A stretch of DNA of 64,000 nucleotides from Escherichia coli (GTDB lineage Bacteria; Pseudomonadota; Gammaproteobacteria; Enterobacterales; Enterobacteriaceae), in the NCBI GenBank assembly GCA_031701365.1, contig GCA_031701365.1_4118.1; one strand, written 5' to 3'. Under the pieces are notes generated by a model. That model did no database searches. It saw only the letters and a program-made list of their open reading frames with translations, and was not told where the DNA came from. How positions within the stretch are numbered: position 1 is the stretch's first letter; each line of letters begins with the position of its first letter. Below are positions 1 to 64,000 of the stretch, in pieces. The translations under genes were made by a program, and so were the position numbers.

Positions 1-2
1 AG

Positions 3-245
3 AAGCATAAATGGGAAGTTGTTAAATCTCCTTCATTTTGTGCTGGATATGCTAAAGTAAAGATTGAGCAGCACAAAAAACAGTACTATAAAGATATGTA
101 TTCCTTCTATGACTCCAGAATTTCTGACACAGATATGATGGCAGGGAAGGTTGATAAAGAAGAATTTCTACAAGGCTATGATATGATGGACGATGACAAA
201 ATCATGGAATGCGTTGAAGTGTATGAAAAATACAGAGGCTTCTGA
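3..245 (+). CDS. hypothetical protein, 3' fragment (gene starts upstream of window)
   Basis: open frame from window edge to TGA 243-245; stop overlaps next start (TGATG). Confidence 0.45.
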   Translation, partial: KHKWEVVKSPSFCAGYAKVKIEQHKKQYYKDMYSFYDSRISDTDMMAGKVDKEEFLQGYDMMDDDKIMECVEVYEKYRGF

Positions 246-721
246 TGTTAACAATAGTGTTGTTGGTTAGTCCATTTGTGTATTTTGTGCTGTATAATAT
301 TTTTAGTAATGCTAATCATTTTAAATATGCACAAACAATTGCAAAACATGAAGGATTTTGGAATTTTTTCCCAGCGTTACTATGCTCATATCTATACCAT
401 GAACGCTATTTCATTTTTCCTGAATATAAAAATTATGGTTATGATTCTAAAGTAAATGGTATAATTGAGTACTGTATAAGAAATTATATTAATAATAATG
501 ATAACGTCCAAGTAAGAATAGGAAATGGTAATATATCAAGAATAGTTTTCATACCTGATATACAAGACCCAATATACTTATATCCATATGATTATAGTAT
601 TAGTGTAGGTTGTTCGATACATGGTAGTAAATCTATGTACGATTATTTTATCTTACCACCAACACAAATTAGATTAATAGAAAAATATTTGAGGGAAAAG
701 TTTGACAACAAAGATTCTTAG
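245..721 (+). CDS. hypothetical protein
   Basis: 158-aa ORF, start coupled to upstream stop. Confidence 0.55.
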   Translation: MLTIVLLVSPFVYFVLYNIFSNANHFKYAQTIAKHEGFWNFFPALLCSYLYHERYFIFPEYKNYGYDSKVNGIIEYCIRNYINNNDNVQVRIGNGNISRIVFIPDIQDPIYLYPYDYSISVGCSIHGSKSMYDYFILPPTQIRLIEKYLREKFDNKDS

Positions 722-762
722 TATTATAATTAACACACCAAGTAACCCAAGGGGGATGGAAA

Positions 763-1221
763 ATGGATGTATTAGCTACAAATTTCAAACGTAATGTTGA
801 AGAGCGTGAAGGTTATTTTAGTATTAGTGAAGTTGTCGATGACAATTTCAAACAATACATTTTTAATAGTGCAATTAAATTAAAATGCACAAAGGATTCA
901 CCTGATCGTAGCTTTACTAAATGGATTGCATATTGGGAGGATTCACCAGTTGCAATTGAAATGACTGTGATTACAACAGTACTTGAAACTGGTTACATCA
1001 AAGCCATTATAGTTGATAAGAAAGTCCGTACTCTTGATGAAATTAATCCATATCCAGCCCGAAATTCTAAAGTTTTTGGTGTGTTGGTTGATGGTAAATT
1101 TATGATAGAAAAAGATGCAAAGGAATATGTAATTAATAAACTTCAAACTACATCAGAAAAAAAGGAAGTAGTGGACCAAAACTCTGTTGATGCAATCAAA
1201 AAAGCATGGGGACTAAAGTAA
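763..1221 (+). CDS. hypothetical protein
   Basis: 152-aa ORF with strong RBS AAGGGGGA upstream of ATG. Confidence 0.7.
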   Translation: MDVLATNFKRNVEEREGYFSISEVVDDNFKQYIFNSAIKLKCTKDSPDRSFTKWIAYWEDSPVAIEMTVITTVLETGYIKAIIVDKKVRTLDEINPYPARNSKVFGVLVDGKFMIEKDAKEYVINKLQTTSEKKEVVDQNSVDAIKKAWGLK

Positions 1222-1222
1222 T

Positions 1223-1645
1223 ATGTTCACACTAAGTAATGCAAAATATCTTTTTCTTATTAGTATTATTGGTTGGGTTATGGCTCCAGTGCTAAATGCA
1301 CTGGGGTTTTCCGATGAACATAAACTTTTAAATGTTTCAGGTTTAATTCAGGGTATTTCATGGTATACATTAATTACATTTTCAGTGTGCATCAATACAT
1401 TTGCCCGTGATTATCGACGTTTGTTATATCTGAAAGTATTTGGAACTACACGATATAGTTTTGTTTACACTTTCATTTTAGTACCGTGTATGTTATATGC
1501 ATTTGTATTTGATTACTATACATATCTATGGGTATGTGGAACTATGTTTGTTATGTTGGAATACATCAGAACTGTTCAAAACTCATATGCCGATGAGTTT
1601 CATGATCTAGAAGTTAAACGAAAATTAACGGAGCTAAACAAATGA
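1223..1645 (+). CDS. small membrane protein
   Basis: 140-aa ORF, several hydrophobic helices, starts 2 nt after previous stop. Confidence 0.6.
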   Translation: MFTLSNAKYLFLISIIGWVMAPVLNALGFSDEHKLLNVSGLIQGISWYTLITFSVCINTFARDYRRLLYLKVFGTTRYSFVYTFILVPCMLYAFVFDYYTYLWVCGTMFVMLEYIRTVQNSYADEFHDLEVKRKLTELNK

Positions 1646-2067
1646 GAGGCTATAATAAGATTTGTATTTTTGTATTTTTAGTTTGTGCATTCAATTCGTT
1701 TGGTTACTACTGTACAGAAAATAATATTTCATATGGTTTAAATCCTTTGTGGTTTACAATTTCCAATGTAGCACAAATTGGTATTGCTCTTATGTCTGCA
1801 CTTATGTTCTGTCCAATTGTCACTATGGATACTGATCATGAAAGGCTTGGATTTCTCCGTGATACTGGAGACGAACCTTACAGTAGATTGATTGTGTTGT
1901 ATCCATTTATTGTTATTTTAGGTACTAACATCCAACTTGGGTCATTATCTAATAGTGTTACATCAGCAGCTATTGCTATATTTGCATTCACATTTTTTAT
2001 GGTACACAAATCAGTACTTAATTGGTATATCACAAAAATGGCAGAAGAAGGTACTAAAAATACTTGA
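1642..2067 (+). CDS. small membrane protein
   Basis: 141-aa hydrophobic ORF, ATGA overlap with previous gene. Confidence 0.6.
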   Translation: MRGYNKICIFVFLVCAFNSFGYYCTENNISYGLNPLWFTISNVAQIGIALMSALMFCPIVTMDTDHERLGFLRDTGDEPYSRLIVLYPFIVILGTNIQLGSLSNSVTSAAIAIFAFTFFMVHKSVLNWYITKMAEEGTKNT

Positions 2068-2092
2068 CATAATTTAGTATGTTATATATAAT
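2064..2092 (+). promoter_or_regulatory. sigma70-type promoter (TTGACA-17-TATAAT)
   Basis: TTGACA 2064-2069, 17-nt spacer, TATAAT 2087-2092. Confidence 0.6.
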
Positions 2093-2126
2093 TATTTTGT
2101 TAAAAACAAATTAGAGTAAGGAACTT

Positions 2127-2378
2127 ATGAACATCGATAAGGTCAAAGAACTTAGTGCTGCACTAATTAAGAATGAAGAAGTTTGTGAAGAACTTCGCAG
2201 TACTATCAAAGTTGAGTACGCACGACTCCAAGGTATGCTTCAAGAATCAGAATGGGTAGTAACTAAATCTATCGAAGCAATCTATAAGGATATCGAATCC
2301 CTTTTCAACAAGAAAAGTAAGATTGAATCTGATTCATATAACAAACGTAAAGAGTTATCTACTGCACTTGGTATCTAA
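2127..2378 (+). CDS. hypothetical protein
   Basis: 83-aa ORF, RBS GTAAGGAA, promoter upstream. Confidence 0.65.
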   Translation: MNIDKVKELSAALIKNEEVCEELRSTIKVEYARLQGMLQESEWVVTKSIEAIYKDIESLFNKKSKIESDSYNKRKELSTALGI

Positions 2379-2384
2379 AAGTAT

Positions 2385-2413
2385 TTGACATAACAAATAA
2401 TATGGAGTACAAT
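2385..2413 (+). promoter_or_regulatory. sigma70-type promoter (TTGACA-17-TACAAT)
   Basis: hexamers read directly. Confidence 0.55.
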
Positions 2414-2452
2414 GTGCTCCTAATTTAATTATCAGCTAAAAAGGAAAACATT

Positions 2453-2713
2453 ATGAAATCTATTCTCGTTGCAGTTAACCTGGTTGCTTCCCCATCTTTC
2501 AACTTCAAACAAGTTGTTGCTGATAATCTGAAGAAGATCTGTCCAAACGCTGAATTGACTTTCTGTGTGTTTGATTCAGAAAAAGTAACTAAAGTTGATC
2601 TAAACTATCTTTTGAACGAAGTACAAAGCGTTTCTGGTGAAAGTAACTTAAAAGTTATTCATGAGATTGCAGAAGATTATGATGACACTCTAGTAATTTC
2701 GGAGAAATTCTAA
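2453..2713 (+). CDS. hypothetical protein
   Basis: 86-aa ORF, RBS AAAGGAAA. Confidence 0.65.
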   Translation: MKSILVAVNLVASPSFNFKQVVADNLKKICPNAELTFCVFDSEKVTKVDLNYLLNEVQSVSGESNLKVIHEIAEDYDDTLVISEKF

Positions 2714-2718
2714 ATCAA

Positions 2719-3138
2719 ATGATTACATTCATTCAGTACTTAATCATTAAATTTTTTGGCTATTATACGATTGAGGGCAAAGCTACGCTTGCACATAAAA
2801 TCTTTGTAGCATTATGTACGGGTGATTATGACGTATTGAATAAGTACTGTAAATCTAAAGAATGTATTGATATAATGGCACTTCGTATCTATGAGTGCCG
2901 ATCCAATAGATACAATTTTTACCAGTACAGATTTGATAAAGAAGAATTTGATAGCATCAAAATGCTAAAGAATTTATGTAACAATAAAAAGAATATGCAT
3001 ATATCAGAATTTGTTGCTTTGTATTTTTATTTAAAAAGTTCATTGTATATGAACACGATGCAAAGATTCGATACTAGAATTAATGTATTCACCGATAAAG
3101 AATTTTATATATACGATAAATTCTTAGATAAGGTTTAA
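2719..3138 (+). CDS. hypothetical protein
   Basis: 139-aa ORF. Confidence 0.55.
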   Translation: MITFIQYLIIKFFGYYTIEGKATLAHKIFVALCTGDYDVLNKYCKSKECIDIMALRIYECRSNRYNFYQYRFDKEEFDSIKMLKNLCNNKKNMHISEFVALYFYLKSSLYMNTMQRFDTRINVFTDKEFYIYDKFLDKV

Positions 3139-3139
3139 T

Positions 3140-3637
3140 ATGACAACTGTTTATATTGATAAACGATTAAATTTATTGATTACCGATTCTAGAGTTACGT
3201 CAACTATACCACGAAACTTATTTGGTTTTTTCCCACTAAGACCAAAATATCAATATGGAGTTGTTAATCAAAAAACTTTATATGTACATGACCGTTTATT
3301 CAGTGCTAGTGGGTCAGTAAGTGAAATTGATAAAGTACTGGATTGGTTAATTAATAAAGTACCAGTTATACCTGACAGAAAGTTAAGTTGCCATTGTGTG
3401 CTTCTTTCTAAAGATTATGTTATTCATATGATTTTAACTAAAGGAAAGTTTATTAAAAAACTTGAATATCTACATGAAGACTACACTTTCTTTATGGGAA
3501 GTGGTGGAGAATACATGCTAGATGCTGCTATTCATGAAGAACATACAACTTTATATGATAAAGTGTTTAGTACTTTCATGGATGTGCATAACCATGATTG
3601 CTTCACAGATGATAATATTAATGTATATCGATTTTGA
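3140..3637 (+). CDS. hypothetical protein
   Basis: 165-aa ORF, starts 2 nt after previous stop. Confidence 0.6.
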   Translation: MTTVYIDKRLNLLITDSRVTSTIPRNLFGFFPLRPKYQYGVVNQKTLYVHDRLFSASGSVSEIDKVLDWLINKVPVIPDRKLSCHCVLLSKDYVIHMILTKGKFIKKLEYLHEDYTFFMGSGGEYMLDAAIHEEHTTLYDKVFSTFMDVHNHDCFTDDNINVYRF

Positions 3638-3658
3638 TTTCGTCATTAGGAGATGTAA

Positions 3659-4624
3659 GTGAAAAAGCTTGATTTAAATACAATTGCCGAAGAAGTTCTG
3701 GATGAATGTTTTGCTAATGAAGAAGTCAACACACTAGAAGCCTTAGATTTCGTTGAAGATAAAGATGAAAATGAAGGTAAAGTACAAAGCAGTTTCAAAT
3801 ATAATATTACACTTAAGCGACCACCAAATGTTTCCAATGAAGATCTAATTCGTGATATTCAAGCTGGTATCAATGTAAAGAAAAACACTGAACTGTTAGT
3901 TCGTTACAATTATGGACTTATTATTGATGTAGCAAGTAAATGTACTTGTTATATCCCATTTGAAGATAAGATTTCATATGGTGTTGAGGGGTTCATGAGA
4001 GCACTAAAAACCTTTGATCTTAATAAGAATGTTAAGTTCATTACCTATGCTTCTTCTAGTATTTACATGACAGTTTATAACGAAAGTTCTGACGCTAACT
4101 ATATGGTACACTTCCCACGTTATATGAGTGTTCATAAGATCAAAGTAAAAAGATTCTGTCAGGAATATATGCGTAAACATGGTGTTCGCCCAACTCCTGA
4201 AATAATCTCAGAGGGTACTGGGATTGAGATTCAGCATGTTAATAACTGTTTGTTATTTCAAAGCGAATACACTTCTCTGGATGCACCATTAGACGGTGTT
4301 ACCGATGGTACACTAGGTGACATTATTCATTCACCTGCTTCTGATTTTAACCTCAATGTTGATAGTATCCGTGCACCTTTACGTTATGCTATCAATGAAC
4401 TGACCAACGAATTGAGTACTAAAGAACGTGAGATTATCCAGCGTGTTCATGGTCTAGGTGAATATGAACCTGAAACGCTTCGTGAGATTGCTGATAATGG
4501 TTTTGTTGATGATAATGGAAAATATGTTAAATCCCGTTCATCAATACACCGAAAGTACAGTGAAGCTATGCAAAAGCTTAAGAAGCTAGTACTTGCAAAA
4601 GGGTACGAATACGAAGATTTCTAA
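3659..4624 (+). CDS. sigma-70 family RNA polymerase sigma factor (regions 2, 3 and 4 recognisable)
   Basis: 321 aa. GVEGFMRALKTFDLNKNVKFITYASSSI resembles region 2, VHFPRYMSVHKIKV...HGVRPTPEIISE resembles the IRIPVHM...GREPTPEE region 2.4/3, and C-terminal LSTKEREIIQRVHGL...TLREIADNGF...SRSSIHRKYSEAMQKLK is a region-4 HTH. RBS AGGAGA. Confidence 0.75.
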   Translation: MKKLDLNTIAEEVLDECFANEEVNTLEALDFVEDKDENEGKVQSSFKYNITLKRPPNVSNEDLIRDIQAGINVKKNTELLVRYNYGLIIDVASKCTCYIPFEDKISYGVEGFMRALKTFDLNKNVKFITYASSSIYMTVYNESSDANYMVHFPRYMSVHKIKVKRFCQEYMRKHGVRPTPEIISEGTGIEIQHVNNCLLFQSEYTSLDAPLDGVTDGTLGDIIHSPASDFNLNVDSIRAPLRYAINELTNELSTKEREIIQRVHGLGEYEPETLREIADNGFVDDNGKYVKSRSSIHRKYSEAMQKLKKLVLAKGYEYEDF

Positions 4625-4628
4625 AGAA

Positions 4629-4658
4629 AAAAGGTTGGCTTATGCCAACCTTTTTTTA
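4629..4658 (+). terminator. intrinsic terminator
   Basis: hairpin AAGGTTGGC-TTAT-GCCAACCTT followed by T7 run directly after sigma-gene stop. Confidence 0.75.
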
Positions 4659-5180
4659 TGGGATGAAGTAAAAGTTTGTGATATAATTATCTTGTACAAT
4701 TCTGTTGGCATGATATTCATGTACCTGATCCACTCGAAAACGTAGAGGGCAGTTGAGCAGTCCGACAGTGCGAACAGCAAAAGAAACCCGTTAGATGTGG
4801 GCATAGTTTGAACCCCTCACGGCAATGCGGCTGTATAAAGAACCACGTTAGGATAGCTGGTGGTTCCTTGATAGACATATAAGGATAACACCTTACGAAT
4901 TATCTAAGGGAGAGTTATCGAATTTTGTACAGGAAAGTTGCGTCCAAAATTTGAGTACTCACATTAAGTATTTGATTGCATAGATACTTAATGAAGATAC
5001 ACTATGTTTAAAAGTGTAGACCGTCATATGAAACTGAAGTAGAGAGAAACAGGATGACCCGCTTTCGCACTCGTTATGAGTAATCTTCAATGCAATAGCT
5101 CTGATACCATCAGCGTCAAATTTCCCTCCTTGTGGGGGGAAGAAAAATCCCTTCCTCAAATCCCGTCAATATTAAAAGTC

Positions 5181-5209
5181 CTTGACAGTTATTAATCATT
5201 CGCGTAGAA
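5181..5209 (+). promoter_or_regulatory. sigma70-type promoter (TTGACA-17-TAGAAT)
   Basis: hexamers read directly; about 65 nt upstream of the 5275 ORF. Confidence 0.55.
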
Positions 5210-5274
5210 TACGTAGTATTAGAAGCGAACAGACATCTCGAAGAGATGGATGATTAACCATTAAGGAATATCCA

Positions 5275-5484
5275 ATGAATTCAGTAATCTTTTTAGTAGT
5301 CGCTTTCTCTGTTAATTCCGGTATACAAATAACCCCAATGAATTCCATGAATCAATGCATAGCAGTACGTGATAGTACATACGAACAAGTAAACAAAGAT
5401 ATTTGGATTACAGTTAATAAAGAACAAATGTGGTGTTACAATAGTAATACTAACACAAAGCTTATTGTAGGACAAACTCAATGA
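5275..5484 (+). CDS. hypothetical protein
   Basis: 69-aa ORF, RBS AAGGAA. Confidence 0.5.
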   Translation: MNSVIFLVVAFSVNSGIQITPMNSMNQCIAVRDSTYEQVNKDIWITVNKEQMWCYNSNTNTKLIVGQTQ

Positions 5485-5711
5485 GTTATGGTGTTCGTTT
5501 TGAGATTCGTTCTATTGTCATCGATGCAGAGAAACAAGTATCGTTAGATGGTGATATACGTGAAATTTATCTATCATGTATCCGTGCGAAATCTGAAGCA
5601 GATGCCTTAGTACAAATGTATAGTTTTAACTTTTCAAATGGATTCTATTTGGTACGAGTTGTTGAAGTTAAAAAAGTAATTCTTGGTTGTTGCATAGAAG
5701 GAATAATGTAA
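5481..5711 (+). CDS. hypothetical protein
   Basis: 76-aa ORF, ATGA overlap. Confidence 0.55.
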   Translation: MSYGVRFEIRSIVIDAEKQVSLDGDIREIYLSCIRAKSEADALVQMYSFNFSNGFYLVRVVEVKKVILGCCIEGIM

Positions 5712-6500
5712 ATGAGCACTATCGATGAACTGATTCAACGGAATTCAAAATATTACCAACCATCAGAAATTGTGGATAACATTACTAAATCTGAGTTTGG
5801 ACCGAACACACGCAAACTCATTCATGTAATGTCACGTGATGGCTTTAAATGTGATTGTTGTGGTGAATCAAATGTAGTATTCACTTTACACAAGCACAGT
5901 ACTAAAGAACGTTATAAATTCAGACCTTATGTACTTAAAGGGAAACGTCTTGTACGCATGACGTTAGACCATAACGTACTGGACTGTCTTCAGGGCGGTA
6001 ATGATAAAGAGAACATGACTGCATTGTGTGAAGATTGTAACGCATTACGTCAGCATAAGTTTGCTGAGTACAGTGAGTTTAAACACTGGTATCATAACGC
6101 GGATCGTTCAATCGAGCCTGACGTTAACTACTGCTTCATTGAGTACATTAAGAATGCAAAAGATACATACATTCTTAAATCAATGTCACCTATTACCGTG
6201 TTTCCTGAGAACCTATTCACTACATTAAAGAATAGTTTTATTGTAGGTGATATTGATGCATTCAAGTATTTTGACAAAGGTGCAAAACATTTTGAAATTC
6301 AATGTCTTAGTACTGCACTATGTGAACTCATTAAAATTTACATAAAAGAGTATTTGGGTATTGACAATGTACGTGTACCAGAGTATACTTTTTCTATTGA
6401 ATTCAATTGTGAATCAATCAAAGAGTTTGGAATTCTTTTCAATAAACAAATAGAACTTGCAATTCAAAACGAAATCAAGTACTATACTACTAACATTTAA
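5712..6500 (+). CDS. HNH-family endonuclease (putative free-standing homing endonuclease)
   Basis: 262 aa with CDCCGE zinc knuckle and LDHNVLDCLQGGNDKENMTALCEDCNALRQHK, matching the HNH signature DH..GG..N..LC..CN..K. Confidence 0.7.
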   Translation: MSTIDELIQRNSKYYQPSEIVDNITKSEFGPNTRKLIHVMSRDGFKCDCCGESNVVFTLHKHSTKERYKFRPYVLKGKRLVRMTLDHNVLDCLQGGNDKENMTALCEDCNALRQHKFAEYSEFKHWYHNADRSIEPDVNYCFIEYIKNAKDTYILKSMSPITVFPENLFTTLKNSFIVGDIDAFKYFDKGAKHFEIQCLSTALCELIKIYIKEYLGIDNVRVPEYTFSIEFNCESIKEFGILFNKQIELAIQNEIKYYTTNI

Positions 6501-6515
6501 TCAGAGGAAATTATC

Positions 6516-6698
6516 ATGCAAATCATCATTCTTATCGTTGGTATCATGTTGGGTGTTTATGGTCACTCATGGATGAACGAGAAGTTTCCTAATACGCGTC
6601 CTGAATATTGCAGTTCTAATGTATTCCAGAATGGTGAGAAACCAAAGGAAAGCATTGGTAAAAAGCTGGATAAAGTACTTGATGTGATCAATGAATAA
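6516..6698 (+). CDS. small membrane protein
   Basis: 60-aa ORF with N-terminal hydrophobic helix, RBS GAGGAAA. Confidence 0.5.
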   Translation: MQIIILIVGIMLGVYGHSWMNEKFPNTRPEYCSSNVFQNGEKPKESIGKKLDKVLDVINE

Positions 6699-6909
6699 GG
6701 GCCATAAAATGTTTAAACCGAATTCCAATGTTGGAAAGAAAGTTCAATTACTTGAGGATGTATCCACTCTGAGTGGGATTTTCCCAAGAGGTCACATCAT
6801 GACTATTATTGCCGAAACATCCCGTGGTTGGGACTTGGAAGATGCTGATGGTAATCGCATCCTTGAGGCTGGCTTCTATGGTCATCGTGAATATAAAATT
6901 ATCGATTAA
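6691..6909 (+). CDS. hypothetical protein
   Basis: 72-aa ORF overlapping previous stop. Confidence 0.55.
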   Translation: MNKGHKMFKPNSNVGKKVQLLEDVSTLSGIFPRGHIMTIIAETSRGWDLEDADGNRILEAGFYGHREYKIID

Positions 6910-7007
6910 GGATATAAAATGATGTTAGAGGCTATCGTTGGTATTGTTAGTTTTAGTCATCTGTGTTGCTTGCTTTGGGTATATGATGATTTTTGGTGAT
7001 TAATACT

Positions 7008-7035
7008 TGACAGAAGATATCAGTACTGTATAATG
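7008..7035 (+). promoter_or_regulatory. sigma70-type promoter with AGTACTG in spacer
   Basis: TTGACA 7008-7013, spacer ends CAGTACTG, TATAAT 7030-7035. Confidence 0.6.
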
Positions 7036-7064
7036 TTTATATCAAACGAAATCCACTTTAACAA

Positions 7065-7358
7065 ATGATAGGAAATATTATGTCTTTTTCTAAAGAAGAA
7101 CGTGACCTTATTAAAAAAGCAATCTGGTTTTATGCTAATGAAGGGAAGTGCGATGAAGAAAAAGCACGTGAACTGTGTAATATCTTTGAGAAGAAACAAG
7201 ATCTAAAAGTGTATCGTATCCGTGATTTGGATGAAGGGGATCGTATTGTCCTAGCTGAAACAAAAGAAGAAGCAGAACAAATCTTCACTGATAAAAACGA
7301 AAATCCACATTGGATGGAAGAAGTCTGTGATGTTAAAAAAGGTACTTATATCGATTGA
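7065..7358 (+). CDS. hypothetical protein
   Basis: 97-aa ORF, RBS TAGGAAA. Confidence 0.65.
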   Translation: MIGNIMSFSKEERDLIKKAIWFYANEGKCDEEKARELCNIFEKKQDLKVYRIRDLDEGDRIVLAETKEEAEQIFTDKNENPHWMEEVCDVKKGTYID

Positions 7359-7383
7359 CAGTACTGAATAATAGCAGTATAAT
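7355..7383 (+). promoter_or_regulatory. sigma70-type promoter with GTACTG in spacer
   Basis: TTGACAGTACTGAATAATAGCAGTATAAT. Confidence 0.6.
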
Positions 7384-7476
7384 GTTTATATCAAAGGGAA
7401 TGCAGTGAAAGGAAAGACAGCATAATCGTACTCGTCACTGCGTTTCCACCCTTTTAAATTAATTAAGGAATTAACT

Positions 7477-7785
7477 ATGTTTCAAACTAACACTCAAGGT
7501 TTTGTAATCATCGATTTGAATCAAAACAGCGGTTATTGGATGAAACCTACTGACGCATGTATGCAGTTTGATTTCTTAGGTTACAGAATTAGTGTAAGTA
7601 CTGGTGCTTCTGTACTGAGGGGTGGTTGTATCGTTGAACATCTGGTAACTGATCCAGAAGGTCGTGAGTATGAAATCGCAGGTTCAGTACAAGATGCCAT
7701 TATGTTTGTATGTCAGCGTGAAATGAATGGTTCGAACTCAAATGCACTGACTCATGCTCTTTCTCAAGAAGTGGAGGTTCGTTAA
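7477..7785 (+). CDS. hypothetical protein
   Basis: 102-aa ORF, RBS AAGGAA. Confidence 0.65.
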   Translation: MFQTNTQGFVIIDLNQNSGYWMKPTDACMQFDFLGYRISVSTGASVLRGGCIVEHLVTDPEGREYEIAGSVQDAIMFVCQREMNGSNSNALTHALSQEVEVR

Positions 7786-8036
7786 TGAAATACATTGTAG
7801 CAGTACTCGTCGCATTTTTACTCACTGCATGTGATGCTTCAACCAAAGAACGCACAAGTGATTTTGAACTCCCTACTGAATTAAAAGAAGCAGGATGTAA
7901 GATTTATCGTATGCAACAGGAAGGTGCTGGTGCAACGTTGTATACAGTTTATTGTCCTAATGCAAACACCAGTACTGGATACACTAGCGGAAAAACACGA
8001 ATCAACACTTCAGTGATTAATGGAGTACAACAATGA
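7785..8036 (+). CDS. putative lipoprotein
   Basis: 83 aa; signal peptide ending in lipobox LTAC. Confidence 0.6.
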   Translation: MKYIVAVLVAFLLTACDASTKERTSDFELPTELKEAGCKIYRMQQEGAGATLYTVYCPNANTSTGYTSGKTRINTSVINGVQQ

Positions 8037-8401
8037 GCCTTGATACAACCCGTGCAACAGATTTATTCACTCGTCTGAATGATGAAGAATATCTTGCTGA
8101 AATAAAGTACAAGCTTGAAAAACTGGCTCGAAGTGCTGAAGTAATTGAAGTTAAAGGTCATTTACCAATGGATCAATTCCATACGTTCAAAGAAGATATG
8201 GTTTATTATCCAAATGAAATTTGGATTGAGTGGGAACATTGGACTAACAAAACTCTACGCATTGAAGGTTATTGTGTGAATTATGAATCTGAACCTGGTG
8301 ATGTTACAAAAACTCTCTCCATTTGGTGTACAAAAACACATGAACTAGTTGAGGTGAATTTGAATTATATGAAAGGTTTCCGTTGGGGTGATATTCAATG
8401 A
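8033..8401 (+). CDS. hypothetical protein
   Basis: 122-aa ORF, ATGA overlap. Confidence 0.6.
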   Translation: MSLDTTRATDLFTRLNDEEYLAEIKYKLEKLARSAEVIEVKGHLPMDQFHTFKEDMVYYPNEIWIEWEHWTNKTLRIEGYCVNYESEPGDVTKTLSIWCTKTHELVEVNLNYMKGFRWGDIQ

Positions 8402-8673
8402 TTAAAAAACTATTGACAGTTGTCTTTGTATTCTGTACAATGTTTCTTACAGCATGTAATGATGACGGCAGGTTTAGTGCAAAAGACTTAGTTCGTCAGG
8501 ATTGTAAATTCACAGGCAAGTCTTTTATTAACGAGTATGAAATATGTACACAATCAGGTCGTATCTGTGGTGGTTGGGAAAAACGTCAGGAGCGATTGTA
8601 TGTATATGAATGCCCTGGACATCACAACAAAGTACTAAGCACACACAAACTTGTTTATGATAAGGTTGAATAA
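8398..8673 (+). CDS. putative lipoprotein
   Basis: 91 aa; signal peptide with lipobox LTAC; Cys-rich. Confidence 0.6.
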   Translation: MIKKLLTVVFVFCTMFLTACNDDGRFSAKDLVRQDCKFTGKSFINEYEICTQSGRICGGWEKRQERLYVYECPGHHNKVLSTHKLVYDKVE

Positions 8674-8888
8674 TGACTACCAATGAAATGATGCAGGTTA
8701 TTTGGGATAAAGGTTGTGATATTAAAATCACTAGTACTGATGTTCGTGTATTCAAAACTGAATATATGGAGTACTTGGATCTTGATACTTATAATAATAT
8801 TGTATCAATTGAACACAAAGGTGCAGTACTGGAAACGATTGATGTAGTACTCAAGAAAGCTACCGACCTATTAGGAGTGGCAGTGTGA
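8673..8888 (+). CDS. hypothetical protein
   Basis: 71-aa ORF, TAATG overlap. Confidence 0.55.
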   Translation: MTTNEMMQVIWDKGCDIKITSTDVRVFKTEYMEYLDLDTYNNIVSIEHKGAVLETIDVVLKKATDLLGVAV

Positions 8889-9039
8889 ATAACAAAGAGT
8901 GGGAAGATTACCGCAAGAAGTGCCGAGAGTTTGATAAAGAACTCACAGGTACAGTGAACGCGGTAATGTGGGTATCTGCAATTATTTCAGTACTTGGTTT
9001 GGGTGCTATTATTATTAATAAATTATTCTAAGGACTAAT

Positions 9040-9240
9040 ATGTTTACTTTATATCTTGCAGTAGTACTAACTAATGGTGAAATCACTCGCACCGTTGGTG
9101 AAGGTGTATATAAAACACCTGATCAGTGTTACTCTGCAACTCATTGGCCTCGTGATGCTGGTGATGAATCTCGCACTGAATACAAATGTATGAAGATTAA
9201 AGGTGACTTTGTAAATCTAAAGGTTATTGAGACTAAGTAA
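9040..9240 (+). CDS. hypothetical protein
   Basis: 66-aa ORF, RBS AAGGA. Confidence 0.55.
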   Translation: MFTLYLAVVLTNGEITRTVGEGVYKTPDQCYSATHWPRDAGDESRTEYKCMKIKGDFVNLKVIETK

Positions 9241-9758
9241 TGGATATTAATGAGTTGTTGAAATTAGTGTTTAATCGTGAACGCCGCGATACAAGACCAA
9301 TTGAATATCAAGATGTGATACGCATTGAAACTGATTTCTGTTATGGTAAAACAACTCATGATCTTTTGAATCTCTCTGGAAAACGATATGCTGATATTTG
9401 TTTTTCAGAGAGAAGTGATGGTTCAGAAATAACAAGTACTGATATTGTTTGTTACGCACGCAGTGCTGATAAATCTTATGAAATAGAACTTATATATTCC
9501 CCTAGTTCTAAAACAAATCATCACCGCCATATTTTATATGATGTTTACACACCACCTGGTATTGCTGAATATTTTGTTATTGATTATAGTACTGAAGAAA
9601 ATGTGTTTCAACAAAGTTTGATTCATAACTTTGAGGTGAATGATCCATTAGTACCAAAGTTGTTCAAACTACTTGACACCATCGATGTTGACTTTGAATT
9701 TGTTATGTGCATTAGAACTTCTTTATTCAATGAATTCATGGAACTTTTTAATATATGA
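9240..9758 (+). CDS. hypothetical protein
   Basis: 172-aa ORF, TAATG overlap. Confidence 0.6.
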   Translation: MDINELLKLVFNRERRDTRPIEYQDVIRIETDFCYGKTTHDLLNLSGKRYADICFSERSDGSEITSTDIVCYARSADKSYEIELIYSPSSKTNHHRHILYDVYTPPGIAEYFVIDYSTEENVFQQSLIHNFEVNDPLVPKLFKLLDTIDVDFEFVMCIRTSLFNEFMELFNI

Positions 9759-9976
9759 ATAGATACTATGTTGTGTATGAACACGTCTCTGAATTTAATA
9801 ACATACGCGGGTTTTCCAGAGTAGTCACCAAGATGGATGTATTCATTCGTGCTCTTAGTGAAGTAGATGCACTGTTTAAATTGTTTGATGAAATTACAAA
9901 GTATAACACACCTAAAACACACCGCTATGTGGAAACTGTACATTGCATTATGCTAACTGAAAGTGATGAGGAATGA
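9755..9976 (+). CDS. hypothetical protein
   Basis: 73-aa ORF, ATGA overlap. Confidence 0.55.
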   Translation: MNRYYVVYEHVSEFNNIRGFSRVVTKMDVFIRALSEVDALFKLFDEITKYNTPKTHRYVETVHCIMLTESDEE

Positions 9977-9979
9977 TAA

Positions 9980-10198
9980 ATGAATTTATATCTAGTTGAA
10001 GGTTTAGTACAAGTCTATAAACCAGAAGGTGAAGGTCAACGTTTTTCACACGTAGAAGAATTTAAGTACGTTGTACAGGCTGATGGTCAGTACGATGCGG
10101 AAATTCAAGTAGATGAATCATTCCGTAAGAAAAATGAAATTGGTAAATTTCAATACCAGAACTTACAATACAAAGTATGGCCTAGCATAAATGACTAA
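9980..10198 (+). CDS. hypothetical protein
   Basis: 72-aa ORF. Confidence 0.55.
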   Translation: MNLYLVEGLVQVYKPEGEGQRFSHVEEFKYVVQADGQYDAEIQVDESFRKKNEIGKFQYQNLQYKVWPSIND

Positions 10199-10406
10199 GA
10201 TGTGGTGGTGTCATGGTGTATATAACGTGTATGTAAATGGTAGATATAAAATGTCTAGTACCTATGCAAGACGTGTTAATGCGAACAACCAAGTTGATGC
10301 TGCCTGTGAGATCATTGAGTGGTATGCTGAGTTCAATGCACCTGACTATATGTACGAAATAGTTACAATAAATGTTGTACAAATCGATACATCTTTGATA
10401 CAATAA
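10191..10406 (+). CDS. hypothetical protein
   Basis: 71-aa ORF. Confidence 0.5.
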   Translation: MTKMWWCHGVYNVYVNGRYKMSSTYARRVNANNQVDAACEIIEWYAEFNAPDYMYEIVTINVVQIDTSLIQ

Positions 10407-10419
10407 CCACATCAAAAAA

Positions 10420-11100
10420 ATGCATATGAGGATACTTATGTTAGTTAATCTTAATTTCATCACTTCACCTGACTGGGCATTACGTGGGGTTTCTTTAAAC
10501 TTCAAGGAAACTATGTTTGATTACATTGGTGAGTGTACATTGGTAAATGCAACTTTTGACCCAAATCATCCGTTCTGGGCTGAAATTCATGATCCAACTG
10601 TAAACAACAATACATCTGTTATGACTATTGTCCAGACTAAACATGCAGGTATCCTTGCAGGTTATCGACCTGGACATGCAATTGAACACTTCACTGATTA
10701 CGATGTAGTGGATGAATACCCAATGATCCATGAAGATGGAAGTCTATACACATCTGAAGACTTCCGTGCTATCTTTAATAGTACTGATGATATTCTACCA
10801 AGTGGACGTCCACGTCCTGAGTCTTATCTTATGCATTCATCTTATGGTGTAGCAGATACGCTTGAACAGATTATGAAGAAGTACAAGAACCTAATTGAAG
10901 GTCCAGAAGAAATTGTCCTGTGCTATCACCCAGTACTGAAGTCTGAACAACCAAAGGATGGTGGATGGCGTTGGCATAAGAATGGTGATTATATTGGTAC
11001 TAAACGAAGTAAAGAACGTTTTGAGTACTTGTATGATGAACCAGATGTTGATGTGGTTTTGTGTTATAATTTTATTAAGGTGAAAAAGAAATGTATCTAG
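10420..11100 (+). CDS. hypothetical protein
   Basis: 226-aa ORF; an alternative start near 10513 has a better RBS. Confidence 0.55.
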   Translation: MHMRILMLVNLNFITSPDWALRGVSLNFKETMFDYIGECTLVNATFDPNHPFWAEIHDPTVNNNTSVMTIVQTKHAGILAGYRPGHAIEHFTDYDVVDEYPMIHEDGSLYTSEDFRAIFNSTDDILPSGRPRPESYLMHSSYGVADTLEQIMKKYKNLIEGPEEIVLCYHPVLKSEQPKDGGWRWHKNGDYIGTKRSKERFEYLYDEPDVDVVLCYNFIKVKKKCI

Positions 11101-11330
11101 TACTAAGTTTTGTTGTTGCACTATTGTTTATGTTTTATCCTACACTAGTAGCATTAGCCACTAAACGACCGATTGTAGATATTACTACTGTATTCTTGCT
11201 AAACGTGGCATTAGTACTGGTTTCTATTATCATTCCCGTGAGCTTTACTGTTATTGATATTGTGTCGGTATTACTCTTCGTAATCAGTTATCTTATGCTT
11301 ATTGAAGAAAAACCAGTTGACAACCATTAG
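11091..11330 (+). CDS. small membrane protein
   Basis: 79 aa, two hydrophobic helices. Confidence 0.55.
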   Translation: MYLVLSFVVALLFMFYPTLVALATKRPIVDITTVFLLNVALVLVSIIIPVSFTVIDIVSVLLFVISYLMLIEEKPVDNH

Positions 11331-11390
11331 TAGTACTGTATAATGGTTCCTGTAGTCTGAAACTTAACACTTAAACTTGAGGTAAAAAAT

Positions 11391-11717
11391 ATGCTATCAG
11401 TACTAATTTCAATTCCGTCTTTAATTCTGATTTGGCTTCTGGTTTACGAATGCTTTATTACTGATGATAATGATAAAAAAGAGTTCTCTGAGTTGTTTAT
11501 GCTTGATTCACCAATTGTACGTATTTTCTATACAGTCGTTGTGGTTTCAGTAATTGTATGGGTTTTGAGTTTTATCTTTCCACTCGGTGCAGTAGTTAAA
11601 ACTTTGGATTTGGTTGAGAACTTTGTTGCAATTATGTGGCTAATCAAAGCACTATTTGCAGGAAATGTTAAAATTTGGATTGATATTATCAAATTCAAGT
11701 TCACGAATAAGATGTAA
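11391..11717 (+). CDS. small membrane protein
   Basis: 108 aa, hydrophobic helices, RBS GAGGTAAAA. Confidence 0.6.
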   Translation: MLSVLISIPSLILIWLLVYECFITDDNDKKEFSELFMLDSPIVRIFYTVVVVSVIVWVLSFIFPLGAVVKTLDLVENFVAIMWLIKALFAGNVKIWIDIIKFKFTNKM

Positions 11718-11795
11718 CAGTCAAAATACCTCTATAGTATTAAATACTTCTGTACTATATATATGTACAGAAGTATTTCTCGTTAGAGGTTTGTT

Positions 11796-12155
11796 ATGAA
11801 AAGTTATATAAAATTAATAGCACTTGTGTGTGCATTATTTTCATGTTTTAGTTATGGTGCAGCAGCAGAAACATATTGTCGTAGTACTAAGGGAACGTGG
11901 CATGTATTGACTAACGACCCTAGAAATGGTAAAAATATAGTTGTTGATGGCGTGATTTATCGTTTTAAAGTAGAAAGTATTATTGGTAATAAAAAAATCT
12001 CGACTTATAGAGATGATTCTGGTACATTAGCAAACGTAATATTAATTGTAGACCCAAGAACTGGTAATGGTGATATCTATATAGTAATTTACTTGGACTC
12101 ATCGGTACGCCGTGACCTAGATATAGATAAATTGAACTTACACTGTGAAATATAG
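11796..12155 (+). CDS. putative secreted protein
   Basis: 119 aa; signal peptide ending SYGAAA; RBS AGAGG. Confidence 0.6.
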   Translation: MKSYIKLIALVCALFSCFSYGAAAETYCRSTKGTWHVLTNDPRNGKNIVVDGVIYRFKVESIIGNKKISTYRDDSGTLANVILIVDPRTGNGDIYIVIYLDSSVRRDLDIDKLNLHCEI

Positions 12156-12166
12156 GACTTAAAAAA

Positions 12167-12544
12167 ATGGTAAACACTATTTTACTTTTGTTGTTGAATA
12201 TTCCAATTATTCTGTCTTTTTTAATTTCTATTTTTATGGCAGGATATTGTTTAGTTGCAGTAATTCATTTTATTTTAACAAACAAATATGTCCTAATTTC
12301 TAAGCTTGATTCTATTTTTGCTTGCGATTCAATGGCTTATAACTTATGGTTAATTTGTTCTTGCATTATGGGAGTAACTTTCCTTCTGCATGTATTTGAT
12401 GTCCTTGACCAAAAGTTCGTATACATCAGTACTGGATTGGCACTTTATCCTGCTACGTGGTACTTGATTTACGTTGGTGATATATGGTATAGTACTTATA
12501 AAGAATATCAGCACAAGAAATCACTTAACGTTGGAGGAAAATAA
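12167..12544 (+). CDS. small membrane protein
   Basis: 125 aa, multiple hydrophobic helices. Confidence 0.6.
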   Translation: MVNTILLLLLNIPIILSFLISIFMAGYCLVAVIHFILTNKYVLISKLDSIFACDSMAYNLWLICSCIMGVTFLLHVFDVLDQKFVYISTGLALYPATWYLIYVGDIWYSTYKEYQHKKSLNVGGK

Positions 12545-12546
12545 TC

Positions 12547-12897
12547 ATGAAAACTATTTTATTTTTTGTATGTATGTTAATGTGTGGGTTGTCATATGCT
12601 GAACCATTAGAAGGTTTAGTTTGTACAGATGGTAATATTAAACATATCTATCAAGGTGATAGTGACGATAGAGATATTGTATATATTGATGGACAATCAT
12701 ATACGTTTGTTAAAGAGCATACAGTAGGCGACATTAGCTTCACTGAGTTTTCCAACGATACAGACCCTAACTTCTTAGCGTTTATTGAAGTAGATGTGTA
12801 TGAAGATAGTAATGGTACACAATATGCTAAATTAGTTATGATGCGTCGTGGTGCTAAAGAAACTAGTTTTGGTGGCTTGTGTAAATATAAGGATTGA
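12547..12897 (+). CDS. putative secreted protein
   Basis: 116 aa; signal peptide ending LSYA; RBS GGAGGAAAA. Confidence 0.65.
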   Translation: MKTILFFVCMLMCGLSYAEPLEGLVCTDGNIKHIYQGDSDDRDIVYIDGQSYTFVKEHTVGDISFTEFSNDTDPNFLAFIEVDVYEDSNGTQYAKLVMMRRGAKETSFGGLCKYKD

Positions 12898-12901
12898 TAT
12901 T

Positions 12902-13093
12902 ATGTTGATTTATCAAGGTGATAATATTCGTGTTATGCAGCATCCCTACTTACAAATCTTTGATGTGCAGCAGTATATGGAAGGTGATGACCCAAGAACC
13001 TATGGTCGTAAGTATGATTACTTCACTGTAAAGCAGTGTAAAAATATTAACGAAGTACGACAATTAGTTCAAGAACTTCAAAACAAAGGTTGA
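12902..13093 (+). CDS. hypothetical protein
   Basis: start moved to the internal ATG at 12902 of the 12848 ORF to avoid overlap. Confidence 0.45.
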   Translation: MLIYQGDNIRVMQHPYLQIFDVQQYMEGDDPRTYGRKYDYFTVKQCKNINEVRQLVQELQNKG

Positions 13094-13119
13094 CTTCGGT
13101 CAGCCTTTTTTGTTATAAT
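13088..13119 (+). terminator. intrinsic terminator fused to promoter (GGTTGAC-TTCG-GTCAGCC, T run, TATAAT)
   Basis: UUCG tetraloop hairpin plus T6; stem contains TTGACT, with TATAAT 18 nt downstream at 13114-13119. Confidence 0.75.
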
Positions 13120-13147
13120 TCTATTAATAAATTAGAGGATTTTAATT

Positions 13148-13588
13148 ATGTATGTATATCGTTTTGAACTTAAATTTAGTTACATCGAACCTGACTTAAA
13201 ACCAGCCCTAACTGTTGGCCCGTTTGCACGGTATTCAGCCAGATACAGTACTAAAAATGGATTTGACCGTTTGCTCATGACTACACCTTCTCAATTCCAA
13301 CCTGAACCAACTGAGGATGGGATCTATTCAATCAAAAGTGGATGGGTATTTGGCTGTCAAAGTTTGAAAGATTTGTTCAGATTCTTCACTATGGACTTAG
13401 GTAAATTGCATCGTGCTGGGTTTGCTATATCTGTATATGAAGTTCCAGACCACCATGTAGACATTGGTCGTAATCAAGTTCAGTACTATTGCGGTAGTGC
13501 TAAATTAGTTCGTATCATGTCAGTTAAGGAAGCAAAGGATGAGTTCCGACAAAGTAAAAGAGAAACAAATGAGGTAATATATGGATAA
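13148..13588 (+). CDS. hypothetical protein
   Basis: 146-aa ORF, RBS AGAGGA. Confidence 0.65.
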   Translation: MYVYRFELKFSYIEPDLKPALTVGPFARYSARYSTKNGFDRLLMTTPSQFQPEPTEDGIYSIKSGWVFGCQSLKDLFRFFTMDLGKLHRAGFAISVYEVPDHHVDIGRNQVQYYCGSAKLVRIMSVKEAKDEFRQSKRETNEVIYG

Positions 13589-13925
13589 AACTCAAATAGA
13601 ATTAAAGAAATTTGTTTCATTCTATCTTCCTGATGACCCACGTAATTCACAAAAAGATATTGAATATTATAATATCCTATCTAAACAGTTAATGAGAAAG
13701 TTTCAACAGTGTTTAACAATATTCAATACAGATGGAAGACGTAGATACCGAATCGTTTCAATGAATGATGAAAACGCAAATTTCTTTGATTACGATGTGG
13801 TTTTTAGAGCATATAATGATGATCGTATAAAATTAAATTATGATCAAATTATACTTGACCTGAATGTTATATGTGTTATAATCACTCACGTAGCCGAACT
13901 TAATGGTTTTAAAGAATGGTATTGA
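13581..13925 (+). CDS. hypothetical protein
   Basis: 114-aa ORF. Confidence 0.6.
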   Translation: MDKTQIELKKFVSFYLPDDPRNSQKDIEYYNILSKQLMRKFQQCLTIFNTDGRRRYRIVSMNDENANFFDYDVVFRAYNDDRIKLNYDQIILDLNVICVIITHVAELNGFKEWY

Positions 13926-13939
13926 ATAGAGGATAACAT

Positions 13940-14206
13940 ATGAAGCTTAAATTACAATATAATGGATTTACTTTACGTAATGATACTGAATTTATTAATC
14001 GTTCTCCTGGTGCTGAACTGTTTTTACGAGAGATGAACATTCCTTTCATCATTACTACAGTGGGCGACCGTGAAGTTCTACAATACGCAGAGCATCCGAT
14101 CATTGATGTTCCTTGGTACTCTGAGCATATGTACATGGATATGGCACGTCGCTACAACTGTAAGTTCGTAGTTGAAGGTGATAAAATTACAGTCGAATTT
14201 AAATAA
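13940..14206 (+). CDS. hypothetical protein
   Basis: 88-aa ORF, RBS AGAGGA. Confidence 0.6.
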   Translation: MKLKLQYNGFTLRNDTEFINRSPGAELFLREMNIPFIITTVGDREVLQYAEHPIIDVPWYSEHMYMDMARRYNCKFVVEGDKITVEFK

Positions 14207-14217
14207 GGTAAATTAAA

Positions 14218-14511
14218 ATGATCAGTACTTCAGTTAATGAAAGCATCGTCGCTGACGTAGAAATGGTTAAAGAATGTGCAGATGAAACTCTTCGTGATAT
14301 GTACATTAATGATTTAATTACTGAATACGGTAGTCGTGGTGTACACGAATTTATTCGTTTAAGTGGAGAGTTGATGAAAAATCGAATTCGTATGAAGCTT
14401 AACGTACATCCAAAAGCATGGGCATTTACATTAAAATACGCAGAAGATATTGTGAATTTGCGTCGAACTGAAGTATATGAACGTTTGCACAATGGTATGT
14501 TAGATAAATGA
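14218..14511 (+). CDS. hypothetical protein
   Basis: 97-aa ORF, RBS AAGGTAAA. Confidence 0.6.
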   Translation: MISTSVNESIVADVEMVKECADETLRDMYINDLITEYGSRGVHEFIRLSGELMKNRIRMKLNVHPKAWAFTLKYAEDIVNLRRTEVYERLHNGMLDK

Positions 14512-14530
14512 TTGTAAAATAGGAATTCTT

Positions 14531-14557
14531 AAATGAATTCCTTTTTGTTTATAAGGT
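14531..14557 (+). terminator. intrinsic terminator
   Basis: AGGAATTC-TTAAAT-GAATTCCT hairpin followed by T5. Confidence 0.7.
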
Positions 14558-14563
14558 ATAGTA

Positions 14564-14785
14564 ATGAAATATATAGTACTTGTACTGATATTATTCAGTA
14601 CTGTTGTAAGTGCTAAACAAAAAGAATATATTAAATGTATAAATTATGAAGAGAAATATGTTGAAACATATAAAAAAAGTATAATTAAAAACGTTTCGAT
14701 TACTAACAGAGCAACAATCATTGTACTTAAAAATGGGTTAATTATGCTATATAAACCACACGTTAAATGTGAAATTATTAATTGA
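14564..14785 (+). CDS. putative secreted small protein
   Basis: 73 aa with N-terminal signal-like helix. Confidence 0.55.
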   Translation: MKYIVLVLILFSTVVSAKQKEYIKCINYEEKYVETYKKSIIKNVSITNRATIIVLKNGLIMLYKPHVKCEIIN

Positions 14786-14792
14786 GGAAAAT

Positions 14793-15365
14793 ATGAATCG
14801 TAAAGGTCGTTTTAAAGTATCAAAAAAGAACAAAAGTTCTAGGTTTAAACCTATTGTTTTAACAGTTAAATCTAACAAAGAATTAACTGCACTTAGTAAA
14901 AAGATAATTTCATCTAAGATTGAAGTATCATACGTAAATTCATTAAAATATATGAATATAAAACCACTGGACAAACTCATTTCACTTATATTTCAGCGTA
15001 ATGATTTTGAGATATCAGTAGATGATTATAGAGCCTATAATGCTGGTTTCATTAATGTTACTTGTAATAAAAAGCTAACTGAGTTGGAAAACTTGTCATG
15101 TATAGTAAATCTAGATAAAGGTGTAGTGAAATACAATTTTGTACATTTTACTAATATTAATAATGGCATGGGTGTACAATCCAGACCTATAGTACCTACA
15201 TGTGATGTTACTAAATTAGCAAAGCTCAATGATGAAGAATATTTTCAAGAAAGTATTGTGACTGAGCATTTAGATGATATAATAGCTACTTACAAAGAGT
15301 GTATATGGGTTTTGAATGCTATAAAGCCTAAATTGTGTTTAATGAATATTGTTCGTGATTTATGA
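14793..15365 (+). CDS. hypothetical protein
   Basis: start set at ATG 14793 (RBS GAGGAAAA) inside the 14769 ORF. Confidence 0.55.
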   Translation: MNRKGRFKVSKKNKSSRFKPIVLTVKSNKELTALSKKIISSKIEVSYVNSLKYMNIKPLDKLISLIFQRNDFEISVDDYRAYNAGFINVTCNKKLTELENLSCIVNLDKGVVKYNFVHFTNINNGMGVQSRPIVPTCDVTKLAKLNDEEYFQESIVTEHLDDIIATYKECIWVLNAIKPKLCLMNIVRDL

Positions 15366-15378
15366 ATGGGGAATCGTA

Positions 15379-15822
15379 ATGAGTTGGGTAAATGTTAATA
15401 GTATTGAACTTAACGAACAAGATATTTTTGCATTTGTAAATTTAACCAATAATACAGTACTAAAAGGGCGTTTGTTCAGTGCGAGTGATGGATATAAATG
15501 GATCTCTTTGATGGATGATAGTGGTGTGATTTATAATGTAATGCAATTACCCCAATGGGTATATAGTAACACTGCCGACGATGTTCTTGCCGCAGTTATG
15601 CGTGAGTTTGAAAAACTCCCAGGTGGTGATATCAAAAACAAAGTTTTTAATGCAGAACGTAAAAATTATACAGCACAGCAATTGGAATCCCTTGCCATTG
15701 CTGCTTATCAAGCTGCTATTAAGAAGCCAGAGTGCGTTATTCTTAAGTATGTACCAGACTTAAAACTTACGTTGGAAGACATGGATGCATTCATTTTTAC
15801 ATCTGAACTTGATCAGTACTAA
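15379..15822 (+). CDS. hypothetical protein
   Basis: start set at ATG 15379 inside the 15349 ORF. Confidence 0.55.
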   Translation: MSWVNVNSIELNEQDIFAFVNLTNNTVLKGRLFSASDGYKWISLMDDSGVIYNVMQLPQWVYSNTADDVLAAVMREFEKLPGGDIKNKVFNAERKNYTAQQLESLAIAAYQAAIKKPECVILKYVPDLKLTLEDMDAFIFTSELDQY

Positions 15823-15937
15823 TTTAACTTTGGGACAACCATTCTTATTATGATATAATGTTTTATGTCATTCGATATAAATGACAACGGAACTATAAAT
15901 ATTATAGTAAAATTTATCTCTTATAGGAGTTATAAAA

Positions 15938-16321
15938 ATGGTTGATAAATGGAATAAGAAAGATCCATCACATGATGTTGATATTTCTGGTCTAGACAAT
16001 GCACATAAGCACAAGTATCTAGATTCACTAGGTCTTCTAAAACCAGACCAAAGTCTTGCACATGATCGTCCATCCCGTGAAAAAGCATTTAGCCTAGAAT
16101 CACTAGGTCATGAGCTTAATCGTGTGTTTGAGGATCACCCAATCTATGTACGTGATATTATCGAGAAACTTAAAGTAACTCCTAAAGAGCACTTTAAAGC
16201 AACAGTACACTCTGCATTCCGTGCATTGCATGATTCTCTCAAGAAAACTCACAATCTTCGTAAAATTCATGATGAAATCGTGAATGCAATCGAAAGTGAA
16301 AAACATAAGTTCAAGAAGTAA
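15938..16321 (+). CDS. hypothetical protein (shares YLDSLGLL motif with the 16566 gene)
   Basis: 127 aa, RBS TAGGAG. Confidence 0.65.
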   Translation: MVDKWNKKDPSHDVDISGLDNAHKHKYLDSLGLLKPDQSLAHDRPSREKAFSLESLGHELNRVFEDHPIYVRDIIEKLKVTPKEHFKATVHSAFRALHDSLKKTHNLRKIHDEIVNAIESEKHKFKK

Positions 16322-16327
16322 TAAAAA

Positions 16328-16354
16328 GGGGTTGACTAAGGTCAGCCCTTTGTT
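16328..16354 (+). terminator. intrinsic terminator (GGGTTGAC-TAAG-GTCAGCCC)
   Basis: variant of the recurring GTTGAC hairpin with T-rich tail. Confidence 0.65.
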
Positions 16355-16390
16355 GTATCATAACTTCTCAATATAACTGAGGTATCATAT

Positions 16391-16504
16391 ATGCAAGGTT
16401 TGAAATTTGTAGTTGCTGCACTCATCGCCGCAGTACTGGTTGGTGGTGTATTCTATGTAGTGGATCAAAAAGTAAATCCACCTGCACAAGAACAATCTAA
16501 GTAA
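16391..16504 (+). CDS. small membrane peptide (37 aa)
   Basis: not in ORF track; ATG 16391, single hydrophobic helix, bracketed by two terminators. Confidence 0.4.
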   Translation: MQGLKFVVAALIAAVLVGGVFYVVDQKVNPPAQEQSK

Positions 16505-16512
16505 CAAAATAA

Positions 16513-16543
16513 GGTTGACTTCGGTCAGCCTTTTCTTTATACT
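16513..16543 (+). terminator. intrinsic terminator fused to promoter
   Basis: GGTTGAC-TTCG-GTCAGCC plus T run, TATACT 18 nt after TTGACT. Confidence 0.7.
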
Positions 16544-16565
16544 ATAAATATAGACATAGAGAAAA

Positions 16566-17843
16566 ATGAAATCTATGGAGAGAAATCAAATGCCAAGTAA
16601 TTTTACTGATAAAAATGGTGGTAACATGGCTGGTCACTCGGATAAATGGAGTGAACGCAACCGCCGACCAAATAGTTATCAAGCAGGTCAAGGTTCACGT
16701 GGATCACGTAACCAAGGAACTGGTCTAGCTGGTAAAGCAAACGCAGAAGCAGGTGAAGTTAAGAGTACTGAGAACATGACTGAGCTAGAAAAGCTACGTT
16801 ATGTTAATTCATTGGGACTTCTTAATGCTACACAAAAACAACGCCTAGCTGATATGGAACGTGAAGAAAAAGAAAAGTCTGCTCCTGCGAAAGAAGAACC
16901 AAAACAAGAAGCACCAAAGGCGGTTAACCCTGTCAAAGAATTGTCTGATAAGTTAGGTAAGATTTTTGCTAATAAACCACAACTTATCCAAGGTATTGTG
17001 AAAGAATTGCAATCTGTACCTAAAGAAGAATTAAAAGTCAAAGCACAAGCTGTACTTGATGCAATGAGTGGAAATACCAGTACTGAACCAACTGAAGTAT
17101 TCAGTACTATAATGCGTGCACTTGAAGGTACACCACAAGGTGATGTGCCTTCACAAGAGGAAGTAAGTCTTGAAAGCGTACTTAAAACATTTGATAGTAT
17201 TGGTAAAGAAGACCGTGCTAATGCTCAACAAGTTAAGAATGTACTAGCTAAGTTAGAAAACCGTCTGGAAGGTAAAGACGATAAGATTAAATTAGTATCT
17301 GATGCAGTTAACGATGCACTTAAATCTTATGTACAAGGTGAAAAGAGTCGTTTTGTAACTGCAATGGATGCTGCATTCAATACTATGAAAAAGTATGAAG
17401 CTGATCATGGTGAGAAGGTTACACGAGATGGTTATCTGATGCGTGATGATGAAGAAGGTGCAGTAGAACAGAACGATGTTCATTCAGACGAAGAAATTGA
17501 TGACATGGAAGCTGAACTGTCACAAGACCGCCAAATGACTGAAAAATCCCATAACGAACTACAGAAATTAATGCAATGGGTTGCAGATGTTGGTGAAAAA
17601 GCTGGTGCTGATAAGAAGAGTATAAATCGAAATCTTAGTTGGATTAAAGATAAAGTTGGTAACAACGCTCGTAAACTACAAAAAGCGTGGACTGATGTAG
17701 TGAATGGTGCTGTTGACATTGATGTTGAATCCGGTGAGGCATATGATTATGCATTGACTACACTTGATGACTCTTTCCGTGATTACGAAAATGGAAATGT
17801 AACTCCTTGGGAAAAGGACATCATGAGCAAATACGGTAAATGA
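16566..17843 (+). CDS. hypothetical acidic protein with basic Gly/Ser-rich N-terminus
   Basis: 425-aa ORF, largest plus-strand gene; YVNSLGLL motif shared with the 15938 gene. Confidence 0.7.
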   Translation: MKSMERNQMPSNFTDKNGGNMAGHSDKWSERNRRPNSYQAGQGSRGSRNQGTGLAGKANAEAGEVKSTENMTELEKLRYVNSLGLLNATQKQRLADMEREEKEKSAPAKEEPKQEAPKAVNPVKELSDKLGKIFANKPQLIQGIVKELQSVPKEELKVKAQAVLDAMSGNTSTEPTEVFSTIMRALEGTPQGDVPSQEEVSLESVLKTFDSIGKEDRANAQQVKNVLAKLENRLEGKDDKIKLVSDAVNDALKSYVQGEKSRFVTAMDAAFNTMKKYEADHGEKVTRDGYLMRDDEEGAVEQNDVHSDEEIDDMEAELSQDRQMTEKSHNELQKLMQWVADVGEKAGADKKSINRNLSWIKDKVGNNARKLQKAWTDVVNGAVDIDVESGEAYDYALTTLDDSFRDYENGNVTPWEKDIMSKYGK

Positions 17844-17853
17844 TAAAACAAAA

Positions 17854-17878
17854 GGTTGACTTCGGTCAGCCTTTTTTT
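17854..17878 (+). terminator. intrinsic terminator (GGTTGAC-TTCG-GTCAGCC, T7)
   Basis: read directly. Confidence 0.75.
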
Positions 17879-17915
17879 GTAAATACAAAAGAGGAATTAA
17901 GAAGAGGGATTACAA

Positions 17916-18166
17916 TGAAAAAATATATTATATTTGGAATTGTATTATTTTCCAGTACTGCTTATGGTGCAGATTATCATTGCTCCGTAGCAAGGCAGGA
18001 TTTCAGAAATGGGGAGTTCTATACTACCTCATACACAAAAGGAATAATACACGACACCGACAGAACTATTGGATTTAATGCGTTTGACAACAAAGATTCA
18101 TATACTTCAGGTATACTATCTGAGCGTAAGACTGATGTAATGGGAATAGAAAAAGAGTTCCGGTGA
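17916..18166 (+). CDS. putative secreted protein
   Basis: start set at ATG 17916 because the 17840 ORF reads through the terminator; signal peptide ending STAYGA. Confidence 0.55.
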
Positions 18167-18176
18167 TTCCGTAGCA

Positions 18177-18500
18177 ATGTGCAATGACATTGAAAGTACT
18201 AAAACAATTTATTATAATAATGAACGTAACTATCGTTTTCATAATTTAACCACAAATAAAAGTTTACTATTTTACAATTGTAAAGAAGTAATACTCCCAT
18301 CAGACAATAGCTGTACTCCAACTAATCAACCCCCAGCACAATGTAATACTCCCTCTGAACCTGATAAAAATAAAAAAGACAAAGATAAAGATAAAAAAGA
18401 AGACAAAAAACCTTTAAAAGATAAAAAGAAAGATAAAAAACCTAATCCGTTTAAAAATAATAAACCAGCACAACCCGATATGACGTGTAAAATAAAATAA
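18177..18500 (+). CDS. Lys/Asp-rich low-complexity protein
   Basis: 107 aa with KDKDKDKKEDKK repeats. Confidence 0.5.
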   Translation: MCNDIESTKTIYYNNERNYRFHNLTTNKSLLFYNCKEVILPSDNSCTPTNQPPAQCNTPSEPDKNKKDKDKDKKEDKKPLKDKKKDKKPNPFKNNKPAQPDMTCKIK

Positions 18501-18509
18501 GGATATATA

Positions 18510-18929
18510 ATGAAAAAGATTTTTTTAAGTATTATTTTAGTACTTTTTAGTTTTAATGTATATGCAACAGATGCTAAACAGGTTGCAAATACAGTAAAAG
18601 ATGTTATAGTAGATAATGCTCCTACATTAGAGGAAATTGGGGTAAAAACTTGTGATATAGTAATATATAATTTAGTTAATGATGAACGAGTTATGTTGAA
18701 TACGTATGAACAAGTAGTCCCATTGGTTGAATCTGGTGATGCTTTTAGCTTTACATATAAAGTTAAATTAACAGGAGGGGTTGAAGTTAATCTTGACATT
18801 GATACCGCTTCAGTACTAAAAGATAAACTAGGATATGTGTTCAATCGTATTCGTGAAGAAGGTCATCTTAAGTATGTTTATGAAAGTAAAATACTAAAAC
18901 GTGCAATAGTTATAGAAAACTGTAAATGA
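18510..18929 (+). CDS. putative secreted protein
   Basis: 139 aa; signal peptide ending NVYA; RBS AAGGA. Confidence 0.65.
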   Translation: MKKIFLSIILVLFSFNVYATDAKQVANTVKDVIVDNAPTLEEIGVKTCDIVIYNLVNDERVMLNTYEQVVPLVESGDAFSFTYKVKLTGGVEVNLDIDTASVLKDKLGYVFNRIREEGHLKYVYESKILKRAIVIENCK

Positions 18930-18937
18930 TAATAAAA

Positions 18938-18969
18938 GGGTTGACTTCGGTCAGCCTTTTTTGTTATGA
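18938..18969 (+). terminator. intrinsic terminator fused to promoter
   Basis: GGGTTGAC-TTCG-GTCAGCC, T6, then TATGAT 17 nt after TTGACT. Confidence 0.75.
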
Positions 18970-18998
18970 TGTTGATATTAACTACAGAGGATAAAGTA

Positions 18999-19640
18999 AT
19001 GACTAAGCAAGAAATATTCAAAACTTTAATTGACATTTTGCGTCCATCAAAAACTCGTTGTGCGATGGAGTTTGATATTCCTTATGCTGAACGCGTAATC
19101 TTTCCACAAGTTAAAGCTGCTGGACTTACTTTGCTTGGAATGGGGATGTACTCTGTAGTAGTTGAACATAAAAACTATCCTGGGCGTGCATTTAAAGTAA
19201 CCACATCCCGTTGGGATGGTTTTCGTGCTTATGCAAAGTACTGCATTGAAAACGCAGGAACCAAGTTTCTTCCAGTGATCTACAGTGCAAACGAACAAGG
19301 AAACTTTGGATGGTATGAGATGGACAAGTACTATCCTATAATTAAACAAAAAAATAATTATGATGACTTTGTTAGTACTAAAATTGGAGATTTATATTCT
19401 TATGCACATGCTGGTCAGTACGCTACTTCAGTGAATGATATGCGTGGAAATTCTGAAGAGATTGCTATTGCGACGGTCGCTGCTAACATCATGAAAGAGT
19501 TTCACGGGCGTTTTGTACCAGACATTCATTCCAGTAATGTCATGATGGATAAAGATGGCAATGTATTCATTACTGATCCTCTTTCGTGTGATGTACGTAG
19601 AGAAATACCAGTTACTGAAGAAGATCCAGTTTTTTATTGA
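18999..19640 (+). CDS. hypothetical protein, possible kinase-like fold
   Basis: start set at ATG 18999 (RBS AGAGGA); DIHSSNVMMDKDGNVFITDP resembles a kinase catalytic loop and metal-binding segment. Confidence 0.5.
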   Translation: MTKQEIFKTLIDILRPSKTRCAMEFDIPYAERVIFPQVKAAGLTLLGMGMYSVVVEHKNYPGRAFKVTTSRWDGFRAYAKYCIENAGTKFLPVIYSANEQGNFGWYEMDKYYPIIKQKNNYDDFVSTKIGDLYSYAHAGQYATSVNDMRGNSEEIAIATVAANIMKEFHGRFVPDIHSSNVMMDKDGNVFITDPLSCDVRREIPVTEEDPVFY

Positions 19641-19701
19641 CAGAACTGATGTTCTGGTGTATTCTTAATAAACCATAAAAATTGCGGTAAAGGATAAAAT
19701 C

Positions 19702-19983
19702 ATGCGTTCATTTGAAAACTTAATAGGTAAGCATCTTTTATCTGAAATTGATGCAGACGTTAAAGAATTATCCAAATCAAAAAGTTACATTCATTTGGAT
19801 GAACTGTTTATTAAGTACGGTGAGATTGGTTTTAAGTCATTATTTGTTTTTACTATGAAAGTACATAGTTTAAAGTACTTCGATTTGAGTGCTAAAGATG
19901 GTGAACCGAATCTATATTACATGTATTACCTTAAGAACAAAGATGAAGCTAATACATTACTCTCTGAATATATATTGGGGTAA
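19702..19983 (+). CDS. hypothetical protein
   Basis: 93-aa ORF, RBS AAAGGA. Confidence 0.6.
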   Translation: MRSFENLIGKHLLSEIDADVKELSKSKSYIHLDELFIKYGEIGFKSLFVFTMKVHSLKYFDLSAKDGEPNLYYMYYLKNKDEANTLLSEYILG

Positions 19984-19985
19984 AA

Positions 19986-20324
19986 ATGGAACAATATTTT
20001 GAATTAATAAACAAAGTATCATTTTATGTAGTATCTTTGGTTTGGGTGTATTATATGTTTTGCTACATTATTGCATTCTTCCGATACACTACTTTATATG
20101 AACGTATCTACTATGATGCCCCAATTTCATTCTTGATGTTTTGTGCATGTACGTGGGGAATATTAGAAGTACTGATATGTGGGTATAGTACTGATGAATT
20201 AAATCTGGTATCGGTCTTGACTGGGTTTTCATTTGTTGTTATGATAGCTGCCGTTCCAGTATGGTTGTTCTTTGGACTAGTTCATCGCATTGATATATGG
20301 CGTTCTAATATCCCTGAAAAGTAA
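19986..20324 (+). CDS. small membrane protein, paralog family M (A1)
   Basis: 112 aa, 3 hydrophobic helices, C-terminal WRSNIPEK. Confidence 0.65.
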   Translation: MEQYFELINKVSFYVVSLVWVYYMFCYIIAFFRYTTLYERIYYDAPISFLMFCACTWGILEVLICGYSTDELNLVSVLTGFSFVVMIAAVPVWLFFGLVHRIDIWRSNIPEK

Positions 20325-20333
20325 GGATTTGTA

Positions 20334-20675
20334 ATGATTTATTACACTAACATGTTTGCCTATGCTGTTGCTTGCATTTACATTGTTTACTTCTTATTCG
20401 GTGGAGTACTGTGCTTCTTTAAGTACAAAACGTTGTTCAACCGAATGTACCCAAATCATCCAATTGTAGTTGTACTTTTGATTCTTTCAGTTTCTCAAAT
20501 AATCGTTGAAACTACAATGGGTATCAGTAGTGTACATTATAGTTTTGGTACTATAGTAATTATTACTATGCTTATTGCATACATTTTAGTACTTGGATAT
20601 GGTATCTTTGGTAATATTGGTATGAAAATGTATCATCGAATTAAAACATTACGTGATAATCTACCGGAGCGTTGA
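20334..20675 (+). CDS. small membrane protein, paralog family M (A2)
   Basis: 113 aa, C-terminal LRDNLPER. Confidence 0.65.
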   Translation: MIYYTNMFAYAVACIYIVYFLFGGVLCFFKYKTLFNRMYPNHPIVVVLLILSVSQIIVETTMGISSVHYSFGTIVIITMLIAYILVLGYGIFGNIGMKMYHRIKTLRDNLPER

Positions 20676-20676
20676 T

Positions 20677-21021
20677 ATGTATAATTTGAACCTAATCTCA
20701 TATATTATAACAACACTGTTTACATTCTATGCCTTTGTTGGTATAATCCTACTGTACTTTAAATTTTATAAAGTGTTTAACCGTTTCTATCCTTCAATGG
20801 AGAATGAGTTTTTCTTTGTGTTGTACGTAGGTTACACATTAATGGCTACATGTTTCACTGTAGCCGATGGTGTCATCGGCATTAAAACTGATTCCCCAAA
20901 TGGTAGTACGCTGGTTGCATTTATTCTTACCGGATTCCTTGCAACTTATATTGCCTTCATTACAACATGGTCAGTGGTTGAATTTCTCTTGCGACTACGA
21001 AAGAATATGCCGAATCGATAG
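20677..21021 (+). CDS. small membrane protein, paralog family M (A3)
   Basis: start set at ATG 20677 just after previous stop; C-terminal LRKNMPNR. Confidence 0.6.
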   Translation: MYNLNLISYIITTLFTFYAFVGIILLYFKFYKVFNRFYPSMENEFFFVLYVGYTLMATCFTVADGVIGIKTDSPNGSTLVAFILTGFLATYIAFITTWSVVEFLLRLRKNMPNR

Positions 21022-21030
21022 GAGACATAT

Positions 21031-21285
21031 ATGTTTGCATTGCGTAACAAAAACACTAAAGAATTATTATGTATTGATACCGTATGGGATTGTGCGGGTT
21101 CAACTACAGTTCTTGAAGAAGGAACTGGATATTGCGTGTTTGTTGTACATGATAGGAATGAACTCGAATTATTACTTGCTGAGTTCAATGCTGGTGGTAA
21201 TCCTAACAGTACTGAATACCCTGAGATTATCAATCCAGCACCTCCAGGTTCATATGAAATCCTACCACTATGGGTGTTGAAATAA
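21031..21285 (+). CDS. hypothetical protein
   Basis: 84-aa ORF, RBS TAGGAGA. Confidence 0.55.
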   Translation: MFALRNKNTKELLCIDTVWDCAGSTTVLEEGTGYCVFVVHDRNELELLLAEFNAGGNPNSTEYPEIINPAPPGSYEILPLWVLK

Positions 21286-21665
21286 TGCGACAAATGTACA
21301 AAGTAACCGAGCTAAACAAGCGTCTGGTTAAACAATCTATGTTTGAGGATAAAGAGTCTTACTATAACTTTAAACGTGCTGTAGAGGCTGCTATCCACAT
21401 CCAGAAGCTTAAAGAACGTGGTTGTATTATTCTGGAAAATGGTTCGGAAGTTGTAACGGATGACTTTAGTGTAGCGTTTGATGTTTCACCTGATGGGACG
21501 CTATCAATGCCCCGCTTAGGAACTGGAAACATGACTGTTTGGGTTGGCTTCACTATGGGGAATGTACCTGGTACTGTGTACGTAGATGATGCGGAATTGA
21601 AAGACAGTTTCAAAAACTTATCTTATCTTGAACCACAATACGCACATGAAATGAATTTATTTTGA
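21285..21665 (+). CDS. hypothetical protein
   Basis: start set at ATG 21285 (TAATG overlap) inside the 21270 ORF. Confidence 0.55.
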   Translation: MRQMYKVTELNKRLVKQSMFEDKESYYNFKRAVEAAIHIQKLKERGCIILENGSEVVTDDFSVAFDVSPDGTLSMPRLGTGNMTVWVGFTMGNVPGTVYVDDAELKDSFKNLSYLEPQYAHEMNLF

Positions 21666-21666
21666 G

Positions 21667-21725
21667 TTGACAAACACATTCAGTACTGTATAATGCTTAT
21701 CAAGGGGGATGAACTTCTCATCCCT
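21667..21725 (+). promoter_or_regulatory. promoter plus 5' stem-loop (PeSL-like)
   Basis: TTGACA, spacer ending CAGTACTG, TATAAT, then hairpin GGGATGAA-CTTC-TCATCCC before the RBS. Confidence 0.6.
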
Positions 21726-21742
21726 ACAATCGAGGAACTACC

Positions 21743-22297
21743 ATGATTACTTTTAAGAAAACTGCTAACCACATCCATGAAATCTACATTAACGGTCATA
21801 AAGCTGGCCTTCTTCGTTTACTCGCCCATCACCCTGATGCTACCGTATCTGATAATGAACCTAAAGATTGGCGTGTCTTTTTCTTTGGAAAGTACAGTGA
21901 TTTTCAAGTATCAAACCTGAAGAACATTCGTTCAGTATGCACGTTAACTGAAATTAAAGAAAAGTTAGCACAAGCATTGAAAACTAATCCAGATGGTGTT
22001 CTTCCACCTGATAACTTTGTAGAGAAAGGTTATGCCTTAGCTCATTTCAAAGATGGTACTATTCAATCTATCAGTACTGAATATGAATATCATTGGACTG
22101 AGTACTTCACTTATGGTTCGAGTAATACATTGATGGATTCACGTAGTAAATTGGAAGAAGTACTGACTCGTATGAATGAACGCGAGCGTCAGTTATATGA
22201 CAAACCAGAAATGTGGAGTTCAACTTACATTGACCGTATTGACTATGTTATTATGACTCCAATCTTTGACACTGCTTACTATGATTCTTTGAAATAA
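21743..22297 (+). CDS. hypothetical protein
   Basis: 184-aa ORF. Confidence 0.65.
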   Translation: MITFKKTANHIHEIYINGHKAGLLRLLAHHPDATVSDNEPKDWRVFFFGKYSDFQVSNLKNIRSVCTLTEIKEKLAQALKTNPDGVLPPDNFVEKGYALAHFKDGTIQSISTEYEYHWTEYFTYGSSNTLMDSRSKLEEVLTRMNERERQLYDKPEMWSSTYIDRIDYVIMTPIFDTAYYDSLK

Positions 22298-22308
22298 GGA
22301 TAACTTAT

Positions 22309-22485
22309 ATGAAACTACGTACTCGTAATCGACTGATGGATGCACTGTACCATGAACAGCTTTCACTGAATGAAGTGAAGCGTCAGTTAATGTACACATA
22401 TCAGTTTCCCGCTCGCATTGCAAAACAACGTGCTAAAGAATTGCTGAAAGAAGCAATCGAGTACTGGGAATCTGATTCGTACTAA
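22309..22485 (+). CDS. hypothetical small protein (58 aa)
   Basis: not in ORF track; RBS AAGGATAA, basic helical sequence. Confidence 0.45.
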   Translation: MKLRTRNRLMDALYHEQLSLNEVKRQLMYTYQFPARIAKQRAKELLKEAIEYWESDSY

Positions 22486-22513
22486 TTGTCACGTTAATTA
22501 AGTGAGGCGATAA

Positions 22514-22765
22514 ATGAAAATTTTATTAGTTCTAATACTACTAATTGTTTTACCATTTACGTTAGTATCCCCTGAACTTGCATGGAATGTGTTTGTGTAC
22601 TTACTATGTACTATGGTGGTAAATGGTATCTTGTTCTTAGTTCTATTCATAAATGGAATAGGACACGGTGGAGGATGGACCAGTACTGCTAATATTGTAC
22701 ATAAAACCACTATGTCTTTATTTGTAGTGTGGAATTTATTCTGGACTTGGTTTGTGTTCTTCTAA
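22514..22765 (+). CDS. small membrane protein
   Basis: 83 aa, hydrophobic helices, RBS GAGG. Confidence 0.6.
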   Translation: MKILLVLILLIVLPFTLVSPELAWNVFVYLLCTMVVNGILFLVLFINGIGHGGGWTSTANIVHKTTMSLFVVWNLFWTWFVFF

Positions 22766-22773
22766 TTAAAAAT

Positions 22774-23145
22774 ATGAATATAGATTTGAAAGGTGCAACA
22801 CGAACTGTTATCCTCATTGGTGAATATGCTATCAAGATTCCAACCTTTAAAAGTTGGAAGCTATTCTTAACAGGGATGATAGCTAACCTCAATGAACGTT
22901 CGTGGATGCAGTACTCCAATCGTAGTGATACTGGTATCTGTCCTACTTTGTGGTCATCATGTACTGGACTAGTAACTGTACAGAAACGTTGTAAGCCAGT
23001 TCAACATAGGGGTTTATTTTGGGTGGAGTTGTGTGCTTTAGCATTGAATTCAGAGTTAAGTACTGACTTCTTTTATTCAGATGCGAAGCCAGAAAACTTT
23101 GGTTATCTGAATGGTAAGTTAGTTAAACTTGATTACGGAGATTAA
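22774..23145 (+). CDS. small kinase-like protein
   Basis: start set at ATG 22774; ILIGEYAIKIP resembles a VAIK lysine motif and DAKPENFGYLNGKLVKLDYGD resembles a catalytic loop plus DFG-like DYG. Confidence 0.45.
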   Translation: MNIDLKGATRTVILIGEYAIKIPTFKSWKLFLTGMIANLNERSWMQYSNRSDTGICPTLWSSCTGLVTVQKRCKPVQHRGLFWVELCALALNSELSTDFFYSDAKPENFGYLNGKLVKLDYGD

Positions 23146-23227
23146 TATGTACGCGTGAAAGTCTAGTAGAAATTGAATACGACTAAGTAAACCAAGATTT
23201 TTTTGAAGTTACACAAAGGAACATAAC

Positions 23228-23422
23228 ATGTTATTAGTATATTCAAAGCGTTTCTGGATTTCATTTATTGTACTATCGCTAATCGGCTTCGGTGTGAGTA
23301 TACTCTTTTCGTGGGATGATTTGGATACATGGTATTATGAAGTTCCGTGGTACATGAAGATGGCTCCTTGTTACGCGGCATTGTTCGTGTCCTTCCTTAT
23401 TGTTGTCTTCAGTGAGGATTAG
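23228..23422 (+). CDS. small membrane protein
   Basis: 64 aa, two hydrophobic helices, RBS AAAGGAA. Confidence 0.55.
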   Translation: MLLVYSKRFWISFIVLSLIGFGVSILFSWDDLDTWYYEVPWYMKMAPCYAALFVSFLIVVFSED

Positions 23423-23489
23423 TTGATGTAGTGGCAGTCAACTCGATGGGTATGAGATTGTTAAGTTGGGAATTATTGAGTAAAAGGTA

Positions 23490-23518
23490 TTGACACCGTT
23501 CCCATTTAACAGTATTAT
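23490..23518 (+). promoter_or_regulatory. sigma70-type promoter (TTGACA-17-TATTAT)
   Basis: read directly; leader TGTACACCAAGTAATGAGGAAT shared with the 23830 promoter. Confidence 0.55.
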
Positions 23519-23555
23519 GTATGTACACCAAGTAATGAGGAATAGGAGTGAAACA

Positions 23556-23816
23556 ATGTTAACACCTGAACAGCAAGAAGCCCAAATCGCTAAACACAGC
23601 CTTGACTTTCCTAACGGTATGACAGTTAAAGAACTGAAAGCACTCATTGCTGATTGGCCTGAAACTAACCAATACGGTGAAGATACTAAAGTACTGATCA
23701 GCACTCAAGATGGTATTGATTGCACAGTGCATTCATCTTGGTGCAGTGAAGTTCGTTTCAATGCAAACGATGAACTGGTATATGATCTTAGTTTGGATGT
23801 AGAAGACCGCAATTAA
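23556..23816 (+). CDS. hypothetical protein
   Basis: start set at ATG 23556 (RBS GGAG); the 23490 ORF begins inside the promoter. Confidence 0.55.
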   Translation: MLTPEQQEAQIAKHSLDFPNGMTVKELKALIADWPETNQYGEDTKVLISTQDGIDCTVHSSWCSEVRFNANDELVYDLSLDVEDRN

Positions 23817-23829
23817 GACAAATAAAAGG

Positions 23830-23858
23830 ATTGACACTAGTTCTATAGTATTGTAACA
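23830..23858 (+). promoter_or_regulatory. sigma70-type promoter (TTGACA-17-TAACAT)
   Basis: read directly. Confidence 0.5.
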
Positions 23859-23887
23859 TGTGTACACCAAATAATGAGGAATCTGAA

Positions 23888-24247
23888 ATGGCATCTTTAA
23901 CTGAAATCACTGAACTGAATCCACTGGCAATTAGTACTGTTCAACGCACAAAGACGTTTTACTTTCGTCCAGTCGATGGTTGGAAGCGTGGTGAGAATGG
24001 CGACTATCGTGTTCTGGAAGATAATCTCGTTGAACGTGTGAATTCAGAACTTAATGTTTATGAAGGTGTTACGGTTGTACGTTCACATTCTCGTTATTTC
24101 GAATACTACATTGAGTCTTCATCGGTAAATGAAAACCGTTCATTTTCTGTTGACAATACTGATGCACTGCGTAATGCAGTATCTATTTTGTGCAATATTG
24201 CAGAAGAAATGGGTTTAACTATCGTAACGATTGGTGAGTTAGCATGA
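23888..24247 (+). CDS. hypothetical protein
   Basis: start set at ATG 23888 (RBS TGAGGAA). Confidence 0.55.
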   Translation: MASLTEITELNPLAISTVQRTKTFYFRPVDGWKRGENGDYRVLEDNLVERVNSELNVYEGVTVVRSHSRYFEYYIESSSVNENRSFSVDNTDALRNAVSILCNIAEEMGLTIVTIGELA

Positions 24248-24441
24248 TTAAAACTTTTATTCTTACAATGGTATTTGGTTCTTATGGTTATGGTGGTGGT
24301 GTGGCGACCGTTGAGTATCCAGTATACGAAGATTGCAAAGCTGCTGCTGAAGTGTTTGTAAAAACAACTAAAGATTTGGCTACCGTTACTGATGCCAAAG
24401 CGTGGTGTACAACTAAAAATACACCAGAAACTAAGAAGTAA
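24244..24441 (+). CDS. hypothetical small protein
   Basis: 65 aa, ATGA overlap. Confidence 0.55.
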   Translation: MIKTFILTMVFGSYGYGGGVATVEYPVYEDCKAAAEVFVKTTKDLATVTDAKAWCTTKNTPETKK

Positions 24442-24450
24442 AAAATAAAG

Positions 24451-24482
24451 GGTTGACAGTAGTCATCCCTTTTTGCTATAAT
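24451..24482 (+). terminator. terminator-promoter cassette (imperfect hairpin variant)
   Basis: AGGGTTGAC-AGTAG-TCATCCCT, T5, then TATAAT 18 nt after TTGACA. Confidence 0.6.
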
Positions 24483-24510
24483 CATTTCATCGAAACGAGA
24501 GGATGAAAAC

Positions 24511-24948
24511 ATGACACGCATTAACTTAGTACACGTTAAAGAACTTGCTGACCAACATCTGATGGCTGAATACCGTGAACTCCCACGTGTGTTTGGTGCT
24601 GTACAAAAACATGTTCAAGCAGGTAAACGAGTACGTGATTTCAAAATTAACAGTACTTATCTGTTAGGTTCAGGTCATGTAACATTCTTCTATAACAAGT
24701 TATTGTACTTACAGAAGCGTCATATTGATATTGTTAACGAATGTTTGCGTCGTGGTATGAAGATTCAAAACATTGAAGTAAACGACATTAGCAGCTTCCC
24801 TGCGGAGTTTTGCCAGGACTATGTGCCATCTGATTCAGAGATTAAAATGTCTCGTGACCGTTTGATTGAGAAGCTCCAGATGAAGCCTACGTGGTATAAG
24901 TTTACTGATGTTGAGTTACCTGAGTACTATACCGAGATGATTAAGTAA
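24511..24948 (+). CDS. denV: pyrimidine-dimer DNA glycosylase / endonuclease V
   Basis: 145 aa. N-terminus [31 protein letters not shown]...GKRVRDFKI...GHVTFFY and C-terminal PTWYK closely match T4 endonuclease V as recalled from memory; catalytic Thr2, Arg22, Glu23, Arg26 are present. Confidence 0.85.
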
Positions 24949-24961
24949 ATAGAGATTAAAA

Positions 24962-25177
24962 ATGATACTTGACACTTCTAGATACAAGTTTTCAAACAAC
25001 CAGAACACAAATAGAACACACACCATGAAATGGTGGTTGAGACATCGTGATAAGGTTTTGAACACACACACCGTATCAGAACTTATCTCGGCAATTATAG
25101 AATTAAGCGATGATGATTGTGTTGAAAACAATATATATAATTTATGGAATGATTATATTAACATAACTAAGGGTTGA
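24962..25177 (+). CDS. hypothetical small protein
   Basis: 71-aa ORF; alternative start at ATG 25025. Confidence 0.4.
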   Translation: MILDTSRYKFSNNQNTNRTHTMKWWLRHRDKVLNTHTVSELISAIIELSDDDCVENNIYNLWNDYINITKG

Positions 25178-25203
25178 CTTCGGTCAGCCCTTTTTGCTAT
25201 AAT
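25171..25203 (+). terminator. terminator-promoter cassette
   Basis: GGGTTGAC-TTCG-GTCAGCCC, T5, TATAAT; about 45 bp near-identical to the 27198 cassette. Confidence 0.75.
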
Positions 25204-25229
25204 TATTTCATCAACACAAGAGGTAACAA

Positions 25230-25466
25230 ATGAAACTATCTTTTATACGATTAGCTGAATTCTTCGGTACTGATATTATTACTTTACAACAAATTGCAGA
25301 CAATACTTCATTAAGTACACAAGAAGTACTTGACTTAGATGTAATTAAGTGTGATAATACTTCCATCGATTTCAAAGAAGGTCTTGTCGAAAAAGATAAG
25401 ATTCAGGCTAAGATTAATGGTGCTGGACGGGTTCAGTACTGGAAAGGAGTTTTGAGTAATGTATAA
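25230..25466 (+). CDS. hypothetical protein
   Basis: 78-aa ORF, RBS AGAGGTAA. Confidence 0.6.
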   Translation: MKLSFIRLAEFFGTDIITLQQIADNTSLSTQEVLDLDVIKCDNTSIDFKEGLVEKDKIQAKINGAGRVQYWKGVLSNV

Positions 25467-26835
25467 CAATGAACATAAAAAATTAATTGAAAATTTTGAT
25501 GGTTATGTATATATAAAGTCAGAAAAACTTAATAACAACTGTTATATACATTATAATCATCCTGAACGTTATCTTCCAGTCAAAATTGAATTATCTGATC
25601 TTGTTAAAAGTGTTAAAAAAAATAAAAATCAACTAGCTCCACTACGAACAAAAGAAGAAATAGTTGAAATTGTTAGAAATAAATTTATTAATAAAAAACA
25701 ATATTCAATAAAAAAAATTGATTATAATAAAAGAAGTTCTGAGTGTATTGTTCATTATGATGACAATTCTGGAATTACATATACAGTTTCATTACAAACT
25801 TTAATATATAAAAATTGGGAACCAGAGACAGCTAAGCCAAGAAAGACATTGAATATGCATATTGAATATGCAAAGAAAAAATTACATGAATTAGGTCATG
25901 AATTTATAAAATTTAATAGTGATAAAATTGATAAAAAAACATATGTTATTTACAAACATAGCTCAAGAATATTACCATGTGAAATACAATATTACGAATT
26001 GCGTAGATGTGATGATAAATTAATACCTCATTTGACTATAGATGAAATAAAAGCAAAAGTTGAGCATGAAGCATCAATACAAAATGTAATAATAACAGAT
26101 ATTATAGAATGTATAAATTTATCATATTCTAATATAAAATATAAATTACCTGAAAATAATGATATAGGTGGTGAAGTACAATATATAAGTATGATTAAGG
26201 ATGGATTTTCGTTTAGACATAAAAATAATATCAAAACTGATAATTTTTATTATAATTATGGTGTGGAGTTTTGTAAAAAAAATGGTTTGGTATTCATAAA
26301 AGTGATTGAGTATAATAAAAAAATGACAAAATATCATTTTAAAATGCTAAATGGTGAAGATTGGAAACCAACTTATAGCTCTTTGGCACATAGTGGTTCT
26401 TTATGTAAAGGTGGATACCAAAATAATAATGCTGCCCGTGTATATGTGAATAATGACCATTGTGGTGAAGCTGACAATGCTGGGAAAACCATGCAAAAAA
26501 AATTCAATAATAGATTAACGGTTAGAAATAATTCATTTTATAAAAATTATGGTATTAAAAATTTTTGGAAAAATGAATTATTGATTTTATTTAATAATAA
26601 AAATGGTGGTAAATTAGCTACTGAATTGGAAAAAATAATTCATACAACTGCATTATGTGGAAGACCACATGGAAGAACCGGTTATTATGAAAAAGGCGAT
26701 GGGTGCACAGAAACATTCAACAACATCCATCGACCTAAAGTTAACGAAGCCATTAAAAAGTTCTTAGCAGAACATGAAGGTGAGTACATTATCGAACGTG
26801 ATATCAATGGTATTTTTGGTGAAGTAATTTTGTAA
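25459..26835 (+). CDS. hypothetical Asn/Lys-rich protein with internal repeats
   Basis: 458-aa ORF; three related segments of type hYxHxxxxxLPxxIxxxxL. Confidence 0.65.
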   Translation: MYNNEHKKLIENFDGYVYIKSEKLNNNCYIHYNHPERYLPVKIELSDLVKSVKKNKNQLAPLRTKEEIVEIVRNKFINKKQYSIKKIDYNKRSSECIVHYDDNSGITYTVSLQTLIYKNWEPETAKPRKTLNMHIEYAKKKLHELGHEFIKFNSDKIDKKTYVIYKHSSRILPCEIQYYELRRCDDKLIPHLTIDEIKAKVEHEASIQNVIITDIIECINLSYSNIKYKLPENNDIGGEVQYISMIKDGFSFRHKNNIKTDNFYYNYGVEFCKKNGLVFIKVIEYNKKMTKYHFKMLNGEDWKPTYSSLAHSGSLCKGGYQNNNAARVYVNNDHCGEADNAGKTMQKKFNNRLTVRNNSFYKNYGIKNFWKNELLILFNNKNGGKLATELEKIIHTTALCGRPHGRTGYYEKGDGCTETFNNIHRPKVNEAIKKFLAEHEGEYIIERDINGIFGEVIL

Positions 26836-26855
26836 AACAAAAGAGGTTAATTAAA

Positions 26856-27182
26856 ATGAAAAAGTTAATGTTAGTTATGTTAATGTGTTTATCAACAACA
26901 GTGAATGCAAAAACTGAAGCATCAACAACATGTAAATCCACAAAAACTGACACTATCTACAATTTGTATTTGGATGTAACAACACAAACAGCAAAAATAG
27001 ATGGAAAGAAGTTTATGTTTGAAAGTCAAGAAGTATTTAAAGATGGAAGTGGTTCGTATACTATTTTTTCAAATGATAAATTGAATCAAAAATTAAAAGT
27101 TTTTGTTATTAAACCTAATAAGATAAAATATATTATTACCTATAATGGTAAAAATATTGATATGGGTAATTGTGTGTATTAA
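26856..27182 (+). CDS. putative secreted protein
   Basis: 108 aa; signal peptide ending TVNA; RBS AGAGG. Confidence 0.65.
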   Translation: MKKLMLVMLMCLSTTVNAKTEASTTCKSTKTDTIYNLYLDVTTQTAKIDGKKFMFESQEVFKDGSGSYTIFSNDKLNQKLKVFVIKPNKIKYIITYNGKNIDMGNCVY

Positions 27183-27197
27183 ATATGTTTATAAAAA

Positions 27198-27230
27198 GGG
27201 TTGACTTCGGTCAGCCCTTTTTGCTATAAT
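27198..27230 (+). terminator. terminator-promoter cassette
   Basis: GGGTTGAC-TTCG-GTCAGCCC, T5, TATAAT. Confidence 0.75.
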
Positions 27231-27258
27231 TATTTCATCAACTGATGAGGATAACGAA

Positions 27259-28029
27259 ATGACCAGAGAAGCACGCAGCATTCAAATCCAGAAAAACTTC
27301 AACTCCATGATGGTTGCTCTTGAGTGTTTGCTCGATGATAGCAGTACTGTAAAAAGTATGGTTGTCAGTGGTGCTCCTGGTGTTGGTAAGACTTACACCT
27401 TGTCCCAACGTCTCCAGAAGGCTCATGACGCAGCAGAATGGAACGTAGCTACTATCAGTGGTAAGATGACTACACTGGCTCTGTACGAAGTTCTGTACAA
27501 GAATCGTCACAGCACCAACGTATTAGTACTTGATGATATGGATAGCATCTTTGAATCAGAAGATGGTATGAACCTACTCAAAGCTGTTTTGGATAGTGGT
27601 AAGCGTACTGTATCTTATATGACTAGCTCTAAGTACTTGAGCACTAACGGCATTCCTAATAGCTTTGATTTTAATGGTCGCATCGTATTCATTACTAACA
27701 AAGATTTAGCGTTAGATGCTAAAGCTAAAACTAAAATGTCTGCTCATTATGCTGCTCTTATGTCTCGTTCTGTGTACGTGGATTTACAGATTCAGACTAA
27801 AAGTGATATCATGATTCATATTGAAAATGTAATGACTAAGACTAATATCCTTGCATCTAAAGGTGTTAACAGTAACGGTAGTAAAGCAATTCTGAACTGG
27901 ATGTTAAAACATGAAGATAATCTTCGTGCACCATCCCTGCGTATGCCTTTGTTGATTTCAGCAGTATATAACAACAATCCGTATGATTGGGAAGAACAAT
28001 GTGAAAACTTGTTCCTTGAGAAAATCTAA
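27259..28029 (+). CDS. P-loop NTPase (AAA-like ATPase)
   Basis: 256 aa; Walker A GAPGVGKT and Walker B VLVLDDMD. Confidence 0.65.
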   Translation: MTREARSIQIQKNFNSMMVALECLLDDSSTVKSMVVSGAPGVGKTYTLSQRLQKAHDAAEWNVATISGKMTTLALYEVLYKNRHSTNVLVLDDMDSIFESEDGMNLLKAVLDSGKRTVSYMTSSKYLSTNGIPNSFDFNGRIVFITNKDLALDAKAKTKMSAHYAALMSRSVYVDLQIQTKSDIMIHIENVMTKTNILASKGVNSNGSKAILNWMLKHEDNLRAPSLRMPLLISAVYNNNPYDWEEQCENLFLEKI

Positions 28030-28096
28030 TTACATATGTTGACAGTACTACCATCGTGTAGTACTATAATGGGAGTATAATCTGCGGAGAAGAAAT

Positions 28097-28438
28097 ATGC
28101 TTGAGTTTTTTAATTCAGATACAATGCTTGGTATCACGCTAATTTACATGTTTGTATTTTTGTGTTATCATTCAATTGTAATTAGTCTGTGGTATTTTAA
28201 AAGGAAAATTGTTTTTAAATTGTATTCGGATGATAATGTAGTCTTAGTTTTATATAGTATTATCCAAGGTGGGTTTATTTTATTTGGTGTGATGACATAT
28301 GCGATTTACATGTTACAAATTGATAATACACCACACATTACACAATATCTTGTGTTTTCAGGTCTAATCGTGTGGTTATTGGTGTGTACTATGTATTTTA
28401 TTATTAAAGCTCGTGATAACTTTAAATGGGGATTCTAA
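28097..28438 (+). CDS. small membrane protein, paralog family M (B1)
   Basis: 113 aa; clear paralog of B2 (MLEFFNSDTM...WYFKRKIVFKLY). Confidence 0.65.
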   Translation: MLEFFNSDTMLGITLIYMFVFLCYHSIVISLWYFKRKIVFKLYSDDNVVLVLYSIIQGGFILFGVMTYAIYMLQIDNTPHITQYLVFSGLIVWLLVCTMYFIIKARDNFKWGF

Positions 28439-28776
28439 TGTTAGAATTTTTTAAATCAGATACAATGATTAGTATTACTTTGATTTATCTTTTTGGTTTT
28501 TTCTTTTATCATGCACTGGTTGTAGTACTATGGTATTTTAAAAAGAAAATTGTTTTTAAACTGTATCCAGTGAGGAATTCATCACTAGTTCTTTACACAC
28601 TTGTTCAAGGTTTGTTTGCAATTGTTGGTCTTATGGCACACTTAATTTATTGTGCTAATCCTCACTTGAACTCAATCTCACAATATATTGTATTCTTTGG
28701 GTTGTTCATTTGGTTAGTTGTATACTTAATCCATCTCATTATTCATGGTAGAGATAAAATTCGCGGAGACTTCTAA
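28438..28776 (+). CDS. small membrane protein, paralog family M (B2)
   Basis: start set at ATG 28438 (TAATG overlap). Confidence 0.65.
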   Translation: MLEFFKSDTMISITLIYLFGFFFYHALVVVLWYFKKKIVFKLYPVRNSSLVLYTLVQGLFAIVGLMAHLIYCANPHLNSISQYIVFFGLFIWLVVYLIHLIIHGRDKIRGDF

Positions 28777-29123
28777 TGTTTGAAGCTTATCTTGAGTTTT
28801 TAAGGAGTAGTCCAGTTGCACATTCACTTGCAGGGATTATTCTAACAACTTATGTATCATTTTGGGTAGTTATGTTTCTAGGATGGTATTTTAAACGACA
28901 ATTCTATAAACGTAATGGTGAAGATTTTATGAATTCTGCCATTAATCAATCGTTGTTTGCATCAACATTGATTGCATGTATTGTAGCAACACTCACAGGA
29001 AAGGTACTACCAGCTTTTTCCGCAGTTTACGGCACACTTGGGATGATATGTTTAACTTTTATATTGACCATTAAAATTTGTTGTGTTATGATTGAACTTC
29101 GAAATAAGATACCGGAGGAATGA
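28776..29123 (+). CDS. small membrane protein, paralog family M (B3)
   Basis: 115 aa; C-terminal RNKIPEE. Confidence 0.65.
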   Translation: MFEAYLEFLRSSPVAHSLAGIILTTYVSFWVVMFLGWYFKRQFYKRNGEDFMNSAINQSLFASTLIACIVATLTGKVLPAFSAVYGTLGMICLTFILTIKICCVMIELRNKIPEE

Positions 29124-47619: not shown

Positions 47620-49556
47620 TTAAACACATATAGACAGGGGAAGCTCCGTAGTGGAAGCATTATACAGGCTTTAACATATGTTGCATATGTTAAAATTCAG
47701 CCTGGACAAATGCGATCACTAGGATTCTCCCCAGGCTAAACCCCGTAATCATAGGTAGTCATAAGTAATCATATATAAACATTTATATGAGCACAGTAGA
47801 ATCACAGAATGATTATATATGATTCAGTACTGATTAGTATAGACAAGATTGCTCAAGAATGCACGGAAATGTGTGTGAATGATTCAGTACTGATATGCCA
47901 CTAAGTAGGCAGAGGAAGTCTGCCGTACTTTGTAGTTTCCAAGCTCCTTTTCCATTTTGCAAATTACATCAAATGTAATCAAAAGTAATCACGCAATGAT
48001 TAGTACTGAATTATTACTTTCACCTTAATTTCAATTACCCCTTGAGGCTCCAGCAAAAAGTTGGTTAGTACTCCATCCTAAATCTCGATCCTAAAAATTT
48101 TGGAGTACCTATGAAATAAAAGTTGGATCTTCGAAAGTTGAAATTTACGTTGGGACATATAGGATTTGTGGGATATAATGAGTTTTGTAGCGATACAGAT
48201 TATACGATTTCAGTACTGAAAGATGAAAGAAAGTTATTGACTTTATGATTCAGTACTGTATAATGTTCTACATAGGGTGATGAGTTGCTGCGAACAATTC
48301 ATTTACTCTACCTCCTGTCGTGAGACAGTACAGAAAAGATAGTTCCTCCTGTGGTGGTACATCTTTTTGAACCTCATATGAAAATTGTAATAACAGTACT
48401 GATATTAACAGAATGGTGTCAGTACTGATTTTAATCTAAAGCATTATGCCACCAGCTTGTGCTGGTGGATTCCCTCTAACAGTATTCAGTACTACATGAT
48501 GGTCTTCATCCTCCTAGGGTAACATAGTGAGGGCTATGATGGCAGTACTGAATACTCCCTTTCAAAAGATAGATCTATGGTATAGTACTGACGGATTTTG
48601 GGTGTAGTTACCCTGGATGGATTTTGGGCGTAGATATGTCTAGCCCTCCAGAAGTCTGGAAGTAAAGATGGCTATCCATCTAGACGGCTAAACGGCTAGA
48701 TTTCTGGATGGCTGGATGGCTAGACGTTTGGACGGCTAAACGGCTAAACGGCTAAACGGCTAAACGGCTAAACGGCTAGATGGTTACACGTCTGGAAGTA
48801 TAGACGGCTAAATCAAAATTTTATTTTGTTTTTTCCAATAGTTCCCCTACCGCGTGGGGATAGTTTCCCCGCAGTATCAGGAGTTAGATTTTTCTGAATC
48901 TGGAATTATTATCTTATAAACTGGGGGCAATGTCAACGGCCAGGACGGATATTTTTAAAATTTTTTCAGTACTGAATTTTGGGCGTAACTATGCACCCGG
49001 TGGGCTTGAGTCTTTCTCGACTTGATGGAACTATTATACAGTACTGAAAAAATAAAGCAATACCCTGGAAGCAAAAAAGTTTTAATTAATTTGCTTGCTA
49101 TCCTGGGCCGGACTATGGTACTATATTTCAGTACTGAGAAAGTGCGTTGACCTGCTAGGGTGCGGGAGTGTATCCTTTTTTTATATCTTGAATTTTGGGC
49201 GTAATTCCGCACCCCCTGGGGTATCCGCTTTCTCGCGTCTATGTAGTAATTATACGCTTTTTCAGGATCAAGTCAATACCTAAAAACAAAATAATTGAAA
49301 ATAATTTAATGCGTTTAAACGGCATGTAACGCCCTGGATTGTTGGGAGTGGGGCAAATGTATAGCTTAGGTGTATTAATGCGTTAGAATGCGTCTGAGGC
49401 CGTTTTACGGGGTATAGGGATGATTTGGTGGATTGATTCAGTACTGAATAATAGTACTACTATATAGAAAGATAGTTCCCCTGGATGGTTGCAGTACTGA
49501 ATGACAGTTCCCCTATATAGAAAGAAAACTATTTTAAAAGTACATGTAGAAAGTAC
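47620..49556. other. ORF-free region of about 1.9 kb, dense in AGTACT palindromes and short repeats
   Basis: no credible ORF on the plus strand; more than 20 copies of CAGTACTG-like palindromes; contains the tandem 8-mer array and GCACCCGGTGGG-type elements. Confidence 0.6.
48732..48779. repeat. tandem direct repeat (ACGGCTAA) x5 plus one degenerate copy
   Basis: five perfect 8-mers followed by ACGGCTAG; degenerate copies (GGCTAGAT, GGATGGCTGGATGG, GACGGCTAAATC) flank it from about 48610 to 48815. Confidence 0.85.
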
Positions 49557-49616
49557 TTGCAAACTATGTTTAAAGGCGTATAATGTTTTACATCGAGAGC
49601 GGGAACTCTTCCCGCT
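49557..49616 (+). promoter_or_regulatory. PeSL-like promoter plus 5' stem-loop
   Basis: TTGCAA, 16-nt spacer, TATAAT, then GTTTTACATC and hairpin GAGCGGGAACTCTTCCCGCT. Confidence 0.65.
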
Positions 49617-49639
49617 ACACTTTAAGAGAGATTAATACG

Positions 49640-50002
49640 ATGGCGACTCAAATCACTAAAATCATGCTTAACCTGGTAAACTTCCGCGAAGAGATGAAAG
49701 GTCTTCCGGCTGAAACTGTAAAAATTCACATTGCAGCTTATCGGGAACTTATTGCAATGTTACCGCTTAAGCGTGAACAATACGCCGCTACTTTGATGCT
49801 TGATTCAATGATCCATGTAATGATCTCAAATGATTTGACGATGGTTTATCAGTACATGGGCGAAAATTTCGCGGTGAGTAGTAAGCCAGTACCAGGGATG
49901 GCAACTACTGAGGAATTGCACGGTTTAAATTTAAAACAAGATGCATGGGATAATATGCATCGTTTCCTGGTATGGGCTGACAGTGGCAAAATTTACAAAT
50001 AA
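49640..50002 (+). CDS. hypothetical protein
   Basis: start set at ATG 49640 (the track ORF begins inside the promoter hairpin). Confidence 0.6.
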   Translation: MATQITKIMLNLVNFREEMKGLPAETVKIHIAAYRELIAMLPLKREQYAATLMLDSMIHVMISNDLTMVYQYMGENFAVSSKPVPGMATTEELHGLNLKQDAWDNMHRFLVWADSGKIYK

Positions 50003-50016
50003 GTTTAATAAAGTAC

Positions 50017-50075
50017 TTGCATACTAAGTTAAAACAAGTATAATACTTTCTATCAGGTGGGGAATAGTCCCCCAC
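50017..50075 (+). promoter_or_regulatory. PeSL-like promoter plus stem-loop
   Basis: TTGCAT ... TATAAT, hairpin GTGGGGGAATAGTCCCCCAC. Confidence 0.6.
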
Positions 50076-50096
50076 TATAATTAAGAGATTAATTTT

Positions 50097-50330
50097 ATGA
50101 GTACTATTTTAACTGTTTCTCAATCCGTTGCACTGACTGACCTATTAAACGCTTTAAGCCGTTGCACTGAGGTTGGCTTGTTTGATGTGGTAGACGTTGC
50201 ACCGGACGTTATTAATCATTTTTGTGATGCGATGGAAGAATGTAAGGAAGATGATCGCCGTTTGATGCAGGTGACATTTGAGGAAGTACAGCCAGGTGAG
50301 ATCAAAGGTTTACCAGTACTGAAAAAATAG
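50097..50330 (+). CDS. hypothetical protein
   Basis: 77-aa ORF. Confidence 0.6.
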   Translation: MSTILTVSQSVALTDLLNALSRCTEVGLFDVVDVAPDVINHFCDAMEECKEDDRRLMQVTFEEVQPGEIKGLPVLKK

Positions 50331-50334
50331 TACT

Positions 50335-50392
50335 TGCAAACTAAGTTTAAAAGCGTATAATACTTTACATCAGGTGGGGAATAGTTCCCCAC
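50335..50392 (+). promoter_or_regulatory. PeSL-like promoter plus stem-loop
   Basis: TTGCAA ... TATAAT, hairpin GTGGGGAATAGTTCCCCAC. Confidence 0.6.
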
Positions 50393-50412
50393 TATATAAG
50401 AGGATTTAAAAA

Positions 50413-50652
50413 ATGGCTAAATCAAAAATGTTCTTAGGTCACAAAAACAAAACTCAATGGAATGTAAGCCTTTGGATTAATAACGATGAGGGATTGTATC
50501 GGTTGGCCCTGGACTTTATTGCCGCCAATACTAATCGCAATGATGCGGCCCGTCATATGATGCTATTTTTAGAACAGACTGGACAAGATAAAACACCGGA
50601 CGGATTCAAATATAGCACTACTGCGATCCGTGCGGCGATGGTTGGAATGTAA
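50413..50652 (+). CDS. hypothetical protein (paralog of the 52453 gene)
   Basis: 79 aa; shares GHKNKTxWNVSLWINN...TPDGFKYSTTAIRAAMVGM. Confidence 0.7.
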   Translation: MAKSKMFLGHKNKTQWNVSLWINNDEGLYRLALDFIAANTNRNDAARHMMLFLEQTGQDKTPDGFKYSTTAIRAAMVGM

Positions 50653-50738
50653 TAGAATTTATTTAAAGTACTATCATTTTTTTGCGATAGTACTTTATAA
50701 TAGTGTTTTATTCATACACCAACGATAAGGGCAACAGC

Positions 50739-51005
50739 ATGAATATTAAGTATTTTGCGACGCGTGAACAAGCTCGGATCGCCGCTCGCCAGGACGGGGC
50801 AACGTTTAAAGATATGGGTGCGGGATCGGCAAGTGGTGAACGTTGGGCCATTGTAAAGCGTAGTACCGCCAGATCATTACAGTACTGGTTAGCGGCCTTA
50901 AAAAGTCCCGATAGTGTATCGCGTCGAGTGGTAGAAATAAAGCTCGACCGAAAGGGCAACCGCGTGACCGTGTACCGTACTAAAAAGATTGCAGTACTTG
51001 AATAA
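50739..51005 (+). CDS. hypothetical protein (paralog of the 63040 gene)
   Basis: start set at ATG 50739; shares FATREQARIxAR...TFKDMG...RKGNRVTVY. Confidence 0.65.
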   Translation: MNIKYFATREQARIAARQDGATFKDMGAGSASGERWAIVKRSTARSLQYWLAALKSPDSVSRRVVEIKLDRKGNRVTVYRTKKIAVLE

Positions 51006-51013
51006 AAAGTACT

Positions 51014-51071
51014 TGCAAACTAAGTTTAAAAGCGTATAATGTTTTACATCGAGAGCGGGAATAGTTCCCGC
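51014..51071 (+). promoter_or_regulatory. PeSL-like promoter plus stem-loop
   Basis: TTGCAA, TATAAT, hairpin GAGCGGGAATAGTTCCCGCC. Confidence 0.65.
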
Positions 51072-51092
51072 CTATAACCTGGAGTAATAAAA

Positions 51093-51323
51093 ATGACTAA
51101 TATGTATATGACTGAAGTTAAAACCGTAAAAGATACTACCACTAATAAAACTACTTACTTACAGCGGATCTGTGGTGTATGGCAACGTATCAGCAAATCA
51201 AAGTACTTTAAATTAACATCATATGCAAACCGTTCTGATTCATTCAGTACTGAAATAAAAGGTAATAAAGTACACCAATACGGCACTTATTATTATTATA
51301 GCCTGGACGCGATTGCAGTCTAA
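51093..51323 (+). CDS. hypothetical protein
   Basis: 76-aa ORF, RBS GGAG. Confidence 0.6.
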   Translation: MTNMYMTEVKTVKDTTTNKTTYLQRICGVWQRISKSKYFKLTSYANRSDSFSTEIKGNKVHQYGTYYYYSLDAIAV

Positions 51324-51573
51324 GCAGCTTACAAATCTTTACAATTGCCGGTATTGACTTATTTTGTCAGTACTGGCATAATGTATCTATTGAAACGAAC
51401 AATTTGGCCCACGGGGTGCGGGAGTGTATCTATAGAAAAAGTAGTTTATTACAGTTACAATTGTGCACCCGGTGGGTTAGCTGTTGTCATGGGGTATATT
51501 ATGCCAGTACTTGATAATGCTGTCAATACTTTTTTTTACTATTCAGTACAGAAAACTATTTTTAAAAAGTACT

Positions 51574-51600
51574 TGCAAACTATGTTTAAAGGCGTATAAT
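51574..51600 (+). promoter_or_regulatory. sigma70-type promoter driving a long conserved leader
   Basis: TTGCAA ... TATAAT; first of two tandem promoters. Confidence 0.55.
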
Positions 51601-51690
51601 GTTTTACATCAGGACGGGGAACGAAATAAGTAACTTCCCGTTAAGTAGCCCAGGAGTAAGGCAAACGAAAAACTCCCCTGATAAAATAGT
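51601..51690 (+). ncRNA. candidate structured leader or small RNA (copy 1 of 2)
   Basis: about 90 nt between tandem promoters, about 90 percent identical to 62262-62345; ends AUCAGGACGGGGA and UCCCCUGAU can pair to enclose the element. Confidence 0.3.
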
Positions 51691-51718
51691 TTGACAAATG
51701 TTTTTAAAAGCGTATAAT
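51691..51718 (+). promoter_or_regulatory. sigma70-type promoter (TTGACA-16-TATAAT)
   Basis: read directly; second tandem promoter before the 51751 gene. Confidence 0.55.
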
Positions 51719-51750
51719 ACTTACATCAACTACTGAATGAGGGTTACAAA

Positions 51751-52362
51751 ATGAAAACTATCACTACTACTACTTTCGTTATGGATTTTTCTGAATTGAA
51801 CGCAGAACAAAAAACGTCAGCTATCGAACTGGTTCGGGAACGTGAAAAAAACTCAAACGATGATTATTTTTCTGAAAGTGAAATTGAATACTATAAAGAA
51901 ACAGTACTACCGGAATATGGCATTAATGACGCTGATTTACGATTCAGTGGCTTTTGGTCCCAGGGTGACGGTGCATCAATCAGTACTGACCACGTTGACG
52001 CAGTGAAGTTTTTACGCAAGGTAAGAGCATTAACTAAGTATCGCTCAATCCGTCACCTGCTGAATGAAGATGATTTGGCGATGAGTGTAAAGCGTTCGCA
52101 CTCCCACTACTCGCATGAGAATACTGTAAGCGGGTACATTGAATCGGCTTACACTGATTTAACCGCAAAACAAGAAACGTTAGTTAATGAGCTTGAGGAA
52201 CTACTCACTGAAACTATTCGTGAATTATCCCGCAAGTTGTACCGTGATTTAGAGAATGCATATGAGGATCAATTCACTACTGAAAACATTACGGCACTGA
52301 TTGAGGGTAACGAATATCAATTCAATGTTATTGATGGCGTAGTAGAATCAATCGAATATTAA
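51751..52362 (+). CDS. hypothetical acidic protein
   Basis: 203-aa ORF. Confidence 0.65.
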   Translation: MKTITTTTFVMDFSELNAEQKTSAIELVREREKNSNDDYFSESEIEYYKETVLPEYGINDADLRFSGFWSQGDGASISTDHVDAVKFLRKVRALTKYRSIRHLLNEDDLAMSVKRSHSHYSHENTVSGYIESAYTDLTAKQETLVNELEELLTETIRELSRKLYRDLENAYEDQFTTENITALIEGNEYQFNVIDGVVESIEY

Positions 52363-52374
52363 TTTAAAAAGTAC

Positions 52375-52433
52375 TTGCAAACTAAGTTTAAAAGCGTATA
52401 ATACTTTATATCGAGGCGGGGAATGGTTCCCCG
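52375..52433 (+). promoter_or_regulatory. PeSL-like promoter plus stem-loop
   Basis: TTGCAA, TATAAT, hairpin GCGGGGAATGGTTCCCCGC. Confidence 0.65.
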
Positions 52434-52452
52434 CTTGAACGAGGATTTAAAA

Positions 52453-52692
52453 ATGGCTAGTACTAAAACTTACAACGGACACAAAAACAAAACTCATTGG
52501 AATGTAAGCCTTTGGATTAATAACGGTGAGTCATTGTATCGGCTTGCTCAAAGTTGCATCGCACAAAGTAGAACTAAAGATATTGCAGCGGAATGTATGT
52601 ACCGCAGATTAAAAGCCAACGGTACTACTACAACGCCGGACGGCTTTAAGTATAGCACTACTGCGATCCGTGCTGCAATGGTTGGAATGTAA
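52453..52692 (+). CDS. hypothetical protein (paralog of the 50413 gene)
   Basis: start set at ATG 52453. Confidence 0.7.
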   Translation: MASTKTYNGHKNKTHWNVSLWINNGESLYRLAQSCIAQSRTKDIAAECMYRRLKANGTTTTPDGFKYSTTAIRAAMVGM

Positions 52693-52749
52693 TATTCAGT
52701 ACTGAGATAATGGCGGGGATTGGTTCCCGCCTTTAATGAGGATTATATA

Positions 52750-53034
52750 ATGAGCAAAGTAATTAGCTATAAGGCATTAACCAAATCATTGTCTATCAGT
52801 GAATGCACCGATGGTTTTTGGATGTACGATGAAACGCGTGGCATGAATTTAGCGATGCGTGCAAAAACTGCTGAGGCGGCGTATCTTGAAGCCCTGGGAT
52901 ACTACCAGGAACGATTAAAGGAAGTAGAAAACGATTATAATAACCTGAAAGCGAAAGTAGATCATTTCGTCGGTCAATTCGTTGACGATGACGAGGACGG
53001 GCACTACTGCGACCGTTGCGGATCTTACAGTTAA
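52750..53034 (+). CDS. hypothetical protein
   Basis: start set at ATG 52750; preceded by hairpin GGCGGGGATTGGTTCCCGCC. Confidence 0.6.
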   Translation: MSKVISYKALTKSLSISECTDGFWMYDETRGMNLAMRAKTAEAAYLEALGYYQERLKEVENDYNNLKAKVDHFVGQFVDDDEDGHYCDRCGSYS

Positions 53035-53051
53035 GTACTAAGGATTATATA

Positions 53052-53255
53052 ATGAGTGATTTAATTGAACGTATCAAAGAGCTTGAAGAAAAAGAATTGC
53101 AGTTAATCGGCTTACAGAATAAAATCTTTCATGATTTGGGGAGTTTTATCAATGCCTGGGATAGTGGCGATCCTGATGCGTTACCTGCTAACCGCACGGC
53201 AATGATCAATGATGTGCGTGGTGTCTTTGATTATGTTTTAAAGCAATTAAATTAA
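53052..53255 (+). CDS. hypothetical protein
   Basis: start set at ATG 53052. Confidence 0.55.
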   Translation: MSDLIERIKELEEKELQLIGLQNKIFHDLGSFINAWDSGDPDALPANRTAMINDVRGVFDYVLKQLN

Positions 53256-53264
53256 AAAAGTACT

Positions 53265-53323
53265 TGCAATTAGTTTTCAGTACTGTATAATGGTTTACAT
53301 CAAAGGGAGAAATGGTTCTCCCT
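53265..53323 (+). promoter_or_regulatory. PeSL-like promoter plus stem-loop
   Basis: TTGCAA, spacer with CAGTACTG, TATAAT, hairpin AGGGAGAAATGGTTCTCCCT. Confidence 0.6.
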
Positions 53324-53341
53324 GGTAATGAGGAAAATACA

Positions 53342-53563
53342 ATGGCTAATATCACTACTCTTTCCCAACTGGAAGCACTGGTTAAATCTATGCGGGAACA
53401 TGCCGACAAAATCGGCGTACAAGATCCAGCCGTTTGCTTCTGCGACGAATTGAATGATGATACCCTGGTAATAGCAGAAGTCCAGGACGTTTCTAACTAT
53501 TCCTCGCGTTACACTGGCGGCGTAGCAAATAAAGGTGACTTCTGTTTATACCTTACAAAATAA
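53342..53563 (+). CDS. hypothetical protein
   Basis: start set at ATG 53342. Confidence 0.6.
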   Translation: MANITTLSQLEALVKSMREHADKIGVQDPAVCFCDELNDDTLVIAEVQDVSNYSSRYTGGVANKGDFCLYLTK

Positions 53564-53731
53564 CAACGCGGGGAGATAATAACTCCCCGTTACTTTTTCA
53601 GTACTGAATCATTTAATAGACGGATCTATGCACCCGGTGGGTTAGTGACTGTTTCGTCTTGATGTAGTAATTATGCCAGTACTGGATGCACTTGTCAACA
53701 ATTATTTTCCAAATACTTTTTATTAAAATAC

Positions 53732-53786
53732 TTGCAATTAGTTTTTAAACGCGTATAATGTTTTGCATAGGGGGAGCGGTTCCCCT
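53732..53786 (+). promoter_or_regulatory. PeSL-like promoter plus stem-loop
   Basis: TTGCAA, TATAAT, GGGGAGCGGTTCCCC. Confidence 0.6.
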
Positions 53787-53806
53787 GGTAACTAAGGAAT
53801 AAGAAA

Positions 53807-54043
53807 ATGGTCGAACAAATCAAATCAACGTCTTCGAATGTAACGGGAACGGTAGCACACTTTACTAGTGATGAATCGCGGGGCGTTCCCTATTGTGCTG
53901 TACATGTAAACACTGAGGGTAACTACTGGTTTACGGTTTACGGATCATATTCATTTGGACGGCCAGGGCATCAAAAAATTCTGGATAAAGTACAACCAAC
54001 GGGTAAAAATATCACTGCCGAAATGTTTTATAAAAAATCATAA
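53807..54043 (+). CDS. hypothetical protein
   Basis: 78-aa ORF, RBS TAAGGAA. Confidence 0.6.
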   Translation: MVEQIKSTSSNVTGTVAHFTSDESRGVPYCAVHVNTEGNYWFTVYGSYSFGRPGHQKILDKVQPTGKNITAEMFYKKS

Positions 54044-54047
54044 AGTA

Positions 54048-54107
54048 CTTGATAATAGTTTTTAGTACTGTATAATATTTTACATCGCAAGGGGGAGCGG
54101 TTCCCCC
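54048..54107 (+). promoter_or_regulatory. PeSL-like promoter plus stem-loop
   Basis: TTGATA, spacer with AGTACTG, TATAAT, GGGGGAGCGGTTCCCCC. Confidence 0.6.
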
Positions 54108-54127
54108 TGGTAACTAAGGATAATCAA

Positions 54128-54427
54128 ATGAAAATTGCAATCATCGCCCTGGCTTTATCTGTTTCCTCTTTCGCTGTTAATGCGTCGTTAGATGTAAGTA
54201 GTGAAAAATTCATTCAGTGCACTGTTGCAATGACCGATGAAAGAACTGGCGAGATTGTTTTAAAGGATTTAGAGATCCAGCCAGAAGCATTTAAAAACGG
54301 GCCGTTCCATGAAGAAGACGAAAACGGTAGCACAACAATTTATTATGATGCAAGTACTAAACGCGGTTCGGTCACTGTTATGGATACTGAGAAAGTAACG
54401 CACACCGGAGTAATTAACTGTTTATAA
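54128..54427 (+). CDS. putative secreted protein
   Basis: 99 aa; signal peptide ending AVNA. Confidence 0.65.
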   Translation: MKIAIIALALSVSSFAVNASLDVSSEKFIQCTVAMTDERTGEIVLKDLEIQPEAFKNGPFHEEDENGSTTIYYDASTKRGSVTVMDTEKVTHTGVINCL

Positions 54428-54444
54428 TATAGTACTGAATCACT

Positions 54445-54472
54445 AGCCCACCTTAAACAGTGGGCTTTTTTG
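54445..54472 (+). terminator. intrinsic terminator (copy 1 of a duplicated element)
   Basis: AGCCCAC-CTTAAACA-GTGGGCT plus T6; about 45 bp identical to 55163-55207. Confidence 0.75.
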
Positions 54473-54524
54473 TTTTTGTATTATCGTAGTACTGCATACT
54501 TTAAAAATAGTTTTAAAATAGTAG

Positions 54525-54552
54525 TTGACATTACCACAAAAAGGCGTAGAAT
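54525..54552 (+). promoter_or_regulatory. sigma70-type promoter (TTGACA-17-TAGAAT)
   Basis: read directly; followed by a long leader beginning AAGACGGGGAGC. Confidence 0.55.
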
Positions 54553-54675
54553 GTATTACATCAAGACGGGGAGCACTAAGTAGACCGCCAGTAAGTCGAA
54601 CGAAAAACTGGACACGTCGATAAAACTTTGATACACTAATAAACGTAAACTAAACTTTAATTGAGGATTTATAAA

Positions 54676-55158
54676 ATGGCTAATGTAAAATCATTCCTGA
54701 AAGCACTGATTTCAAACGATACTGTTATTGCTGCTGAATTGTTGGCTGACCTGGATAACGATACCATGAAAGCAGTACGCAACAATTTTAACATTGCGTA
54801 CAGTGAAGCTAAAGAACTGCAAGCCAAAAAGGTAGCAGAACTGGAAGAACAGAAAAAAGCCCGTGAAGCCGAACTGCAAGCAACAATCGAAAGTATCCAG
54901 GCGGCGGTGGCTGGATTGGATCTGGAAGTAGTTGTAGAAATGGCACATAAAGCCCTGGCGGTTAAGTATGGTGAAGATAAGCCAGAATCTAAACCTAAAA
55001 AATGGATTCAAGAACGTGTTACTGTAGTACTTGATAACGGGGAAGAACATATGATTCCTGTACGCGGTAACTGCATTGCGGTAGTACTGGACGCTATCAA
55101 AGAAAGCGGTATGACTCGCGAGGAATGGATCGAAGCTCATCGCAAAGTTGAAGCATAA
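54676..55158 (+). CDS. hypothetical protein
   Basis: start set at ATG 54676; flanked by duplicated terminator elements. Confidence 0.65.
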   Translation: MANVKSFLKALISNDTVIAAELLADLDNDTMKAVRNNFNIAYSEAKELQAKKVAELEEQKKAREAELQATIESIQAAVAGLDLEVVVEMAHKALAVKYGEDKPESKPKKWIQERVTVVLDNGEEHMIPVRGNCIAVVLDAIKESGMTREEWIEAHRKVEA

Positions 55159-55179
55159 CAATTAAAGTACTGAATCACT

Positions 55180-55207
55180 AGCCCACCTTAAACAGTGGGC
55201 TTTTTTG
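55180..55207 (+). terminator. intrinsic terminator (copy 2)
   Basis: identical hairpin AGCCCAC-CTTAAACA-GTGGGCT plus T6. Confidence 0.75.
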
Positions 55208-55360
55208 TGTCTGTAGTATTCCAGTCCACCAGCACCGCCTAGAATCGATTCTAACGCATTAAACTGATTATCTGATACATCGCCCTAGCTGGTGGCGTTA
55301 AGGTCGTTAGAATGCGATTGAGAGCGTTTAAAGTATTTTGCAAAAAGTAATAAAAAGTAC

Positions 55361-55421
55361 TTGCACGATTAAGAGATTAGCGTATAATGTTTTACATCGA
55401 GAGGGGGAAACGGTTCTCCTT
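55361..55421 (+). promoter_or_regulatory. PeSL-like promoter plus stem-loop
   Basis: TTGCAC, TATAAT, GTTTTACATC, hairpin GGGGGAAACGGTTCTCC (one G-U pair). Confidence 0.55.
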
Positions 55422-55443
55422 CCAAATCAAAGGAATCAAAACA

Positions 55444-55671
55444 ATGGCTATTATCATTACTCGCGTATCTGGTACTACTGGCAACGAACAAGTAGTTGCA
55501 GTCATTACTAACAAGGCAGGTGCGGAATTGCAAAATGCAATGAATACCTGGGCCGTTAATGAGTTCGGTCAGTGGGCAAGTGTAGCATACATTGAAACCT
55601 ATCAAGTGCCGTCGATTAGTTTAACTGATTTGGGCGTTGAGCGTATCCTTTGCCTGGATGAATTAAATTAA
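55444..55671 (+). CDS. hypothetical protein
   Basis: start set at ATG 55444. Confidence 0.6.
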   Translation: MAIIITRVSGTTGNEQVVAVITNKAGAELQNAMNTWAVNEFGQWASVAYIETYQVPSISLTDLGVERILCLDELN

Positions 55672-55680
55672 AAAAAGTAC

Positions 55681-55739
55681 TTGCAAAGTAAATCGAATAA
55701 AGTATAATACATTACATCAAGGGGAGAAATGGTTCTCCC
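55681..55739 (+). promoter_or_regulatory. PeSL-like promoter plus stem-loop
   Basis: TTGCAA, TATAAT, GGGAGAAATGGTTCTCCC. Confidence 0.6.
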
Positions 55740-55758
55740 TGATAATGAGGAAACTAAA

Positions 55759-55971
55759 ATGGCTATCATTACTAAAATCAAAGTTAACAAGACTATCGTT
55801 AAACTGGCAGAAGTGAAAGAAGGTTATAAAGTATCTTGGTGCGGTATGTATCGGACGTTCGCAGATATAGATGATGCGATCAATTATTACAGTGACACGG
55901 TTAAAAACTTTGTTCGTGCTGATGTGGTTATGGCAGTGGCAACATATAAAGCAGCGAAAGAAAGTAAGTAA
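55759..55971 (+). CDS. hypothetical protein (MAIIxK family; related to the 59009 gene)
   Basis: start set at ATG 55759. Confidence 0.6.
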   Translation: MAIITKIKVNKTIVKLAEVKEGYKVSWCGMYRTFADIDDAINYYSDTVKNFVRADVVMAVATYKAAKESK

Positions 55972-55990
55972 AAATATTATCACAGTACTA

Positions 55991-56019
55991 TTGACATAGT
56001 TTGATAGTACTGGCATAAT
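55991..56019 (+). promoter_or_regulatory. promoter, second cassette type (TTGACA ... GATAGTACTGG CATAAT)
   Basis: about 85-bp upstream region near-identical to 58926-59008. Confidence 0.55.
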
Positions 56020-56062
56020 AGATTTTATCAAGACGACACATATTAATTTAAGGAATACTAAA

Positions 56063-56386
56063 ATGGCTAAAACTATCATCAATACCGTTTCCCTGGCTGC
56101 AATCCATGCAATCAATGTTGACGGTAAACGTTGGACTGATTCATATGGCAATACTTATCATTCTTGTCATGTAAGCGTTGAACTGGATAACGGTTTGAAT
56201 GATCTGGCGGTTGAATCATTTACTTATGGCTATGAAGATGCATATCAACAAACGGCGTTTGATCTCTTAAAGGAATCAGTAGACGGGCTTGATACTGTTG
56301 AAACCTCCCTTACTCGTTTGTGTAATGATTTGTCTATCCCGTTGCATTGTACTGTACAGGATGTAAAACGTAAAAAAGATCTTTAA
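56063..56386 (+). CDS. hypothetical protein (paralog of the 62626 gene)
   Basis: 107 aa; shares RWTDSxGNTYHSC...FTYGY...VKRKKD. Confidence 0.7.
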   Translation: MAKTIINTVSLAAIHAINVDGKRWTDSYGNTYHSCHVSVELDNGLNDLAVESFTYGYEDAYQQTAFDLLKESVDGLDTVETSLTRLCNDLSIPLHCTVQDVKRKKDL

Positions 56387-56466
56387 TTAGCTTTACTTTA
56401 TGCAGATACTTTGATACAGTGTCTGCATAGGGGAAAGAAATTAAATCAACTTAAGAGGATAGTAAA

Positions 56467-56736
56467 ATGAAAAATATCAGTACTTTAATCGATGCAGGTA
56501 CACATGTTCGTCGGTCTATGGTTGCAACCAGTTCTACAAAACAAGTACCAAGCGGTTATCTTGTATTTGTGCACGATGGAAAACTCCTGGAACGTTCAAT
56601 CAATTTTGATGTTAAAAACAATTGCCGTTTTATTATCTTTCGCCGTGAACAATATAAAATTGATTTGCCAGCGAAGCCCATTAGCGGGGCGTACAACGTG
56701 CAATCATTGTTTGAGCGTCAACCATACACCTATTGA
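56467..56736 (+). CDS. hypothetical protein
   Basis: 89-aa ORF, RBS AGAGGA; preferred over the overlapping 56492 ORF. Confidence 0.55.
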   Translation: MKNISTLIDAGTHVRRSMVATSSTKQVPSGYLVFVHDGKLLERSINFDVKNNCRFIIFRREQYKIDLPAKPISGAYNVQSLFERQPYTY

Positions 56737-56787
56737 TCAAATCATCGTTAGTGGTCGATTTAGGCCGCTTATATTGGGGATTATACC

Positions 56788-57060
56788 ATGAACGTTAATC
56801 AAGTACTGAATGAGATCGAAAGCATCATTAAACCGATGAAGCGTACTGATGCTATGTTAACACCGGAAGAATGCCGCCTTTATGAGCGTTACAGCGTCGA
56901 ACAAGTCCAGGCAATGGCTATGGCTACCCCAGCCGTTAAACCGCCTGAGAATGCGTTACAGGACGTTACAGGGGATTATATCATCAATCCAGTACTAGGG
57001 AAGATGACTGCAATCACCGAAGATCAAAAAGACTACTTAAGCCAGTACTTAAAAGGTTAA
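56788..57060 (+). CDS. hypothetical protein
   Basis: 90-aa ORF. Confidence 0.6.
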   Translation: MNVNQVLNEIESIIKPMKRTDAMLTPEECRLYERYSVEQVQAMAMATPAVKPPENALQDVTGDYIINPVLGKMTAITEDQKDYLSQYLKG

Positions 57061-57065
57061 TTAAT

Positions 57066-64000: not shown

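Follow-up and report, generated by a model that had tools for sequence, protein, structure and literature searches.

In phage T4, middle transcription depends on AsiA together with MotA and late transcription on gp55, gp33 and gp45; the -10 element of its middle promoters is still that of sigma-70 in type, often with a TGn extension, whereas the -35 element is replaced. The coliphage phiEco32 encodes gp36, described as a small ECF-like sigma factor without region 3 and with a different promoter motif, and reported to redirect the host core RNA polymerase (RNAP) to phage middle and late promoters (Pavlova et al. 2012, cited in PMC7318152). In the Bacillus phage SPO1, gp28 is the middle sigma, with gp33/gp34 following as late factors. 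Gp28 is made early, takes the place of the primary sigma factor on the host core and activates the middle genes, those for the late sigmas among them, so that a sigma cascade results (PMC13401047). Both genome annotation and the literature (PMC7824862, PMC11895373, PMC5259590) present an RpoD-like sigma as a hallmark of the RaK2-like group of jumbo phages; PMC7824862 describes it as that of the 'group 2' jumbo phages, and the orthologue of phage CBB sits in a predicted early region (PMC5259590). Reviews up to 2026 state that jumbo-phage sigmas 'likely' use host RNAP on phage-specific promoters (PMC13282480); in the literature searched we found no experimental characterisation of these orthologues, and the RaK2 genome paper says nothing about promoters or the sigma.

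The stretch of DNA analysed here (64,000 nucleotides, the window) is 99.7-99.8% identical to the Asteriusvirus jumbo coliphages 121Q, G17 and Sharanji, and its source is an Asteriusvirus (RaK2-like) jumbo phage of ~350 kb and not an ordinary T4-type phage. The initial annotation had considered a complete sigma factor unusual for a T4-type phage, a view that does not carry over to Asteriusvirus, where such a factor is the published hallmark and where 121Q encodes a gp55-like protein (gp591) too. The sigma gene is in fact already known: it is annotated as a sigma factor in 121Q (gp167), Sharanji (gp182, WNN14470.1) and G17, with further annotated orthologues in PBECO4 and phAPEC6 and distant ones in RaK2 (ORF244), CBB (CBB_513) and GAP32. 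Identity of the protein is 99.4-99.7% within the Asteriusvirus records, whose copies are the same gene, and 35-44% to other genera, and the orthologues share the early-region context and the order of domains. Full-length tblastn matches were found in 73 jumbo-phage records, and a gp55-like gene co-occurs in the same genomes. Like phiEco32 gp36, the Asteriusvirus sigma is a coliphage-encoded sigma-70-family factor, but it possesses the region 3 that gp36, by its description, lacks. The phage shares with T4 a gp55 homologue, TAAATA-type late promoters and, putatively, three temporal promoter classes, whereas T4 has no RpoD-like sigma and remodels host sigma-70. The features discussed below are collected in Table 1.

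Table 1. Positions, in the window, of the sigma gene, its flanking signals and the other features considered.
Feature	Position	Strand	Remarks
Perfect sigma-70 consensus promoter, TTGACA-17-TATAAT	2064..2092	+	Heads the gene run that ends with the sigma gene; probably early
Second sigma-70-type promoter, TTGACA-17-TACAAT (11/12)	2385..2413	+	Upstream of genes 2453-4624
Shine-Dalgarno sequence, AGGAG	3648..3652	+	6 nt 5' of the GTG; read directly from the sequence
RpoD-like sigma-70-family gene	3659..4624	+	321 aa, GTG start, TAA stop
Intrinsic terminator of the sigma operon	4626..4657	+	14-bp stem, UUAU loop, U-run; dG -20.1 kcal/mol, z -5.95
Class-2-like promoter, GGGATG-N16-TATAAT	4660..4687	+	TGTGA before the -10; directly 3' of the terminator
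Unannotated structured RNA	4695..5135	+	Conserved core 4716-5122; proposed class-2 promoter transcript
Class-2 promoter, GGGACA-N16-TATAAT (TTGGGACAACC...ATGATATAAT)	15832..15859	+	106 nt 5' of a gene that begins at 15938; proposed sigma target
Class-2 promoter (TTGGGACATAT...GGGATATAAT)	48152..48179	+	Within a 1.3-kb gene-free gap, 47620-48955
DksA/TraR-type zinc-finger protein	60066..60323	+	zf-dskA_traR 5.4e-11; 121Q gp294 annotated DksA-like
GNAT gene	60387-60743		Adjoins the DksA/TraR gene

That the open reading frame encodes a sigma-70-family protein, as proposed from the sequence at first reading, is confirmed: the product comprises regions 2, 3, 3.2 and 4, and five independent tests (Pfam, NCBIfam, PHROG, solved chains and AF2/Foldseek) agree on its identity. 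The GTG start is correct, because every homologue begins with the same MKKLDLN. The strongest Pfam match is to Sigma70_r3 (2e-09, 37.8 bits against a cut-off of 25.3, residues 162-226), and it is flanked in canonical order by r2 (7e-05, residues 80-140) and by a partial r4 (3e-05, residues 251-279), which at 23.0 and 23.8 bits lie slightly below their cut-offs of 24.0 and 24.1. NCBIfam RpoD_Cterm matches across residues 79-283 (6e-25), the superfamily model TIGR02937 passes its cut-off (44.7 vs 42.9), and PHROG 351 'RNA polymerase sigma factor' (2.6e-60) places the protein with the RpoD-like sigmas of the 'group 2' jumbo phages. Moreover, 58 solved sigma chains are matched, down to 5e-17, and the AF2 model (domain pLDDT 78-89) finds sigma-S and sigma-A in holoenzymes as its best Foldseek matches, with a probability of 1.00. 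Region 2 retains its F-x-T-Y-A motif as well as the residues of the -11A pocket, and the helix-turn-helix (HTH) of region 4 is recovered by the partial Pfam match, the AF2 fold and Foldseek.

Profile placement within the sigma-70 groups, which the initial annotation had called for, works at the superfamily level and fails for groups 1, 3 and 4. The score is far from the group 1 RpoD equivalogs (RpoD_Cterm 88.2 bits vs a cut-off of 354; PRK05658 64 vs 555), and Pfam r1_1 and r1_2 gave no match, leaving regions 1.1 and 1.2 and the non-conserved region undetected; 'rpoD', the name used in GenBank, therefore says too much. The residues conserved in groups 1 and 2, namely W433/W434 and Q437/T440 for recognition of -12 and R584/E585/R588 for that of the TTGACA -35, are not retained as a set. 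The group 3 models also fall short (FliA_WhiG 55.4 vs 189.6; SigBFG 56.4 vs 234.35), the absence of the W dyad being the sole likeness to that group, and a group 4 (ECF) factor would have regions 2 and 4 only, whereas here region 3 is the best Pfam match and a 3.2 linker is present. Nor is the protein a member of the T4 gp55 family, whose homologue is the separate gene gp591 in 121Q; gp591 matches annotated cyanophage gp55, with no Pfam match of its own, and the RpoD-like sigma thus does not replace gp55.

Regions 2.1-2.4, 3.0-3.2 and 4.1-4.2 of the phage sigma are collinear with those of E. coli sigma-70 (RpoD) and sigma-S (RpoS), its best profile and structural matches. The N-terminus is acidic and disordered apart from a conserved helix (6-18) and leads into sigma2 (~60-146), sigma3 (~154-199), the 3.2 linker (~200-235) and sigma4 (234-313), the AF2 helices of the latter spanning 234-249, 254-264, 274-280 and 293-313. 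Between the last two, the model inserts a beta-hairpin of ~9 residues (282-290) into the HTH of region 4.2, a difference from sigma-70 that the phage family shares (G281, D284, G287). When sigma-70 region 4.2 was aligned with the phage C-terminus by MAFFT, two registers were possible, and the AF2 secondary structure settled which one to use. In this register the recognition helix reads R293-S-S-I-H297-R298-K-Y, with R584 of sigma-70 kept (R293) and E585, R588 and Q589 changed to S, H297 and R298. A region-4 Pfam match was absent from the precomputed annotation of every member of the close phage family. Further upstream, the W433/W434 dyad has become Ser-Ser, the residues reading -12 and the TG element are replaced (Q437 to M, T440 to Y, H455 to Y, E458 to V), as is R441, and the core-binding region 2.2 keeps D403 and changes Q406 to S, E407 to Y and N409 to V. 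By contrast, N383/L386 are kept, and the -11A pocket is kept family-wide (F, D, K, K and Y at sigma-70 positions 419, 420, 423, 426 and 430). The question whether the resemblance in regions 2.4 and 4.2 is spurious therefore splits in two: fold and domain order are genuine, while the DNA-reading residues of sigma-70 are largely replaced.

The promoters at the head of the operon (Table 1) suggest that the sigma gene is early and transcribed by host sigma-70, and the strong terminator behind it is annotated as such in UE-S1 and G17. The window has 40 sites matching the sigma-70 consensus at 11 or more of 12 positions, of which 15 are perfect and 33 lie on the + strand. Two further candidates for new elements were rejected: GGTTGACTTCGG forms a terminator hairpin, the TTGAC of which also serves as the -35 of a sigma-70 promoter, and AATAGTT, considered as a promoter class, represents the spacer and 5'-UTR hairpin of sigma-70-type promoters. 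The presence of other RNAP-directed genes, also put forward initially, is borne out by the DksA/TraR protein, which the profile match confirms as real, and by the adjacent GNAT gene; for the annotated 'protein kinase' (18966-19640) Pfam returned nothing.

Besides the early and late promoters, 121Q contains a further class of the form G(A/G)GACA-N16-TGnTATAAT (class 2), with the full consensus A-rich...(T/G)G(A/G)GACAA-N16-TG(A/C)TATAAT. A search for G[AG]GAC[AGT]-N16-18-TA[TC]AAT returned 21 sites, every one of them on the + strand; Markov simulations gave 2.15 +/- 1.39 (max 5) for both strands, and control hexamers gave 0-3. The spacer is 16 bp in 18 of the 21, whereas early-class spacers are mixed, and TGn is found in 17/21 compared with ~12/49 for the early class. 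Class-2 sites precede the genes for SSB, primase, exonuclease, topoisomerase II and the late sigma gp591 (this last site at 121Q position 321900), and also the structured RNA. The site directly behind the sigma operon has a deviating box, and its orthologue in UE-S1 has the canonical GGGACA. Compared with the AGTACTG promoters or the RCC1-like gene cassettes, class 2 appears to be the better candidate target for the phage sigma, an assignment that is correlative.

Just downstream of the sigma operon lies the previously undescribed structured RNA of ~400 nt, which shows strong covariation and is one of four paralogues per genome, the copies totalling roughly 250. No Rfam match was found for it, and examination of two RaK2 loci did not reveal it there.

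At orthologous promoters of different clades the -35-like box shifts together with the recognition helix of the sigma, and the TATAAT hexamer stays constant. The helix SRSSIHRKY of 121Q goes with GRGACA, SRTSLHRCY of 7t3/SE_PL with GGGACA, SKATLSRRY of CBB/SNU47 with GGAACG (the CBB box was published as TGAAACG, PMC5259590), and VRGTLHYKF of RaK2 with TGAACA and a 17-bp spacer. Two blind predictions held, GAGACA for EJP2 (helix NRCTIHRRY) and GGAACG for XbC2 (helix SKATLSRRY). To our knowledge, region 4.2 of host sigma-70 is essentially invariant among these hosts, and therefore a phage protein should be what reads the box. Independent box/helix states number only about three, however, and phylogeny confounds the covariation: any clade-specific phage DNA-binding protein would yield the same pattern. 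Between clades the RpoD-like sigma retains 35-44% identity vs 73-78% for the gp55-like sigma, and it is the fast-evolving factor of the two.

We hypothesise that the phage protein acts as the middle sigma in a cascade leading from host sigma-70 through the RpoD-like sigma to the gp55-like sigma, and give this reading a probability of roughly 0.55. Host sigma-70 holoenzyme would transcribe the sigma gene early; its product would bind host core RNAP and redirect it to the phage-specific class-2 promoters, whose -35-like box would be read by the altered region 4.2, with its inserted beta-hairpin and recognition helix. Class 2 would in turn activate genes for replication, recombination and nucleotide metabolism, a tRNA, the four structured-RNA copies and the gp55-like sigma gene, whose product would then read the TAAATA-type late promoters. 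The proposed succession of phage sigmas on a host core resembles that of SPO1, with the differences that the present host is Gram-negative and that the late factor is a T4 gp55 homologue. A fuller version, to which we give slightly less than even odds, holds that in this three-sigma cascade the hairpin-bearing region 4.2 reads a GRGACA box at a fixed 16-bp spacing, that box and helix have co-diversified across jumbo-phage genera, and that the regulon includes a new multi-copy RNA of ~400 nt found only in these phages.

The strongest alternative, which we regard as unlikely, is an appropriation of the T4 kind, where host sigma-70 reads TGnTATAAT, a clade-specific activator or adaptor resembling MotA/AsiA sits at GRGACA, and the phage sigma reads some other motif. 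Indeed, TGnTATAAT is an ideal extended -10 for host sigma-70 and can work without a -35; the phage sigma lacks the -12 and TG contact residues of sigma-70 and has a diverged region 2.2; and T4 middle promoters, built alike with a sigma-70 -10, are read through appropriation of sigma-70, so that by analogy class 2 may be as well. CBB and XbC2, moreover, have the gene of an HTH 'transcriptional regulator' two genes ahead of the sigma. However, the box of class 2 retains a GAC core and lies at the -35 position with the 16-bp spacing of a sigma, not at -30 as the replacement box of T4 does, and it covaries with the recognition helix of the sigma itself. In the present phage, none of the three genes preceding the sigma gave a Pfam match, DNA-binding domains included, and k-mer enrichment yielded no fourth promoter motif as an alternative target. 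No AsiA-like protein was detected either, an approximate T4 AsiA query giving no better than E = 0.055 inside gp502, a protein without a Pfam domain; as negative evidence this is weak.

It is still less probable that the phage factor is a surrogate of sigma-70, reading TTGACA/TATAAT and sustaining early transcription once the host factor has been inhibited or titrated. RpoD and RpoS are its best profile matches, and the phage carries 118 consensus promoters at 11 or more of 12 positions, along with the DksA-like and GNAT modifiers of RNAP; on the other hand, the protein scores far under every RpoD/RpoS equivalog cut-off (88 vs 354 bits), and with the base-contacting residues of regions 2.4, 3.0 and 4.2 replaced and the HTH interrupted by an insertion, a specificity identical to that of sigma-70 is unlikely.

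The candidate targets named initially, the AGTACTG-spacer promoters and the RCC1-like gene cassettes, are abundant, highly stereotyped and phage-specific, and the ~11-fold excess of AGTACT in the window makes it probable that some factor recognises this sequence; both have better explanations and we consider them poor candidates. The AGTACTG promoters have canonical or near-canonical TTGACA-N16-18-TATAAT hexamers, with all 15 matching at 11 or more of 12 positions, and should be readable by host sigma-70 unaided, while the RCC1-like cassettes consist of a terminator hairpin followed by ATTAAATA, of the T4-late (gp55) type, ~37 nt before the start codon, as at structural genes. Least plausible of all is a decoy that occupies core RNAP in place of the host sigmas (host shut-off) and directs no specific initiation. 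Such a role would suit the diverged DNA-reading residues and the acidic N-terminus, but the family-wide conservation of the -11A pocket, the 3.2 linker and the region-4 recognition helix speaks for DNA binding.

For the middle-sigma reading, what the present analysis contributes by inference is the early placement of the gene, the altered DNA-reading residues, the class-2 promoters and the box/helix covariation. The sigma gene itself is ordinary for its group of jumbo phages, and the point of interest is the role of such sigmas, for which there is now a defined promoter class, a recognition helix and a series of swappable natural box variants (GGGACA, GGAACG, TGAACA). If the reading is true, these phages would supply naturally occurring sigma/-35 pairs that are orthogonal and function with E. 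coli core RNAP, and a temporal map would follow for ~600 mostly unannotated genes. It would also mean that a relative of T4 solves the switch to middle genes by means of a new sigma, where T4 uses sigma appropriation.

Five independent tests agree that the product of the ORF at 3659-4624 (+ strand, 321 aa, GTG start, TAA stop) is a sigma-70-family protein, and the initial annotation's reading of a complete-looking sigma with regions 2, 3 and 4 was borne out. Pfam places these regions in the expected order (region 3 passes its cut-off; 2 and 4 come within 1 bit of theirs), the NCBIfam models RpoD_Cterm (6e-25, residues 79-283) and TIGR02937 (superfamily model, above cut-off) match, as do PHROG 351 'RNA polymerase sigma factor' (2.6e-60) and 58 solved sigma chains (best 5e-17), and the best structural matches of the AF2 model (domain pLDDT 78-89) are sigma-S and sigma-A holoenzyme chains, with probability 1.00. 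The window is 99.7-99.8% identical to the Asteriusvirus Escherichia jumbo phages G17, Sharanji, 121Q, PBECO4 and phAPEC6, with genomes of ~350 kb (99.7% to 121Q over the 2.4-kb stretch at 3000-5400), and the gene is already annotated as an RNA polymerase sigma factor (121Q gp167; Sharanji gp182 'rpoD'). Iyer et al. 2021 described two sigma types, a minimal gp55-like and a fuller RpoD-like one, in all 'group 2' jumbo phages (PMC7824862), and the Sharanji paper treats the RpoD-like sigma as a group hallmark (PMC11895373); we found no experimental study of it in the literature searched. In the polymerase-redirecting toolkit proposed initially, both the sigma and the DksA/TraR-like gene are real (Pfam confirms a DksA/TraR zinc-finger protein, 5.4e-11, and an adjacent GNAT acetyltransferase at 60066-60743), but the sigma, a known and annotated hallmark of its phage group, is not new. 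For 121Q gp205, annotated as 'protein kinase; inhibitor of host transcription' (window 18966-19640), Pfam gave no match at E <= 0.01, so this label stays putative. Nor does the sigma take the place of gp55: gp591, a different gene of 121Q, codes for a late sigma that matches what is annotated as gp55 in T4-like cyanophages, so the RpoD-like sigma is additional to gp55 and no substitute for it.

The profile search meant to place the protein among the sigma70 groups gave RpoD and RpoS as nearest (NCBIfam), but it falls far short of all equivalog and subfamily cut-offs (RpoD_Cterm, 88 vs 354 bits; FliA and SigBFG models, 55-56 vs 190-234 bits). The protein has the 3.2 linker; no region 1.1, region 1.2 or non-conserved region was detected. 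Its N-terminal 49 residues are acidic and predicted to be disordered except for a helix at 6-18, kept family-wide. Residues 1-80 (window 3659-3900) start with MKKLDLNxIxDEVLDECF, in which K2, L6 and F18 are nearly invariant in all clades, and the acidic disordered stretch that follows is variable in sequence; the N-terminus may do the work of sigma-70 region 1.1 or offer another factor a place to dock. Aligned residue by residue to E. coli sigma-70, the protein keeps or conservatively replaces the -11A pocket (F419, E420, R423, K426, Y430 to F, D, K, K, Y) and retains N383 and L386 of the -7T pocket region and D403 of the region 2.2 core contacts. Replaced are the W dyad (W433, W434 to Ser-Ser), the residues for -12 recognition (Q437, T440, R441 to M, Y, N) and extended -10 (TG) recognition (H455, E458 to Y, V), and the core contacts Q406, E407 and N409 (to S, Y, V). 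In region 4.2 of the AF2 model, G281, D284 and G287, nearly invariant across the phage family, form the centre of a beta-hairpin, and R293, S294, H297 and R298 fall at the positions of sigma-70 R584, E585, R588 and Q589. A precomputed Pfam region-4 match is carried by 0 members of the close phage family vs all distant cellular relatives. We conclude that this is a genuine sigma with DNA-reading surfaces of its own, for which the label 'RpoD' is too specific.

Sigma-70 consensus promoters are frequent around the gene, with 5 perfect and 4 at 11/12 on the + strand of the first 12 kb; the whole window holds 40 sites of at least 11/12 (15 perfect, 33 on the + strand) and 121Q 118, mostly at 50-170 kb. 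A run of genes behind two such promoters (table) ends with the sigma gene, which we infer to be early and transcribed by the host sigma-70 holoenzyme; the CBB orthologue lies in a predicted early region (PMC5259590).

Coordinates of features in the window and in related phages (window positions unless stated otherwise)
Feature	Position	Strand	Remark
AGGAG ribosome-binding site	3648-3652	+	6 nt 5' of GTG start
Sigma-70 promoter, 12/12	2064	+	upstream of gene run ending with sigma gene
Sigma-70 promoter, 11/12	2385	+	upstream of gene run ending with sigma gene
Strong intrinsic terminator	4626-4657		directly 3' of sigma gene; dG -20.1 kcal/mol, z -5.95
Degenerate class 2 site, GGGATG	4660-4687		directly after sigma gene terminator
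Canonical class 2 sites	15832; 48152		
Structured RNA, ~400 nt	~4695-5135, core 4716-5122	+	gene-free stretch after sigma gene
Structured RNA paralogues	121Q 192836-193256; 247505-247964; 326675-327061		
Structured RNA orthologues (L numbers: loci of related jumbo phages)	L017 24657-25042; L019 24866-25240; L016 24652-25081; L020 24658-25056		
Terminator-promoter cassettes	~13090-27200 (121Q 98698-112729)		~9 copies, 17-bp spacer
Tandem RCC1-like genes	32458-43661		- strand; identical cassette before each
AGTACTG promoters, examples	51691; 58624; 59216; 60330; 62346; 62542; 62972		
gp55-like sigma gene	121Q 321985-322824		outside window
Region 4.2 short helix	sigma residues 274-280		AF2 model
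Region 4.2 beta-hairpin	sigma residues 282-290		AF2 model
Region 4.2 long recognition helix	sigma residues 293-313		AF2 model

K-mer enrichment over 219 upstream regions of 121Q, followed by inspection, gave three promoter classes. Class 2, the proposed middle class, is G[AG]GAC[AGT]-N16-18-TA[TC]AAT (consensus aaaa.a.tG(g/a)GACAAa...gTGATATAAT), with 21 sites in 121Q, 21/21 on the + strand, against 2.15 +/- 1.39 expected on both strands (maximum 5, Markov-1 simulations) and 0-3 for control hexamers. Of the 21 sites, 18 have a 16-bp spacer and 17 carry TGn, whereas spacers vary from 16 to 18 bp among the early promoters, ~12/49 of which carry TGn. Behind class 2 sites stand the genes for SSB (gp6), primase (gp19), exonuclease (gp29) and topoisomerase II (gp52), several nucleotide-metabolism and unknown genes, and tRNA-Gly; one site lies 85 nt 5' of gp591. 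The counterparts of class 2 in CBB and GAP32 are the promoters published as 'divergent RpoD-like' (TGAAACG...TATA; PMC5259590). Since the class 2 promoter TTAGAGACAAAAAA...AATATAAT at 121Q 72641 lies ~40 nt 5' of tRNA-Gly (72682-72754), the phage tRNA cluster may, at least partly, belong to the class 2 regulon. A 1.3-kb gene-free gap at 47620-48955, 86% identical to 121Q, holds a class 2 promoter (48152) and, ~85 nt on, an AGTACTG-type sigma-70 promoter (48237); it gave no paralogues, tRNA or Rfam match.

We compared orthologous class 2 promoters across genera (those before the late-sigma gene, primase, topoisomerase II, SSB and a structured RNA), and found the TATAAT hexamer constant and the -35-like box variable. 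Box and recognition helix are GRGACA and SRSSIHRKY in 121Q, GGGACA and SRTSLHRCY in 7t3/SE_PL, GGAACG and SKATLSRRY in CBB/SNUABM_47, and TGAACA (17-bp spacer, ~10 sites) and VRGTLHYKF in RaK2. The 121Q and 7t3 sigmas, only 37% identical overall, agree in their box and in the R...HR contact positions, and predictions from the helix alone held for EJP2 (NRCTIHRRY, box GAGACA) and XbC2, from a Xanthomonas host (SKATLSRRY, box GGAACG). One tentative reading of the contacts pairs Arg at helix position 7, that of sigma-70 Q589, with a box-initial G and Tyr with a box-initial T. The covariation of box and helix as a whole has only ~3 independent states and is confounded by phylogeny. As far as is known, these hosts share a practically unchanged sigma-70 region 4.2; the class 2 box should therefore have a phage-encoded reader, for which the fast-evolving RpoD-like sigma is the candidate. 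Identity between genera is 35-44% for this sigma vs 73-78% for the gp55-like one, whose TAAATA motif is unchanged between clades; the unequal evolution of the two sigmas parallels that of a variable -35-like box vs a constant late motif.

The most likely mechanism, to which we give a probability of roughly 0.55 on these sequence comparisons, is that the phage sigma serves middle genes in a three-sigma cascade. The host sigma-70 holoenzyme would read the early promoters, the sigma gene being among the early genes, and the RpoD-like sigma would then turn on the class 2 promoters, including the one before gp591. An unlikely alternative is appropriation in the manner of T4, with class 2 read by host sigma-70 with AsiA/MotA-like help; we keep it because the comparable middle promoters of T4 are read by sigma-70 that AsiA and MotA have appropriated. 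The class 2 promoters also bear an ideal sigma-70 extended -10, and the phage sigma lacks the matching -12 and TG contact residues. However, the class 2 box occupies the -35 position and is spaced as for a sigma, and a search for AsiA-like proteins, itself a weak test, came back negative. That the phage protein, with RpoD and RpoS as nearest profiles and its own DNA-reading surfaces, is a surrogate for sigma-70 seems to us quite improbable.

The targets named initially as candidates, AGTACTG promoters and the cassettes before RCC1-like genes, are not the best candidates and fall into the other two classes. Class 1 (TTGACA/TATAAT) includes the AGTACTG promoters, of canonical or near-canonical sigma-70 type, whose spacer holds an AGTACT palindrome and whose transcript includes a GGGGAGAATAGTTCTCCCC hairpin, and takes in the terminator-promoter cassettes GGGTTGAC-TTCG-GTCAGCCC-TTTTTGCTATAAT, UUCG-tetraloop terminators whose 5' arm TTGAC is the -35 of the next sigma-70 promoter. 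Class 3, of T4-late type, is (T/A/C)TAAATA at 35-60 nt 5' of structural genes (ATAAATA occurs 26 times in 121Q upstream regions vs 1.7 expected). The RCC1 cassettes belong here, with a terminator hairpin and then ATTAAATATAGTATAAT; the hairpin GCCAGTAC-nnnn-GTACTGGC is followed by ATTAAATATAGTATAATGAATAAAGGAGG, where the T4-late-like TAAATA box overlaps TATAAT, and their 17-mer has 4 exact copies in the window. It is thus very doubtful that the phage sigma reads either of these initial targets, and a decoy role for a genuine sigma is the least credible reading of all. In the 64 kb of the window we counted 252 AGTACT palindromes vs ~22 expected from base composition. The palindrome stands directly before TATAAT (as AGTACTG) in 15 strong sigma-70-type promoters, often abutting the -35 too, and recurs within the terminator hairpins GCCAGTAC...GTACTGGC. 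Some regulator may use it as an operator, or it may be related to modification or restriction.

Downstream of the sigma gene lies a structured RNA with orthologues in SE_PL, EJP2, SNUABM_47 and XbC2, present in 3-5 copies per genome across 62 jumbo-phage records of the group and almost never annotated. Over 9 sequences, its 80 predicted pairs are 96.2% paired, 47/80 with compensatory double changes, against 37-43% and 5-15 in slid controls; 0/500 shuffles matched these values, and Rfam gave no match. All copies examined stand directly behind a class 2 promoter of their own clade's type (40-60 nt), two end in a clean intrinsic terminator, and in most clades one lies in synteny 0.1-6 kb 3' of the sigma gene. 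PA5oct has four RNA-seq-defined ncRNAs, one of 451 nt with ~5% of phage reads (PMC7318152). This RNA may be more novel than the sigma finding, and the jumbo-phage sigma and its putative class 2 promoters now offer a sharp and cheap experimental test of function.

Follow-up and report, generated by a model that had tools for sequence, protein, structure and literature searches.

Positions 4659 to about 5170 of the window, i.e., of the whole 64,000 nt stretch of DNA that was analyzed, probably represent a stand-alone gene for a large non-coding RNA. That there is an RNA family with a conserved fold, an assigned transcribed strand and a shared promoter motif, and that it lacks coding potential, can be considered nearly certain. 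As judged by the searches described below, the family matches no catalogued Rfam family, is undescribed and is common to 62 jumbo phages and to enterobacterial chromosomal islands. In the structural model the RNA is made up of two domains (P1–P6 and P7–P15) that are locked by at least three pseudoknots.

Genomic location and coding potential

The sequence at window positions 4600–5300 has 100% identity to two phages, Escherichia phage vB_EcoM_G17 (MK327931.1, reverse strand) and Sharanji, and 99.7% identity to phage 121Q. These three are jumbo phages of 350–370 kb in the genus Asteriusvirus. The gene arrays of the window phage are punctuated by many intrinsic terminators. Features of the neighborhood are listed below by window position and, where assigned, strand.

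3659–4624: sigma-70-family gene (Pfam regions 2, 3 and 4)
about 4626–4657, + strand: intrinsic hairpin terminator of the sigma gene, AAAAAAGGTTGGC-TTAT-GCCAACCTTTTTTT (from the sequence, and from the ARNOLD annotation in the identical G17 record)
4659–4687, + strand: promoter of the RNA gene, with a -35-like TGGGAT (4659–4664), a 17-bp spacer and an extended -10, TGA+TATAAT (TGATATAAT, 4679–4687)
4694–5120, + strand: RNA core, which begins at the predicted 5' end and extends through the first conserved tail, CAGCGTCAA (5111–5119); supported by nhmmer, alignment and covariation
5122–5169, + strand: 3' extension with hairpin P16, TTCCCTCC (5122–5129) pairing with GGGGGGAA (5134–5141); kept in 52 of 52 sequences
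5157–5169, + strand: second tail CAAATCCCGTCAA, with the CGTCA(A/G) motif also seen in the first tail; kept in 52 of 52 sequences
5182–5210, + strand: sigma-70-like promoter TTGACA-17-TAGAAT (promoter scan, 11 of 12 matches)
5199–5203/5225–5229, + strand: hairpin TTCGC/GCGAA with ACGTAGT in its loop, overlapped by the TTGACA-17-TAGAAT promoter
5234–5248, + strand: hairpin CATCTC-GAA-GAGATG, followed by the ribosome-binding site and ATG of ORF 5275
5712–6500: HNH-type ORF of 262 aa (HNH endonuclease according to the 121Q annotation; DH...N...CxxC motif)

The sigma gene is intact, with a stop codon and its own terminator, and this terminator forms the upstream boundary of the RNA gene. It was missed by a simple scan, probably because the A-run and the T-run lengthen the stem; terminator-type sRNA models of Rfam give weak alignments to it. 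The first credible ORF 3' of the sigma gene begins at position 5275 and has its own ribosome-binding site, so that the gap is 650 bp (4625–5274). An earlier note on this DNA had rightly described the stretch as free of ORFs, but had put its length at 520 bp. ORFs within the gap are 66 aa or shorter. No ORF of the element is conserved; the longest ones switch strand and frame between homologs. The local GC enrichment that had also been reported is real and modest, with a peak of 0.46 at positions 4700–4899 compared to about 0.30–0.35 in the surroundings.

Two small ORFs separate the spacer from the HNH-type ORF, and the latter has no Pfam match. In the 99%-identical phage ECO103 4-12-1, about 86 bp stand in place of the HNH cassette (window 5454–6491), and no HNH gene adjoins the other three copies of the element, B–D, described below. 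From these comparisons, the cassette is an independent indel and its closeness to the RNA gene is coincidental. The proximity of an HNH gene had been correctly noted, but the link to the RNA that was drawn from it is lost, as the cassette is missing from a nearly identical phage.

Promoter and extent of the RNA gene

The RNA promoter directly abuts the sigma-gene terminator, and the RNA is predicted to start near position 4694. The motif TG[GA][GA]A[CT]-N17-TATAAT precedes nearly all copies in phages and islands. A -10 hexamer is located 40–90 nt upstream of the core in each of the 44 phage copies. The extended -10 (TGnTAnAAT) is present in 41 of these, and in these 41 TGGGAC, TGGAAC or TGAAAC is positioned 17 bp before it; the remaining three have a TATAAT or TATACT hexamer. 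Island copies display the same arrangement. There are four matches to the motif in the window versus 0.79 expected. The segment had been thought to lie between a terminator and a sigma70-type promoter. Both elements are present, but the RNA's own promoter at 4659–4687 had been overlooked and the promoter at 5182–5210 taken as the boundary.

With a profile built from the homologs, nhmmer gives window positions 4688–5180 a score of 344.8 bits (E = 6.6e-105). The predicted transcript has a length of about 430 nt to the first tail, or about 480 nt with the 3' hairpin included. A hairpin and T-run terminator is present between tail 1 and P16 in 22 of the 52 homologs analyzed; in the other 30, the window copy among them, there is no terminator after tail 1. 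RNA-like G-U variation and sequence conservation run past the terminator of the 22 copies and then for roughly 100 nt more. Since conserved sequence continues beyond tail 1 and the terminator, any 3' end given for the RNA is provisional. This conservation past the terminator is a point against a simple stand-alone RNA, which leaves it unexplained.

Further downstream of tail 2, inspection of most phage and island copies shows an AT-rich spacer, a long hairpin and then a hairpin with a C-GAA-G loop. The stem of the long hairpin is variable, and its loop, (A/G)AACG(A/T)AGTGA, is conserved (also by inspection). The region at 5170–5260 may belong to the RNA, to an mRNA leader or to a DNA-level element. 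Several paralog types, like the window copy, have a sigma-70-type promoter 3' of the RNA.

Secondary structure and covariation

The secondary structure model is based on a MAFFT alignment of 52 distinct sequences, which are the window copy, 43 phage copies and eight island copies. It consists of 99 base pairs in 20 helices and contains three pseudoknots. Its elements are as follows.

4702–4866, + strand: 5' domain, helices 1–8, which are 90–100% paired with changes on both sides, except P5a
4702–4708/4762–4768, + strand: P1
4709–4721, + strand: leader hairpin
4725–4735/4745–4752, + strand: P2
4757–4759/4769–4771, + strand: pseudoknot helix GCA/TGC, whose loop is the 3' strand of P1
4774–4778/4830–4834, + strand: P4
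4788–4791/4819–4822, + strand: P5
4799–4801/4813–4815, + strand: P5a, weak, 50% paired
4840–4846/4860–4866, + strand: P6
4870–5111, + strand: 3' domain, helices 9–19, closed by P7
4870–4874/5107–5111, + strand: P7, GATAG/CCATC, conserved and barely varying, with no changes on both sides
4880–4884/4891–4895, + strand: P8
4912–4915/4957–4960, + strand: P9
4918–4927/4945–4954, + strand: P9 inner stem with a 17-nt loop, read from the sequence only
4962–4971/4984–4993, + strand: P10
4998–5002/5014–5018, + strand: P11
5023–5027/5054–5058, + strand: P12, a pseudoknot that crosses P13 and P14; 100% paired, 3–4 covarying pairs
5035–5039/5085–5089, + strand: P13; 100% paired, 3–4 covarying pairs
5042–5046/5062–5066, + strand: P14; 100% paired, 3–4 covarying pairs
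5069–5072/5078–5081, + strand: P15
4975–4981/5090–5096, + strand: long-range pseudoknot PK2 (helix 14), P10 loop ATTGCAT with ATGCAAT

Over the 52 sequences, 92.2% of the cells are paired, compared to 36–47% when the 3' partners are slid by 1–3 columns, a control that is somewhat flattering as the model was built from the same 52 sequences it was tested on. Changes on both sides are found in 72 of the 99 pairs. Compensatory cells number 826 (75–125 in the slid controls), the covariation score is 0.451 (0.06–0.09 in the slid controls), and none of 500 shuffles reached any of these measures. The three pseudoknot helices (4, 14 and 16) are 98–100% paired and have 2, 7 and 3 covarying pairs, respectively. 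PK2 shows changes on both sides in 7 of 7 pairs and has 97.7% of cells paired, e.g., ATTGCAT/ATGCAAT is replaced by ATTGTAT/ATACAAT or GTCGAAT/ATTCGAC. A blind scan of column pairs for double-sided covariation recovered at least 15 helices, including the 7-bp PK2, whose partner is 115 nt downstream. The size of the double-sided covariation together with the blind recovery of PK2 argues that the covariation is not an artefact.

Across the model there are 257 G-U versus 97 A-C combinations, with ratios of 14:0 in P13, 31:0 in P14 and 94:0 in P16. This excess of G-U indicates that the pairing strand is the + strand, and that it pairs as RNA rather than DNA. P16 varies by C<->U only, opposite an invariant G-run, and has no changes on both sides; its wobble pattern is indicative of an RNA hairpin on the + strand.

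Junctions between the helices contain invariant blocks: GAUGAG, GAAACCCG, CGGCAAU, GAUAGA, UAAGGGA, GACCGU, GAAAC-G, ACCCGC and CGUCA. The window copy has all helices of the family, P1–P15 with the three pseudoknots included, as well as the promoter motif and all invariant blocks. Comparison with the 92%-identical ortholog in phage UE-S1 reveals compensatory stem changes at 4708/4762, 4733/4747, 4774/4834, 4775/4833 and 4846/4860. Between the two, extensive changes are found in the leader hairpin and in the 3' flank, and the core is nearly invariant; there is one difference in the 200 nt at positions 4925–5125. The earlier suggestion of a structured non-coding RNA is thus strongly supported by the covariation, by the presence of its own promoter and by the lack of a conserved ORF.

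The single-sequence folding energy is unremarkable (z = -1.29) and the minimum free energy fold misses the pseudoknots. This z-score is read as uninformative for a pseudoknotted RNA, and not as evidence against structure. A pairing of the leader UUGAC with the CGUCA(A/G) tails, seen by eye, was dropped as it shows no covariation (L024-type copies).

Distribution and paralogs

A sensitive blastn search of 50,697 phage records produced matches in 62 records, at 257 places, with 3–5 per genome. All 62 are jumbo phages of 310–386 kb, with hosts in Escherichia, Salmonella, Erwinia, Yersinia, Serratia, Pectobacterium, Cronobacter, Klebsiella and Xanthomonas. They include the genus Asteriusvirus and also phages GAP32, CBB, BF, Yen9-04, Munch and XbC2. 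Klebsiella phages RaK2 and K64-1 were not among the blastn matches. Within a core of about 450 nt, the blastn identity can be as low as about 70%. It had been proposed that alignment with related phages might reveal an indel; however, none of the 62 matching records lacks the segment, and its core is better conserved than its flanks among close relatives.

The complete genome of ECO103 4-12-1, which is 99% identical, has exactly four copies on the same strand, at 18.5, 128.5, 208.3 and 261.8 kb, with mutual identities of 67–72%. The window element is copy A of these four dispersed paralogs; homology and profile searches found no second copy within the 64-kb window. An alignment of the four shows invariant blocks between segments with compensatory changes, and the flanks are unrelated. 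Copy C is followed by a bidirectional terminator and then a convergent gene.

Two independent motif scans of IMG/VR found 19 and 51 loci, every one of them on a jumbo-phage contig or a fragment of one; from these, 44 distinct full-length copies of 409–542 nt were obtained. In metagenomes a motif scan gave 105 loci, and the element is present in 75. With one genome per bacterial species, 17 loci were found, and seven represent genuine full-length copies (267–343 bits). These are from Citrobacter, Silvania, Enterobacter, Buttiauxella, two unclassified Enterobacteriaceae and a 2.8-kb contig binned as Clostridium. Among complete E. coli genomes, 2 of 5426 have a copy (410 bits). No copy is present in 72,556 plasmids.

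Clustering reveals paralog types that are common to several genera, e.g., one type is shared by Yen9-04, GAP32 and three metagenomic jumbo phages. This sharing across genera implies that the duplications are old and that each type has been retained under selection. The window copy is the most divergent member in the clustering, its nearest relative being at 0.30. A sigma-factor gene is found 1.7–4 kb upstream of one copy in the Yersinia and Serratia phages and in a metagenomic phage, so that the position near a sigma gene is roughly conserved.

Chromosomal islands

About 20 enterobacterial chromosomal islands carry one full-length RNA copy each. The order is integrase - RNA - cI-like repressor, then Ner - membrane protein - LprI in the divergent direction. 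The integrase is either a tyrosine recombinase or, interchangeably, a large serine recombinase. The cI/LexA-like repressor (HTH and S24 peptidase) is on the opposite strand and is convergent with the RNA in most islands. The Ner-like winged-helix protein gene is divergent and is followed by genes for a membrane/coiled-coil protein, an LprI-family protein and often a resolvase. Twelve further islands of the integrase-RNA-cI type were found in the metagenome set. Strains that bear an island include E. coli LR-29-1 and EEC_W5 as well as Citrobacter amalonaticus P55.

No replication, packaging or known defence genes are located next to the island RNA in the stretch examined. PADLOC analysis of the island proteins shows no known defence system adjoining the RNA; one flanking protein matches PDC-S73. 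The proteins of the island module have no phage homologs by tblastn, and only an unlinked DUF4326 protein matches between islands and phages. Island RNAs form their own clades and differ by at least 19% from any phage copy, which indicates that they are not recent captures.

Comparison with known RNA families

At the gathering score, no Rfam 15 family matches the whole window or nine homolog loci. The search at E ≤ 10 with lax filters over positions 4560–5320 revealed only terminator look-alikes (around 4600–4740) and chance matches. The group I intron model (RF00028) gives no match at E ≤ 10 (4560–5320) or at the gathering score (window and nine loci). There is no Rfam match to group II introns (RF00029, RF02001 and related models), and no long ORF is found inside or beside the element. 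HEARO/IscB omega RNA (RF02033) has no Rfam match at E ≤ 10; an adjacent IscB-type RuvC and HNH protein was not found, the neighbor being the 262 aa protein that lacks a Pfam domain. The covariance-model scan that the earlier note had recommended therefore gives no match to a known family or intron. Likewise, models for GOLLD, ROOL, OLE and raiA have no match at the gathering score or at E ≤ 10, there is no Rfam match to RNase P RNA, tmRNA, 6S RNA or SRP RNA, and ARAGORN finds no tRNA or tmRNA in the window. The motif ACAG-N-ACCCGCUUUC bears what we take to be a superficial resemblance to the 3' strand of RNase P P4, without model support.

No homology to the PA5oct RNAs ncRNA002 and ncRNA004 was detected by nhmmer with the --max option. 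A description of this RNA element was not found in the full-text literature searched, including that on Sharanji, CBB, PA5oct, the virus-RNA catalogue and PLE/ICP1, nor was a transcriptome for these jumbo phages found there.

Possible functions

The conserved promoter, the terminator in 22 of 52 copies, the convergent gene at copy C and the convergent cI in most islands point to a stand-alone gene. A host-type RNA polymerase would start at the extended -10 promoter directly after the sigma-gene terminator, and the transcript would fold into the two pseudoknot-locked domains. Tentatively, the folded RNA itself could be the functional product and act in trans, as an RNP scaffold, an RNA-only assembly or possibly a ribozyme. 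In past cases, large RNAs this rich in pseudoknots and invariant junction nucleotides proved to be RNA-only assemblies, RNP cores or ribozymes; a new class is a rare find. The invariant junctions might allow an abundant trans-acting RNA to contact a conserved partner, for which host RNA polymerase, the ribosome or a nuclease would be candidates. The several gene copies would then supply dose and specialized variants, and the islands would carry a copy in order to use, or interfere with, the same process during jumbo-phage infection. This reading is preferred because it fits every context, i.e., stand-alone copies, convergent neighbors and islands. Some observations stand against action in trans: diverged paralogs are retained in specific positions and no terminator precedes ORF 5275, both of which fit a cis role too, and no partner protein is common to islands and phages.

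The cis role in question is that of a leader, where the nascent RNA modifies its own RNA polymerase (antitermination) or gates terminator read-through and in this way controls the downstream arrays, or antisense transcription into cI in the islands. With no terminator ahead of ORF 5275 in the window copy, transcripts from 4659–4687 should enter the downstream genes. P16 and tail 2, conserved at the RNA level beyond the terminator in 22 of 52 copies, imply functional read-through. The copies are dispersed, point in the same direction as the genes and have each been kept in place, and the arrays of this phage have many intrinsic terminators. A leader is nevertheless unlikely: there is no operon to control at copy C or at most island copies, where a convergent gene or a bidirectional terminator lies ahead; the window copy and several paralog types have a separate sigma-70-type promoter downstream of the RNA; and there is nothing to gate in the 30 copies that lack a terminator. 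Known antitermination RNAs are also about five times smaller. An RNA-primed replication origin seems more improbable still. Here a pre-primer would be provided by the promoter and its structured transcript, by analogy to ColE1 RNA II or the R-loops at T4 oriF/oriG. Hybrid formation and priming would be the role of the G-run hairpin and the stable hairpins downstream, a 350-kb genome would have several origins, and islands would be replicated via theirs. The 3–5 dispersed copies per genome are consistent with this, as are the islands, which encode an integrase and a cI/Ner switch with no replication protein in the stretch examined. So are the invariant G6 run just after the T-run, the AT-rich spacer and the hairpins capped by C-GAA-G loops, and mini-hairpins of the d(GCGAAGC) type are known at phage single-strand origins. 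However, the element is absent from 72,556 plasmids, and no GC-skew inflection occurs at any copy, a weak test as skew here follows transcription. We know of no pre-primer RNA whose needs would call for three pseudoknots and so many invariant junction nucleotides.

The suggestion in the earlier note that the segment is the remnant of an intron or mobile insertion, which would include group I or II introns and HNH-associated elements similar to HEARO or IscB omega RNA, is largely refuted and is very improbable. The HNH-type gene is 540 bp downstream, and the RNA is large and pseudoknotted like ribozymes. However, no gene is interrupted, no group I, group II or HEARO match appears at E ≤ 10 or the gathering score, the element is intergenic in every context with unrelated flanks around the paralogs, its positions are stable across genera, and the HNH cassette is an independent indel that is absent beside the other copies. 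Just as improbable is a DNA-level repeat, such as a protein-binding or packaging site, or a set of unannotated small protein genes. Repeated cis sites do exist in phage genomes, and 3–5 'hypothetical proteins' are annotated over the segment in some GenBank records. Yet neither duplex DNA sites nor coding sequence would be expected to show compensatory changes and strand-specific tolerance of G-U, the strand and frame of the ORFs vary among copies, and most curated records annotate nothing.

Beyond the trans-acting RNA that is preferred here, it is possible, if doubtful, that the family represents a new class of large functional RNA needed by the jumbo phages of this group, which would act as a ribozyme or else reprogram host RNA polymerase or replication, and that the islands are the first jumbo-phage satellites or decoy-defence elements to be recognized. 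If the satellite or decoy reading is true, the islands would exploit or sabotage their helper through RNA and not protein.

Similarity to known systems

Phages and their satellites express abundant large non-coding RNAs of unknown role (PMC7567579, PMC7318152; for GOLLD and ROOL, PMC12286853). GOLLD and ROOL are large ornate non-coding RNAs that are often encoded by phages or prophages (PMC12286853). The RNA family described here is similar to these in having many helices and pseudoknots (the GOLLD/ROOL class is 400–800 nt), in being carried by phages, in having been found through covariation and in having a stand-alone gene, which for the new RNA is a prediction. It matches neither Rfam model, so the likeness is only in size, complexity and phage carriage. 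Its hosts are Gammaproteobacteria and not Lactobacillales or rumen and lake taxa. It also differs in having 3–5 diverged copies per genome, in not being next to tRNA genes and in being present in integrative islands.

Abundant orphan non-coding RNAs have been found by RNA-seq: ncRNA001–004 of PA5oct (PMC7318152), and an 800-nt RNA of ICP1 and the PLE IIR transcript (PMC7567579). PA5oct is itself considered a relative of this phage group in the paper on that phage (PMC7318152). As in these cases, the RNA family is found in ORF-free regions of 250–800 bp in large phage genomes or satellites. The PA5oct, ICP1 and PLE RNAs are highly transcribed and lack a demonstrated structure, whereas the new family has a structure demonstrated through covariation. 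It also has no similarity to ncRNA002 and ncRNA004 that nhmmer could detect.

Three other systems show partial resemblance. The HK022 put RNA is about 70 nt with two stem-loops and acts on host RNA polymerase without a phage protein. In both cases a promoter-proximal structured RNA is found upstream of terminators and long phage operons. However, the RNA described here has a length of about 450 nt and contains three pseudoknots, and for several copies there is no operon downstream. A put-like placement fits the window copy and those copies where a terminator is followed by conserved RNA, but not copy C or most islands. ColE1 RNA II and T4 oriF/oriG form R-loop origins that need no element-encoded initiator. 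They resemble the new RNA gene in having a promoter and a structured transcript of about 500 nt with a G-run and hairpins near the presumed 3' end, and T4 has several such origins in a large phage genome, as there are several copies here. In contrast to these, the RNA is absent from the plasmid collection searched, is far more conserved, is pseudoknotted and has no evident antisense regulator. HEARO/IscB omega RNA and group I introns share with the window copy a large structured RNA near an HNH-type gene, but there is no model match, the HNH gene is in a separate indel cassette and the element is intergenic without exons.

The multi-copy state, the retention of paralogs across genera and the island family raise the question of what giant phages need a large RNA for. 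The islands further raise the question of whether jumbo phages have satellites and whether a shared RNA can hijack or block a phage. The RNA is present in culturable E. coli phages that are under development for therapy (121Q, PBECO4, G17, phAPEC6 and others) and is thus open to experiment. As regards annotation, most curated records show nothing over the element, and the 3–5 'hypothetical proteins' placed there in several GenBank records are spurious.

Integrative islands that carry the RNA

Small integrative islands of Enterobacteriaceae form one coherent family, each member of which carries the large pseudoknotted RNA found after the sigma-factor gene. The gene order is integrase, RNA, cI-like repressor, Ner-like protein, membrane protein, LprI and resolvase, and the integrase type is interchangeable, being either a tyrosine or a large-serine enzyme. 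The homolog loci (L-numbers) that belong to this family are:

L062, E. coli LR-29-1, NZ_AP027515.1 3473307–3485513
L063, L070, L072, L073, L078 and L067, other islands of the family
L094, L117, L123, L173, L181, L182, further islands of the family

Next to the RNA, the islands show no genes for replication or packaging. These islands are candidate jumbo-phage satellites, or candidate defence islands against jumbo phages.

Small modules in and near the RNA

In an alignment of 52 distinct sequences (A1, comprising the window, 43 phage copies and 8 island copies), a small module is present that consists of a GAC/GUC stem and an 11-nt loop, e.g., AAUAUAGAUCC or AGUAAAGUUGC. Copies differ in where this insertion sits: at the tip of helix P9, at the tip of helix P15, at both tips or at neither, both helices being part of the 3' domain. 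The module looks like a portable element for docking or protein binding. Its sites are:

A1 columns about 447–470 and 620–645, P9 and/or P15 tips of the homologs
4928–4944, counterpart in the window, loop UACAGGAAAGUUGCGUC

Positions 5199–5248 of the window contain an extra conserved module, which most homologs (L020, L017, L029 and L063 among them) have 3' of the second tail of the RNA (tail 2). The first part is a long hairpin whose stem varies and whose loop is (A/G)AACG(A/T)AGTGA, and the second is a hairpin with a C-GAA-G cap. In several paralog types the module overlaps a sigma-70-like promoter, with the inverted repeat inside the promoter spacer; the module may act at either the RNA or the DNA level.

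Related signals elsewhere in the window

The promoter motif of the RNA has another perfect match, TGGGAC-N17-TATAAT with TG, upstream of ORF 15938–16321, and the motif may represent a phage promoter class. One 18-nt word, 16/18 identical to positions 5001–5018, occurs five times at a spacing of 560–800 bp, its copies interspersed in an array of small + strand ORFs, and probably serves that array as a recurring intergenic signal. A stretch of about 2.5 kb has few ORFs, with none of at least 70 aa on the + strand; possible readings are the boundary of a genome end or terminal repeat, an origin, and a further non-coding locus. The positions are:

15831–15859, perfect match to the promoter motif
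47000–49580, ORF-poor stretch
48151–48179, promoter within the ORF-poor stretch, of the same type as that of the RNA, one mismatch (motif match)
48679–48812, tandem repeats within the ORF-poor stretch, ACGGCTAA x6 plus 16- and 24-nt units
49563, 50340, 51019, 51579 and 52381, copies of the 18-nt word

HNH cassette and annotation

The following cassette is found in the related jumbo phages 121Q and UE-S1, but in the 99%-identical phage ECO103 4-12-1 about 86 bp stands in its place, which suggests a free-standing homing-endonuclease indel:

5454–6491, 3' part of a 69-aa ORF, a 76-aa ORF and a 262-aa HNH-type ORF

The 262-aa HNH-type protein has no Pfam match.

The terminator of the sigma gene at 4626–4657 is obvious by sequence but was overlooked by a simple terminator scan, the likely reason being that the A-run and T-run on either side lengthen the stem and consume the T tail. 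Terminator negatives from that scan are to be read with caution. Several automated annotations place three to five "hypothetical proteins" over the RNA gene (OR699282.2, PP886230.1, PQ330092.1, OR6991xx and others). Most curated GenBank records have nothing annotated over it, and the UE-S1 record labels part of the gene as a repeat_region.

Follow-up and report, generated by a model that had tools for sequence, protein, structure and literature searches.

The design in which a terminator carries the -35 element of the next promoter in its stem is known from the PeSLs of T4-like phages, and the idea itself is not new. In phages RB49 and phi1, both termination and promotion by PeSLs were shown with lacZ reporters (Arbiol et al. 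2010, PMC2839356). The PeSLs of nt-1 and KVP40 follow the consensus A3-4G3-loop-C3T3-4 with TTGYVH-N17-TAWWAT and occupy intergenic sites in plastic regions (Comeau, Arbiol & Krisch 2014, PMC4122927). For bacteria, a preprint (Fletcher et al., bioRxiv 2026, 10.64898/2026.08.19.745784) describes promoter-coupled terminators, whose preferred layout places the -35 element in the stem-loop DNA and the T-tract just before the -10 element. They lie between tandem genes, with the transcript ending about 10 bp short of the next start; promoter strength benefits from both stem and T-tract, and the coupled promoter increases termination efficiency.

The 64-kb window, the whole stretch of DNA analyzed here, is DNA of an Asteriusvirus jumbo coliphage with 98.8% identity to phAPEC6. 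It contains ten same-strand copies of a cassette composed of an A-tract, GG(G)TTGAC-loop-GTCAGCC(C) and a T-run. Because a literature search found no 5'- or 3'-end mapping for any Asteriusvirus, the assignment of activities rests on sequence rules and analogy, by which the cassettes are likely to be composite transcription signals of the PeSL or promoter-coupled-terminator type, with both activities predicted. The bifunctional terminator-promoter reading proposed in the initial annotation is supported in silico, with all of its sequence-level predictions borne out, and the novelty is that the known PeSL design is now met in another phage group, Asteriusvirus.

A KVP40 copy (21142-21188; AAAAGGGTTGACTGCGGTCAGCCCTTT...TATTAT) showed 81% identity over 47 nt to cassette 7 of the window; the two have the stem GGGTTGAC/GTCAGCCC with its G.U wobble in common, and their start regions resemble each other (TTCATCAACAC in KVP40). 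However, the nt-1 and KVP40 PeSLs are found in the T4-like Schizotequatrovirus, whereas the window comes from a Rak2-like jumbo phage outside Straboviridae, in which the copies are fewer and more uniform (ten in the window, and seven exact ones in a whole related genome, in one early region) and just three of the ten window cassettes lie at rearrangement junctions. The RB49 and phi1 PeSLs (PMC2839356) share with the cassettes the combination of a sigma-70 promoter and a stem-loop, placed after a stop codon and before the following SD and ATG; they are also alike in their AT-rich upstream region, in their many copies, which precede ORFans, in one subclass whose stem-loop overlaps the -35 element, and in flanking indels, for which mini-circle formation was proposed. 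Unlike the cassettes, they have polyG/polyC stems that occupy one of five positions with respect to the promoter, number approximately 50 per genome, and have no sequence similarity to the window cassette. The preferred layout of the bacterial promoter-coupled terminators (10.64898/2026.08.19.745784) is shared by the window cassettes, but those terminators were identified by mapping RNA ends in bacterial chromosomes, their stems are diverse and they form no repeat family, whereas one near-identical sequence is reused in the phage. In contrast to the bacterial terminators, the cassettes are defined from sequence alone.

The motif search recovered exactly the ten sites listed in the initial annotation. 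The sequence TTGACTTCGGTCA was found on the plus strand exactly at 13090, 16515, 17856, 18941, 25174, 27201 and 58056, and with one mismatch at 62099, against 0.04 matches expected by chance in the window, as estimated from shuffles. The relaxed pattern TTGAC-N4-GTCA added 16332 (loop UAAG) and 24453 (loop AGUA, with one U.U mismatch), giving ten sites in all, and no match to it was found on the minus strand of the whole window. The UUCG tetraloop described for the hairpin, closed by C-G, is present in seven of the ten copies, while the remaining three have UCCG, UAAG and AGUA. The hairpin is of a stable, G+C-clamped UNCG type: folded as RNA, the ten copies reached energies between -12.3 and -19.5 kcal/mol (z-scores versus shuffles, -3.6 to -6.7); the antisense folds of four copies gave -7.7 to -13.5 kcal/mol. 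The hairpins start 6-15 nt past the upstream stop codon or contain it. Other terminators in the window have unrelated stems (GCCAGTAC, AGCCCAC and GGCGGGAA), indicating that a hairpin does not require TTGAC.

The -35 hexamer TTGACT had been placed within the stem, which is accurate for five of its bases, the last being the first loop base; at 24453 the hexamer is TTGACA. The TATAAT reported 17-18 nt downstream was confirmed as a hexamer with at least 5/6 matches in nine of the ten copies (exact in four), the exception being the copy at 17854 (motif at 17856), which has only TGTAAA/TAAATA and no convincing -10 element. An extended -10 TG, said to be frequent, is present in seven of the ten, all among these nine. 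Together, the elements give a predicted sigma-70 promoter that is close to consensus and canonically spaced. Eight copies lie between a stop codon and an SD with ATG, and in seven of these the distance from the end of the -10 element to the ATG is 26-31 nt. No SD and start codon follow the copies at 58053 and 62095, and therefore these two do not simply start the next gene, as had been claimed for the element in general. An RpoD-like sigma factor is encoded by the phage itself (3659-4624), so the predicted promoters may be used by a holoenzyme with either the host or the phage sigma factor.

All ten cassettes are on the plus strand. Cassette 1 (13080..13119; -14.1 kcal/mol) consists of an A-tract, the GGTTGAC-UUCG-GTCAGCC hairpin (13088-13105), T6, and TG followed by TATAAT (13114-19); the TGA stop of the upstream ORF lies within TTGAC, a 146-aa ORF follows with its ATG at 13148, and the G17 annotation gives an ARNold terminator. 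Cassette 2 (16321..16361; -17.6 kcal/mol), also a terminator in the G17 annotation, has GGGGTTGAC-UAAG-GTCAGCCC, -35 TTGACT, a spacer of 18 and -10 TATCAT, with a 37-aa ORF downstream from 16391. Cassette 3 (16506..16543; -12.4 kcal/mol), with GGTTGAC-UUCG-GTCAGCC, a spacer of 17 and -10 TATACT, precedes a 417-aa gene from 16590 (PHROG 'virion structural protein'). Cassette 4 (17846..17885; -14.3 kcal/mol; downstream ATG 17915) has the hairpin, a T7 run and the weak -10 element noted above, and is probably a terminator alone or a very weak promoter. Upstream of a T7 gp0.7-like protein kinase (ATG 18999) lies cassette 5 (18930..18970; -15.4 kcal/mol), with GGGTTGAC-UUCG-GTCAGCC, a spacer of 18, and TG with TATGAT. 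Cassette 6 (24443..24482; -12.3 kcal/mol), upstream of denV (Pyr_excise; ATG 24511), has GGGTTGAC-AGUA-GTCATCCC with the U.U mismatch, -35 TTGACA, a spacer of 18, and TG with TATAAT. Cassette 7 (25165..25215; -15.7 kcal/mol) comprises GGGTTGAC-UUCG-GTCAGCCC, T5, TG with TATAAT, and the conserved start region ATTTCATCAAC, with the TGA of the upstream ORF again within TTGAC. Cassette 8 (27191..27242; -19.5 kcal/mol) precedes a 256-aa P-loop/AAA-like gene (ATG 27259). The identity over about 45 bp noted for the copies at 25171 and 27198 was confirmed across 45 nt (GGGTTGAC...CATCAAC). Cassette 9 (58044..58084; -15.9 kcal/mol) has UGGTTGAC-UUCG-GTCAGCCA, with the outer pair changed to U-A, and cassette 10 (62087..62127; -19.5 kcal/mol) has GGGATTGAC-UCCG-GTCAGTCCC, with an added A-U pair; both have a spacer of 17 and TG with TATTAT, and both are followed by the same non-coding CCCACAGGGTGC element, with no ORF next.

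The cassette upstream of denV is almost unchanged in Asteriusvirus, Alcyoneusvirus K64-1 and CBB. The complete 121Q genome carries seven exact copies, all within the region homologous to the window. In the available parts of the G17, GAP32 and CBB annotations, made by three independent teams, these hairpins are given solely as (Rho-independent) terminators; the cUUCGg-tetraloop terminators described there are the very same hairpins, and the overlapping promoter goes unmentioned in those parts. CBB Table S8 includes the same hairpin as an ARNold terminator (e.g., GGGTTGACTTCGGTCAGCCCTTTTTGCTATAC, -16.8 kcal/mol), and four hairpins of that table were not found in the available passages of promoter table S5.

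According to the proposed mechanism, the cassettes would be located in an early region transcribed by host RNA polymerase. The GG(G)UUGAC-UUCG-GUCAGCC(C) hairpin and U-run would stop the preceding transcript inside the U-run, and the same 40 bp, as DNA, would form a strong sigma-70 promoter, in which the upstream A-tract may act as a UP-like element, the 5' arm and first loop base would supply the TTGACT -35, and the 3' arm and T-tract would serve as the 17-18 bp spacer before TGn and TATAAT. Transcription would start about 7 nt past the -10 element, approximately 10-13 nt past the termination point, and the new transcript would open with an SD-bearing leader of about 20 nt. The G.U wobble (TTGAC opposite GTCAG) may preserve the sense RNA hairpin and weaken the antisense one, a role suggested by the observed energy difference, and would also abolish a mirror-image TTGAC on the opposite strand.

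Cassettes 6, 7 and 8 (24451, 25171 and 27198) have 5' edges that coincide with breaks in the homology to phAPEC6, JP4, G17 and SP27, at 24440-47, 25152-69 and 27194, and all relatives are homologous again from 27194; among the 50 matches listed, 44 start at 24440-47 or 25152-69. Between cassettes 7 and 8 lies a variable module (25230..27182, plus strand) encoding a 78-aa ORF common to relatives and two window-specific ORFs, one of 458 aa, endonuclease-like and matching the phrog_681 endonuclease, and one of 108 aa. SP27 and UE-S1 lack this 2-kb module and carry a single cassette instead of the two that flank it in the window, and other endonuclease genes take its place in phAPEC6, G17 and JP4. 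Being near-identical and situated between genes, the cassette copies might provide portable homology for the insertion, loss or permutation of gene modules, here mainly homing-endonuclease cassettes, as the coincidence of breakpoints suggests. The locus with the three breakpoint cassettes carries homing-endonuclease-type inserts, and the mobility of these alone could explain the indels there. Since five of the ten cassettes, at 13-19 kb, are in DNA perfectly syntenic with relatives, recombination at the cassettes can be no more than an occasional side effect.

It is very unlikely that the repeats are mainly duplicated promoter/terminator units left behind by inserting endonuclease genes rather than a regulatory design of the phage. 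An endonuclease-type gene does lie between the 45-nt copies in every relative with a module (phrog_681 in the window, UvrC-like in phAPEC6, 'homing endonuclease' in JP4, with a G17 homologue annotated as hypothetical), an HNH endonuclease gene is inserted directly upstream of the denV cassette in JP4, and the cassette of Aeromonas phage 65 is upstream of an endonuclease gene. Furthermore, AGTACT was not found in the module, against about 7.5 expected occurrences, which suggests recent foreign origin. The free-standing homing-endonuclease cassettes of T4-like phages (role noted in PMC4122927) are similarly inserted between genes with their own expression signals, lie beside conserved genes and vary in presence from one close relative to another; unlike these, the window repeat is apparently not an endonuclease target, and endonuclease genes are missing from the neighborhood of most cassettes. 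The five cassettes at 13088-18938 are beside ordinary conserved early genes in full synteny, and the pairing of cassette and denV is kept across genera. Endonuclease insertion accounts for changes in copy number but not for the promoter/terminator anatomy, and it complements the composite-signal reading more than it replaces it.

We also consider it unlikely that the cassettes are terminators only, the TTGAC of the stem and the A/T-rich hexamer being incidental and the downstream genes relying on read-through or other promoters. The G17, GAP32 and CBB annotations, in their available parts, and cassette 4 agree with such an explanation, and bacterial genomes contain about 20 instances of the same 18-mer that resemble plain terminators, with no -10 element. 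When this 18-mer, the hairpin alone, was used as the query, IMG/VR yielded 53 unique contexts, 40 of which had TATAAT (at least 5/6) at a spacer of 17-18, versus about 1/53 at any other offset, while 185,579 bacterial genomes yielded 50 sites, 22 of them terminator-like, with such a -10 element in 2/22 (2/50 of all). Among copies with a T-run, 37/45 viral and 2/22 bacterial ones had the -10 element (Fisher p = 8.7e-9), the viral copies being partly orthologous and therefore not independent. The -10 element does not simply come with the hairpin, and the coupling is specific to viral copies. Its exact position in nine of the ten window copies, the extended -10 TG, the fixed distance to SD and ATG and the unrelated stems of other window terminators also argue against terminators only. 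There is scarcely any likelihood that TTGAC-N4-GTCAG is instead an operator for a dimeric phage or host regulator, or that the RNA hairpin is a processing or 3'-stabilizing signal rather than a terminator. Terminator-stem palindromes can double as transcription-factor sites, according to a section heading of the 2026 preprint (10.64898/2026.08.19.745784), and the phage's own sigma factor and gp0.7-like kinase could alter promoter use. However, the DNA repeat is imperfect (T opposite G), while the RNA pairs as G.U; most loop variants (UUCG, UACG, UCCG and UGCG) form stable tetraloops in RNA; outer-stem changes are compensatory in RNA (UGG/CCA and the added A-U pair); and the same element is found in phages of both Gram-negative and Gram-positive hosts with no obvious common regulator. 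These features point to selection on RNA structure together with the universal sigma-70/sigma-A hexamers.

Positions 13000-20000 of the window shared 98.8% identity with Escherichia phage vB_EcoM_phAPEC6 and with phage JP4, and 96-98.7% with SP27, G17, PBECO4 and 121Q; these relatives are jumbo myoviruses of ~350 kb belonging to the genus Asteriusvirus. Positions 1-31.6 kb carry on the + strand a run of small genes, most with function unassigned, as well as genes for a phage RpoD-like sigma factor (3659-4624, + strand, with Pfam regions 2, 3 and 4), a T7 gp0.7-like protein kinase (18999-19640, + strand) and denV (24511-24948, + strand). Host takeover early in infection is the role of this part of the genome.

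A search for the pattern TTGAC-N3-6-GTCA returned exactly the ten sites listed in the initial annotation, at 13088, 16328, 16513, 17854, 18938, 24451, 25171, 27198, 58053 and 62095 (cassettes 1 to 10), and none on the other strand. Seven exact copies of TTGACTTCGGTCA and an eighth differing at one base lay in the window, each on the + strand, and the copies at 25171 and 27198, described as identical over about 45 bp, were identical over 45 nt. All ten copies shared one layout: an A-tract of 3-6 nt is followed by a hairpin that pairs GG(G)TTGAC with GTCAGCC(C) around a loop of four bases, and a run of 3-7 T comes directly 3' of the stem. The UUCG tetraloop ascribed to the hairpin was present in seven copies, the remaining three having UCCG, UAAG and AGUA. 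The stem is 9-14 bp long and its 5' arm is the -35 element; RNA folding of the ten copies gave energies between -12.3 and -19.5 kcal/mol and z-scores between -3.6 and -6.7. The G+C-rich stem, short loop and immediate U-run are those expected from the sequence of an intrinsic (Rho-independent) terminator, and a terminator scan of the window reported 13085, 16511, 25169, 58049 and 62092.

The second T of TTGAC stands opposite a G in the stem, which gives a G.U pair in the RNA and a C.A mismatch on the opposite strand, and the four antisense hairpins that were folded lost 3.7 to 7.7 kcal/mol in stability relative to the matching sense copies. The wobble G may also block a mirror-image TTGAC on the opposite strand. 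The open reading frames ending at 13093 and 25177 have their TGA stops within the TTGAC of the cassette (13091-13093 and 25175-25177), so that stop codon, terminator stem and -35 element share bases there.

As to the promoter, the -35 hexamer overlaps the 5' arm of the stem, being TTGACT in the cassettes, with TTGACA at 24453. A hexamer matching TATAAT in at least five of six positions followed at the claimed distance of 17-18 nt in nine of the ten copies, the exception being 17854, where only TGTAAA/TAAATA was found, and the TG of an extended -10, described as frequent, was present in seven. The stop codon of the upstream gene precedes the cassette by 0-15 nt, and an ATG preceded by a Shine-Dalgarno (SD) sequence follows the end of the -10 by 26-31 nt in seven copies and by 46 nt in an eighth. 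Eight copies are therefore placed between a stop codon and the start of the next gene; the exceptions are 58053 and 62095, downstream of which the DNA is non-coding. By sequence geometry, the U-run would end ~10-13 nt upstream of the predicted transcription start.

Several other origins of the repeats were considered. Chance or low complexity was ruled out by the 8-10 copies observed versus 0.04 matches expected, and a host-derived (REP-like) repeat by the lack of any match to the cassette in 5,426 complete E. coli genomes. A tRNA, a tmRNA or a known RNA family was also ruled out, as the whole window contained no Rfam match at gathering score and no tRNA detectable by ARAGORN. A further possibility was that the -10 results automatically from a T-run in A/T-rich DNA, and this was addressed with sequences picked by the hairpin 18-mer GGTTGACTTCGGTCAGCC alone. 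This 18-mer had 56 matches in IMG/VR, mostly in contigs of 345-378 kb and otherwise in contigs of 108-250 kb, and in 40 of the 53 unique contexts a match of at least 5/6 to TATAAT was located at a spacer of 17 or 18, while every other offset from -50 to +44 had such a match in 0-6 contexts. Among 185,579 bacterial genomes the 18-mer occurred 50 times, versus ~17 expected by chance; 22 of these 50 sites had a T-run and resembled plain terminators (Acinetobacter, Exiguobacterium, Vibrio and Bacteroidota), and only two of the 22 had a match of at least 5/6 to TATAAT at spacer 17-18. Copies with a T-run had the -10 in 37 of 45 viral cases versus 2 of 22 bacterial ones (Fisher p = 8.7e-9, a value that overstates independence because the viral copies are partly orthologous). 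The offset profile and the bacterial control rule out the automatic origin, and the coupling of the -10 is a property of the phage elements and not of the hairpin.

Repeated intergenic cassettes of this kind were described in the T4-like phages RB49 and phi1 as promoter-early stem-loops (PeSLs), in which a stem-loop accompanies a strong sigma-70 promoter with AT-rich DNA upstream, and in one subclass the stem-loop overlaps the -35; both termination and promoter activity were shown by reporter assays, and PeSLs flank indels and were proposed to be excised as mini-circles (Arbiol et al. 2010, PMC2839356). PeSLs were later extended to T4/PST and to nt-1/KVP40, the latter pair with the consensus A3-4G3-loop-C3T3-4 and TTGYVH-N17-TAWWAT (Comeau et al. 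2014, PMC4122927). KVP40 itself was matched in a BLAST search with the 53-nt cassette, and its sequence there, AAAAGGGTTGACTGCGGTCAGCCCTTTcgcgTATTATagcTTCATCAACAC, shares the stem and the wobble with the cassette and has a similar start region. The window cassettes resemble PeSLs in their sigma-70-like promoter with hexamers ~17 bp apart, in the stable stem-loop overlapping it, and in forming a repeated family in a plastic region of small genes with mostly hypothetical neighbours. In bacteria, according to a 2026 preprint, promoters and terminators are often coupled in a cassette-like layout and the coupled promoter raises termination efficiency (Fletcher et al., bioRxiv 10.64898/2026.08.19.745784). 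The promoter-coupled terminator of that preprint has its termination site at most 35 bp (mode ~10 bp) upstream of a start on the same strand, the -35 in the stem DNA and a T-tract abutting the -10; the cassettes fit this geometry by sequence prediction, while the class was defined from mapped RNA ends. Since these precedents describe it, the mechanism proposed in the initial annotation is already known.

Hairpin stability, strand bias, the hexamers and their spacing, the fixed intergenic position, the -10 specificity and three breakpoint coincidences were established at the sequence level, where the interpretation as a bifunctional terminator-promoter is supported. Judged in this way, the window cassettes are predicted PeSLs, or promoter-coupled terminators, now in Asteriusvirus jumbo phages. 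By analogy with established rules, PeSL experiments and bacterial coupled terminators, transcription of the upstream gene would terminate in the U-run, host sigma-70 holoenzyme would initiate ~7 nt after the -10 early in infection, and polymerase bound at the promoter might reinforce termination.

The elements seem to have gone unrecognised as such in the annotations and papers checked. The cassette hairpins are annotated as terminators only (ARNold) in the Rak2-like jumbo phages G17, GAP32 and CBB; supplementary Table S8 for CBB includes GGGTTGACTTCGGTCAGCCCTTTTTGCTATAC, and four hairpins of the CBB terminator table are absent from passages of the CBB promoter table. The papers on RaK2, phAPEC6, Sharanji and fEgEco12 make no mention of promoters or terminators, and the literature searched contained no Asteriusvirus transcriptome study and no reporter, RNA-end or mini-circle data for this genus.

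The 53-nt query matched 177 phage records. Asteriusvirus genomes had 5-9 cassette places each, and matches were also found in Alcyoneusvirus (K64-1 and phiKp_21), Mimasvirus (GAP32 and XbC2), CBB, Serratia BF, Erwinia pEa_SNUABM phages, Yersinia fHe-Yen9-04, T4-like Vibrio and Aeromonas phages, Certrevirus CR3 and the Gram-positive Herelleviridae phage A9. At every phage locus examined the match lay between genes, a few bases past the end of one CDS and 20-35 nt upstream of the following one, and the pairing of a cassette with denV was kept in Asteriusvirus, K64-1 and CBB. In an exact-match scan of IMG/VR, which includes the complete 121Q genome, all seven exact 121Q copies mapped to the region homologous to the window, and the cassette family therefore marks one early region and not the whole genome.

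A near-identical stretch of 30-35 nt, AAGGGTTGACTTCGGTCAGCCCTTTT-TG-TAT(A/T)AT including the G.U wobble, recurs across unrelated lineages (Asteriusvirus, Alcyoneusvirus, Mimasvirus, T4-like Straboviridae, Vequintavirinae and Herelleviridae A9). Almost all of it is under functional constraint as A-tract, GC clamp, -35, tetraloop, complementary arm, T-run, TG or -10, and because nearly every position is so constrained the sharing is compatible with either convergence or horizontal spread. We consider it unlikely that the cassette, rather than having arisen by convergence on an optimal design, travels horizontally as a regulatory module and gives unrelated virulent phages shared homology for gene-cassette swaps; such swaps would proceed via PeSL mini-circles or endonuclease-assisted exchange.

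Breaks in homology near the cassettes were seen in one interval. Window positions 1-23154 and 27194-31852 were collinear with phAPEC6, JP4, G17 and SP27 at 96-98% identity, whereas 23154-27194 was not. Homology resumed at 24440-24447, 25152-25169 and 27194, where cassettes 6-8 have their 5' edges; these breakpoints lie ~10-20 nt or less from the edges at 24451, 25171 and 27198, with endonuclease mobility as a confounder. No phage record in the search covered 80% of 24000-28500, and among the matches listed 44 of 50 began at 24440-24447 or 25152-25169. The five cassettes at 13-19 kb were syntenic in all relatives compared. A variable module of the window (25230-27182), with ORFs of 78, 458 and 108 aa, separates cassettes 7 and 8; a 79-aa ORF and a 628-aa UvrC-like gene occupy this position in phAPEC6, G17 and JP4 have there a 78-aa ORF and a 372-aa gene (a homing endonuclease in JP4, hypothetical in G17), and SP27 and UE-S1 have no module and a single cassette. 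The window-specific module proteins had no Pfam match, and their sole PHROGs annotation was 'endonuclease', for the 458-aa ORF (PHROG 681). No longer stretch of the window is free of AGTACT than this module (~7.5 sites expected), which suggests recent acquisition.

This indel arrangement at cassettes 6-8 has the topology of PeSLs. Homing-endonuclease mobility explains the same indels: endonuclease-type genes occupy the module site in the window and in JP4, and JP4 has an HNH endonuclease gene inserted just 5' of the denV cassette. The order of the denV block is also permuted relative to SP27. We rate recombination at the cassettes as a probable but secondary property of these predicted terminator-promoters.

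For jumbo-phage annotation, the cassette hairpins should be entered as terminator plus early promoter, by which the early region would be divided, in its predicted operon map, into many one- to four-gene units. The PeSL idea is extended from T4-like to Rak2-like jumbo phages, and in genome evolution the cassette marks places of entry and exit of endonuclease and ORFan modules. Phage copies with a -10 and bacterial hairpins without one offer a clean natural control for promoter coupling, and phage engineering would gain a compact ~40 bp insulator/promoter part, evolutionarily reused across many phage families.

Other elements were also observed. A truncated copy, aggaTTGACTTCGGTCAcataaagg, lies at 3590-3602 just 3' of denV in UE-S1 (L009); it has neither outer stem, T-run nor -10 and resembles the 'degraded half-PeSLs' of Comeau et al. 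(2014). Two similar hairpin-less promoters at 23478-23520 and 23819-23860 (aaaaggtaTTGACAc...gtacaccaa.taatgaggaat) flank the window-specific ORF 23490-23816, absent from phAPEC6, JP4, G17 and SP27, a second case of repeated promoters bounding an indel. Stem-loops that occupy the spacer or cover the -10 of other promoters, namely CAGAAC-TGAT-GTTCTG (19637-19665, z-score -2.6), GTACTAC-N6-GTAGTAC (28039-28067, -0.7) and GGAGTAC-AAT-GTGCTCC (2385-2420, -3.6), recall other PeSL subclasses and were discounted as family members, their folding being weak or not significant.

A second repeated cassette resembling a terminator plus promoter was found on the minus strand at 32459-43800, between tandem RCC1-repeat paralogues (intergenic after 35109, 37471, 38839, 40059 and 32786). 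It comprises, in ~72 nt, the hairpin GCCAGTAC-N4-GTACTGGC, a T-run, GTATTAAATATAGTATAATGAATAAAGGAGGG and ATG, and its hairpins are terminators in the G17 annotation. On the + strand at 48200-63000 there are ~25 near-identical sigma-70-like promoters, aaaaaGTACTTG(A/C)(C/A)A-N16-(AGTACTG)TATAATgttttACATC, e.g. at 49557, 50334, 51013, 52375, 53264, 57266, 58189 and 62228, with others at 702, 2064, 7007, 7355 and 11317; most have a 5'-leader hairpin GGGGAGAAATGGTTCTCCCC at ~+8 and then an SD sequence, and a TTGCAA variant occurs 12-13 times.

In several jumbo phages a conserved non-coding element, CCCAYAGGGTGC (CUA(A/G)CCCAYAGGGUGC-N4-5-GUAUCU; 58111, 59796 and 62149), is located 25-30 nt downstream of strong promoters, cassettes 9 and 10 among them. 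It was also found in 121Q (L028, four copies) and in the phage sequences L019, L035, L042, L055 and L017, in some contigs as convergent pairs forming long inverted repeats. It had no Rfam match, and a structured small RNA was rejected, as the sole structure given by RNAalifold was an invariant hairpin of 4 bp that showed no covariation.

The palindrome AGTACT had 252 sites in the whole window versus 21.8 expected (sd 4.4), an 11.6-fold excess for which the literature searched held no explanation. The sites (e.g. 82, 468 and 978) occur in coding and non-coding DNA at a median spacing of 196 bp, and ~44% read CAGTACTG; no other palindromic hexamer of the window exceeded 2.3-fold, and several G+C-rich ones were absent. 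The ~2 kb from 47620 to 49580, with no ORF of at least 60 aa on the + strand and two short ones on the - strand, has several sites on both strands that resemble promoters, as well as long hairpins that include AGTACT, e.g. at 48394-48427.

Follow-up and report, generated by a model that had tools for sequence, protein, structure and literature searches.

Two probable cut-down kinase-fold proteins of an Asteriusvirus-like jumbo phage: a T7K-type kinase and a candidate minimal kinase core

We analysed a 64,000-nucleotide stretch of DNA from Escherichia coli (GCA_031701365.1; hereafter the window), and find it fairly probable that two of its small genes encode kinase-fold proteins cut down to the part that binds ATP and performs catalysis, gene 1 being of the T7K type and gene 2 a core with phosphotransfer function. 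Both open reading frames lie on the + strand where a preliminary description of the sequence had placed them, and the conservation of the kinase motifs in both is far beyond chance, while no sequence similarity between the two is detectable.

Genomic setting

The window is ~98% identical to the Asteriusvirus jumbo phages 121Q, G17 and PBECO4, relatives with genomes of roughly 350 kb, and its genome is therefore not of the T4 type. The preliminary description had remarked that phage kinases that reprogram the host are known in T7 and that they are not typical of T4-type genomes, a framing that does not fit an Asteriusvirus jumbo phage; moreover, the gene 2 family is also present in true Tevenvirinae, such as Dhakavirus JS10 and Tequatrovirus G4507.

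Genes 1 and 2 both belong to a block in which small + strand genes have sigma-70-like promoters, and directly 5' of gene 1 is a putative terminator/promoter cassette recognized by its match to consensus:

18939 to 18970, + strand: hairpin GGTTGAC-TTCG-GTCAGCC followed by a T-run

The TTGACT of this hairpin (18941-18946) would serve at the same time as a -35 box, its -10 partner being TATGAT (18965-18970). The window holds nine copies of the hairpin against none expected, and a terminator is annotated at the equivalent place in G17. Matches to the promoter consensus numbered 36 against 43 expected from shuffled sequence, that is, fewer than chance.

A T7K-type kinase reduced to its kinase domain

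The elements of gene 1, with their counterparts in T7K, are as follows:

18999 to 19640, + strand: gene 1, protein kinase of the T7 gp0.7 (T7K) type, kinase domain only, 213 aa (from PHROG, BLASTP and AF2)
19137 to 19154, + strand: Gly-rich loop G47-M-G49-M-Y51-S52, aligned with T7K G-N-G-H-F-S
19194 to 19196, + strand: β3 lysine K66 in A-F-K-V, aligned with T7K V-I-K-V
19521 to 19538, + strand: catalytic loop D175-I-H177-S-S-N180, aligned with T7K D-M-H-S-G-N
ending at 19583, + strand: DFG-equivalent T192-D193-P194-L195, aligned with T7K T-D-P-V-S

The ATG at 18999 is the likelier start, given its GAGGA Shine-Dalgarno sequence, its use as the start in G17 and phAPEC6, and the fact that the homologues open with MTK; the other candidate, the ATG at 18966, falls within the -10 box of the promoter-like site that precedes the gene.

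Gene 1 matched the profiles of phrog_15752, "protein kinase" (E 1e-91), and phrog_2828, "serine-threonine kinase" (E 7.8e-17), and BLASTP aligned its residues 41-210 with residues 68-230 of T7 gp0.7 (E 5e-9), with 26% identity across ~170 residues and all of the catalytic motifs in register. An HMM made from the alignment of gene 1 homologues (A2) matched T7 gp0.7 at 3e-15. These searches bear out the earlier description of the product as kinase-like, and the motif on which it drew, D175-IHSSNVMMDKDGNVFIT-D193-P194 at nt 19521-19580, is real. Across the 16 homologues of alignment A2, G47, G49, K66, D175, H177, N180 and T192-D193-P194 are invariant, and S196 aligns with Ser216, the T7K autophosphorylation site; both Ser216 and the DPV motif of T7K have been described (PMC13645617).

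The AF2 model (pLDDT 91.7) has kinase topology and runs through three N-terminal helices, the N-lobe, two helices, the catalytic loop and D-P-L, with helices absent after the DPL motif and the C-terminus lying 20 aa past the DFG-equivalent D193. Gene 1 shares with T7K and its homologues, such as JSS1_004 (PHROG 2828/15752), the motifs G-x-G-x-[FY]-S, the β3 lysine, D-x-H-S-x-N and T-D-P-x, and shares with T7K a kinase that ends about 20-27 residues past the DFG-equivalent position; it differs from T7K in having DPL in place of DPV and in the absence from its 213 aa (359 aa in T7K) of the C-terminal host-shutoff (SO)/DNA-binding domain. T7K itself is a hyperpromiscuous anti-defence kinase with its kinase domain in residues 1-242 and a shutoff/DNA-binding domain that targets nucleic-acid-binding proteins; its jumbophage homologues, G17 included, have lost the shutoff domain, and in the jumbophage clade the third position of the motif is Leu rather than Val (PMC13645617).

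The identity of gene 1 is already known and is no new observation: its homologues in 121Q, G17 and phAPEC6 carry the label "protein kinase", the 2026 Nature paper on T7K (PMC13645617) names the one in G17, and in the Sharanji paper the homologue WNN14432.1 is assigned in this way too. By homology, gene 1 would most likely act as a jumbo-phage T7K, phosphorylating host proteins on Ser/Thr early in infection, and this phosphorylation may contribute to host takeover or anti-defence.

A kinase-like core that ends at the DYG motif

Gene 2 consists of the following elements, with conservation counted over 160 representatives of its family at pairwise identities of at most 50%:

22774 to 23145, + strand: gene 2, minimal protein-kinase-like core, 123 aa, phrog_4301 (from motifs and AF2 fold)
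22792 to 22803, + strand: β1-β2 loop G7-A-T9-R10, in place of GxGxxG (G7 156/160, R10 156/160)
22834 to 22836, + strand: β3 lysine K21 in Y-A-I-K-I-P (158/160)
22885 to 22896, + strand: αC motif N38-L-N-E41, with the Glu at 22894-22896 (E41 160/160, N38 156/160)
23080 to 23097, + strand: catalytic loop D103-A-K105-P-E-N108, then G110 (from conservation and HMM alignment to TTK)
23131 to 23139, + strand: predicted Mg-binding motif D120-Y-G122 (D120 155/155)

The motifs EYAIKIP (E17-Y-A-I-K21-I-P23, nt 22822-22842) and DAKPEN...DYG, from which a minimal protein-kinase or lipid-kinase core had been proposed, are real, and their catalytic residues are near-invariant across the family. The protein comprises β1-β3, αC, β4-β5, αE, the catalytic loop and β7-β8; beyond D-Y-G122 there is only D123 before the TAA stop (23143-23145). 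Absent from it are the activation segment, the APE motif and helices αF-αI, as well as the GxGxxG loop and the His and Arg of HRD, in the place of which stand the G-A-T-R loop and a Y-S-D triad.

Modelled alone, the 123 residues give a confident AF2 structure (pLDDT 90.3) with αC at residues 28-43, and a Foldseek search of PDB and BFVD with this model matched kinases, including annotated phage or giant-virus kinases, with OspG and HopBF1 among the structural neighbours. The profile of gene 2 aligns the catalytic loop to DYG with "SDLKPANF...IDFG" of TTK, a sub-threshold match (E ~0.2-0.9), and the 194-aa Asteriusvirus paralogue aligns with Pfam Pkinase from β3 to DFG at E 0.0024 (17.8 bits against a cut-off of 31.7). 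Fold and sequence both point to kinases, and nothing specific favours the lipid-kinase alternative. For both genes, then, profile or fold searches gave kinase similarity, the opposite of the result that would have spoken against the preliminary description. No Pfam match was found for gene 2 at E up to 10, nor for 94 family members, there is no NCBIfam match for gene 2, and phrog_4301 has no Pfam model; the PADLOC defence models matched neither gene 1 nor gene 2 at E up to 1. Against the T7K family, hhalign gave a probability below 1%, so that no sequence relationship is detectable. Membership in the YrbL/PhoP-regulated kinase-like family (PF10707) was considered and rejected: hhalign of the gene 2 alignment (A3) against E. 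coli YrbL gave a probability of 0.3%, only two distant family members had PF10707 matches, N-terminal and sub-threshold (~26 bits against a cut-off of 31.5), and BLASTP aligned the LGxGxHRK loop only.

A family of near-constant length

Gene 2 matches phrog_4301 ("unknown function" in PHROGs v4) at E 1.1e-43, over profile positions 40-167 of 225, and its relatives from 14 other loci or proteins belong to the same PHROG. An HMM search collected 1213 clusters, nearly all of 110-135 aa, and the majority form is a protein of ~120 aa that ends at DYG. The gene is "hypothetical" in all Asteriusvirus records among the matches listed, and among the records examined a kinase label, given to a few relatives by annotators or authors, occurs only on longer ones of 142-209 aa with N-terminal extensions and/or tails of 15-25 residues past DYG, among them Erwinia phage AH04 gene 186 ("serine/threonine kinase") and a Ralstonia phage RP12 protein. 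Other members are the 194-aa paralogue (Sharanji gp063/WNN14351.1) and 142-aa PaMx11-like proteins.

The abrupt end of the reading frame one residue past DYG, together with the partial coverage of the phrog_4301 profile and the 95-aa ORF (gp216) that follows the gene 2 homologue in 121Q after a 1-nt gap, could be taken to mean that gene 2 is a decaying remnant, or half of a split kinase with its C-lobe in the next gene. We regard this as very improbable. In 154 aligned representatives from very different phages the protein ends a median of 1 residue beyond the DYG glycine (5th-95th percentile 0-19), a family-wide conservation of length that effectively refutes such a reading. In addition, gp216 is absent from this window, each lineage examined has different genes 3' of the gene 2 relative (Nu1, rnlB, denV, unrelated small ORFs), AF2 models the 123 residues confidently by themselves, and identity is 94-99% among the Asteriusvirus isolates listed as full-length matches. 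That the family ends at DYG with its catalytic residues kept points instead to a free-standing kinase core.

Catalytic residues and the question of activity

The catalytic loop of the family reads D-x-K-x-x-N or E-x-K-x-x-S, and the two ends of the motif co-vary: in the top 20 patterns listed, D103/N108 occurs in at least 87 sequences and E103/S108 in at least 40, with 2 D/S exceptions. This near-strict co-variation suggests that positions 103 and 108 work jointly. The E-x-K-x-x-S form, which replaces D-x-K-x-x-N in about a third of the wider family, is unusual among active kinases and counts against activity of the family.

We also weighed whether gene 2 binds nucleotides without catalysis (as a pseudokinase, decoy or sponge), acting through its hold on ATP, another nucleotide or a host protein instead of through phosphotransfer, or is active only with a C-lobe surface supplied by the host, in the manner of OspG. 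The absence of the post-DFG C-lobe, of the GxGxxG loop and of the HRD His/Arg is in keeping with this proposal, as is the fact that binding is how many of the small accessory proteins of phages work, and the partner-dependent OspG and HopBF1 are among its structural neighbours. On the other hand, more than 1000 diverged clusters retain the catalytic-base position (D/E103), K105 and the metal-ligand positions (N/S108, D120), and the substitutions at 103 and 108 appear to compensate for each other, a pattern expected of an enzyme and not of a pure binder; we consider a non-catalytic module unlikely.

With the Hanks-type kinases (TTK/MPS1, PknB; PF00069) gene 2 shares the β3 Lys, αC Glu, D-x-K-P-E-N and D-[FY]-G, but these kinases are of ~260 aa against 123, with an activation segment, APE and αF-αI that gene 2 lacks, and have GxGxxG and H-R-D where gene 2 has G-x-T-R and Y-S-D. 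OspG (Shigella, a 169-aa chain), HopBF1 (176), the archaeal RNA kinases Ark1/ArkI (173-216), Rio and Bud32 are likewise reduced kinases that lack a classical activation loop, but all of them keep post-DFG helices and at least ~170 aa, while gene 2 has no such helices and is ~50 residues shorter; sequence similarity of gene 2 to these proteins was not detected. OspG and HopBF1 are weapons injected into the cells of another organism, a use that parallels the proposed role of gene 2 in takeover of the host by the phage, and their activity depends on host partners, which for OspG is E2~ubiquitin. The likeness of gene 2 to T7K is one of concept only, both being C-lobe-truncated phage kinase cores without an activation loop: gene 2 has D-x-K-x-x-N and D-Y-G where T7K has D-x-H-x-x-N and D-P-V, and the three N-terminal helices of the T7K-type gene 1 are missing from it. 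Nevertheless, the kinase domain of T7K, taken to its stated boundary (residues 1-242), has only ~27 residues past the DFG-equivalent and yet is very active, and so provides a precedent for gene 2.

Neighbourhoods and the nature of the substrate

The gene 2 family is spread over T4-like, jumbo, lambdoid and PaMx11-like phages, where it occupies accessory or moron positions with neighbours that are not conserved between lineages, a siting that fits a self-contained accessory function. The relative in JS10 is directly upstream of rnlB, that in G4507 just upstream of a tRNA cluster, and another (locus L045) near an RNA ligase and a PNK-like AAA_33 gene. In PaMx11-like contigs the stop and start codons of denV and the gene 2 relative overlap, while one gene separates the two in 121Q and 1.4 kb in this window. 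Further sites include the lysis-Nu1 moron site, positions upstream of terminase and the neighbourhood of a DNA polymerase.

Given that some relatives adjoin such repair or tRNA genes (rnlB, the tRNA cluster, denV, RNA ligase, AAA_33), and that a protein without a protein-docking lobe might plausibly act on a small or generic substrate, gene 2 could be a kinase for something other than protein: an RNA or tRNA hydroxyl (cf. ArkI/Ark1), a DNA or RNA end in repair, a signalling nucleotide or another small molecule. The genes stand in hyperplastic accessory regions, so that adjacency is weak evidence, and the neighbours change from lineage to lineage. Furthermore, K105, a lysine of the protein-kinase type, is present in 135 of the 160 representatives; to our knowledge the lysine of D-x-K-x-x-N is a signature of Ser/Thr protein kinases that APH and choline-type kinases lack. 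A non-protein substrate is accordingly improbable in our estimation.

Proposed mechanism and implications

In our view gene 2 most likely works as an active phosphotransferase, which the phage would use in host takeover or anti-defence, and we infer that it would be expressed early and act on protein. ATP-Mg would be bound through K21-E41, N108 and D120, and transfer of the γ-phosphate would use D103 and K105. With no activation loop and a non-RD (Y-S-D) triad, the enzyme should be constitutively open, and with no substrate-docking lobe it should either accept a broad range of substrates promiscuously, as T7K does, or rely on a partner protein to present them. In canonical kinases the post-DFG C-lobe anchors the hydrophobic spines; as this lobe and its anchoring are missing from gene 2, the stability and activity of the protein alone are uncertain.

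We therefore put forward as a tentative and still doubtful proposal that the gene 2 family, at ~120 aa and ending at D-Y-G, is a catalytically competent free-standing core, which would make it the smallest protein kinase known. Were this true, phosphotransfer would not require the post-DFG C-lobe. The protein might then be a constitutive, motif-blind kinase that floods host proteins with phosphate, and as such a second T7K-like anti-defence strategy, of independent evolutionary origin and present in T4-like, jumbo, lambdoid and PaMx11-like phages; or else gene 2 might recruit a host protein to stand in for the substrate-binding lobe.

Identity of the Phage Sequence

The 5.1-kb stretch around both genes is ~98% identical to Escherichia phages 121Q, G17, PBECO4, phAPEC6 and Sharanji and to other members of Asteriusvirus, which are jumbo phages of roughly 350 kb, and given this match the T4-type framing of the preliminary description was inexact. 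The two open reading frames that it had reported are both present on the plus strand, and their counterparts in 121Q are gp205 (gene 1) and gp215 (gene 2). HMM searches of all open reading frames in the window found one copy only of each kinase.

Gene 1, gene 2 and the gene 2 motifs
18999 (likelier) or 18966 to 19640, plus strand: gene 1, T7 gp0.7 (T7K)-type kinase
22774-23145, plus strand: gene 2, mini-kinase, 123 aa
23080-23097, plus strand: DAKPEN of gene 2
23131-23139, plus strand: DYG of gene 2, followed by one Asp and the TAA stop

The motifs that had been noted were also confirmed, the string DIHSSNVMMDKDGNVFITDP at residues 175-194 of gene 1, and EYAIKIP, DAKPEN and DYG at residues 17-23, 103-108 and 120-122, respectively, of gene 2.

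Gene 1 Belongs to the T7K Family

The reading of gene 1 as a kinase was correct but already established, through T7K homology, prior annotations and two papers. Its homologues are labelled "protein kinase" in 121Q, G17 (CDD PHA00451) and phAPEC6, and the Sharanji genome paper describes the homologue WNN14432.1 as a T7-kinase homologue with a possible anti-defence function. A study of T7K (PMC13645617, Nature 2026) showed the kinase to be hyperpromiscuous and to disarm defence systems, and listed its jumbophage homologues as "including ... Escherichia phage G17".

The ATG at 18999 is the likelier start of gene 1, since it is preceded by a GAGGA Shine-Dalgarno sequence, matches the start in both G17 and phAPEC6, and yields the MTK with which the homologues begin, and since the alternative ATG at 18966 falls within the -10 hexamer of a promoter-like site (18941-18970). 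The protein matches phrog_15752 ("protein kinase; inhibitor of host transcription...") over its whole length (E = 1e-91) and phrog_2828, the T7 gp0.7 family (E = 8e-17), and BLASTP aligns its residues 41-210 with residues 68-230 of T7 gp0.7 at 26% identity (E = 5e-9). The aligned motifs (gene 1/T7K) are GMGMYS/GNGHFS, AFKV/VIKV, DIHSSN/DMHSGN and ITDPLS/ITDPVS, and G47, G49, K66, D175, H177, N180 and T192-D193-P194 are invariant in 16 homologues with identities down to 38%. Searches of Pfam, NCBIfam and PADLOC with gene 1 gave no match except a chance-level NCBIfam SurA hit far under the cut-off (E = 0.039), and a single-sequence search of the PDB returned only PAK4 and GRK2 (E ~1); PF27024 is assigned to its homologues in precomputed tables. 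AlphaFold models the protein with confidence (pLDDT 91.7): three N-terminal helices precede a five-stranded N-lobe that includes helix αC, and two further helices lead to the catalytic loop and the DPL strand. No helix follows the DPL motif, and 20 residues remain after the DFG-equivalent.

Gene 1 thus represents the T7K family without its shutoff domain, and is already known and ordinary by itself. It probably phosphorylates host proteins in the manner of T7K, and, whereas T7K carries a DNA-binding shutoff domain, gene 1 is without one and would not be steered to nucleic-acid-binding proteins as T7K is. Its remaining interest is as a natural "kinase domain only" version, which could therefore be used to test whether T7K-style hyperpromiscuity and anti-defence depend on that domain.

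Gene 2 Belongs to a Large Family of Mostly Short Proteins

The sole family match of gene 2 is to phrog_4301 ("unknown function"; E = 1e-43). Searches of Pfam, NCBIfam and PADLOC gave zero matches, a Pfam scan of 94 family members gave noise only, and a single-sequence PDB search gave one irrelevant match. The close homologues are all 118-127 aa, and the family profile, run against 1.84 billion cluster representatives, recovered 1213 clusters with E <= 1e-3 (644 with E <= 1e-10), nearly all of 110-135 aa and matching up to the end of the profile. The family thus numbers no fewer than 1213 clusters (50% identity) and at least 120 sequenced phage isolates. One database protein of 1073 aa (P0069) consists of ~16 tandem copies of a ~64-aa unit matching positions 51-101 of the gene 2 profile; it could be a genuine tandem amplification, or an artefact of assembly or translation.

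An alignment of 160 representatives (median length 123 aa) revealed the conserved positions. E41 is present in all 160 and K21 in 158, followed by G7, R10, P23 and N38 (156 each), G65 and G110 (154 each), T/S9 (149), Y121 (142) and K105 (135), while D120 occupies its column in all 155 sequences aligned there. Four of these correspond to canonical protein-kinase residues, K21 to the β3 lysine, E41 to the αC glutamate, K105 to the catalytic-loop lysine and D120 to the Mg-binding aspartate. The catalytic loop takes two forms, D-x-K-x-x-N, as in gene 2, or E-x-K-x-x-S, and positions 103 and 108 co-vary almost strictly, with at least 87 D/N sequences, 40 E/S and 2 D/S exceptions among the top 20 listed patterns. 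Such co-variation is the pattern expected of compensatory change in a working active site. In one rival reading gene 2 is a non-catalytic nucleotide-binding module.

Gene 2 Has a Kinase Fold

The AlphaFold model of gene 2 (pLDDT 90.3, pTM 0.80) contains strands β1-β3, helix αC (residues 28-43), β4, β5, αE (79-92), a short helix, and β7/β8 around the catalytic loop and DYG. Foldseek against the PDB matched it to Lpg2603 and TTK with probability ~1.0, and against BFVD to small phage proteins of Aeromonas PS1, PaMx11, CBB, RaK2 and Lacusarx, to a "Protein kinase domain-containing protein" of Ralstonia phage RP12, and to giant-virus Ser/Thr kinases. In profile searches the family HMM aligns its stretch from the catalytic loop through DYG ("sdakpenfGylngklvkiDyg") with TTK, at sub-threshold E values of 0.2-0.9. 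The sequence-level support is weaker than, but consistent with, the fold.

Gene 2 has a kinase fold and kinase catalytic residues. It is without anything past the DFG motif, without the GxGxxG loop, which is replaced by GATR, and without the His and Arg of HRD, which is replaced by YSD. The fold assignment is solid, and catalytic activity is putative. By sequence gene 2 belongs to phrog_4301 and falls outside Pfam Pkinase and YrbL; kinship with YrbL (PF10707), prompted by two precomputed matches, was not supported on testing. Comparison of the gene 1 and gene 2 family profiles by hhalign gave a probability of <1%, and we therefore consider the two genes to be independent kinase lineages.

Asteriusviruses also encode a 194-aa paralogue of gene 2 (Sharanji gp063, WNN14351.1) that falls in phrog_4301 (E = 1e-41), matches Pfam Pkinase from β3 to DFG at a sub-threshold E of 0.0024, and appears as "another protein kinase" in the Sharanji paper. 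Its gene (minus strand, 8027-8611 of the Sharanji locus) encodes GAGSSR, VIKV, DIRKQN and LDYG motifs and a 22-aa tail. A counterpart is absent from the window by tblastn; in Sharanji the gene lies ~42 kb downstream, and the corresponding place would be just beyond the window end. With WNN14351.1 as the third small kinase-like protein, Asteriusviruses encode three reduced kinases.

Gene 2 Is a Complete Protein

A split gene or remnant, with 121Q gp216 as the missing C-lobe, was considered and rejected, gp216 being absent from the window and the family ending at DYG everywhere. Past the DYG glycine the 160 representatives have a median of 1 residue (5th-95th percentile 0-19), and the gene downstream of the gene 2 homologue differs in every lineage. 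The family-wide length distribution, the absence of gp216 and the varying downstream genes together indicate that gene 2 is not a fragment.

T7K provides a precedent for an active kinase that ends soon after the DFG-equivalent. Its kinase domain, a very active kinase, comprises residues 1-242 by the published boundary (PMC13645617), which together with the position of the DPV motif leaves ~27 residues past the DFG-equivalent, against 20 in gene 1. The minimal kinases that are structural neighbours of gene 2 are larger, with chains of 169 aa (OspG), 176 aa (HopBF1) and 173 aa (Ark1) compared with 123 aa.

Distribution and Genomic Context

By tblastn, relatives of gene 2 occur in at least 120 sequenced phages, and among the records listed only gene 186 of Erwinia phage AH04 (163 aa) carries a kinase label, "serine/threonine kinase".

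Mini-kinase genes in other phages (coordinates local to each locus)
JS10, Dhakavirus (Tevenvirinae): 2977-3345, 2 nt upstream of rnlB (RNA ligase 2)
G4507, Tequatrovirus (Tevenvirinae): 2501-2881, just upstream of a 12-gene tRNA cluster
A7_1, Vequintavirinae member: downstream of DNA polymerase
Skure, Seuratvirus: among hypothetical genes, upstream of a putative holin
Lambdoid Salmonella prophages: between Rz and Nu1, the classic moron site
Also present: PaMx11-like siphoviruses; Pseudomonas OBP; Erwinia, Klebsiella, Ralstonia and Aeromonas jumbo phages

The genome of Aeromonas phage PS2 was matched at three positions, which probably represent three copies. A survey of 35 viral contigs, 8 metagenome or genome loci and 6 annotated phages revealed no universal neighbour or operon partner; adjacency to denV, rnlB and tRNA genes is lineage-specific. 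On a metagenomic contig (L045) the genes close to the mini-kinase (5001-5306) include those for an RNA ligase, a NADAR protein and a PNK-like AAA_33 protein; the RNA-gene neighbours here and in T4-like phages could reflect an RNA-related role, or merely hyperplastic regions.

In five PaMx11-like viral contigs (L024, L026, L027, L028 and L030), a lineage unrelated to 121Q, a DenV-like pyrimidine-dimer glycosylase is encoded directly downstream of the mini-kinase, and in L028 the mini-kinase stop and the denV ATG overlap as ATGA (~6327-6330). In 121Q one gene separates the mini-kinase from denV (6495-7010 of its locus). Between 121Q and the PaMx11-like siphovirus lineage, protein identity is 37% for DenV and 29% for the mini-kinases. 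The pairing, which is not universal, could represent a co-transferred module or a functional link.

The region 3' of gene 2 is a local mosaic rearrangement relative to 121Q. Comparison of window 23146-24948 with 6158-7243 of the 121Q locus located the following, gp216 and denV (gp217) being missing directly after gene 2.

Features 3' of gene 2 in the window
23228-23422: gp218 homologue, next after gene 2
23442-23483: C-terminus of 121Q gp216, matched exactly over 13 codons and the stop (LDGYEIVKLGIIE, then stop)
24511-24948: copy of denV, pyrimidine-dimer glycosylase, 145 aa, further downstream

Both kinases lie in a plus-strand block of small genes between copies of a hairpin-plus-promoter cassette at 18939 and 25172, with further strong sigma-70-like sites in the block at 21667, 23490 and 24453, and early transcription of the block by host RNA polymerase is plausible from these predicted sites. 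The 18-nt hairpin (GGTTGAC-TTCG-GTCAGCC, then a T-run) occurs in 9 copies in the window versus 0 expected by chance, on the plus strand at 13088, 16330, 16513, 17854, 18939, 25172, 27199, 58054 and 62097. Its TTGACT doubles as a -35 box with TATNAT ~17-18 nt downstream, and so it looks like a terminator/promoter cassette punctuating the plus-strand block; its antisense yields a recurring spurious peptide, '...ADRSQPF...'.

Between the kinases are three tandem small open reading frames (19986-20324, 20334-20675 and 20653-21021; 112-122 aa) that appear hydrophobic and membrane-protein-like, with similar C-terminal tails (...NIPEK, ...NLPER and ...NMPNR). The first two group as paralogues by BLASTP, and the three correspond to 121Q gp207-209, annotated as hypothetical. 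The product of 21031-21285 (MFALRNK...) and 121Q gp216 (6140-6427 of its locus; MYALYNK...) have N-termini alike by eye and end in a similar ...EI(L/V)...(V/I) tail, and may belong to a small paralogous family scattered through the block. In the phAPEC6 record (MK817115.1; 4285-4949 of its locus) neither the gene 2 homologue nor the small membrane protein before it is annotated as a CDS, and the published phAPEC6 proteomic tables therefore cannot include the former.

Proposed Function and Significance

Gene 2 probably uses the K21-E41 pair together with N108 and D120 to bind ATP-Mg, and D103 and K105 to catalyse phosphotransfer. The lysine of D-x-K-x-x-N is a signature of Ser/Thr protein kinases, and its presence in gene 2 therefore favours protein substrates. 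On the other hand, gene 2 might be a nucleic-acid or small-molecule kinase, a reading suggested by the structural neighbours Ark1 and APH and by its position, in certain lineages, beside rnlB, tRNA genes or denV. Without an activation loop or docking lobe a gene 2 protein kinase should be constitutively open, and then promiscuous or partner-dependent; as a rival proposal, it would be an OspG-type kinase activated by a host protein.

Our literature searches (phrog_4301, minimal phage kinase folds, phage kinome) found no description of the mini-kinase family, within incomplete coverage that makes an earlier description possible. Gene 2 is the more valuable of the two genes, representing a large phage family that has no functional annotation and whose members comprise precisely the ATP-binding and catalytic parts conserved in the protein-kinase-like fold. 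If inactive, it would be a minimal pseudokinase or nucleotide-binding module of a new kind. If active, it would set a new lower size limit for kinases, ~120 aa versus ~170-200 aa (OspG, HopBF1, Ark1), would provide a natural experiment on the need for the kinase C-lobe, and would constitute a second widespread class of phage kinase for host takeover or anti-defence, one that includes T4-like coliphages and Salmonella prophages.

Follow-up and report, generated by a model that had tools for sequence, protein, structure and literature searches.

A non-coding region with an array of MetJ-type boxes at the probable left genome end of an Asteriusvirus-type jumbo coliphage

Why would a phage keep about 2,000 bp without a convincing gene? 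Such a gap lies in the 64,000-nt stretch of DNA analysed here (the window). The initial annotation, made from the letters alone, had pointed to a tandem 8-mer array and other repeated elements in it and had listed a replication origin, a packaging or terminal-repeat boundary, a recombination hotspot and a cluster of small RNAs as candidate roles. We compared the gap with related phages and asked which of these roles fits. In our judgement the gap is probably non-coding control DNA spanning the left physical end of an Asteriusvirus-type jumbo genome, and its array is a putative target of the host repressor MetJ.

Results

Phage identity and extent of the gap

Judged by alignment, the window phage is an Asteriusvirus-type jumbo coliphage (121Q/PBECO4/G17/fEgEco12 group). 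The gap aligns to 42 phage records, the hosts of these relatives being E. coli or Salmonella, and the identity of 87–94% over the gap suggests that the window phage differs from every exact phage in the searched collection.

The gap had been put forward as the largest ORF-free region of the window, and ORF scans at cut-offs of 40, 50 and 60 aa agree. No ORF of at least 50 aa lies in 47620–48954, which is the largest such stretch at all three cut-offs. To the right of 48954, the program-made ORF list contains ORFs of 85 aa (48955–49212, minus strand), 62 aa, 59 aa and others, and all seven mechanical ORFs of the gap are broken by stops or frameshifts among 10 aligned relatives. Several of the ‘hypothetical proteins’ that public records place in this region are probably spurious. 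ATG 49640 is the most likely start of the first real gene, which stops at 50002. This ATG is preferred over ATG 49583, because the latter falls within a TATAAT box and the 363-nt version is the one annotated in most relatives. With this start, the non-coding stretch is therefore 47620–49639, the largest ORF-poor stretch of the window. In relatives, the first genes of the direct terminal repeat (DTR) are g01, EcMJ_001 and 121Q_266.

Comparison with relatives, which had been proposed as a check, found the leader conserved and the array kept with varying copy number. Identity per bin across 10 Asteriusvirus genomes is about 0.93 in the gap versus 0.6–0.8 in the neighbouring ORFs. An AT-rich left part and a GC-richer right part had also been noted and are real, with GC of 0.347 at 40000–47903 versus 0.382 at 47904–64000, a modest step. 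No tRNA or tmRNA was found by a scan of the whole window, and an Rfam 15 scan of 47000–50200 with E up to 1 gave a chance-level miRNA (E = 0.49) as the sole match.

A probable genome end inside the gap

Of the proposed roles, the terminal-repeat boundary is the one that comparison bears out. The records of six DTR-bearing relatives end at one and the same base, equivalent to window position 47904 (CCACTA followed by AGTAGGCAGAGG); those of fEgEco12, vB_Ec-M-J, BF17 and CRJP21 start there, and those of G17 and WPEC5 end there in reverse complement. The DTR end of fEgEco12 (20,993 bp) has been confirmed by PhageTerm and restriction digests (PMC13070987), and its DTR copies are identical to each other over 20,993 bp. 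The DTR of G17 is 20,668 bp, equal to that determined for Sharanji by PhageTerm (PMC11895373), and the record of vB_Ec-M-J annotates its DTR as 1..21525. In the Asteriusvirus relatives fEgEco12, G17, Sharanji and vB_Ec-M-J, the sequence at the cut (CCACTA followed by AGTAGGCAGAGGAAGTCTGCC), the distance of ~1.7 kb to the first gene and the order of leader modules equal those of the window. Farther away, RaK2 and GAP32 have CCACTA before the equivalent point, and the records of CBB, BF, XbC2 and fENko begin just at it.

A left physical end and DTR start at 47904 is thus strongly supported for the window phage, by transfer from relatives that are identical around the cut. The virion DNA of these relatives begins at the equivalent base, and the DTR, ~20.7–21 kb by comparison, would run rightwards past the window, which contains one DTR copy with the right boundary beyond 64000. 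The gap straddles the left end, with ~285 bp in the unique right arm and ~1.7 kb as a non-coding DTR leader before the first early gene; in a virion or concatemer, the 285 bp would be the last unique sequence before the right-hand repeat copy. Where the terminal repeat lies in these jumbo phages is known already, and the end call is useful but ordinary, fixing the true genome start for annotation.

The elements around the cut are as follows.

47670..47694, plus strand: AT-rich hairpin TTTAACATATG-TTG-CATATGTTAAA, following the last small ORF in the unique right arm
47700..47780, no strand assigned: conserved block on the unique side, identity 0.93–0.99 across 10 Asteriusvirus genomes
47821..47895, no strand assigned: variable unit of ~60 bp with TGATTCAGTACTGAT palindromes at its borders, adjoining the cut on the left
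47898..47909, plus strand: left genome terminus and DTR start transferred from relatives, with the cut between 47903 and 47904 (CCACTA, then AGTAGG)
47904..47929, plus strand: terminal inverted repeat AGTA-GGCAGA-ggaag-TCTGCC-GTACT, hairpin-forming, beginning at genome base 1
47975..47991, plus strand: two more 10-bp-phased GTAATCA repeats on the DTR side, identity 0.95–0.96
48068..48108, no strand assigned: inverted repeat GTACTCCA-N25-TGGAGTAC, read from the sequence

The terminase would recognise conserved sequence around the cut and cut there to make the left end. It may use the terminal hairpin, CCACTA, the CAGTACTG palindromes left of the cut or the phased GTAATCA repeats that flank the cut. 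The block at 47700..47780 is a candidate recognition site in its own right; it contains three GTAATCA/GTAGTCA repeats phased at 10 bp (47745, 47755 and 47765; period 10 at 47745–47773 by TRF) as well as an inverted repeat GCCTGG...CCAGGC. The stem of the terminal hairpin spans 47908–47924, the segment is invariant in nine sequences, and the genome of fENko-Kae01 starts with the analogous TATCTTCT-ctgtata-AGAAGATA. The AT-rich hairpin at 47670..47694 has the fEgEco12 equivalent TTTAACAATT-agaag-AATTGTTAAA in the matching position, so that its stem is kept via compensatory changes. The inverted repeat at 48068..48108 is 93% identical to positions 86–128 from the left end of fENko-Kae01, and its core AAATTTTGGAGTACC is also found in CBB, Serratia BF and GAP32.

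Immediately left of the cut, the unit at 47821..47895 is the least conserved segment of the gap (identity 0.61–0.77) and is present in three ~60-bp copies in slurp01. Beyond copy-number variation of two repeats, nothing in the gap speaks for the recombination hotspot that had been suggested.

AGTACT palindromes

Many AGTACT palindromes had been listed as a feature of the gap. They are there, with 18 copies, and are not specific to it: the window contains 252 copies versus 21.8 expected, about 12-fold over-representation window-wide, and the density per kb is 9.2 in the gap, 8.3 in other intergenic DNA and 3.0 in coding DNA. The extended form CAGTACTG, found at 47825 and 47885 among other places, is alone locally enriched (6.1 versus 1.6 per kb). 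RaK2 and GAP32 have 3–5 AGTACT sites directly left of their CCACTA. Binding sites of SlmA (12-bp palindrome GTGAGTACTCAC) were considered and rejected, only the core AGTACT being common; 238 of the 252 sites match just 6–8 of the 12 positions, and the base next to the core is C here and G in the SlmA site. In the literature covered, which includes few subscription journals, we found no prior description of AGTACT in jumbo phages or of Asteriusvirus promoters.

Promoters and hairpins of the leader

Rightwards from the cut, the leader contains the following elements.

48150..48179, plus strand: promoter TTGGGA-18-TATAAT, predicted sigma-70-type, 10/12
48237..48264, plus strand: promoter TTGACT-16-TATAAT, predicted sigma-70-type, 11/12
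48449..48468, no strand assigned: hairpin CCACCAGC-TTGT-GCTGGTGG, read from the sequence, without a following T-run
48595..48632, plus strand: two ATTTTGGGYGTA copies just upstream of the array; further copies start at 48976 and 49192
48666..48809, no strand assigned: 18 consecutive 8-bp MetJ-type met boxes by MetJ matrix score, including the perfect (ACGGCTAA)x5.9
48838..48875, no strand assigned: overlapping GC hairpins CCCC-taccgcgt-GGGG and GGGG-atagttt-CCCC, after a T-rich tract; identity 0.86–0.99
48908..48936, minus strand: promoter TTGACA-17-GATAAT, predicted sigma-70-type, 11/12, directed at the array
48976..49060, minus strand: unit A, with promoter TTGCTT-16-TATAAT at 49060 to 49033, by eye, 9/12
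49120..49183, plus strand: possible extended -10 promoter (TGgTACTAT) and short transcript, by eye; poor -35; converges on unit B
49192..49276, minus strand: unit B, with promoter TTGACT-16-TATAAT at 49276 to 49249
49557..49639, plus strand: predicted promoter AGTAC-TTGCAA-16-TATAAT and 5′ leader of the first DTR gene

Promoter-type matches in the region are not above chance in number (9 versus 7.8 ± 3.3 in shuffles); promoters were accepted only if their position and orientation are kept across genera. The segment with the first two (48150..48264) has an identity of 0.92–0.96, and in every related genus a near-consensus promoter facing right lies 270–780 bp from the left end. The leftward promoter at 48908..48936 is also present at the homologous place in fENko-Kae01 (921 to 893). 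Transcripts would begin near 48186, 48271 and 49591 on the plus strand and near 48901 on the minus strand. A strong rightward promoter is found at the place homologous to 49120..49183 in CBB, GAP32, BF, XbC2, fENko and RaK2; in the window, this element contains a terminator-like site at 49157–49183, made of a weak hairpin and a run of seven Ts.

The other elements recur as well. The hairpin at 48449..48468 is an annotated terminator in G17 (-16.5 kcal), and its loop is TTAA in fENko-Kae01. All four copies of ATTTTGGGYGTA in the 64 kb are on the plus strand and in the gap, with 0.0 expected, and one copy precedes the array in CBB, GAP32, Serratia BF and fENko-Kae01. The homologue of the GC hairpins, TTCCATTAG.TCCCCTTCCGCG, lies downstream of the array in CBB, GAP32, BF, XbC2 and RaK2. 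The genome papers of Asteriusvirus relatives do not describe the content of the leader, which appears to be without earlier description.

We infer from these elements that host sigma-70 RNA polymerase would transcribe the leader early in infection. The rightward promoters would supply the small early genes of the repeat, and two or three leftward promoters would yield short structured RNAs converging on the rightward transcripts. The related jumbo phage PA5oct relies on the RNA polymerase of its host; early transcription of its DTR genes is high, and two ncRNAs lie within the DTR (PMC7318152).

Leftward promoter-hairpin units

The GCACCCGGTGGG-type elements noted earlier proved to be two copies of a ~70-nt unit, 48976–49060 and 49192–49276. 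In unit A, the predicted start near 49026 is followed by a hairpin AGTC-GAGAAA-GACT (49022 to 49009) and then by CCC-ACC-GGG and TACGCCCAAAAT. In unit B, the predicted start near 49242 is followed by a hairpin CGC-GAGAAA-GCG (49237 to 49226) and by ACCCC-A-GGGGGT. The unit may also form a long stem with 49157–49168 and a terminator at 49108 to 49045, so that a leftward RNA of ~195 nt would end near 49045. Unit A was aligned with 13 homologues. For unit B, three pairs of helix 1 each change on both sides in 5 of 13–14 sequences, and none of 500 shuffles reaches the covariation score. Helix 2 hardly varies and has a single compensatory change, and helix 3 found no comparative support in the alignment. 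The units are conserved in six genera and, in the window, confined to the gap, making them a second leader element with real comparative support. Incidentally, a sigma-54 reading of ATTTTGGGCGTAA-N-GCA was rejected by eye, the -12 GC being absent in fEgEco12, XbC2 and the two pre-array copies.

The small-RNA cluster suggested for the gap is a plausible candidate, with two conserved leftward promoter-hairpin units and one or two rightward units predicted. If the gap served chiefly as a set of small regulatory RNA genes, the position of the genome end in it would be incidental. The covarying hairpin kept in six genera favors this reading, as do the abundant ncRNAs of the PA5oct DTR and the predicted folds far below shuffles for unit B (z = -4.2) and for another predicted RNA (z = -4.7). 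However, the RNA of unit A is no more structured than usual (z = -0.9), palindromes inflate fold scores, no Rfam family matches, and the units span less than 500 of about 2,000 bp. The best-conserved blocks flank the cut site, and the array is a DNA-level element. We therefore regard a gap devoted mainly to small RNAs as highly improbable.

The 8-bp array resembles MetJ operators

A perfect tandem 8-mer with degenerate flanking copies had been reported, and TRF recovers it as (ACGGCTAA)x5.9 at 48732–48778 (period 8, 100% matches), part of a degenerate period-8 array that spans about 48666–48812. The array was scored with the MetJ weight matrix and thresholds of Augustus & Spicer 2011 (PMC3228920), by which a site consists of at least two adjacent 8-bp boxes, each scoring at least one quarter of the consensus score, and reaches at least the consensus score of 12.58 bits as a whole. 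The array comprises 18 boxes with 133.3 bits and is the sole qualifying site in 64 kb. In a 5.2-kb E. coli control, exactly the metJ/B and metF operators were recovered, with four boxes each and 31 and 25 bits, and simulated windows gave at most three boxes.

Base frequencies of 40 distinct phage boxes correlate with the published MetJ counts (r = 0.95, for boxes pre-selected by the same matrix). Most boxes have G at position 6, where T is strongly preferred, and the chance that a random tandem 8-mer reaches the per-box threshold in some phase is p = 0.12. Like E. coli MetJ operators (consensus AGACGTCT), the array has an 8-bp period and head-to-tail boxes, and its run GGACGGCT AAACGGCT ... 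AGATGGTT is closely like the metF operator GGACGTCT AAACGGAT AGATGTGC. In contrast to the four boxes of the metJ/B and metF operators at methionine genes, it has 18 boxes with mostly G at position 6, and it is 4–5 times longer than these two scored operators.

Copy number varies among relatives. The window has 18 met boxes versus 12 in G17, because the perfect AAACGGCT unit has expanded. The array is conserved across genera, and unrelated phage families have it again near their genome ends. T5-like phages that infect Providencia and Vibrio have near-consensus box arrays (GGACGTCT, AAACGTCT), adjoining DnaA boxes, and podophage PGT2 has a near-consensus array inside its 260-bp DTR. In the sister genera represented by RaK2 and fENko-Kae01, Fur-box-like arrays stand at the same position in place of met boxes. 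MetJ is confined to Enterobacterales, Pasteurellales, Vibrionales, Aeromonadales and Alteromonadales (PMC3228920), and 79 of 80 array-bearing phage records infect MetJ-possessing orders. The exception is XbC2, which carries the array and was reported from Xanthomonas, an order without MetJ.

On this likeness, the array is probably a binding site of the host repressor MetJ in complex with S-adenosylmethionine (SAM), its corepressor, a claim that we make with less confidence than that of the genome end. Alternatively, a phage-encoded MetJ/Arc-like protein may be the binder. No prior description of a link between MetJ and phages was found in the literature searched, which lies mostly outside subscription journals.

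An ordinary MetJ operator is located at a methionine-regulon promoter, typically within ~75 bp of the start codon. Here no met gene lies near the array, and the nearest promoter (48936 to 48908) starts ~90 bp away. The array, having neither a met gene nor an overlapping promoter, is therefore not an ordinary MetJ operator.

A replication origin had been another candidate. Leader transcripts would then form R-loops or primers in the style of T4 or T7, and the repeats would bind an initiator. Consistent with it are the several promoters facing either way, the AT-rich tracts, the abundance of hairpins, the high conservation and a local minimum of cumulative GC skew at 47–48 kb. However, the skew turn coincides with a minus-strand gene block at 31.5–43.7 kb and the compositional change at the repeat boundary, and is explained by gene orientation. 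DnaA boxes are absent from the gap, and so are iterons of the usual 17–22 bp, the repeats being 8-mers, 10-mers and 12-mers. The sole array, with its 8-bp period, fits a repressor operator rather than iterons, and no feature of the gap is origin-specific. The gap is thus very unlikely to be an origin.

Discussion

Coming back to MetJ, the array could act in two ways, or in both. First, it could be a MetJ sink: with growing amounts of phage DNA, host methionine/SAM synthesis would be derepressed. Second, the bound protein could be a SAM-dependent roadblock to transcription towards the genome end. A sink, a roadblock or both appear most likely, because the array is far beyond operator length, off any promoter and present twice per genome. 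If MetJ binds, the phage would have a simple route to sensing or rewiring host methionine/SAM metabolism.

We conceived a wider reading, which is tentative and somewhat doubtful at present: virulent phages that are unrelated to one another, namely Rak2-like jumbo phages, T5-like phages and phiKT-like podophages, would use non-coding DNA within or beside their terminal repeats as landing pads for host metabolic repressors. The 18-box array would then be a MetJ ‘super-operator’, evolutionarily interchangeable with the Fur-box arrays of RaK2, fENko-Kae01 and T5. Amplified arrays, twice per genome, would titrate the repressor and turn on host methionine/SAM (or iron) supply; alternatively, they would tie early transcription or DNA entry to the SAM or iron status of the host.

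DNA entry is central to a different explanation modeled on T5, in which host proteins on such arrays (MetJ here, Fur or DnaA elsewhere) pause injection, so that the ~21-kb repeat can express early genes before the remaining genome enters. The terminal repeat of T5 includes ~1.7 kb of untranslated DNA that is dense in repeats and conserved among relatives, and DnaA boxes have been proposed as its injection stop (bioRxiv 10.1101/866236). The gap and the T5 region are alike in being kilobase-sized, without ORFs, dense in repeats and palindromes, in or touching the boundary of a terminal repeat, and more conserved than adjoining genes. Both also have arrays resembling host-regulator sites: T5-like Vibrio and Providencia phages carry the same met-box arrays beside DnaA boxes, and Fur-box-like repeats are common to the T5 region and the RaK2/fENko leaders. 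If MetJ binds, these arrays would give a concrete handle on the long-unexplained repeats of the T5 injection-stop region.

The two regions differ, however, in placement. The T5 region is at the far end of its repeat, after the pre-early genes, whereas the gap is at the left edge, upstream of the early genes; an injection stop here needs the right end to enter first, so that early genes would be delivered promoter-last. The gap of the window has neither the DnaA boxes (TTWTNCACA) of T5 nor Fur boxes, and two-step entry is not reported for Asteriusvirus-type phages in the literature examined. Sequence similarity is negligible; the single 41-nt match (83% identity, E = 0.005) points weakly towards T5 and was rejected as too weak to argue for direct homology. 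Overall, an injection stop of the T5 type is unlikely.

For the control region at the genome end that we favor, two further systems offer comparisons. Near an early promoter, lambda nut boxB and HK022 put have a short GC stem with a purine-rich loop and a second small hairpin. The leftward units are like them in having a covarying stem and a conserved GAGAAA loop a few bases past the promoter, a likeness that we take as a lead only. Their stem is 3–4 bp and their loop 6 nt, versus 5 bp and 5 nt in nut boxB/put, and unlike nut/put they are directed at the genome end with no genes downstream.

The left end of T7 has a fixed end, a short-repeat array and then strong host-type early promoters before the first gene, and the gap resembles it in this order. 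In T7, the repeats are 7-mers of other sequence with irregular spacing, the terminal repeat is 160 bp rather than ~21 kb, and leftward promoter units, which only the gap has, are absent. In the T7-like podophage PGT2, the same met-box array lies 38 bp from the end, within the 260-bp repeat.

The gap contains the left genome end

A megablast search of 50,697 phage records with 47620–49556 returned 42 matches, all of them jumbo myoviruses in the genus Asteriusvirus (121Q/PBECO4/G17 group), at 87–94% identity across the whole interval. The gap had been described as ORF-free, and it is indeed the largest ORF-poor stretch of the window, whether the minimum ORF length is set at 40, 50 or 60 aa. Mechanical ORFs within it are interrupted by stops and frameshifts in ten aligned relatives. 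Public records annotate 1–8 ‘hypothetical proteins’ in 47620–49639 (e.g. fEgEco12 g614, JNE01, SD-15_S21, E9.1 and WPEC5), which are probably spurious because no reading frame is conserved there among the ten relatives. The first real gene after the gap most likely starts at ATG 49640; ATG 49583 sits inside a TATAAT box, and a shorter 363-nt gene is annotated in most relatives.

In the ten-genome alignment, the gap typically shows 0.9–0.99 identity per 20-nt bin versus 0.6–0.8 in the flanking small ORFs. Variation is seen in a ~60-bp unit just left of the genome end, at 48180–48200 and in the perfect 8-mer run. The composition step reported across the gap was reproduced, GC changing from 0.347 to 0.382. 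No tRNA or tmRNA was found in a scan of the 64-kb window.

In records longer than ~366 kb, the gap sequence is present twice, ~20 kb from one end. PhageTerm detected a 20,993-bp direct terminal repeat in phage fEgEco12, and restriction digests confirmed it (PMC13070987). Base 1 of the fEgEco12 record, AGTAGGCAGAGGAAGTCTGCC..., corresponds to window 47904, and the same junction recurs internally at the start of the right-hand repeat, the two repeat copies being identical. The records of vB_Ec-M-J (repeat annotated 1..21525), BF17 and CRJP21 also have this nucleotide first, and those of G17 and WPEC5, which are in reverse complement, have it last. In G17 the repeat measures 20,668 bp, equal to that of Sharanji by PhageTerm (PMC11895373). 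Thus, the record ends and duplicated repeats of relatives place the left physical genome end in the gap, between 47903 and 47904 (CCACTA/AGTAGG). By homology, 47620–47903 would be the tail of the unique right arm, and 47904–49639 a non-coding leader that opens the repeat. The right boundary of the repeat is near 68.6–68.9 kb on the window scale, beyond the window.

Among the four interpretations in the initial annotation (replication origin, terminal-repeat or packaging boundary, recombination hotspot and small-RNA cluster), one, the boundary, was right, and homology places it to the nucleotide. Its position is already known for relatives. The internal anatomy of the gap appears undescribed in the literature searched. 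This anatomy, a conserved non-coding leader with predicted leftward promoter-hairpin units and a MetJ-type super-array common to unrelated terminal-repeat phages, is open to experimental test.

The hexamer directly left of the end, CCACTA, recurs at the corresponding point of RaK2 and GAP32, with 20 identical bases spanning the end in RaK2; the CBB, Serratia BF, XbC2 and fENko-Kae01 records start just after that point. GTAATCA repeats phased by 10 bp surround the end (three left, two right), CAGTACTG palindromes lie to its left, and a hairpin-forming inverted repeat begins at the first base of the genome. These three elements would be natural candidates for terminase recognition. The ~60-bp unit at 47821–47895, bounded by TGATTCAGTACTGAT, occurs in three tandem copies in slurp01 and is rearranged in fEgEco12, UE-S1 and CMSTMSU.

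The leader has a conserved layout with predicted leftward promoter-hairpin units

Consensus scans for sigma-70-type sites gave four near-perfect predicted promoters.

48237–48264, plus strand: promoter
49557–49584, plus strand: promoter before the first gene
48936 to 48908, minus strand: promoter
49276 to 49249, minus strand: promoter

Because promoter matches in the region are no more numerous than in shuffles, we relied on cross-genus comparison with the left-end leaders of CBB, GAP32, Serratia BF, XbC2, fENko-Kae01 and RaK2. The order of eight modules is kept across these genera: genome end, AAATTTTGGAGTACC inverted repeat, strong rightward promoter, ATTTTGGGYGTA, 8-mer array, T-run plus CCCC/GGGG hairpins, convergent promoter pair and first-gene promoter. 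The 12-mer ATTTTGGGYGTA has four copies in the window (48595, 48621, 48976 and 49192), only in the gap and all on the plus strand; in other genera it is conserved beside the array and inside leftward units.

Read on the minus strand, the ‘GCACCCGGTGGG’ elements noted initially would be the transcribed start of a predicted leftward unit, in which TATAAT is followed after ~7 nt by ATAGAC, a 3–4 bp stem with a GAGAAA loop, and then ACCCC..GGGGT. In the 64 kb, the promoter-plus-hairpin arrangement occurs only at two gap copies.

48976..49060, minus strand: unit A
49192..49276, minus strand: unit B

Fourteen distinct copies from six genera could be aligned. Of the pairs in the first hairpin, three show changes on both sides, each in 5 of the 13–14 sequences, with almost no unpaired cells (stems CGC/GCG, AGTC/GACT, GGAG/CTCC, CGG/CCG and CGA/TCG). 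Paired cells amount to 82%, versus 23–48% with the partner slid, and the covariation score was reached in 0 of 500 shuffles. Apart from one compensatory change, the second hairpin hardly varies; a third, also considered, was unsupported in the comparative alignment. The predicted RNA of unit B folds far below shuffles (z = −4.2) and may end at an imperfect hairpin and U-run near 49045, giving ~195 nt. Rfam gave no match for the leftward-unit RNAs. They are predicted to converge on a rightward promoter; in other genera this promoter is strong, in the window it is weak. In the distant relative PA5oct, RNA-seq showed that host polymerase is needed, that the repeat is strongly transcribed early and that two abundant ncRNAs lie inside it (PMC7318152).

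The 8-mer array resembles MetJ operators

The tandem 8-mer reported earlier was recovered by TRF as (ACGGCTAA)x5.9 at 48732–48778, within a degenerate period-8 array. MetJ operators are tandem met boxes with the consensus AGACGTCT (PMC4239095). The array repeats head to tail every 8 bp, and its units include AGACGGCT, AGACGTTT, ACACGTCT and GGATGGCT; this is the signature of a MetJ operator.

We scored it using the information matrix and thresholds that Augustus and Spicer published (PMC3228920). In a 5.2-kb E. coli K-12 control, exactly the metJ/B (4 boxes, 31 bits) and metF (4 boxes, 25 bits) operators were found. The 64-kb window has one MetJ-type site, 48666–48809, an uninterrupted run of 18 boxes that scores 133 bits; no simulated window had more than 3 boxes. 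Base frequencies in 40 distinct phage boxes, pre-selected by the same matrix, track the published counts down to second-choice bases (r = 0.95). Two points weigh against the MetJ reading: position 6 is mostly G, not T, and for a random tandem 8-mer the probability of clearing the per-box threshold in at least one phase is p = 0.12, or p = 0.009 for the score of AAACGGCT.

Distant blastn with the array as query matched all Rak2-like genera, where the hits lie a few hundred bp into the records, and two further kinds of phage: T5-like phages that infect Vibrio, Aeromonas and Providencia, and phiKT-like podophages.

MetJ-type boxes in other phages
G17: 12
121Q: 7+4+4
CBB and GAP32: 7+4+2
Serratia BF: 4+4+3
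fHe-Yen9-04: 9+2
XbC2: 8+4+2
Podophage PGT2: 9, at 38–109 of the 260-bp terminal repeat, both ends
T5-like Vibrio phage Pontus: 15
Providencia phage PSTCR5 and a 118.5-kb IMG/VR contig: nine near-consensus boxes (AGCCGTCT AAACGTCT GGACGTCT ...), 85–88 bits, adjoined by a DnaA box

MetJ is confined to five gammaproteobacterial orders (PMC3228920), and 79 of the 80 array-bearing phage records infect members of MetJ-bearing orders. On balance, these matches make the array a probable binding site for host MetJ.

XbC2, whose array spans 648–775 (14 boxes), has Xanthomonas as its reported host, and Xanthomonadales lack MetJ and use SamR instead. Either the natural host differs from the reported one, or this array is independent of MetJ. 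In Pontus (150–470 and 700–790), GAATTTGCACCT, a relative of the T5 repeat GTGCAAATCCGAC, occurs ~eight times, and TTATCCACA DnaA boxes flank the met-box array on both sides, so that three module types stand together.

Possible roles of the array

Three features set the array apart from an ordinary operator: the number of boxes (18, compared with 4 in either of the E. coli operators scored), the lack of a met gene nearby, and a start ~90 bp downstream of the closest promoter, which reads leftward. The virion has two copies of the array. Its length drifts through unit slippage, the window array being ~four units longer than in most relatives.

RaK2 and fENko-Kae01 lack the array and have Fur-box-like clusters at its position (7 and 5 sites versus 0.2–0.3 expected). 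These are of the GAGAATGATAATGATTCTCATT type, with 14–17 of 19 matches to GATAATGATAATCATTATC.

RaK2, 1299–1440, 1585–1610 and 1817–1835: Fur-box-like clusters
fENko-Kae01, 711–800: Fur-box-like cluster
T5, 554–615: Fur-box-like cluster in the injection-stop region

The interchangeability of met boxes and Fur-box-like sequences suggests that arrays of host-repressor sites share one job. First, the array could be a sink that titrates repressor as phage DNA builds up. Second, lying between the leftward promoters and the genome end, it could be a roadblock that depends on the corepressor. Third, it could hold the DNA during entry in a T5-like manner. The T5 analogy is limited: the injection-stop region occupies the opposite edge of the repeat, the window gap has no DnaA boxes, and sequence similarity to the window is negligible. 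Serratia BF and fHe-Yen9-04 have one Fur-box-like sequence each, between convergent promoters.

AGTACT palindromes and neighbouring genes

The AGTACT palindromes pointed out in the gap are present, but they are no gap-specific property; their density in the gap equals that of other intergenic DNA. The whole window has 252 copies (e.g. 47826, 48212 and 49440) versus about 21.7–21.8 expected, an 11.6-fold excess. AGTACT is the sole strongly over-represented 6-bp palindrome (the next is 2.3-fold), and several GC-rich ones are absent from the window. Its density is 3.0 per kb within ORFs and 8.3 per kb in intergenic DNA, and the bases around it are symmetric, T.CAGTACTG.A; the gap has a local enrichment, ~4-fold, only for the longer CAGTACTG. 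A SlmA site was rejected as its identity: the core is common to both and the flanks differ. AGTACT often adjoins a −35 box (AAAGTACTTGAC), and is also frequent in the left-end leaders of CBB, GAP32, Serratia BF, XbC2 and RaK2.

The window has a single long minus-strand block, ten consecutive ORFs of ~300–430 aa at 31562–43661. These ORFs may be tandem paralogues, and the block accounts for the negative GC skew at 31–44 kb. From 43989 to 47619, ~18 back-to-back plus-strand ORFs, mostly of 59–69 aa, run up to the gap; GC skew is still negative here despite the plus-strand genes, unlike at the plus-strand genes right of the genome end.

What the first reader, a model, noticed from the sequence alone, without database searches (positions are those of the whole stretch)
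54428..55210. Gene flanked by identical terminator-containing direct repeats
The 54676-55158 gene is bracketed by two about 45-bp identical copies of AGTACTGAATCACTAGCCCACCTTAAACAGTGGGCTTTTTTGT (54428-54475 and 55163-55210). This is the signature expected of a cassette inserted or exchanged by recombination between repeated regulatory elements.
Basis: seen in the sequence. Interest (0 to 1): 0.4.

Follow-up and report, generated by a model that had tools for sequence, protein, structure and literature searches.

The report
Twin terminators around phage H-NS-like gene
The repeat is real, but it is two copies of one transcription terminator that fence off a conserved early gene for an H-NS/MvaT-like DNA-binding protein in a jumbo coliphage, and the gene does not come and go between the repeats.

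Summary
Observation confirmed. An exact 43-nt direct repeat lies at 54431-54473 and 55166-55208 (57 nt at 93%). Each copy is an intrinsic terminator: a 7-bp stem AGCCCAC/GTGGGCT followed by T6.

The window is an Asteriusvirus jumbo phage, 98.7-100% identical to PBECO4 across this region. The repeats bracket a self-contained unit: promoter, ~115-nt structured leader, 160-aa gene, terminator.

The protein belongs to an H-NS/MvaT-like family, on moderate evidence. It sits at a syntenic position in Klebsiella and Salmonella jumbo phages.

The cassette reading is not supported. All 20 GenBank Asteriusvirus loci examined that carry the gene have a terminator of this type on both sides, and no genome shows a repeat-bounded empty site. 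The one genome lacking the gene (EJP2) has a replacement with other breakpoints. More distant relatives bracket the gene with two unrelated terminators, so insulation looks ancestral and identity secondary.

Loop alleles shared by both copies within a genome (CTTAAACA, TATAAACA) suggest occasional gene conversion. Real indels abut terminator 1: a 231-nt gene upstream in half the genomes, and an HNH endonuclease downstream in TH47.

Ordinary overall. Side observations are more striking: AGTACT enriched about 11-fold, Chi about 17-fold, and a covarying promoter-proximal RNA hairpin family.

The parts
54128..54427 (+). Upstream 99-aa early gene (phrog_31669, function unknown). Its transcript is ended by terminator 1.
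   Evidence: ORF list and PHROG match. Conserved in relatives. In 10 of 20 GenBank loci a 231-nt gene is inserted between this gene and the hairpin of terminator 1.
54428..54484 (+). Repeat copy 1 = terminator T1. Exact core 54431-54473, hairpin 54445-54466, T6 at 54467-54472. The left arm AGTACTGAATCA is an instance of a genome-wide motif.
   Evidence: Fold energy -13.5 kcal/mol, z = -2.4. Annotated as a terminator in G17. Motif enrichment.
54525..54552 (+). Sigma-70-type promoter of the gene: TTGACA, 16-nt spacer, TAGAAT (11 of 12 consensus positions).
   Evidence: Promoter scan. Conserved in all relatives, including the distant L028.
54559..54625 (+). Promoter-proximal leader RNA element, short form. 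It has the conserved single-stranded stretch UAAGUAG and a hairpin (stem 54588-54591 with 54608-54611) that presents the conserved loop GUAAG.C..ACGAAAA.
   Evidence: Family found by pattern in the window (3 copies) and in all related loci. The stem is 100% paired, and 3 of 4 pairs show compensatory changes across 7 distinct sequences, with 0 of 500 shuffles reaching the observed score. No Rfam match.
54676..55158 (+). 160-aa gene for an H-NS/MvaT-like protein: helical N-terminal domain with a long coiled coil, a linker, and a C-terminal beta-hairpin plus two helices.
55163..55219 (+). Repeat copy 2 = terminator T2. Exact core 55166-55208, hairpin 55180-55201, then T6.
   Evidence: Fold energy -14.6 kcal/mol. 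Present after the gene in all 20 GenBank Asteriusvirus loci examined, with the left arm nearly invariant, and in the metagenome contigs that reach it.
55226..55295 (.). Inverted pair of Chi octamers just downstream of T2: CCACCAGC at 55226-55233 and GCTGGTGG at 55288-55295.
   Evidence: 11 Chi sites in the window against 0.63 expected. The + strand Chi after this terminator is present in all 21 Asteriusvirus-type loci checked and in L028 and L030. K64-1, Muenster and 7t3 carry + strand Chi elsewhere in the locus.
55361..55388 (+). Promoter of the next early unit: TTGCAC, 16-nt spacer, TATAAT. It belongs to the repeated promoter plus 5' stem-loop family.
   Evidence: Repeat families D1-D3. A promoter-bounded indel of a 153-nt gene occurs at this site in 121Q, G17, JNE01 and A4.

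Best explanation
The repeats are two paralogous copies of one Rho-independent terminator. They act as insulators around an autonomous early transcription unit in the terminal-repeat (first-entering) region of an Asteriusvirus jumbo phage.

T1 stops transcription coming from the upstream small-gene units. About 50 nt later a near-consensus sigma-70 promoter starts a transcript. That transcript carries a ~115-nt leader with a conserved hairpin and encodes a 160-aa H-NS/MvaT-like DNA-binding protein. T2 ends it.

The unit is fixed and vertically inherited; it is not a mobile cassette. The near-identity of T1 and T2 is specific to the PBECO4/121Q-type genus. It most likely arose when the T2 sequence was copied into the T1 position. 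It has since been kept by structural constraint on the stem and by occasional gene conversion between copies only 735 bp apart.

Shown here: the repeat, the terminator anatomy, the promoter, conservation of the unit, absence of repeat-bounded indels, and shared loop alleles. Inferred: actual termination, the direction of copying, gene conversion as the mechanism, and DNA binding by the protein.
For: - Repeat and terminator features.
- Own promoter and conserved leader.
- A terminator of the same stem type lies on both sides in all 20 GenBank Asteriusvirus loci that carry the gene and in the metagenome contigs that span both sides.
- Stems never vary, whereas loops vary freely. They also flip: TTATACA in 121Q against TGTATAA in E9.1, and TATAAGAA at T1 in JNE01 against TTCTTATA at T2 in ph0011. 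That pattern fits a hairpin constrained by structure.
- Both copies share CTTAAACA in six genomes and the derived TATAAACA in L025 and L035.
- Only two sites exist per genome copy.
- The gene is present in 37 Asteriusvirus-type records and, at 31-38% identity and a syntenic position, in K64-1, Muenster, RaK2 and 7t3.
- The distant relatives L028 and L030 and the Klebsiella and Salmonella phages have the gene between two unrelated terminators or lack the repeat.
- The region lies inside the ~21-kb direct terminal repeat in relatives with mapped ends (PMC13070987).
- Protein family evidence; PMC4466236.
Against: - No transcript-end data exist, so termination at either site is only predicted.
- Sharing of loop alleles is statistically modest. 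Counting distinct T1/T2 pairs, 2-3 identical pairs are observed against about 0.7 expected under random pairing (my own count). The CTTAAACA identity could simply be retained ancestry.
- The conserved 14-nt left arm is not needed for a hairpin terminator. Its conservation is only partly explained by its being a copy of the genome-wide AGTACTGAATCA motif.
- The window protein itself gives no Pfam H-NS hit. A profile search of PDB sequences found no H-NS. The Q/RGR motif is replaced by RGN.
Confidence: 0.72

Rival explanations
1. First reader's model. The promoter-gene-terminator unit is a cassette that entered, or is still exchanged, by homologous recombination between copies of the terminator. 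One route would be integration of a circular promoter-gene-T intermediate at a pre-existing T, which leaves T on both sides.
For: - Direct repeats that exactly bracket a complete expression unit are what such an integration would leave.
- PeSL-mediated shuffling is documented in T4-like phages (PMC2839356, PMC4122927).
- A promoter-bounded indel occurs 200 nt downstream.
- A conserved Chi pair adjoins T2.
- The repeat is genus-specific.
Against: - No empty site or tandem product appears in any of the 20 GenBank loci or the metagenome contigs examined.
- The gene is present in every matching Asteriusvirus record and is syntenic across genera. It therefore pre-dates the repeat.
- EJP2's loss of the gene has other breakpoints.
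- The terminator is not a dispersed family; it has only these two sites.
Confidence: 0.08
2. Selection for a specific shared signal. The whole 43-nt element (left arm AGTACTGAATCACT plus hairpin) is recognised by a phage or host factor. Candidates are an RNA-processing enzyme, a termination or antitermination factor, or the H-NS-like protein itself acting on the DNA. Both boundaries of the unit must then carry the same sequence. The conserved promoter-proximal leader hairpin could be the partner element, in the way a put or nut site is.
For: - The left arm is nearly invariant at T2 in all genomes and at T1 in all genomes without the 231-nt gene, while the flanks diverge.
- The leader hairpin family covaries and always sits directly after strong promoters.
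- AGTACT-containing motifs are enriched about 11-fold genome-wide, which suggests a DNA- or RNA-level reader.
Against: - Ten of 20 GenBank loci replace the T1 left arm with the end of the 231-nt gene, as do several metagenome contigs, so the arm is dispensable at T1.
- Distant relatives manage with two unrelated terminators.
- No factor or precedent has been identified, and there are no Rfam matches.
Confidence: 0.12
3. Two independent terminators that resemble each other by chance or convergence.
For: Short GC-rich hairpins followed by T runs are common, and 10 terminator-like sites occur in 50-60 kb.
Against: The 43-nt identity includes a non-structural left arm and an 8-nt loop, and 0 of 100 shuffles give even one match. 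The same stem occurs at both sites in every genome.
Confidence: 0.01
4. Footprint of a transposable or site-specific element: a target-site duplication or attachment sites flanking an inserted gene.
For: Direct repeats flank a single gene.
Against: A repeat of 43-57 nt is far longer than a target-site duplication. No transposase or integrase lies between or beside the repeats, and no terminal inverted repeats are present. The only mobile gene seen is an HNH/NUMOD4 endonuclease in TH47, inserted between T1 and the promoter rather than bounded by the repeats.
Confidence: 0.02

Closest known systems
Rho-independent (intrinsic) terminators used as insulators between phage early transcription units
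   Same: A GC-rich 7-bp stem with an 8-nt loop and T6, placed immediately after stop codons on the coding strand. One copy precedes a promoter and one follows the gene.
   Different: The two copies are identical over 43 nt, including a 14-nt upstream arm. They appear to be homogenised within genomes.
PeSL (promoter-early stem-loop) mobile regulatory cassettes of T4-like phages (Arbiol et al. 2010, PMC2839356; Comeau et al. 2014, PMC4122927)
   Same: A region of many small early genes. Each has a repeated promoter plus stem-loop (families D1-D3). T1 followed about 50 nt later by a promoter forms a composite terminator/promoter. At least one neighbouring indel is bounded by promoter repeats.
   Different: The terminator repeat has only two copies per genome. 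No indel of the bracketed gene maps to it. The phage is a RaK2/PBECO4-type jumbo phage, not a T4-like one.
H-NS family xenogeneic silencers and their copies on mobile elements (MvaT, PDB 2MXF, PMC4466236; phage-encoded H-NS, PMC3097231; review PMC7074111)
   Same: The predicted domain plan is alpha1-alpha2-long alpha3-alpha4, a linker, then a beta-hairpin and two helices. The orthologues pass Pfam's threshold for Histone_HNS_N. The C-terminal-domain model matches only the MvaT C-terminal domain. The invariant Gly-Asn aligns with H-NS G113-R114, which is the position of MvaT N100 (PMC4466236).
   Different: There is no Pfam hit for the window protein itself and no Q/RGR motif. Sequence identity to H-NS is marginal (hhalign probability 49%). 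The function is untested.
Concerted evolution (gene conversion) of short intragenomic repeats, and hairpin-loop inversions
   Same: Both copies share allele-specific loop variants within a genome. Loops appear as exact reverse complements between genomes.
   Different: The tract is only about 40 nt and the sample is small, so conversion is inferred rather than demonstrated.

Membership tests
Intrinsic (Rho-independent) terminator | GC-rich hairpin directly followed by a U/T tract on the transcribed strand | tested here: met
   Both copies have a 7-pair stem (5 G-C), an 8-nt loop and T6. Fold energies are -13.5 and -14.6 kcal/mol, z about -2.3. ARNOLD calls are recorded in the G17 annotation.
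Intrinsic (Rho-independent) terminator | Position at the 3' end of a transcription unit | tested here: met
   The T1 hairpin starts 17 nt after the stop codon of the 54128-54427 gene. The T2 hairpin starts 21 nt after the stop codon of the 54676-55158 gene.
Intrinsic (Rho-independent) terminator | Transcripts actually end there | not testable with these tools
   No RNA-end data were available.
PeSL-type mobile regulatory cassette | Composite of stem-loop/terminator and early promoter | tested here: met
   T1 (54445-54472) is followed by the promoter at 54525-54552. Neighbouring units carry a promoter plus 5' stem-loop (D1-D3).
PeSL-type mobile regulatory cassette | Many dispersed, similar copies in the genome that offer homology for exchange | tested here: not met
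   The terminator sequence occurs only at these two sites per genome copy in 37 records and twice in the window.
PeSL-type mobile regulatory cassette | Indels between close relatives with breakpoints in the repeats | tested here: not met
   None of the 20 GenBank loci or the metagenome contigs lacks or duplicates the gene at the repeats. The EJP2 replacement has other breakpoints. The feature is met only for a neighbouring promoter-bounded indel.
H-NS / MvaT family | N-terminal coiled-coil oligomerisation domain (Pfam PF22470) | tested here: inconclusive
   The K64-1 and Muenster orthologues score 27.1 and 25.5 bits against a cut-off of 24.5. They are 35-38% identical to the window protein over its full length. 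The window protein itself gives no hit. The AF2 model shows two short helices, a 50-residue helix and a fourth helix.
H-NS / MvaT family | C-terminal DNA-binding domain fold (beta-hairpin, helix, short helix) | tested here: met
H-NS / MvaT family | Minor-groove motif: Q/RGR (H-NS, Lsr2) or the AT-pincer with Asn (MvaT) | tested here: inconclusive
   Q/RGR is absent; the family has R/K/N/S-G-N with invariant G131-N132. hhalign places G131-N132 on H-NS G113-R114, and PMC4466236 equates H-NS R114 with MvaT N100.
H-NS / MvaT family | Binds and bridges AT-rich DNA | not testable with these tools
   This needs EMSA, bridging assays or ChIP.
Transposon / integron-type cassette | Recombinase gene, terminal inverted repeats or attC-like site, short target duplication | tested here: not met
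   The only ORF between the repeats is the 160-aa gene, which has no recombinase domain. No terminal inverted repeats are present. The repeat is 43-57 nt long.

The most novel reading that the evidence does not exclude
The identical terminators, their conserved AGTACTGAATCACT arm and the covarying promoter-proximal hairpin RNA could be parts of one phage-specific control system. The hairpin RNA has 3 copies in the window, always directly after a strong promoter, with an invariant loop GUAAG.C..ACGAAAA. One possibility is an RNA-mediated (put-like) or factor-mediated antitermination or processing switch. Such a switch would decide whether early transcription stops at, or reads through, the boundaries of the unit encoding an MvaT-like silencer. 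That silencer is delivered on the first DNA to enter the cell.
Probability: 0.08. Interest if true: 0.65.

Novelty: new member of a known kind. Interest (0 to 1): 0.28.

Why it matters
The repeat itself is a routine feature, a duplicated terminator pair, so the finding matters little on its own terms.

It does offer a clean small example of two things. Regulatory hairpins can act as stable module boundaries while genes are inserted on either side of them: a 231-nt gene upstream and an HNH endonuclease downstream. Two nearby copies can also be homogenised over time.

The gene inside the repeats is more interesting. An H-NS/MvaT-like protein is conserved across RaK2/PBECO4-type jumbo phages and encoded in the terminal repeat that enters first. 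It is a candidate for manipulating host or phage chromatin early in infection.

The surrounding signals deserve their own study: the extreme excess of AGTACT, the excess of Chi with a universally conserved site after T2, and the leader RNA family.

Tried and rejected
- **Sequence searches of PDB.** Neither the family profile nor K64-1 gp430 found an H-NS entry.
- **Pfam on the window protein.** Only sub-threshold noise.
- **More relatives.** An IMG/VR search returned only 121Q itself. An exact-pattern scan of metagenome contigs for the 21-nt left half gave one contig. I therefore used protein look-ups to fetch further contigs.
- **RNA databases.** Rfam and tRNA search found nothing in the intergenic regions.
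- **Energy tests.** MFE z-scores for the leader and for the downstream spacer were not significant. RNAalifold on a MAFFT alignment that mixed long and short forms recovered only 3 pairs. The hairpin was then tested on an ungapped 39-nt alignment instead.
- **First Python fuzzy-regex script.** It timed out.
- **Considered and dropped.** Target-site duplication or integron cassette (no recombinase, repeat too long). Chance resemblance. Assembly artefact (the same arrangement occurs in more than 20 independent genomes).

Full report
**1. What the window is**

The stretch 53800-55800 is 98.7% identical over its full length to Escherichia phage PBECO4. It is 86-98% identical to about 35 other Asteriusvirus jumbo phages of E. 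coli and Salmonella, with genomes of 310-386 kb. PBECO4 is 100% identical across the finding itself.

In relatives whose physical ends are known, the locus lies 5-15 kb from the left end, inside the ~21-kb direct terminal repeat. The supporting evidence:
- The fEgEco12 gene is at 6069-6548 of a genome with a 20,993-bp terminal repeat (PMC13070987).
- Terminal-repeat features are annotated over the match in vB_Ec-M-J and Muenster.

The neighbourhood is a run of small + strand genes. Each has a near-consensus sigma-70 promoter of a repeated type, often with a 5' stem-loop (families D1-D3).

**2. The observation**

The repeat is real.
- An exact 43-mer lies at 54431-54473 and 55166-55208. No other copy exists in 64 kb at up to 3 mismatches, and no shuffle gives a match.
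- Similarity runs to 57 nt at 93% (D4).
- Each copy is a textbook intrinsic terminator: stem AGCCCAC/GTGGGCT, loop CTTAAACA, then T6. The G17 GenBank record annotates both orthologous sites as terminators.
- The copies start 4 and 8 nt after the stop codons of the 54128-54427 and 54676-55158 genes respectively.

**3. Anatomy between the repeats**

| Feature | Coordinates | Source |
|---|---|---|
| Promoter TTGACA-16-TAGAAT, about 50 nt after T1 | 54525-54552 | |
| Leader of about 115 nt | about 54559-54675 | |
| GAGGA | 54663-54667 | |
| 160-aa ORF | 54676-55158 | |
| T2 | 55163-55219 | |

The repeats therefore bracket one complete, monocistronic expression unit.

**4.

I compared 20 GenBank Asteriusvirus loci, several metagenome contigs and three more distant phages.

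*No repeat-bounded gain or loss.* Every one of the 20 GenBank loci that has the gene also has a terminator with the same stem both before the promoter and after the gene. None has a repeat-bounded deletion or tandem duplication. The metagenome contigs that span both sides show the same arrangement. tblastn finds the gene in all 37 Asteriusvirus-type records that match.

*The one genome without the gene.* EJP2 lacks it. It has a 270-nt gene with a different terminator instead. Similarity to the window resumes only at about 55288, inside the downstream spacer, so its breakpoints are not at the repeats.

*Vertical inheritance.* The gene is present at 31-38% identity in Klebsiella phages RaK2, K64-1 and Muenster and in Salmonella phages 7t3, SE_PL and Munch. 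In these phages it lies between the same flanking markers, the homologues of window genes 51751-52362 and 56467-56736.

*Distant relatives.* Those phages, and two metagenomic relatives at 66% and 47% protein identity (L028, L030), keep the same layout of terminator, promoter, leader, gene, terminator. Their two terminators are unrelated to each other.

Insulation of this gene therefore looks ancestral, and the identity of the two terminators is a later, genus-specific feature. The sequence is not a dispersed regulatory repeat, because it occurs only at these two sites per genome copy.

**5. What does vary**

T1 comes in three forms.

| Form | Genomes | Features |
|---|---|---|
| a | window, PBECO4, G17, JP4, slurp01; TH47 with a short deletion | Same left arm and same loop as T2 |
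| b | 121Q, JNE01, Turkey5 | Same left arm, loop TATAAGGA or TATAAGAA, T7 tail |
| c | 10 of 20 GenBank loci | A 231-nt gene sits between the upstream gene and the hairpin; it replaces the left arm and leaves a 2-3-nt loop (CTG, CAG or GG) |

Other variation:
- TH47 carries an HNH_3/NUMOD4 homing-endonuclease ORF between T1 and the promoter.
- The stems never change, but the loops change freely.
- Loops also appear as exact reverse complements of each other. 121Q T2 has TTATACA where E9.1 and Turkey3 have TGTATAA. JNE01 T1 has TATAAGAA where ph0011 T2 has TTCTTATA. SD-6 T1 carries an inverted TTAAAC.

**6. Do the copies interact?**

Within a genome, T1 and T2 share the loop CTTAAACA in six genomes and the derived TATAAACA in L025 and L035. 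The loop TTTAAACA is seen at T1 in L033 and at T2 in L034; these two contigs encode the same protein. The ph0011/JNE01 loop pair links a T2 allele to a T1 allele.

I read this as occasional gene conversion between the copies. The sample is small and the genomes are related, so this is an inference, not a demonstration.

**7. The gene**

PHROGs places it in phrog_27871, function unknown. Pfam gives nothing for the window protein itself. The evidence for an H-NS/MvaT-type protein:
- The K64-1 and Muenster orthologues pass Pfam's gathering score for Histone_HNS_N (27.1 and 25.5 bits against 24.5).
- The Muenster annotators recorded an HHpred hit at 97.2% to NP_417155.1. From memory I believe this accession is StpA.
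- AF2 predicts two short helices, a 50-residue helix, a fourth helix, a disordered linker, then a beta-hairpin and two helices.
It places the family-invariant G131-N132 on H-NS G113-R114. PMC4466236 equates H-NS R114 with N100 of MvaT's AT-pincer.

I therefore call it an H-NS/MvaT-like protein with moderate confidence. The canonical Q/RGR motif is absent. Phage- and plasmid-borne H-NS homologues are a known kind (PMC3097231, PMC7074111).

**8. Mechanism and rivals**

The best-supported reading is that T1 and T2 are insulators. They make expression of this DNA-binding protein depend only on its own promoter and leader. They are paralogous copies kept alike by stem constraint and occasional conversion.

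- The cassette model survives only as a low-probability account of how the duplication first arose.
- A model in which the full 43-nt element is a specific recognition signal cannot be excluded. It is weakened by the genomes that lack the T1 left arm and by distant relatives that use unrelated terminators.

**9. Comparison with known systems**

The region works like the hyperplastic regions of T4-like phages, where PeSL promoter/stem-loop repeats mediate shuffling (PMC2839356, PMC4122927). A 153-nt gene indel next door has its breakpoints in the repeated TATAATnTTTTACATC motif.

The terminator pair itself fails two defining PeSL features: dispersed copies and repeat-bounded indels.

**10. Verdict**

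This is an ordinary feature, a duplicated and probably homogenised terminator pair around a fixed gene, within an unusually signal-rich early region.

Noticed in passing
whole window (e.g. 54431, 54488, 55026, 55083, 55166): AGTACT is the commonest hexamer in the 35%-GC window: 252 sites against 21.8 +/- 4.4 expected. It is enriched in coding sequence (3.0 per kb, in all three codon phases) and still more in intergenic DNA (8.3 per kb), and usually appears as CAGTACTG. It lies at the -35 and -10 flanks of the early promoters and occurs in Klebsiella phage relatives as well. No paper in the library mentions it together with jumbo phages. The cause is unknown; a binding site or a modification site are possibilities.
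   Followed up: partly
window 51609-51690, 54559-54625 and 62264-62345 (+ strand); also L002:694-795, L004:552-652, L005:3683-3785 and 6198-6298, L008:2084-2185, L028:2329-2420, L030:2252-2350: A conserved RNA-like element starts at the transcription start of strong promoters (ACATCAGGACGGGG...). It has the conserved stretch UAAGUAG and a hairpin whose 4-bp stem covaries (GGAG/CUCC, CCAG/CUGG, CCUG/CAGG). The loop GUAAG.C..ACGAAAA is invariant. The long forms are followed at once by a second promoter. EJP2 keeps the element although it lacks the H-NS-like gene. No Rfam family matches.
   Followed up: partly
window 55226-55233 (-), 55288-55295 (+), and nine other sites: The E. coli Chi octamer GCTGGTGG occurs 11 times against 0.63 expected, 9 of them on the + strand. 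The + strand copy a few tens of nt after terminator T2 is present in all 21 Asteriusvirus-type loci checked and in the distant L028 and L030. This suggests selection for RecBCD attenuation or for a recombination hotspot in the terminal-repeat region.
   Followed up: partly
window 55383-55450, compared with L002:4120-4410 (121Q); also G17, JNE01, A4: Relatives carry an extra 153-nt gene (121Q gp278) plus a second promoter at this site. The indel breakpoints lie inside the repeated promoter/start motif TATAATnTTTTACATC. This matches recombination between promoter repeats, as in PeSL-mediated shuffling.
   Followed up: partly
L020:1064-1624 (Escherichia virus TH47), equivalent to window about 54480-54510: A 186-aa HNH_3/NUMOD4 homing-endonuclease ORF is inserted between terminator T1 and the promoter of the H-NS-like gene in this one genome.
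   Followed up: partly
L006:2151-2381, L007:2150-2380 and eight other GenBank loci, equivalent to window about 54420-54444: A 231-nt gene with no family match is present in 10 of 20 GenBank Asteriusvirus loci. It lies between the 300-nt gene and the T1 hairpin. Its right-hand breakpoint is exactly at the start of the terminator stem.
   Followed up: partly
terminator loops in L002, L004, L017, L021, L022, L024: The terminator loops of different genomes are exact reverse complements of one another while the stems are unchanged (TTATACA/TGTATAA; TATAAGAA/TTCTTATA). This indicates hairpin-loop inversions.
   Followed up: no
window 53568-53590, and promoter units at 53252, 53720, 54037, 55349, 55669: The early promoters form a repeat family (AAAGTACTTGCAA-N16-TATAAT), often followed by a 5' stem-loop GGGAGAAATGGTTCTCCC before the ribosome-binding site (D1-D3, D7). 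A further terminator at 53568-53590 is followed by another AGTACTGAATCA motif.
   Followed up: no
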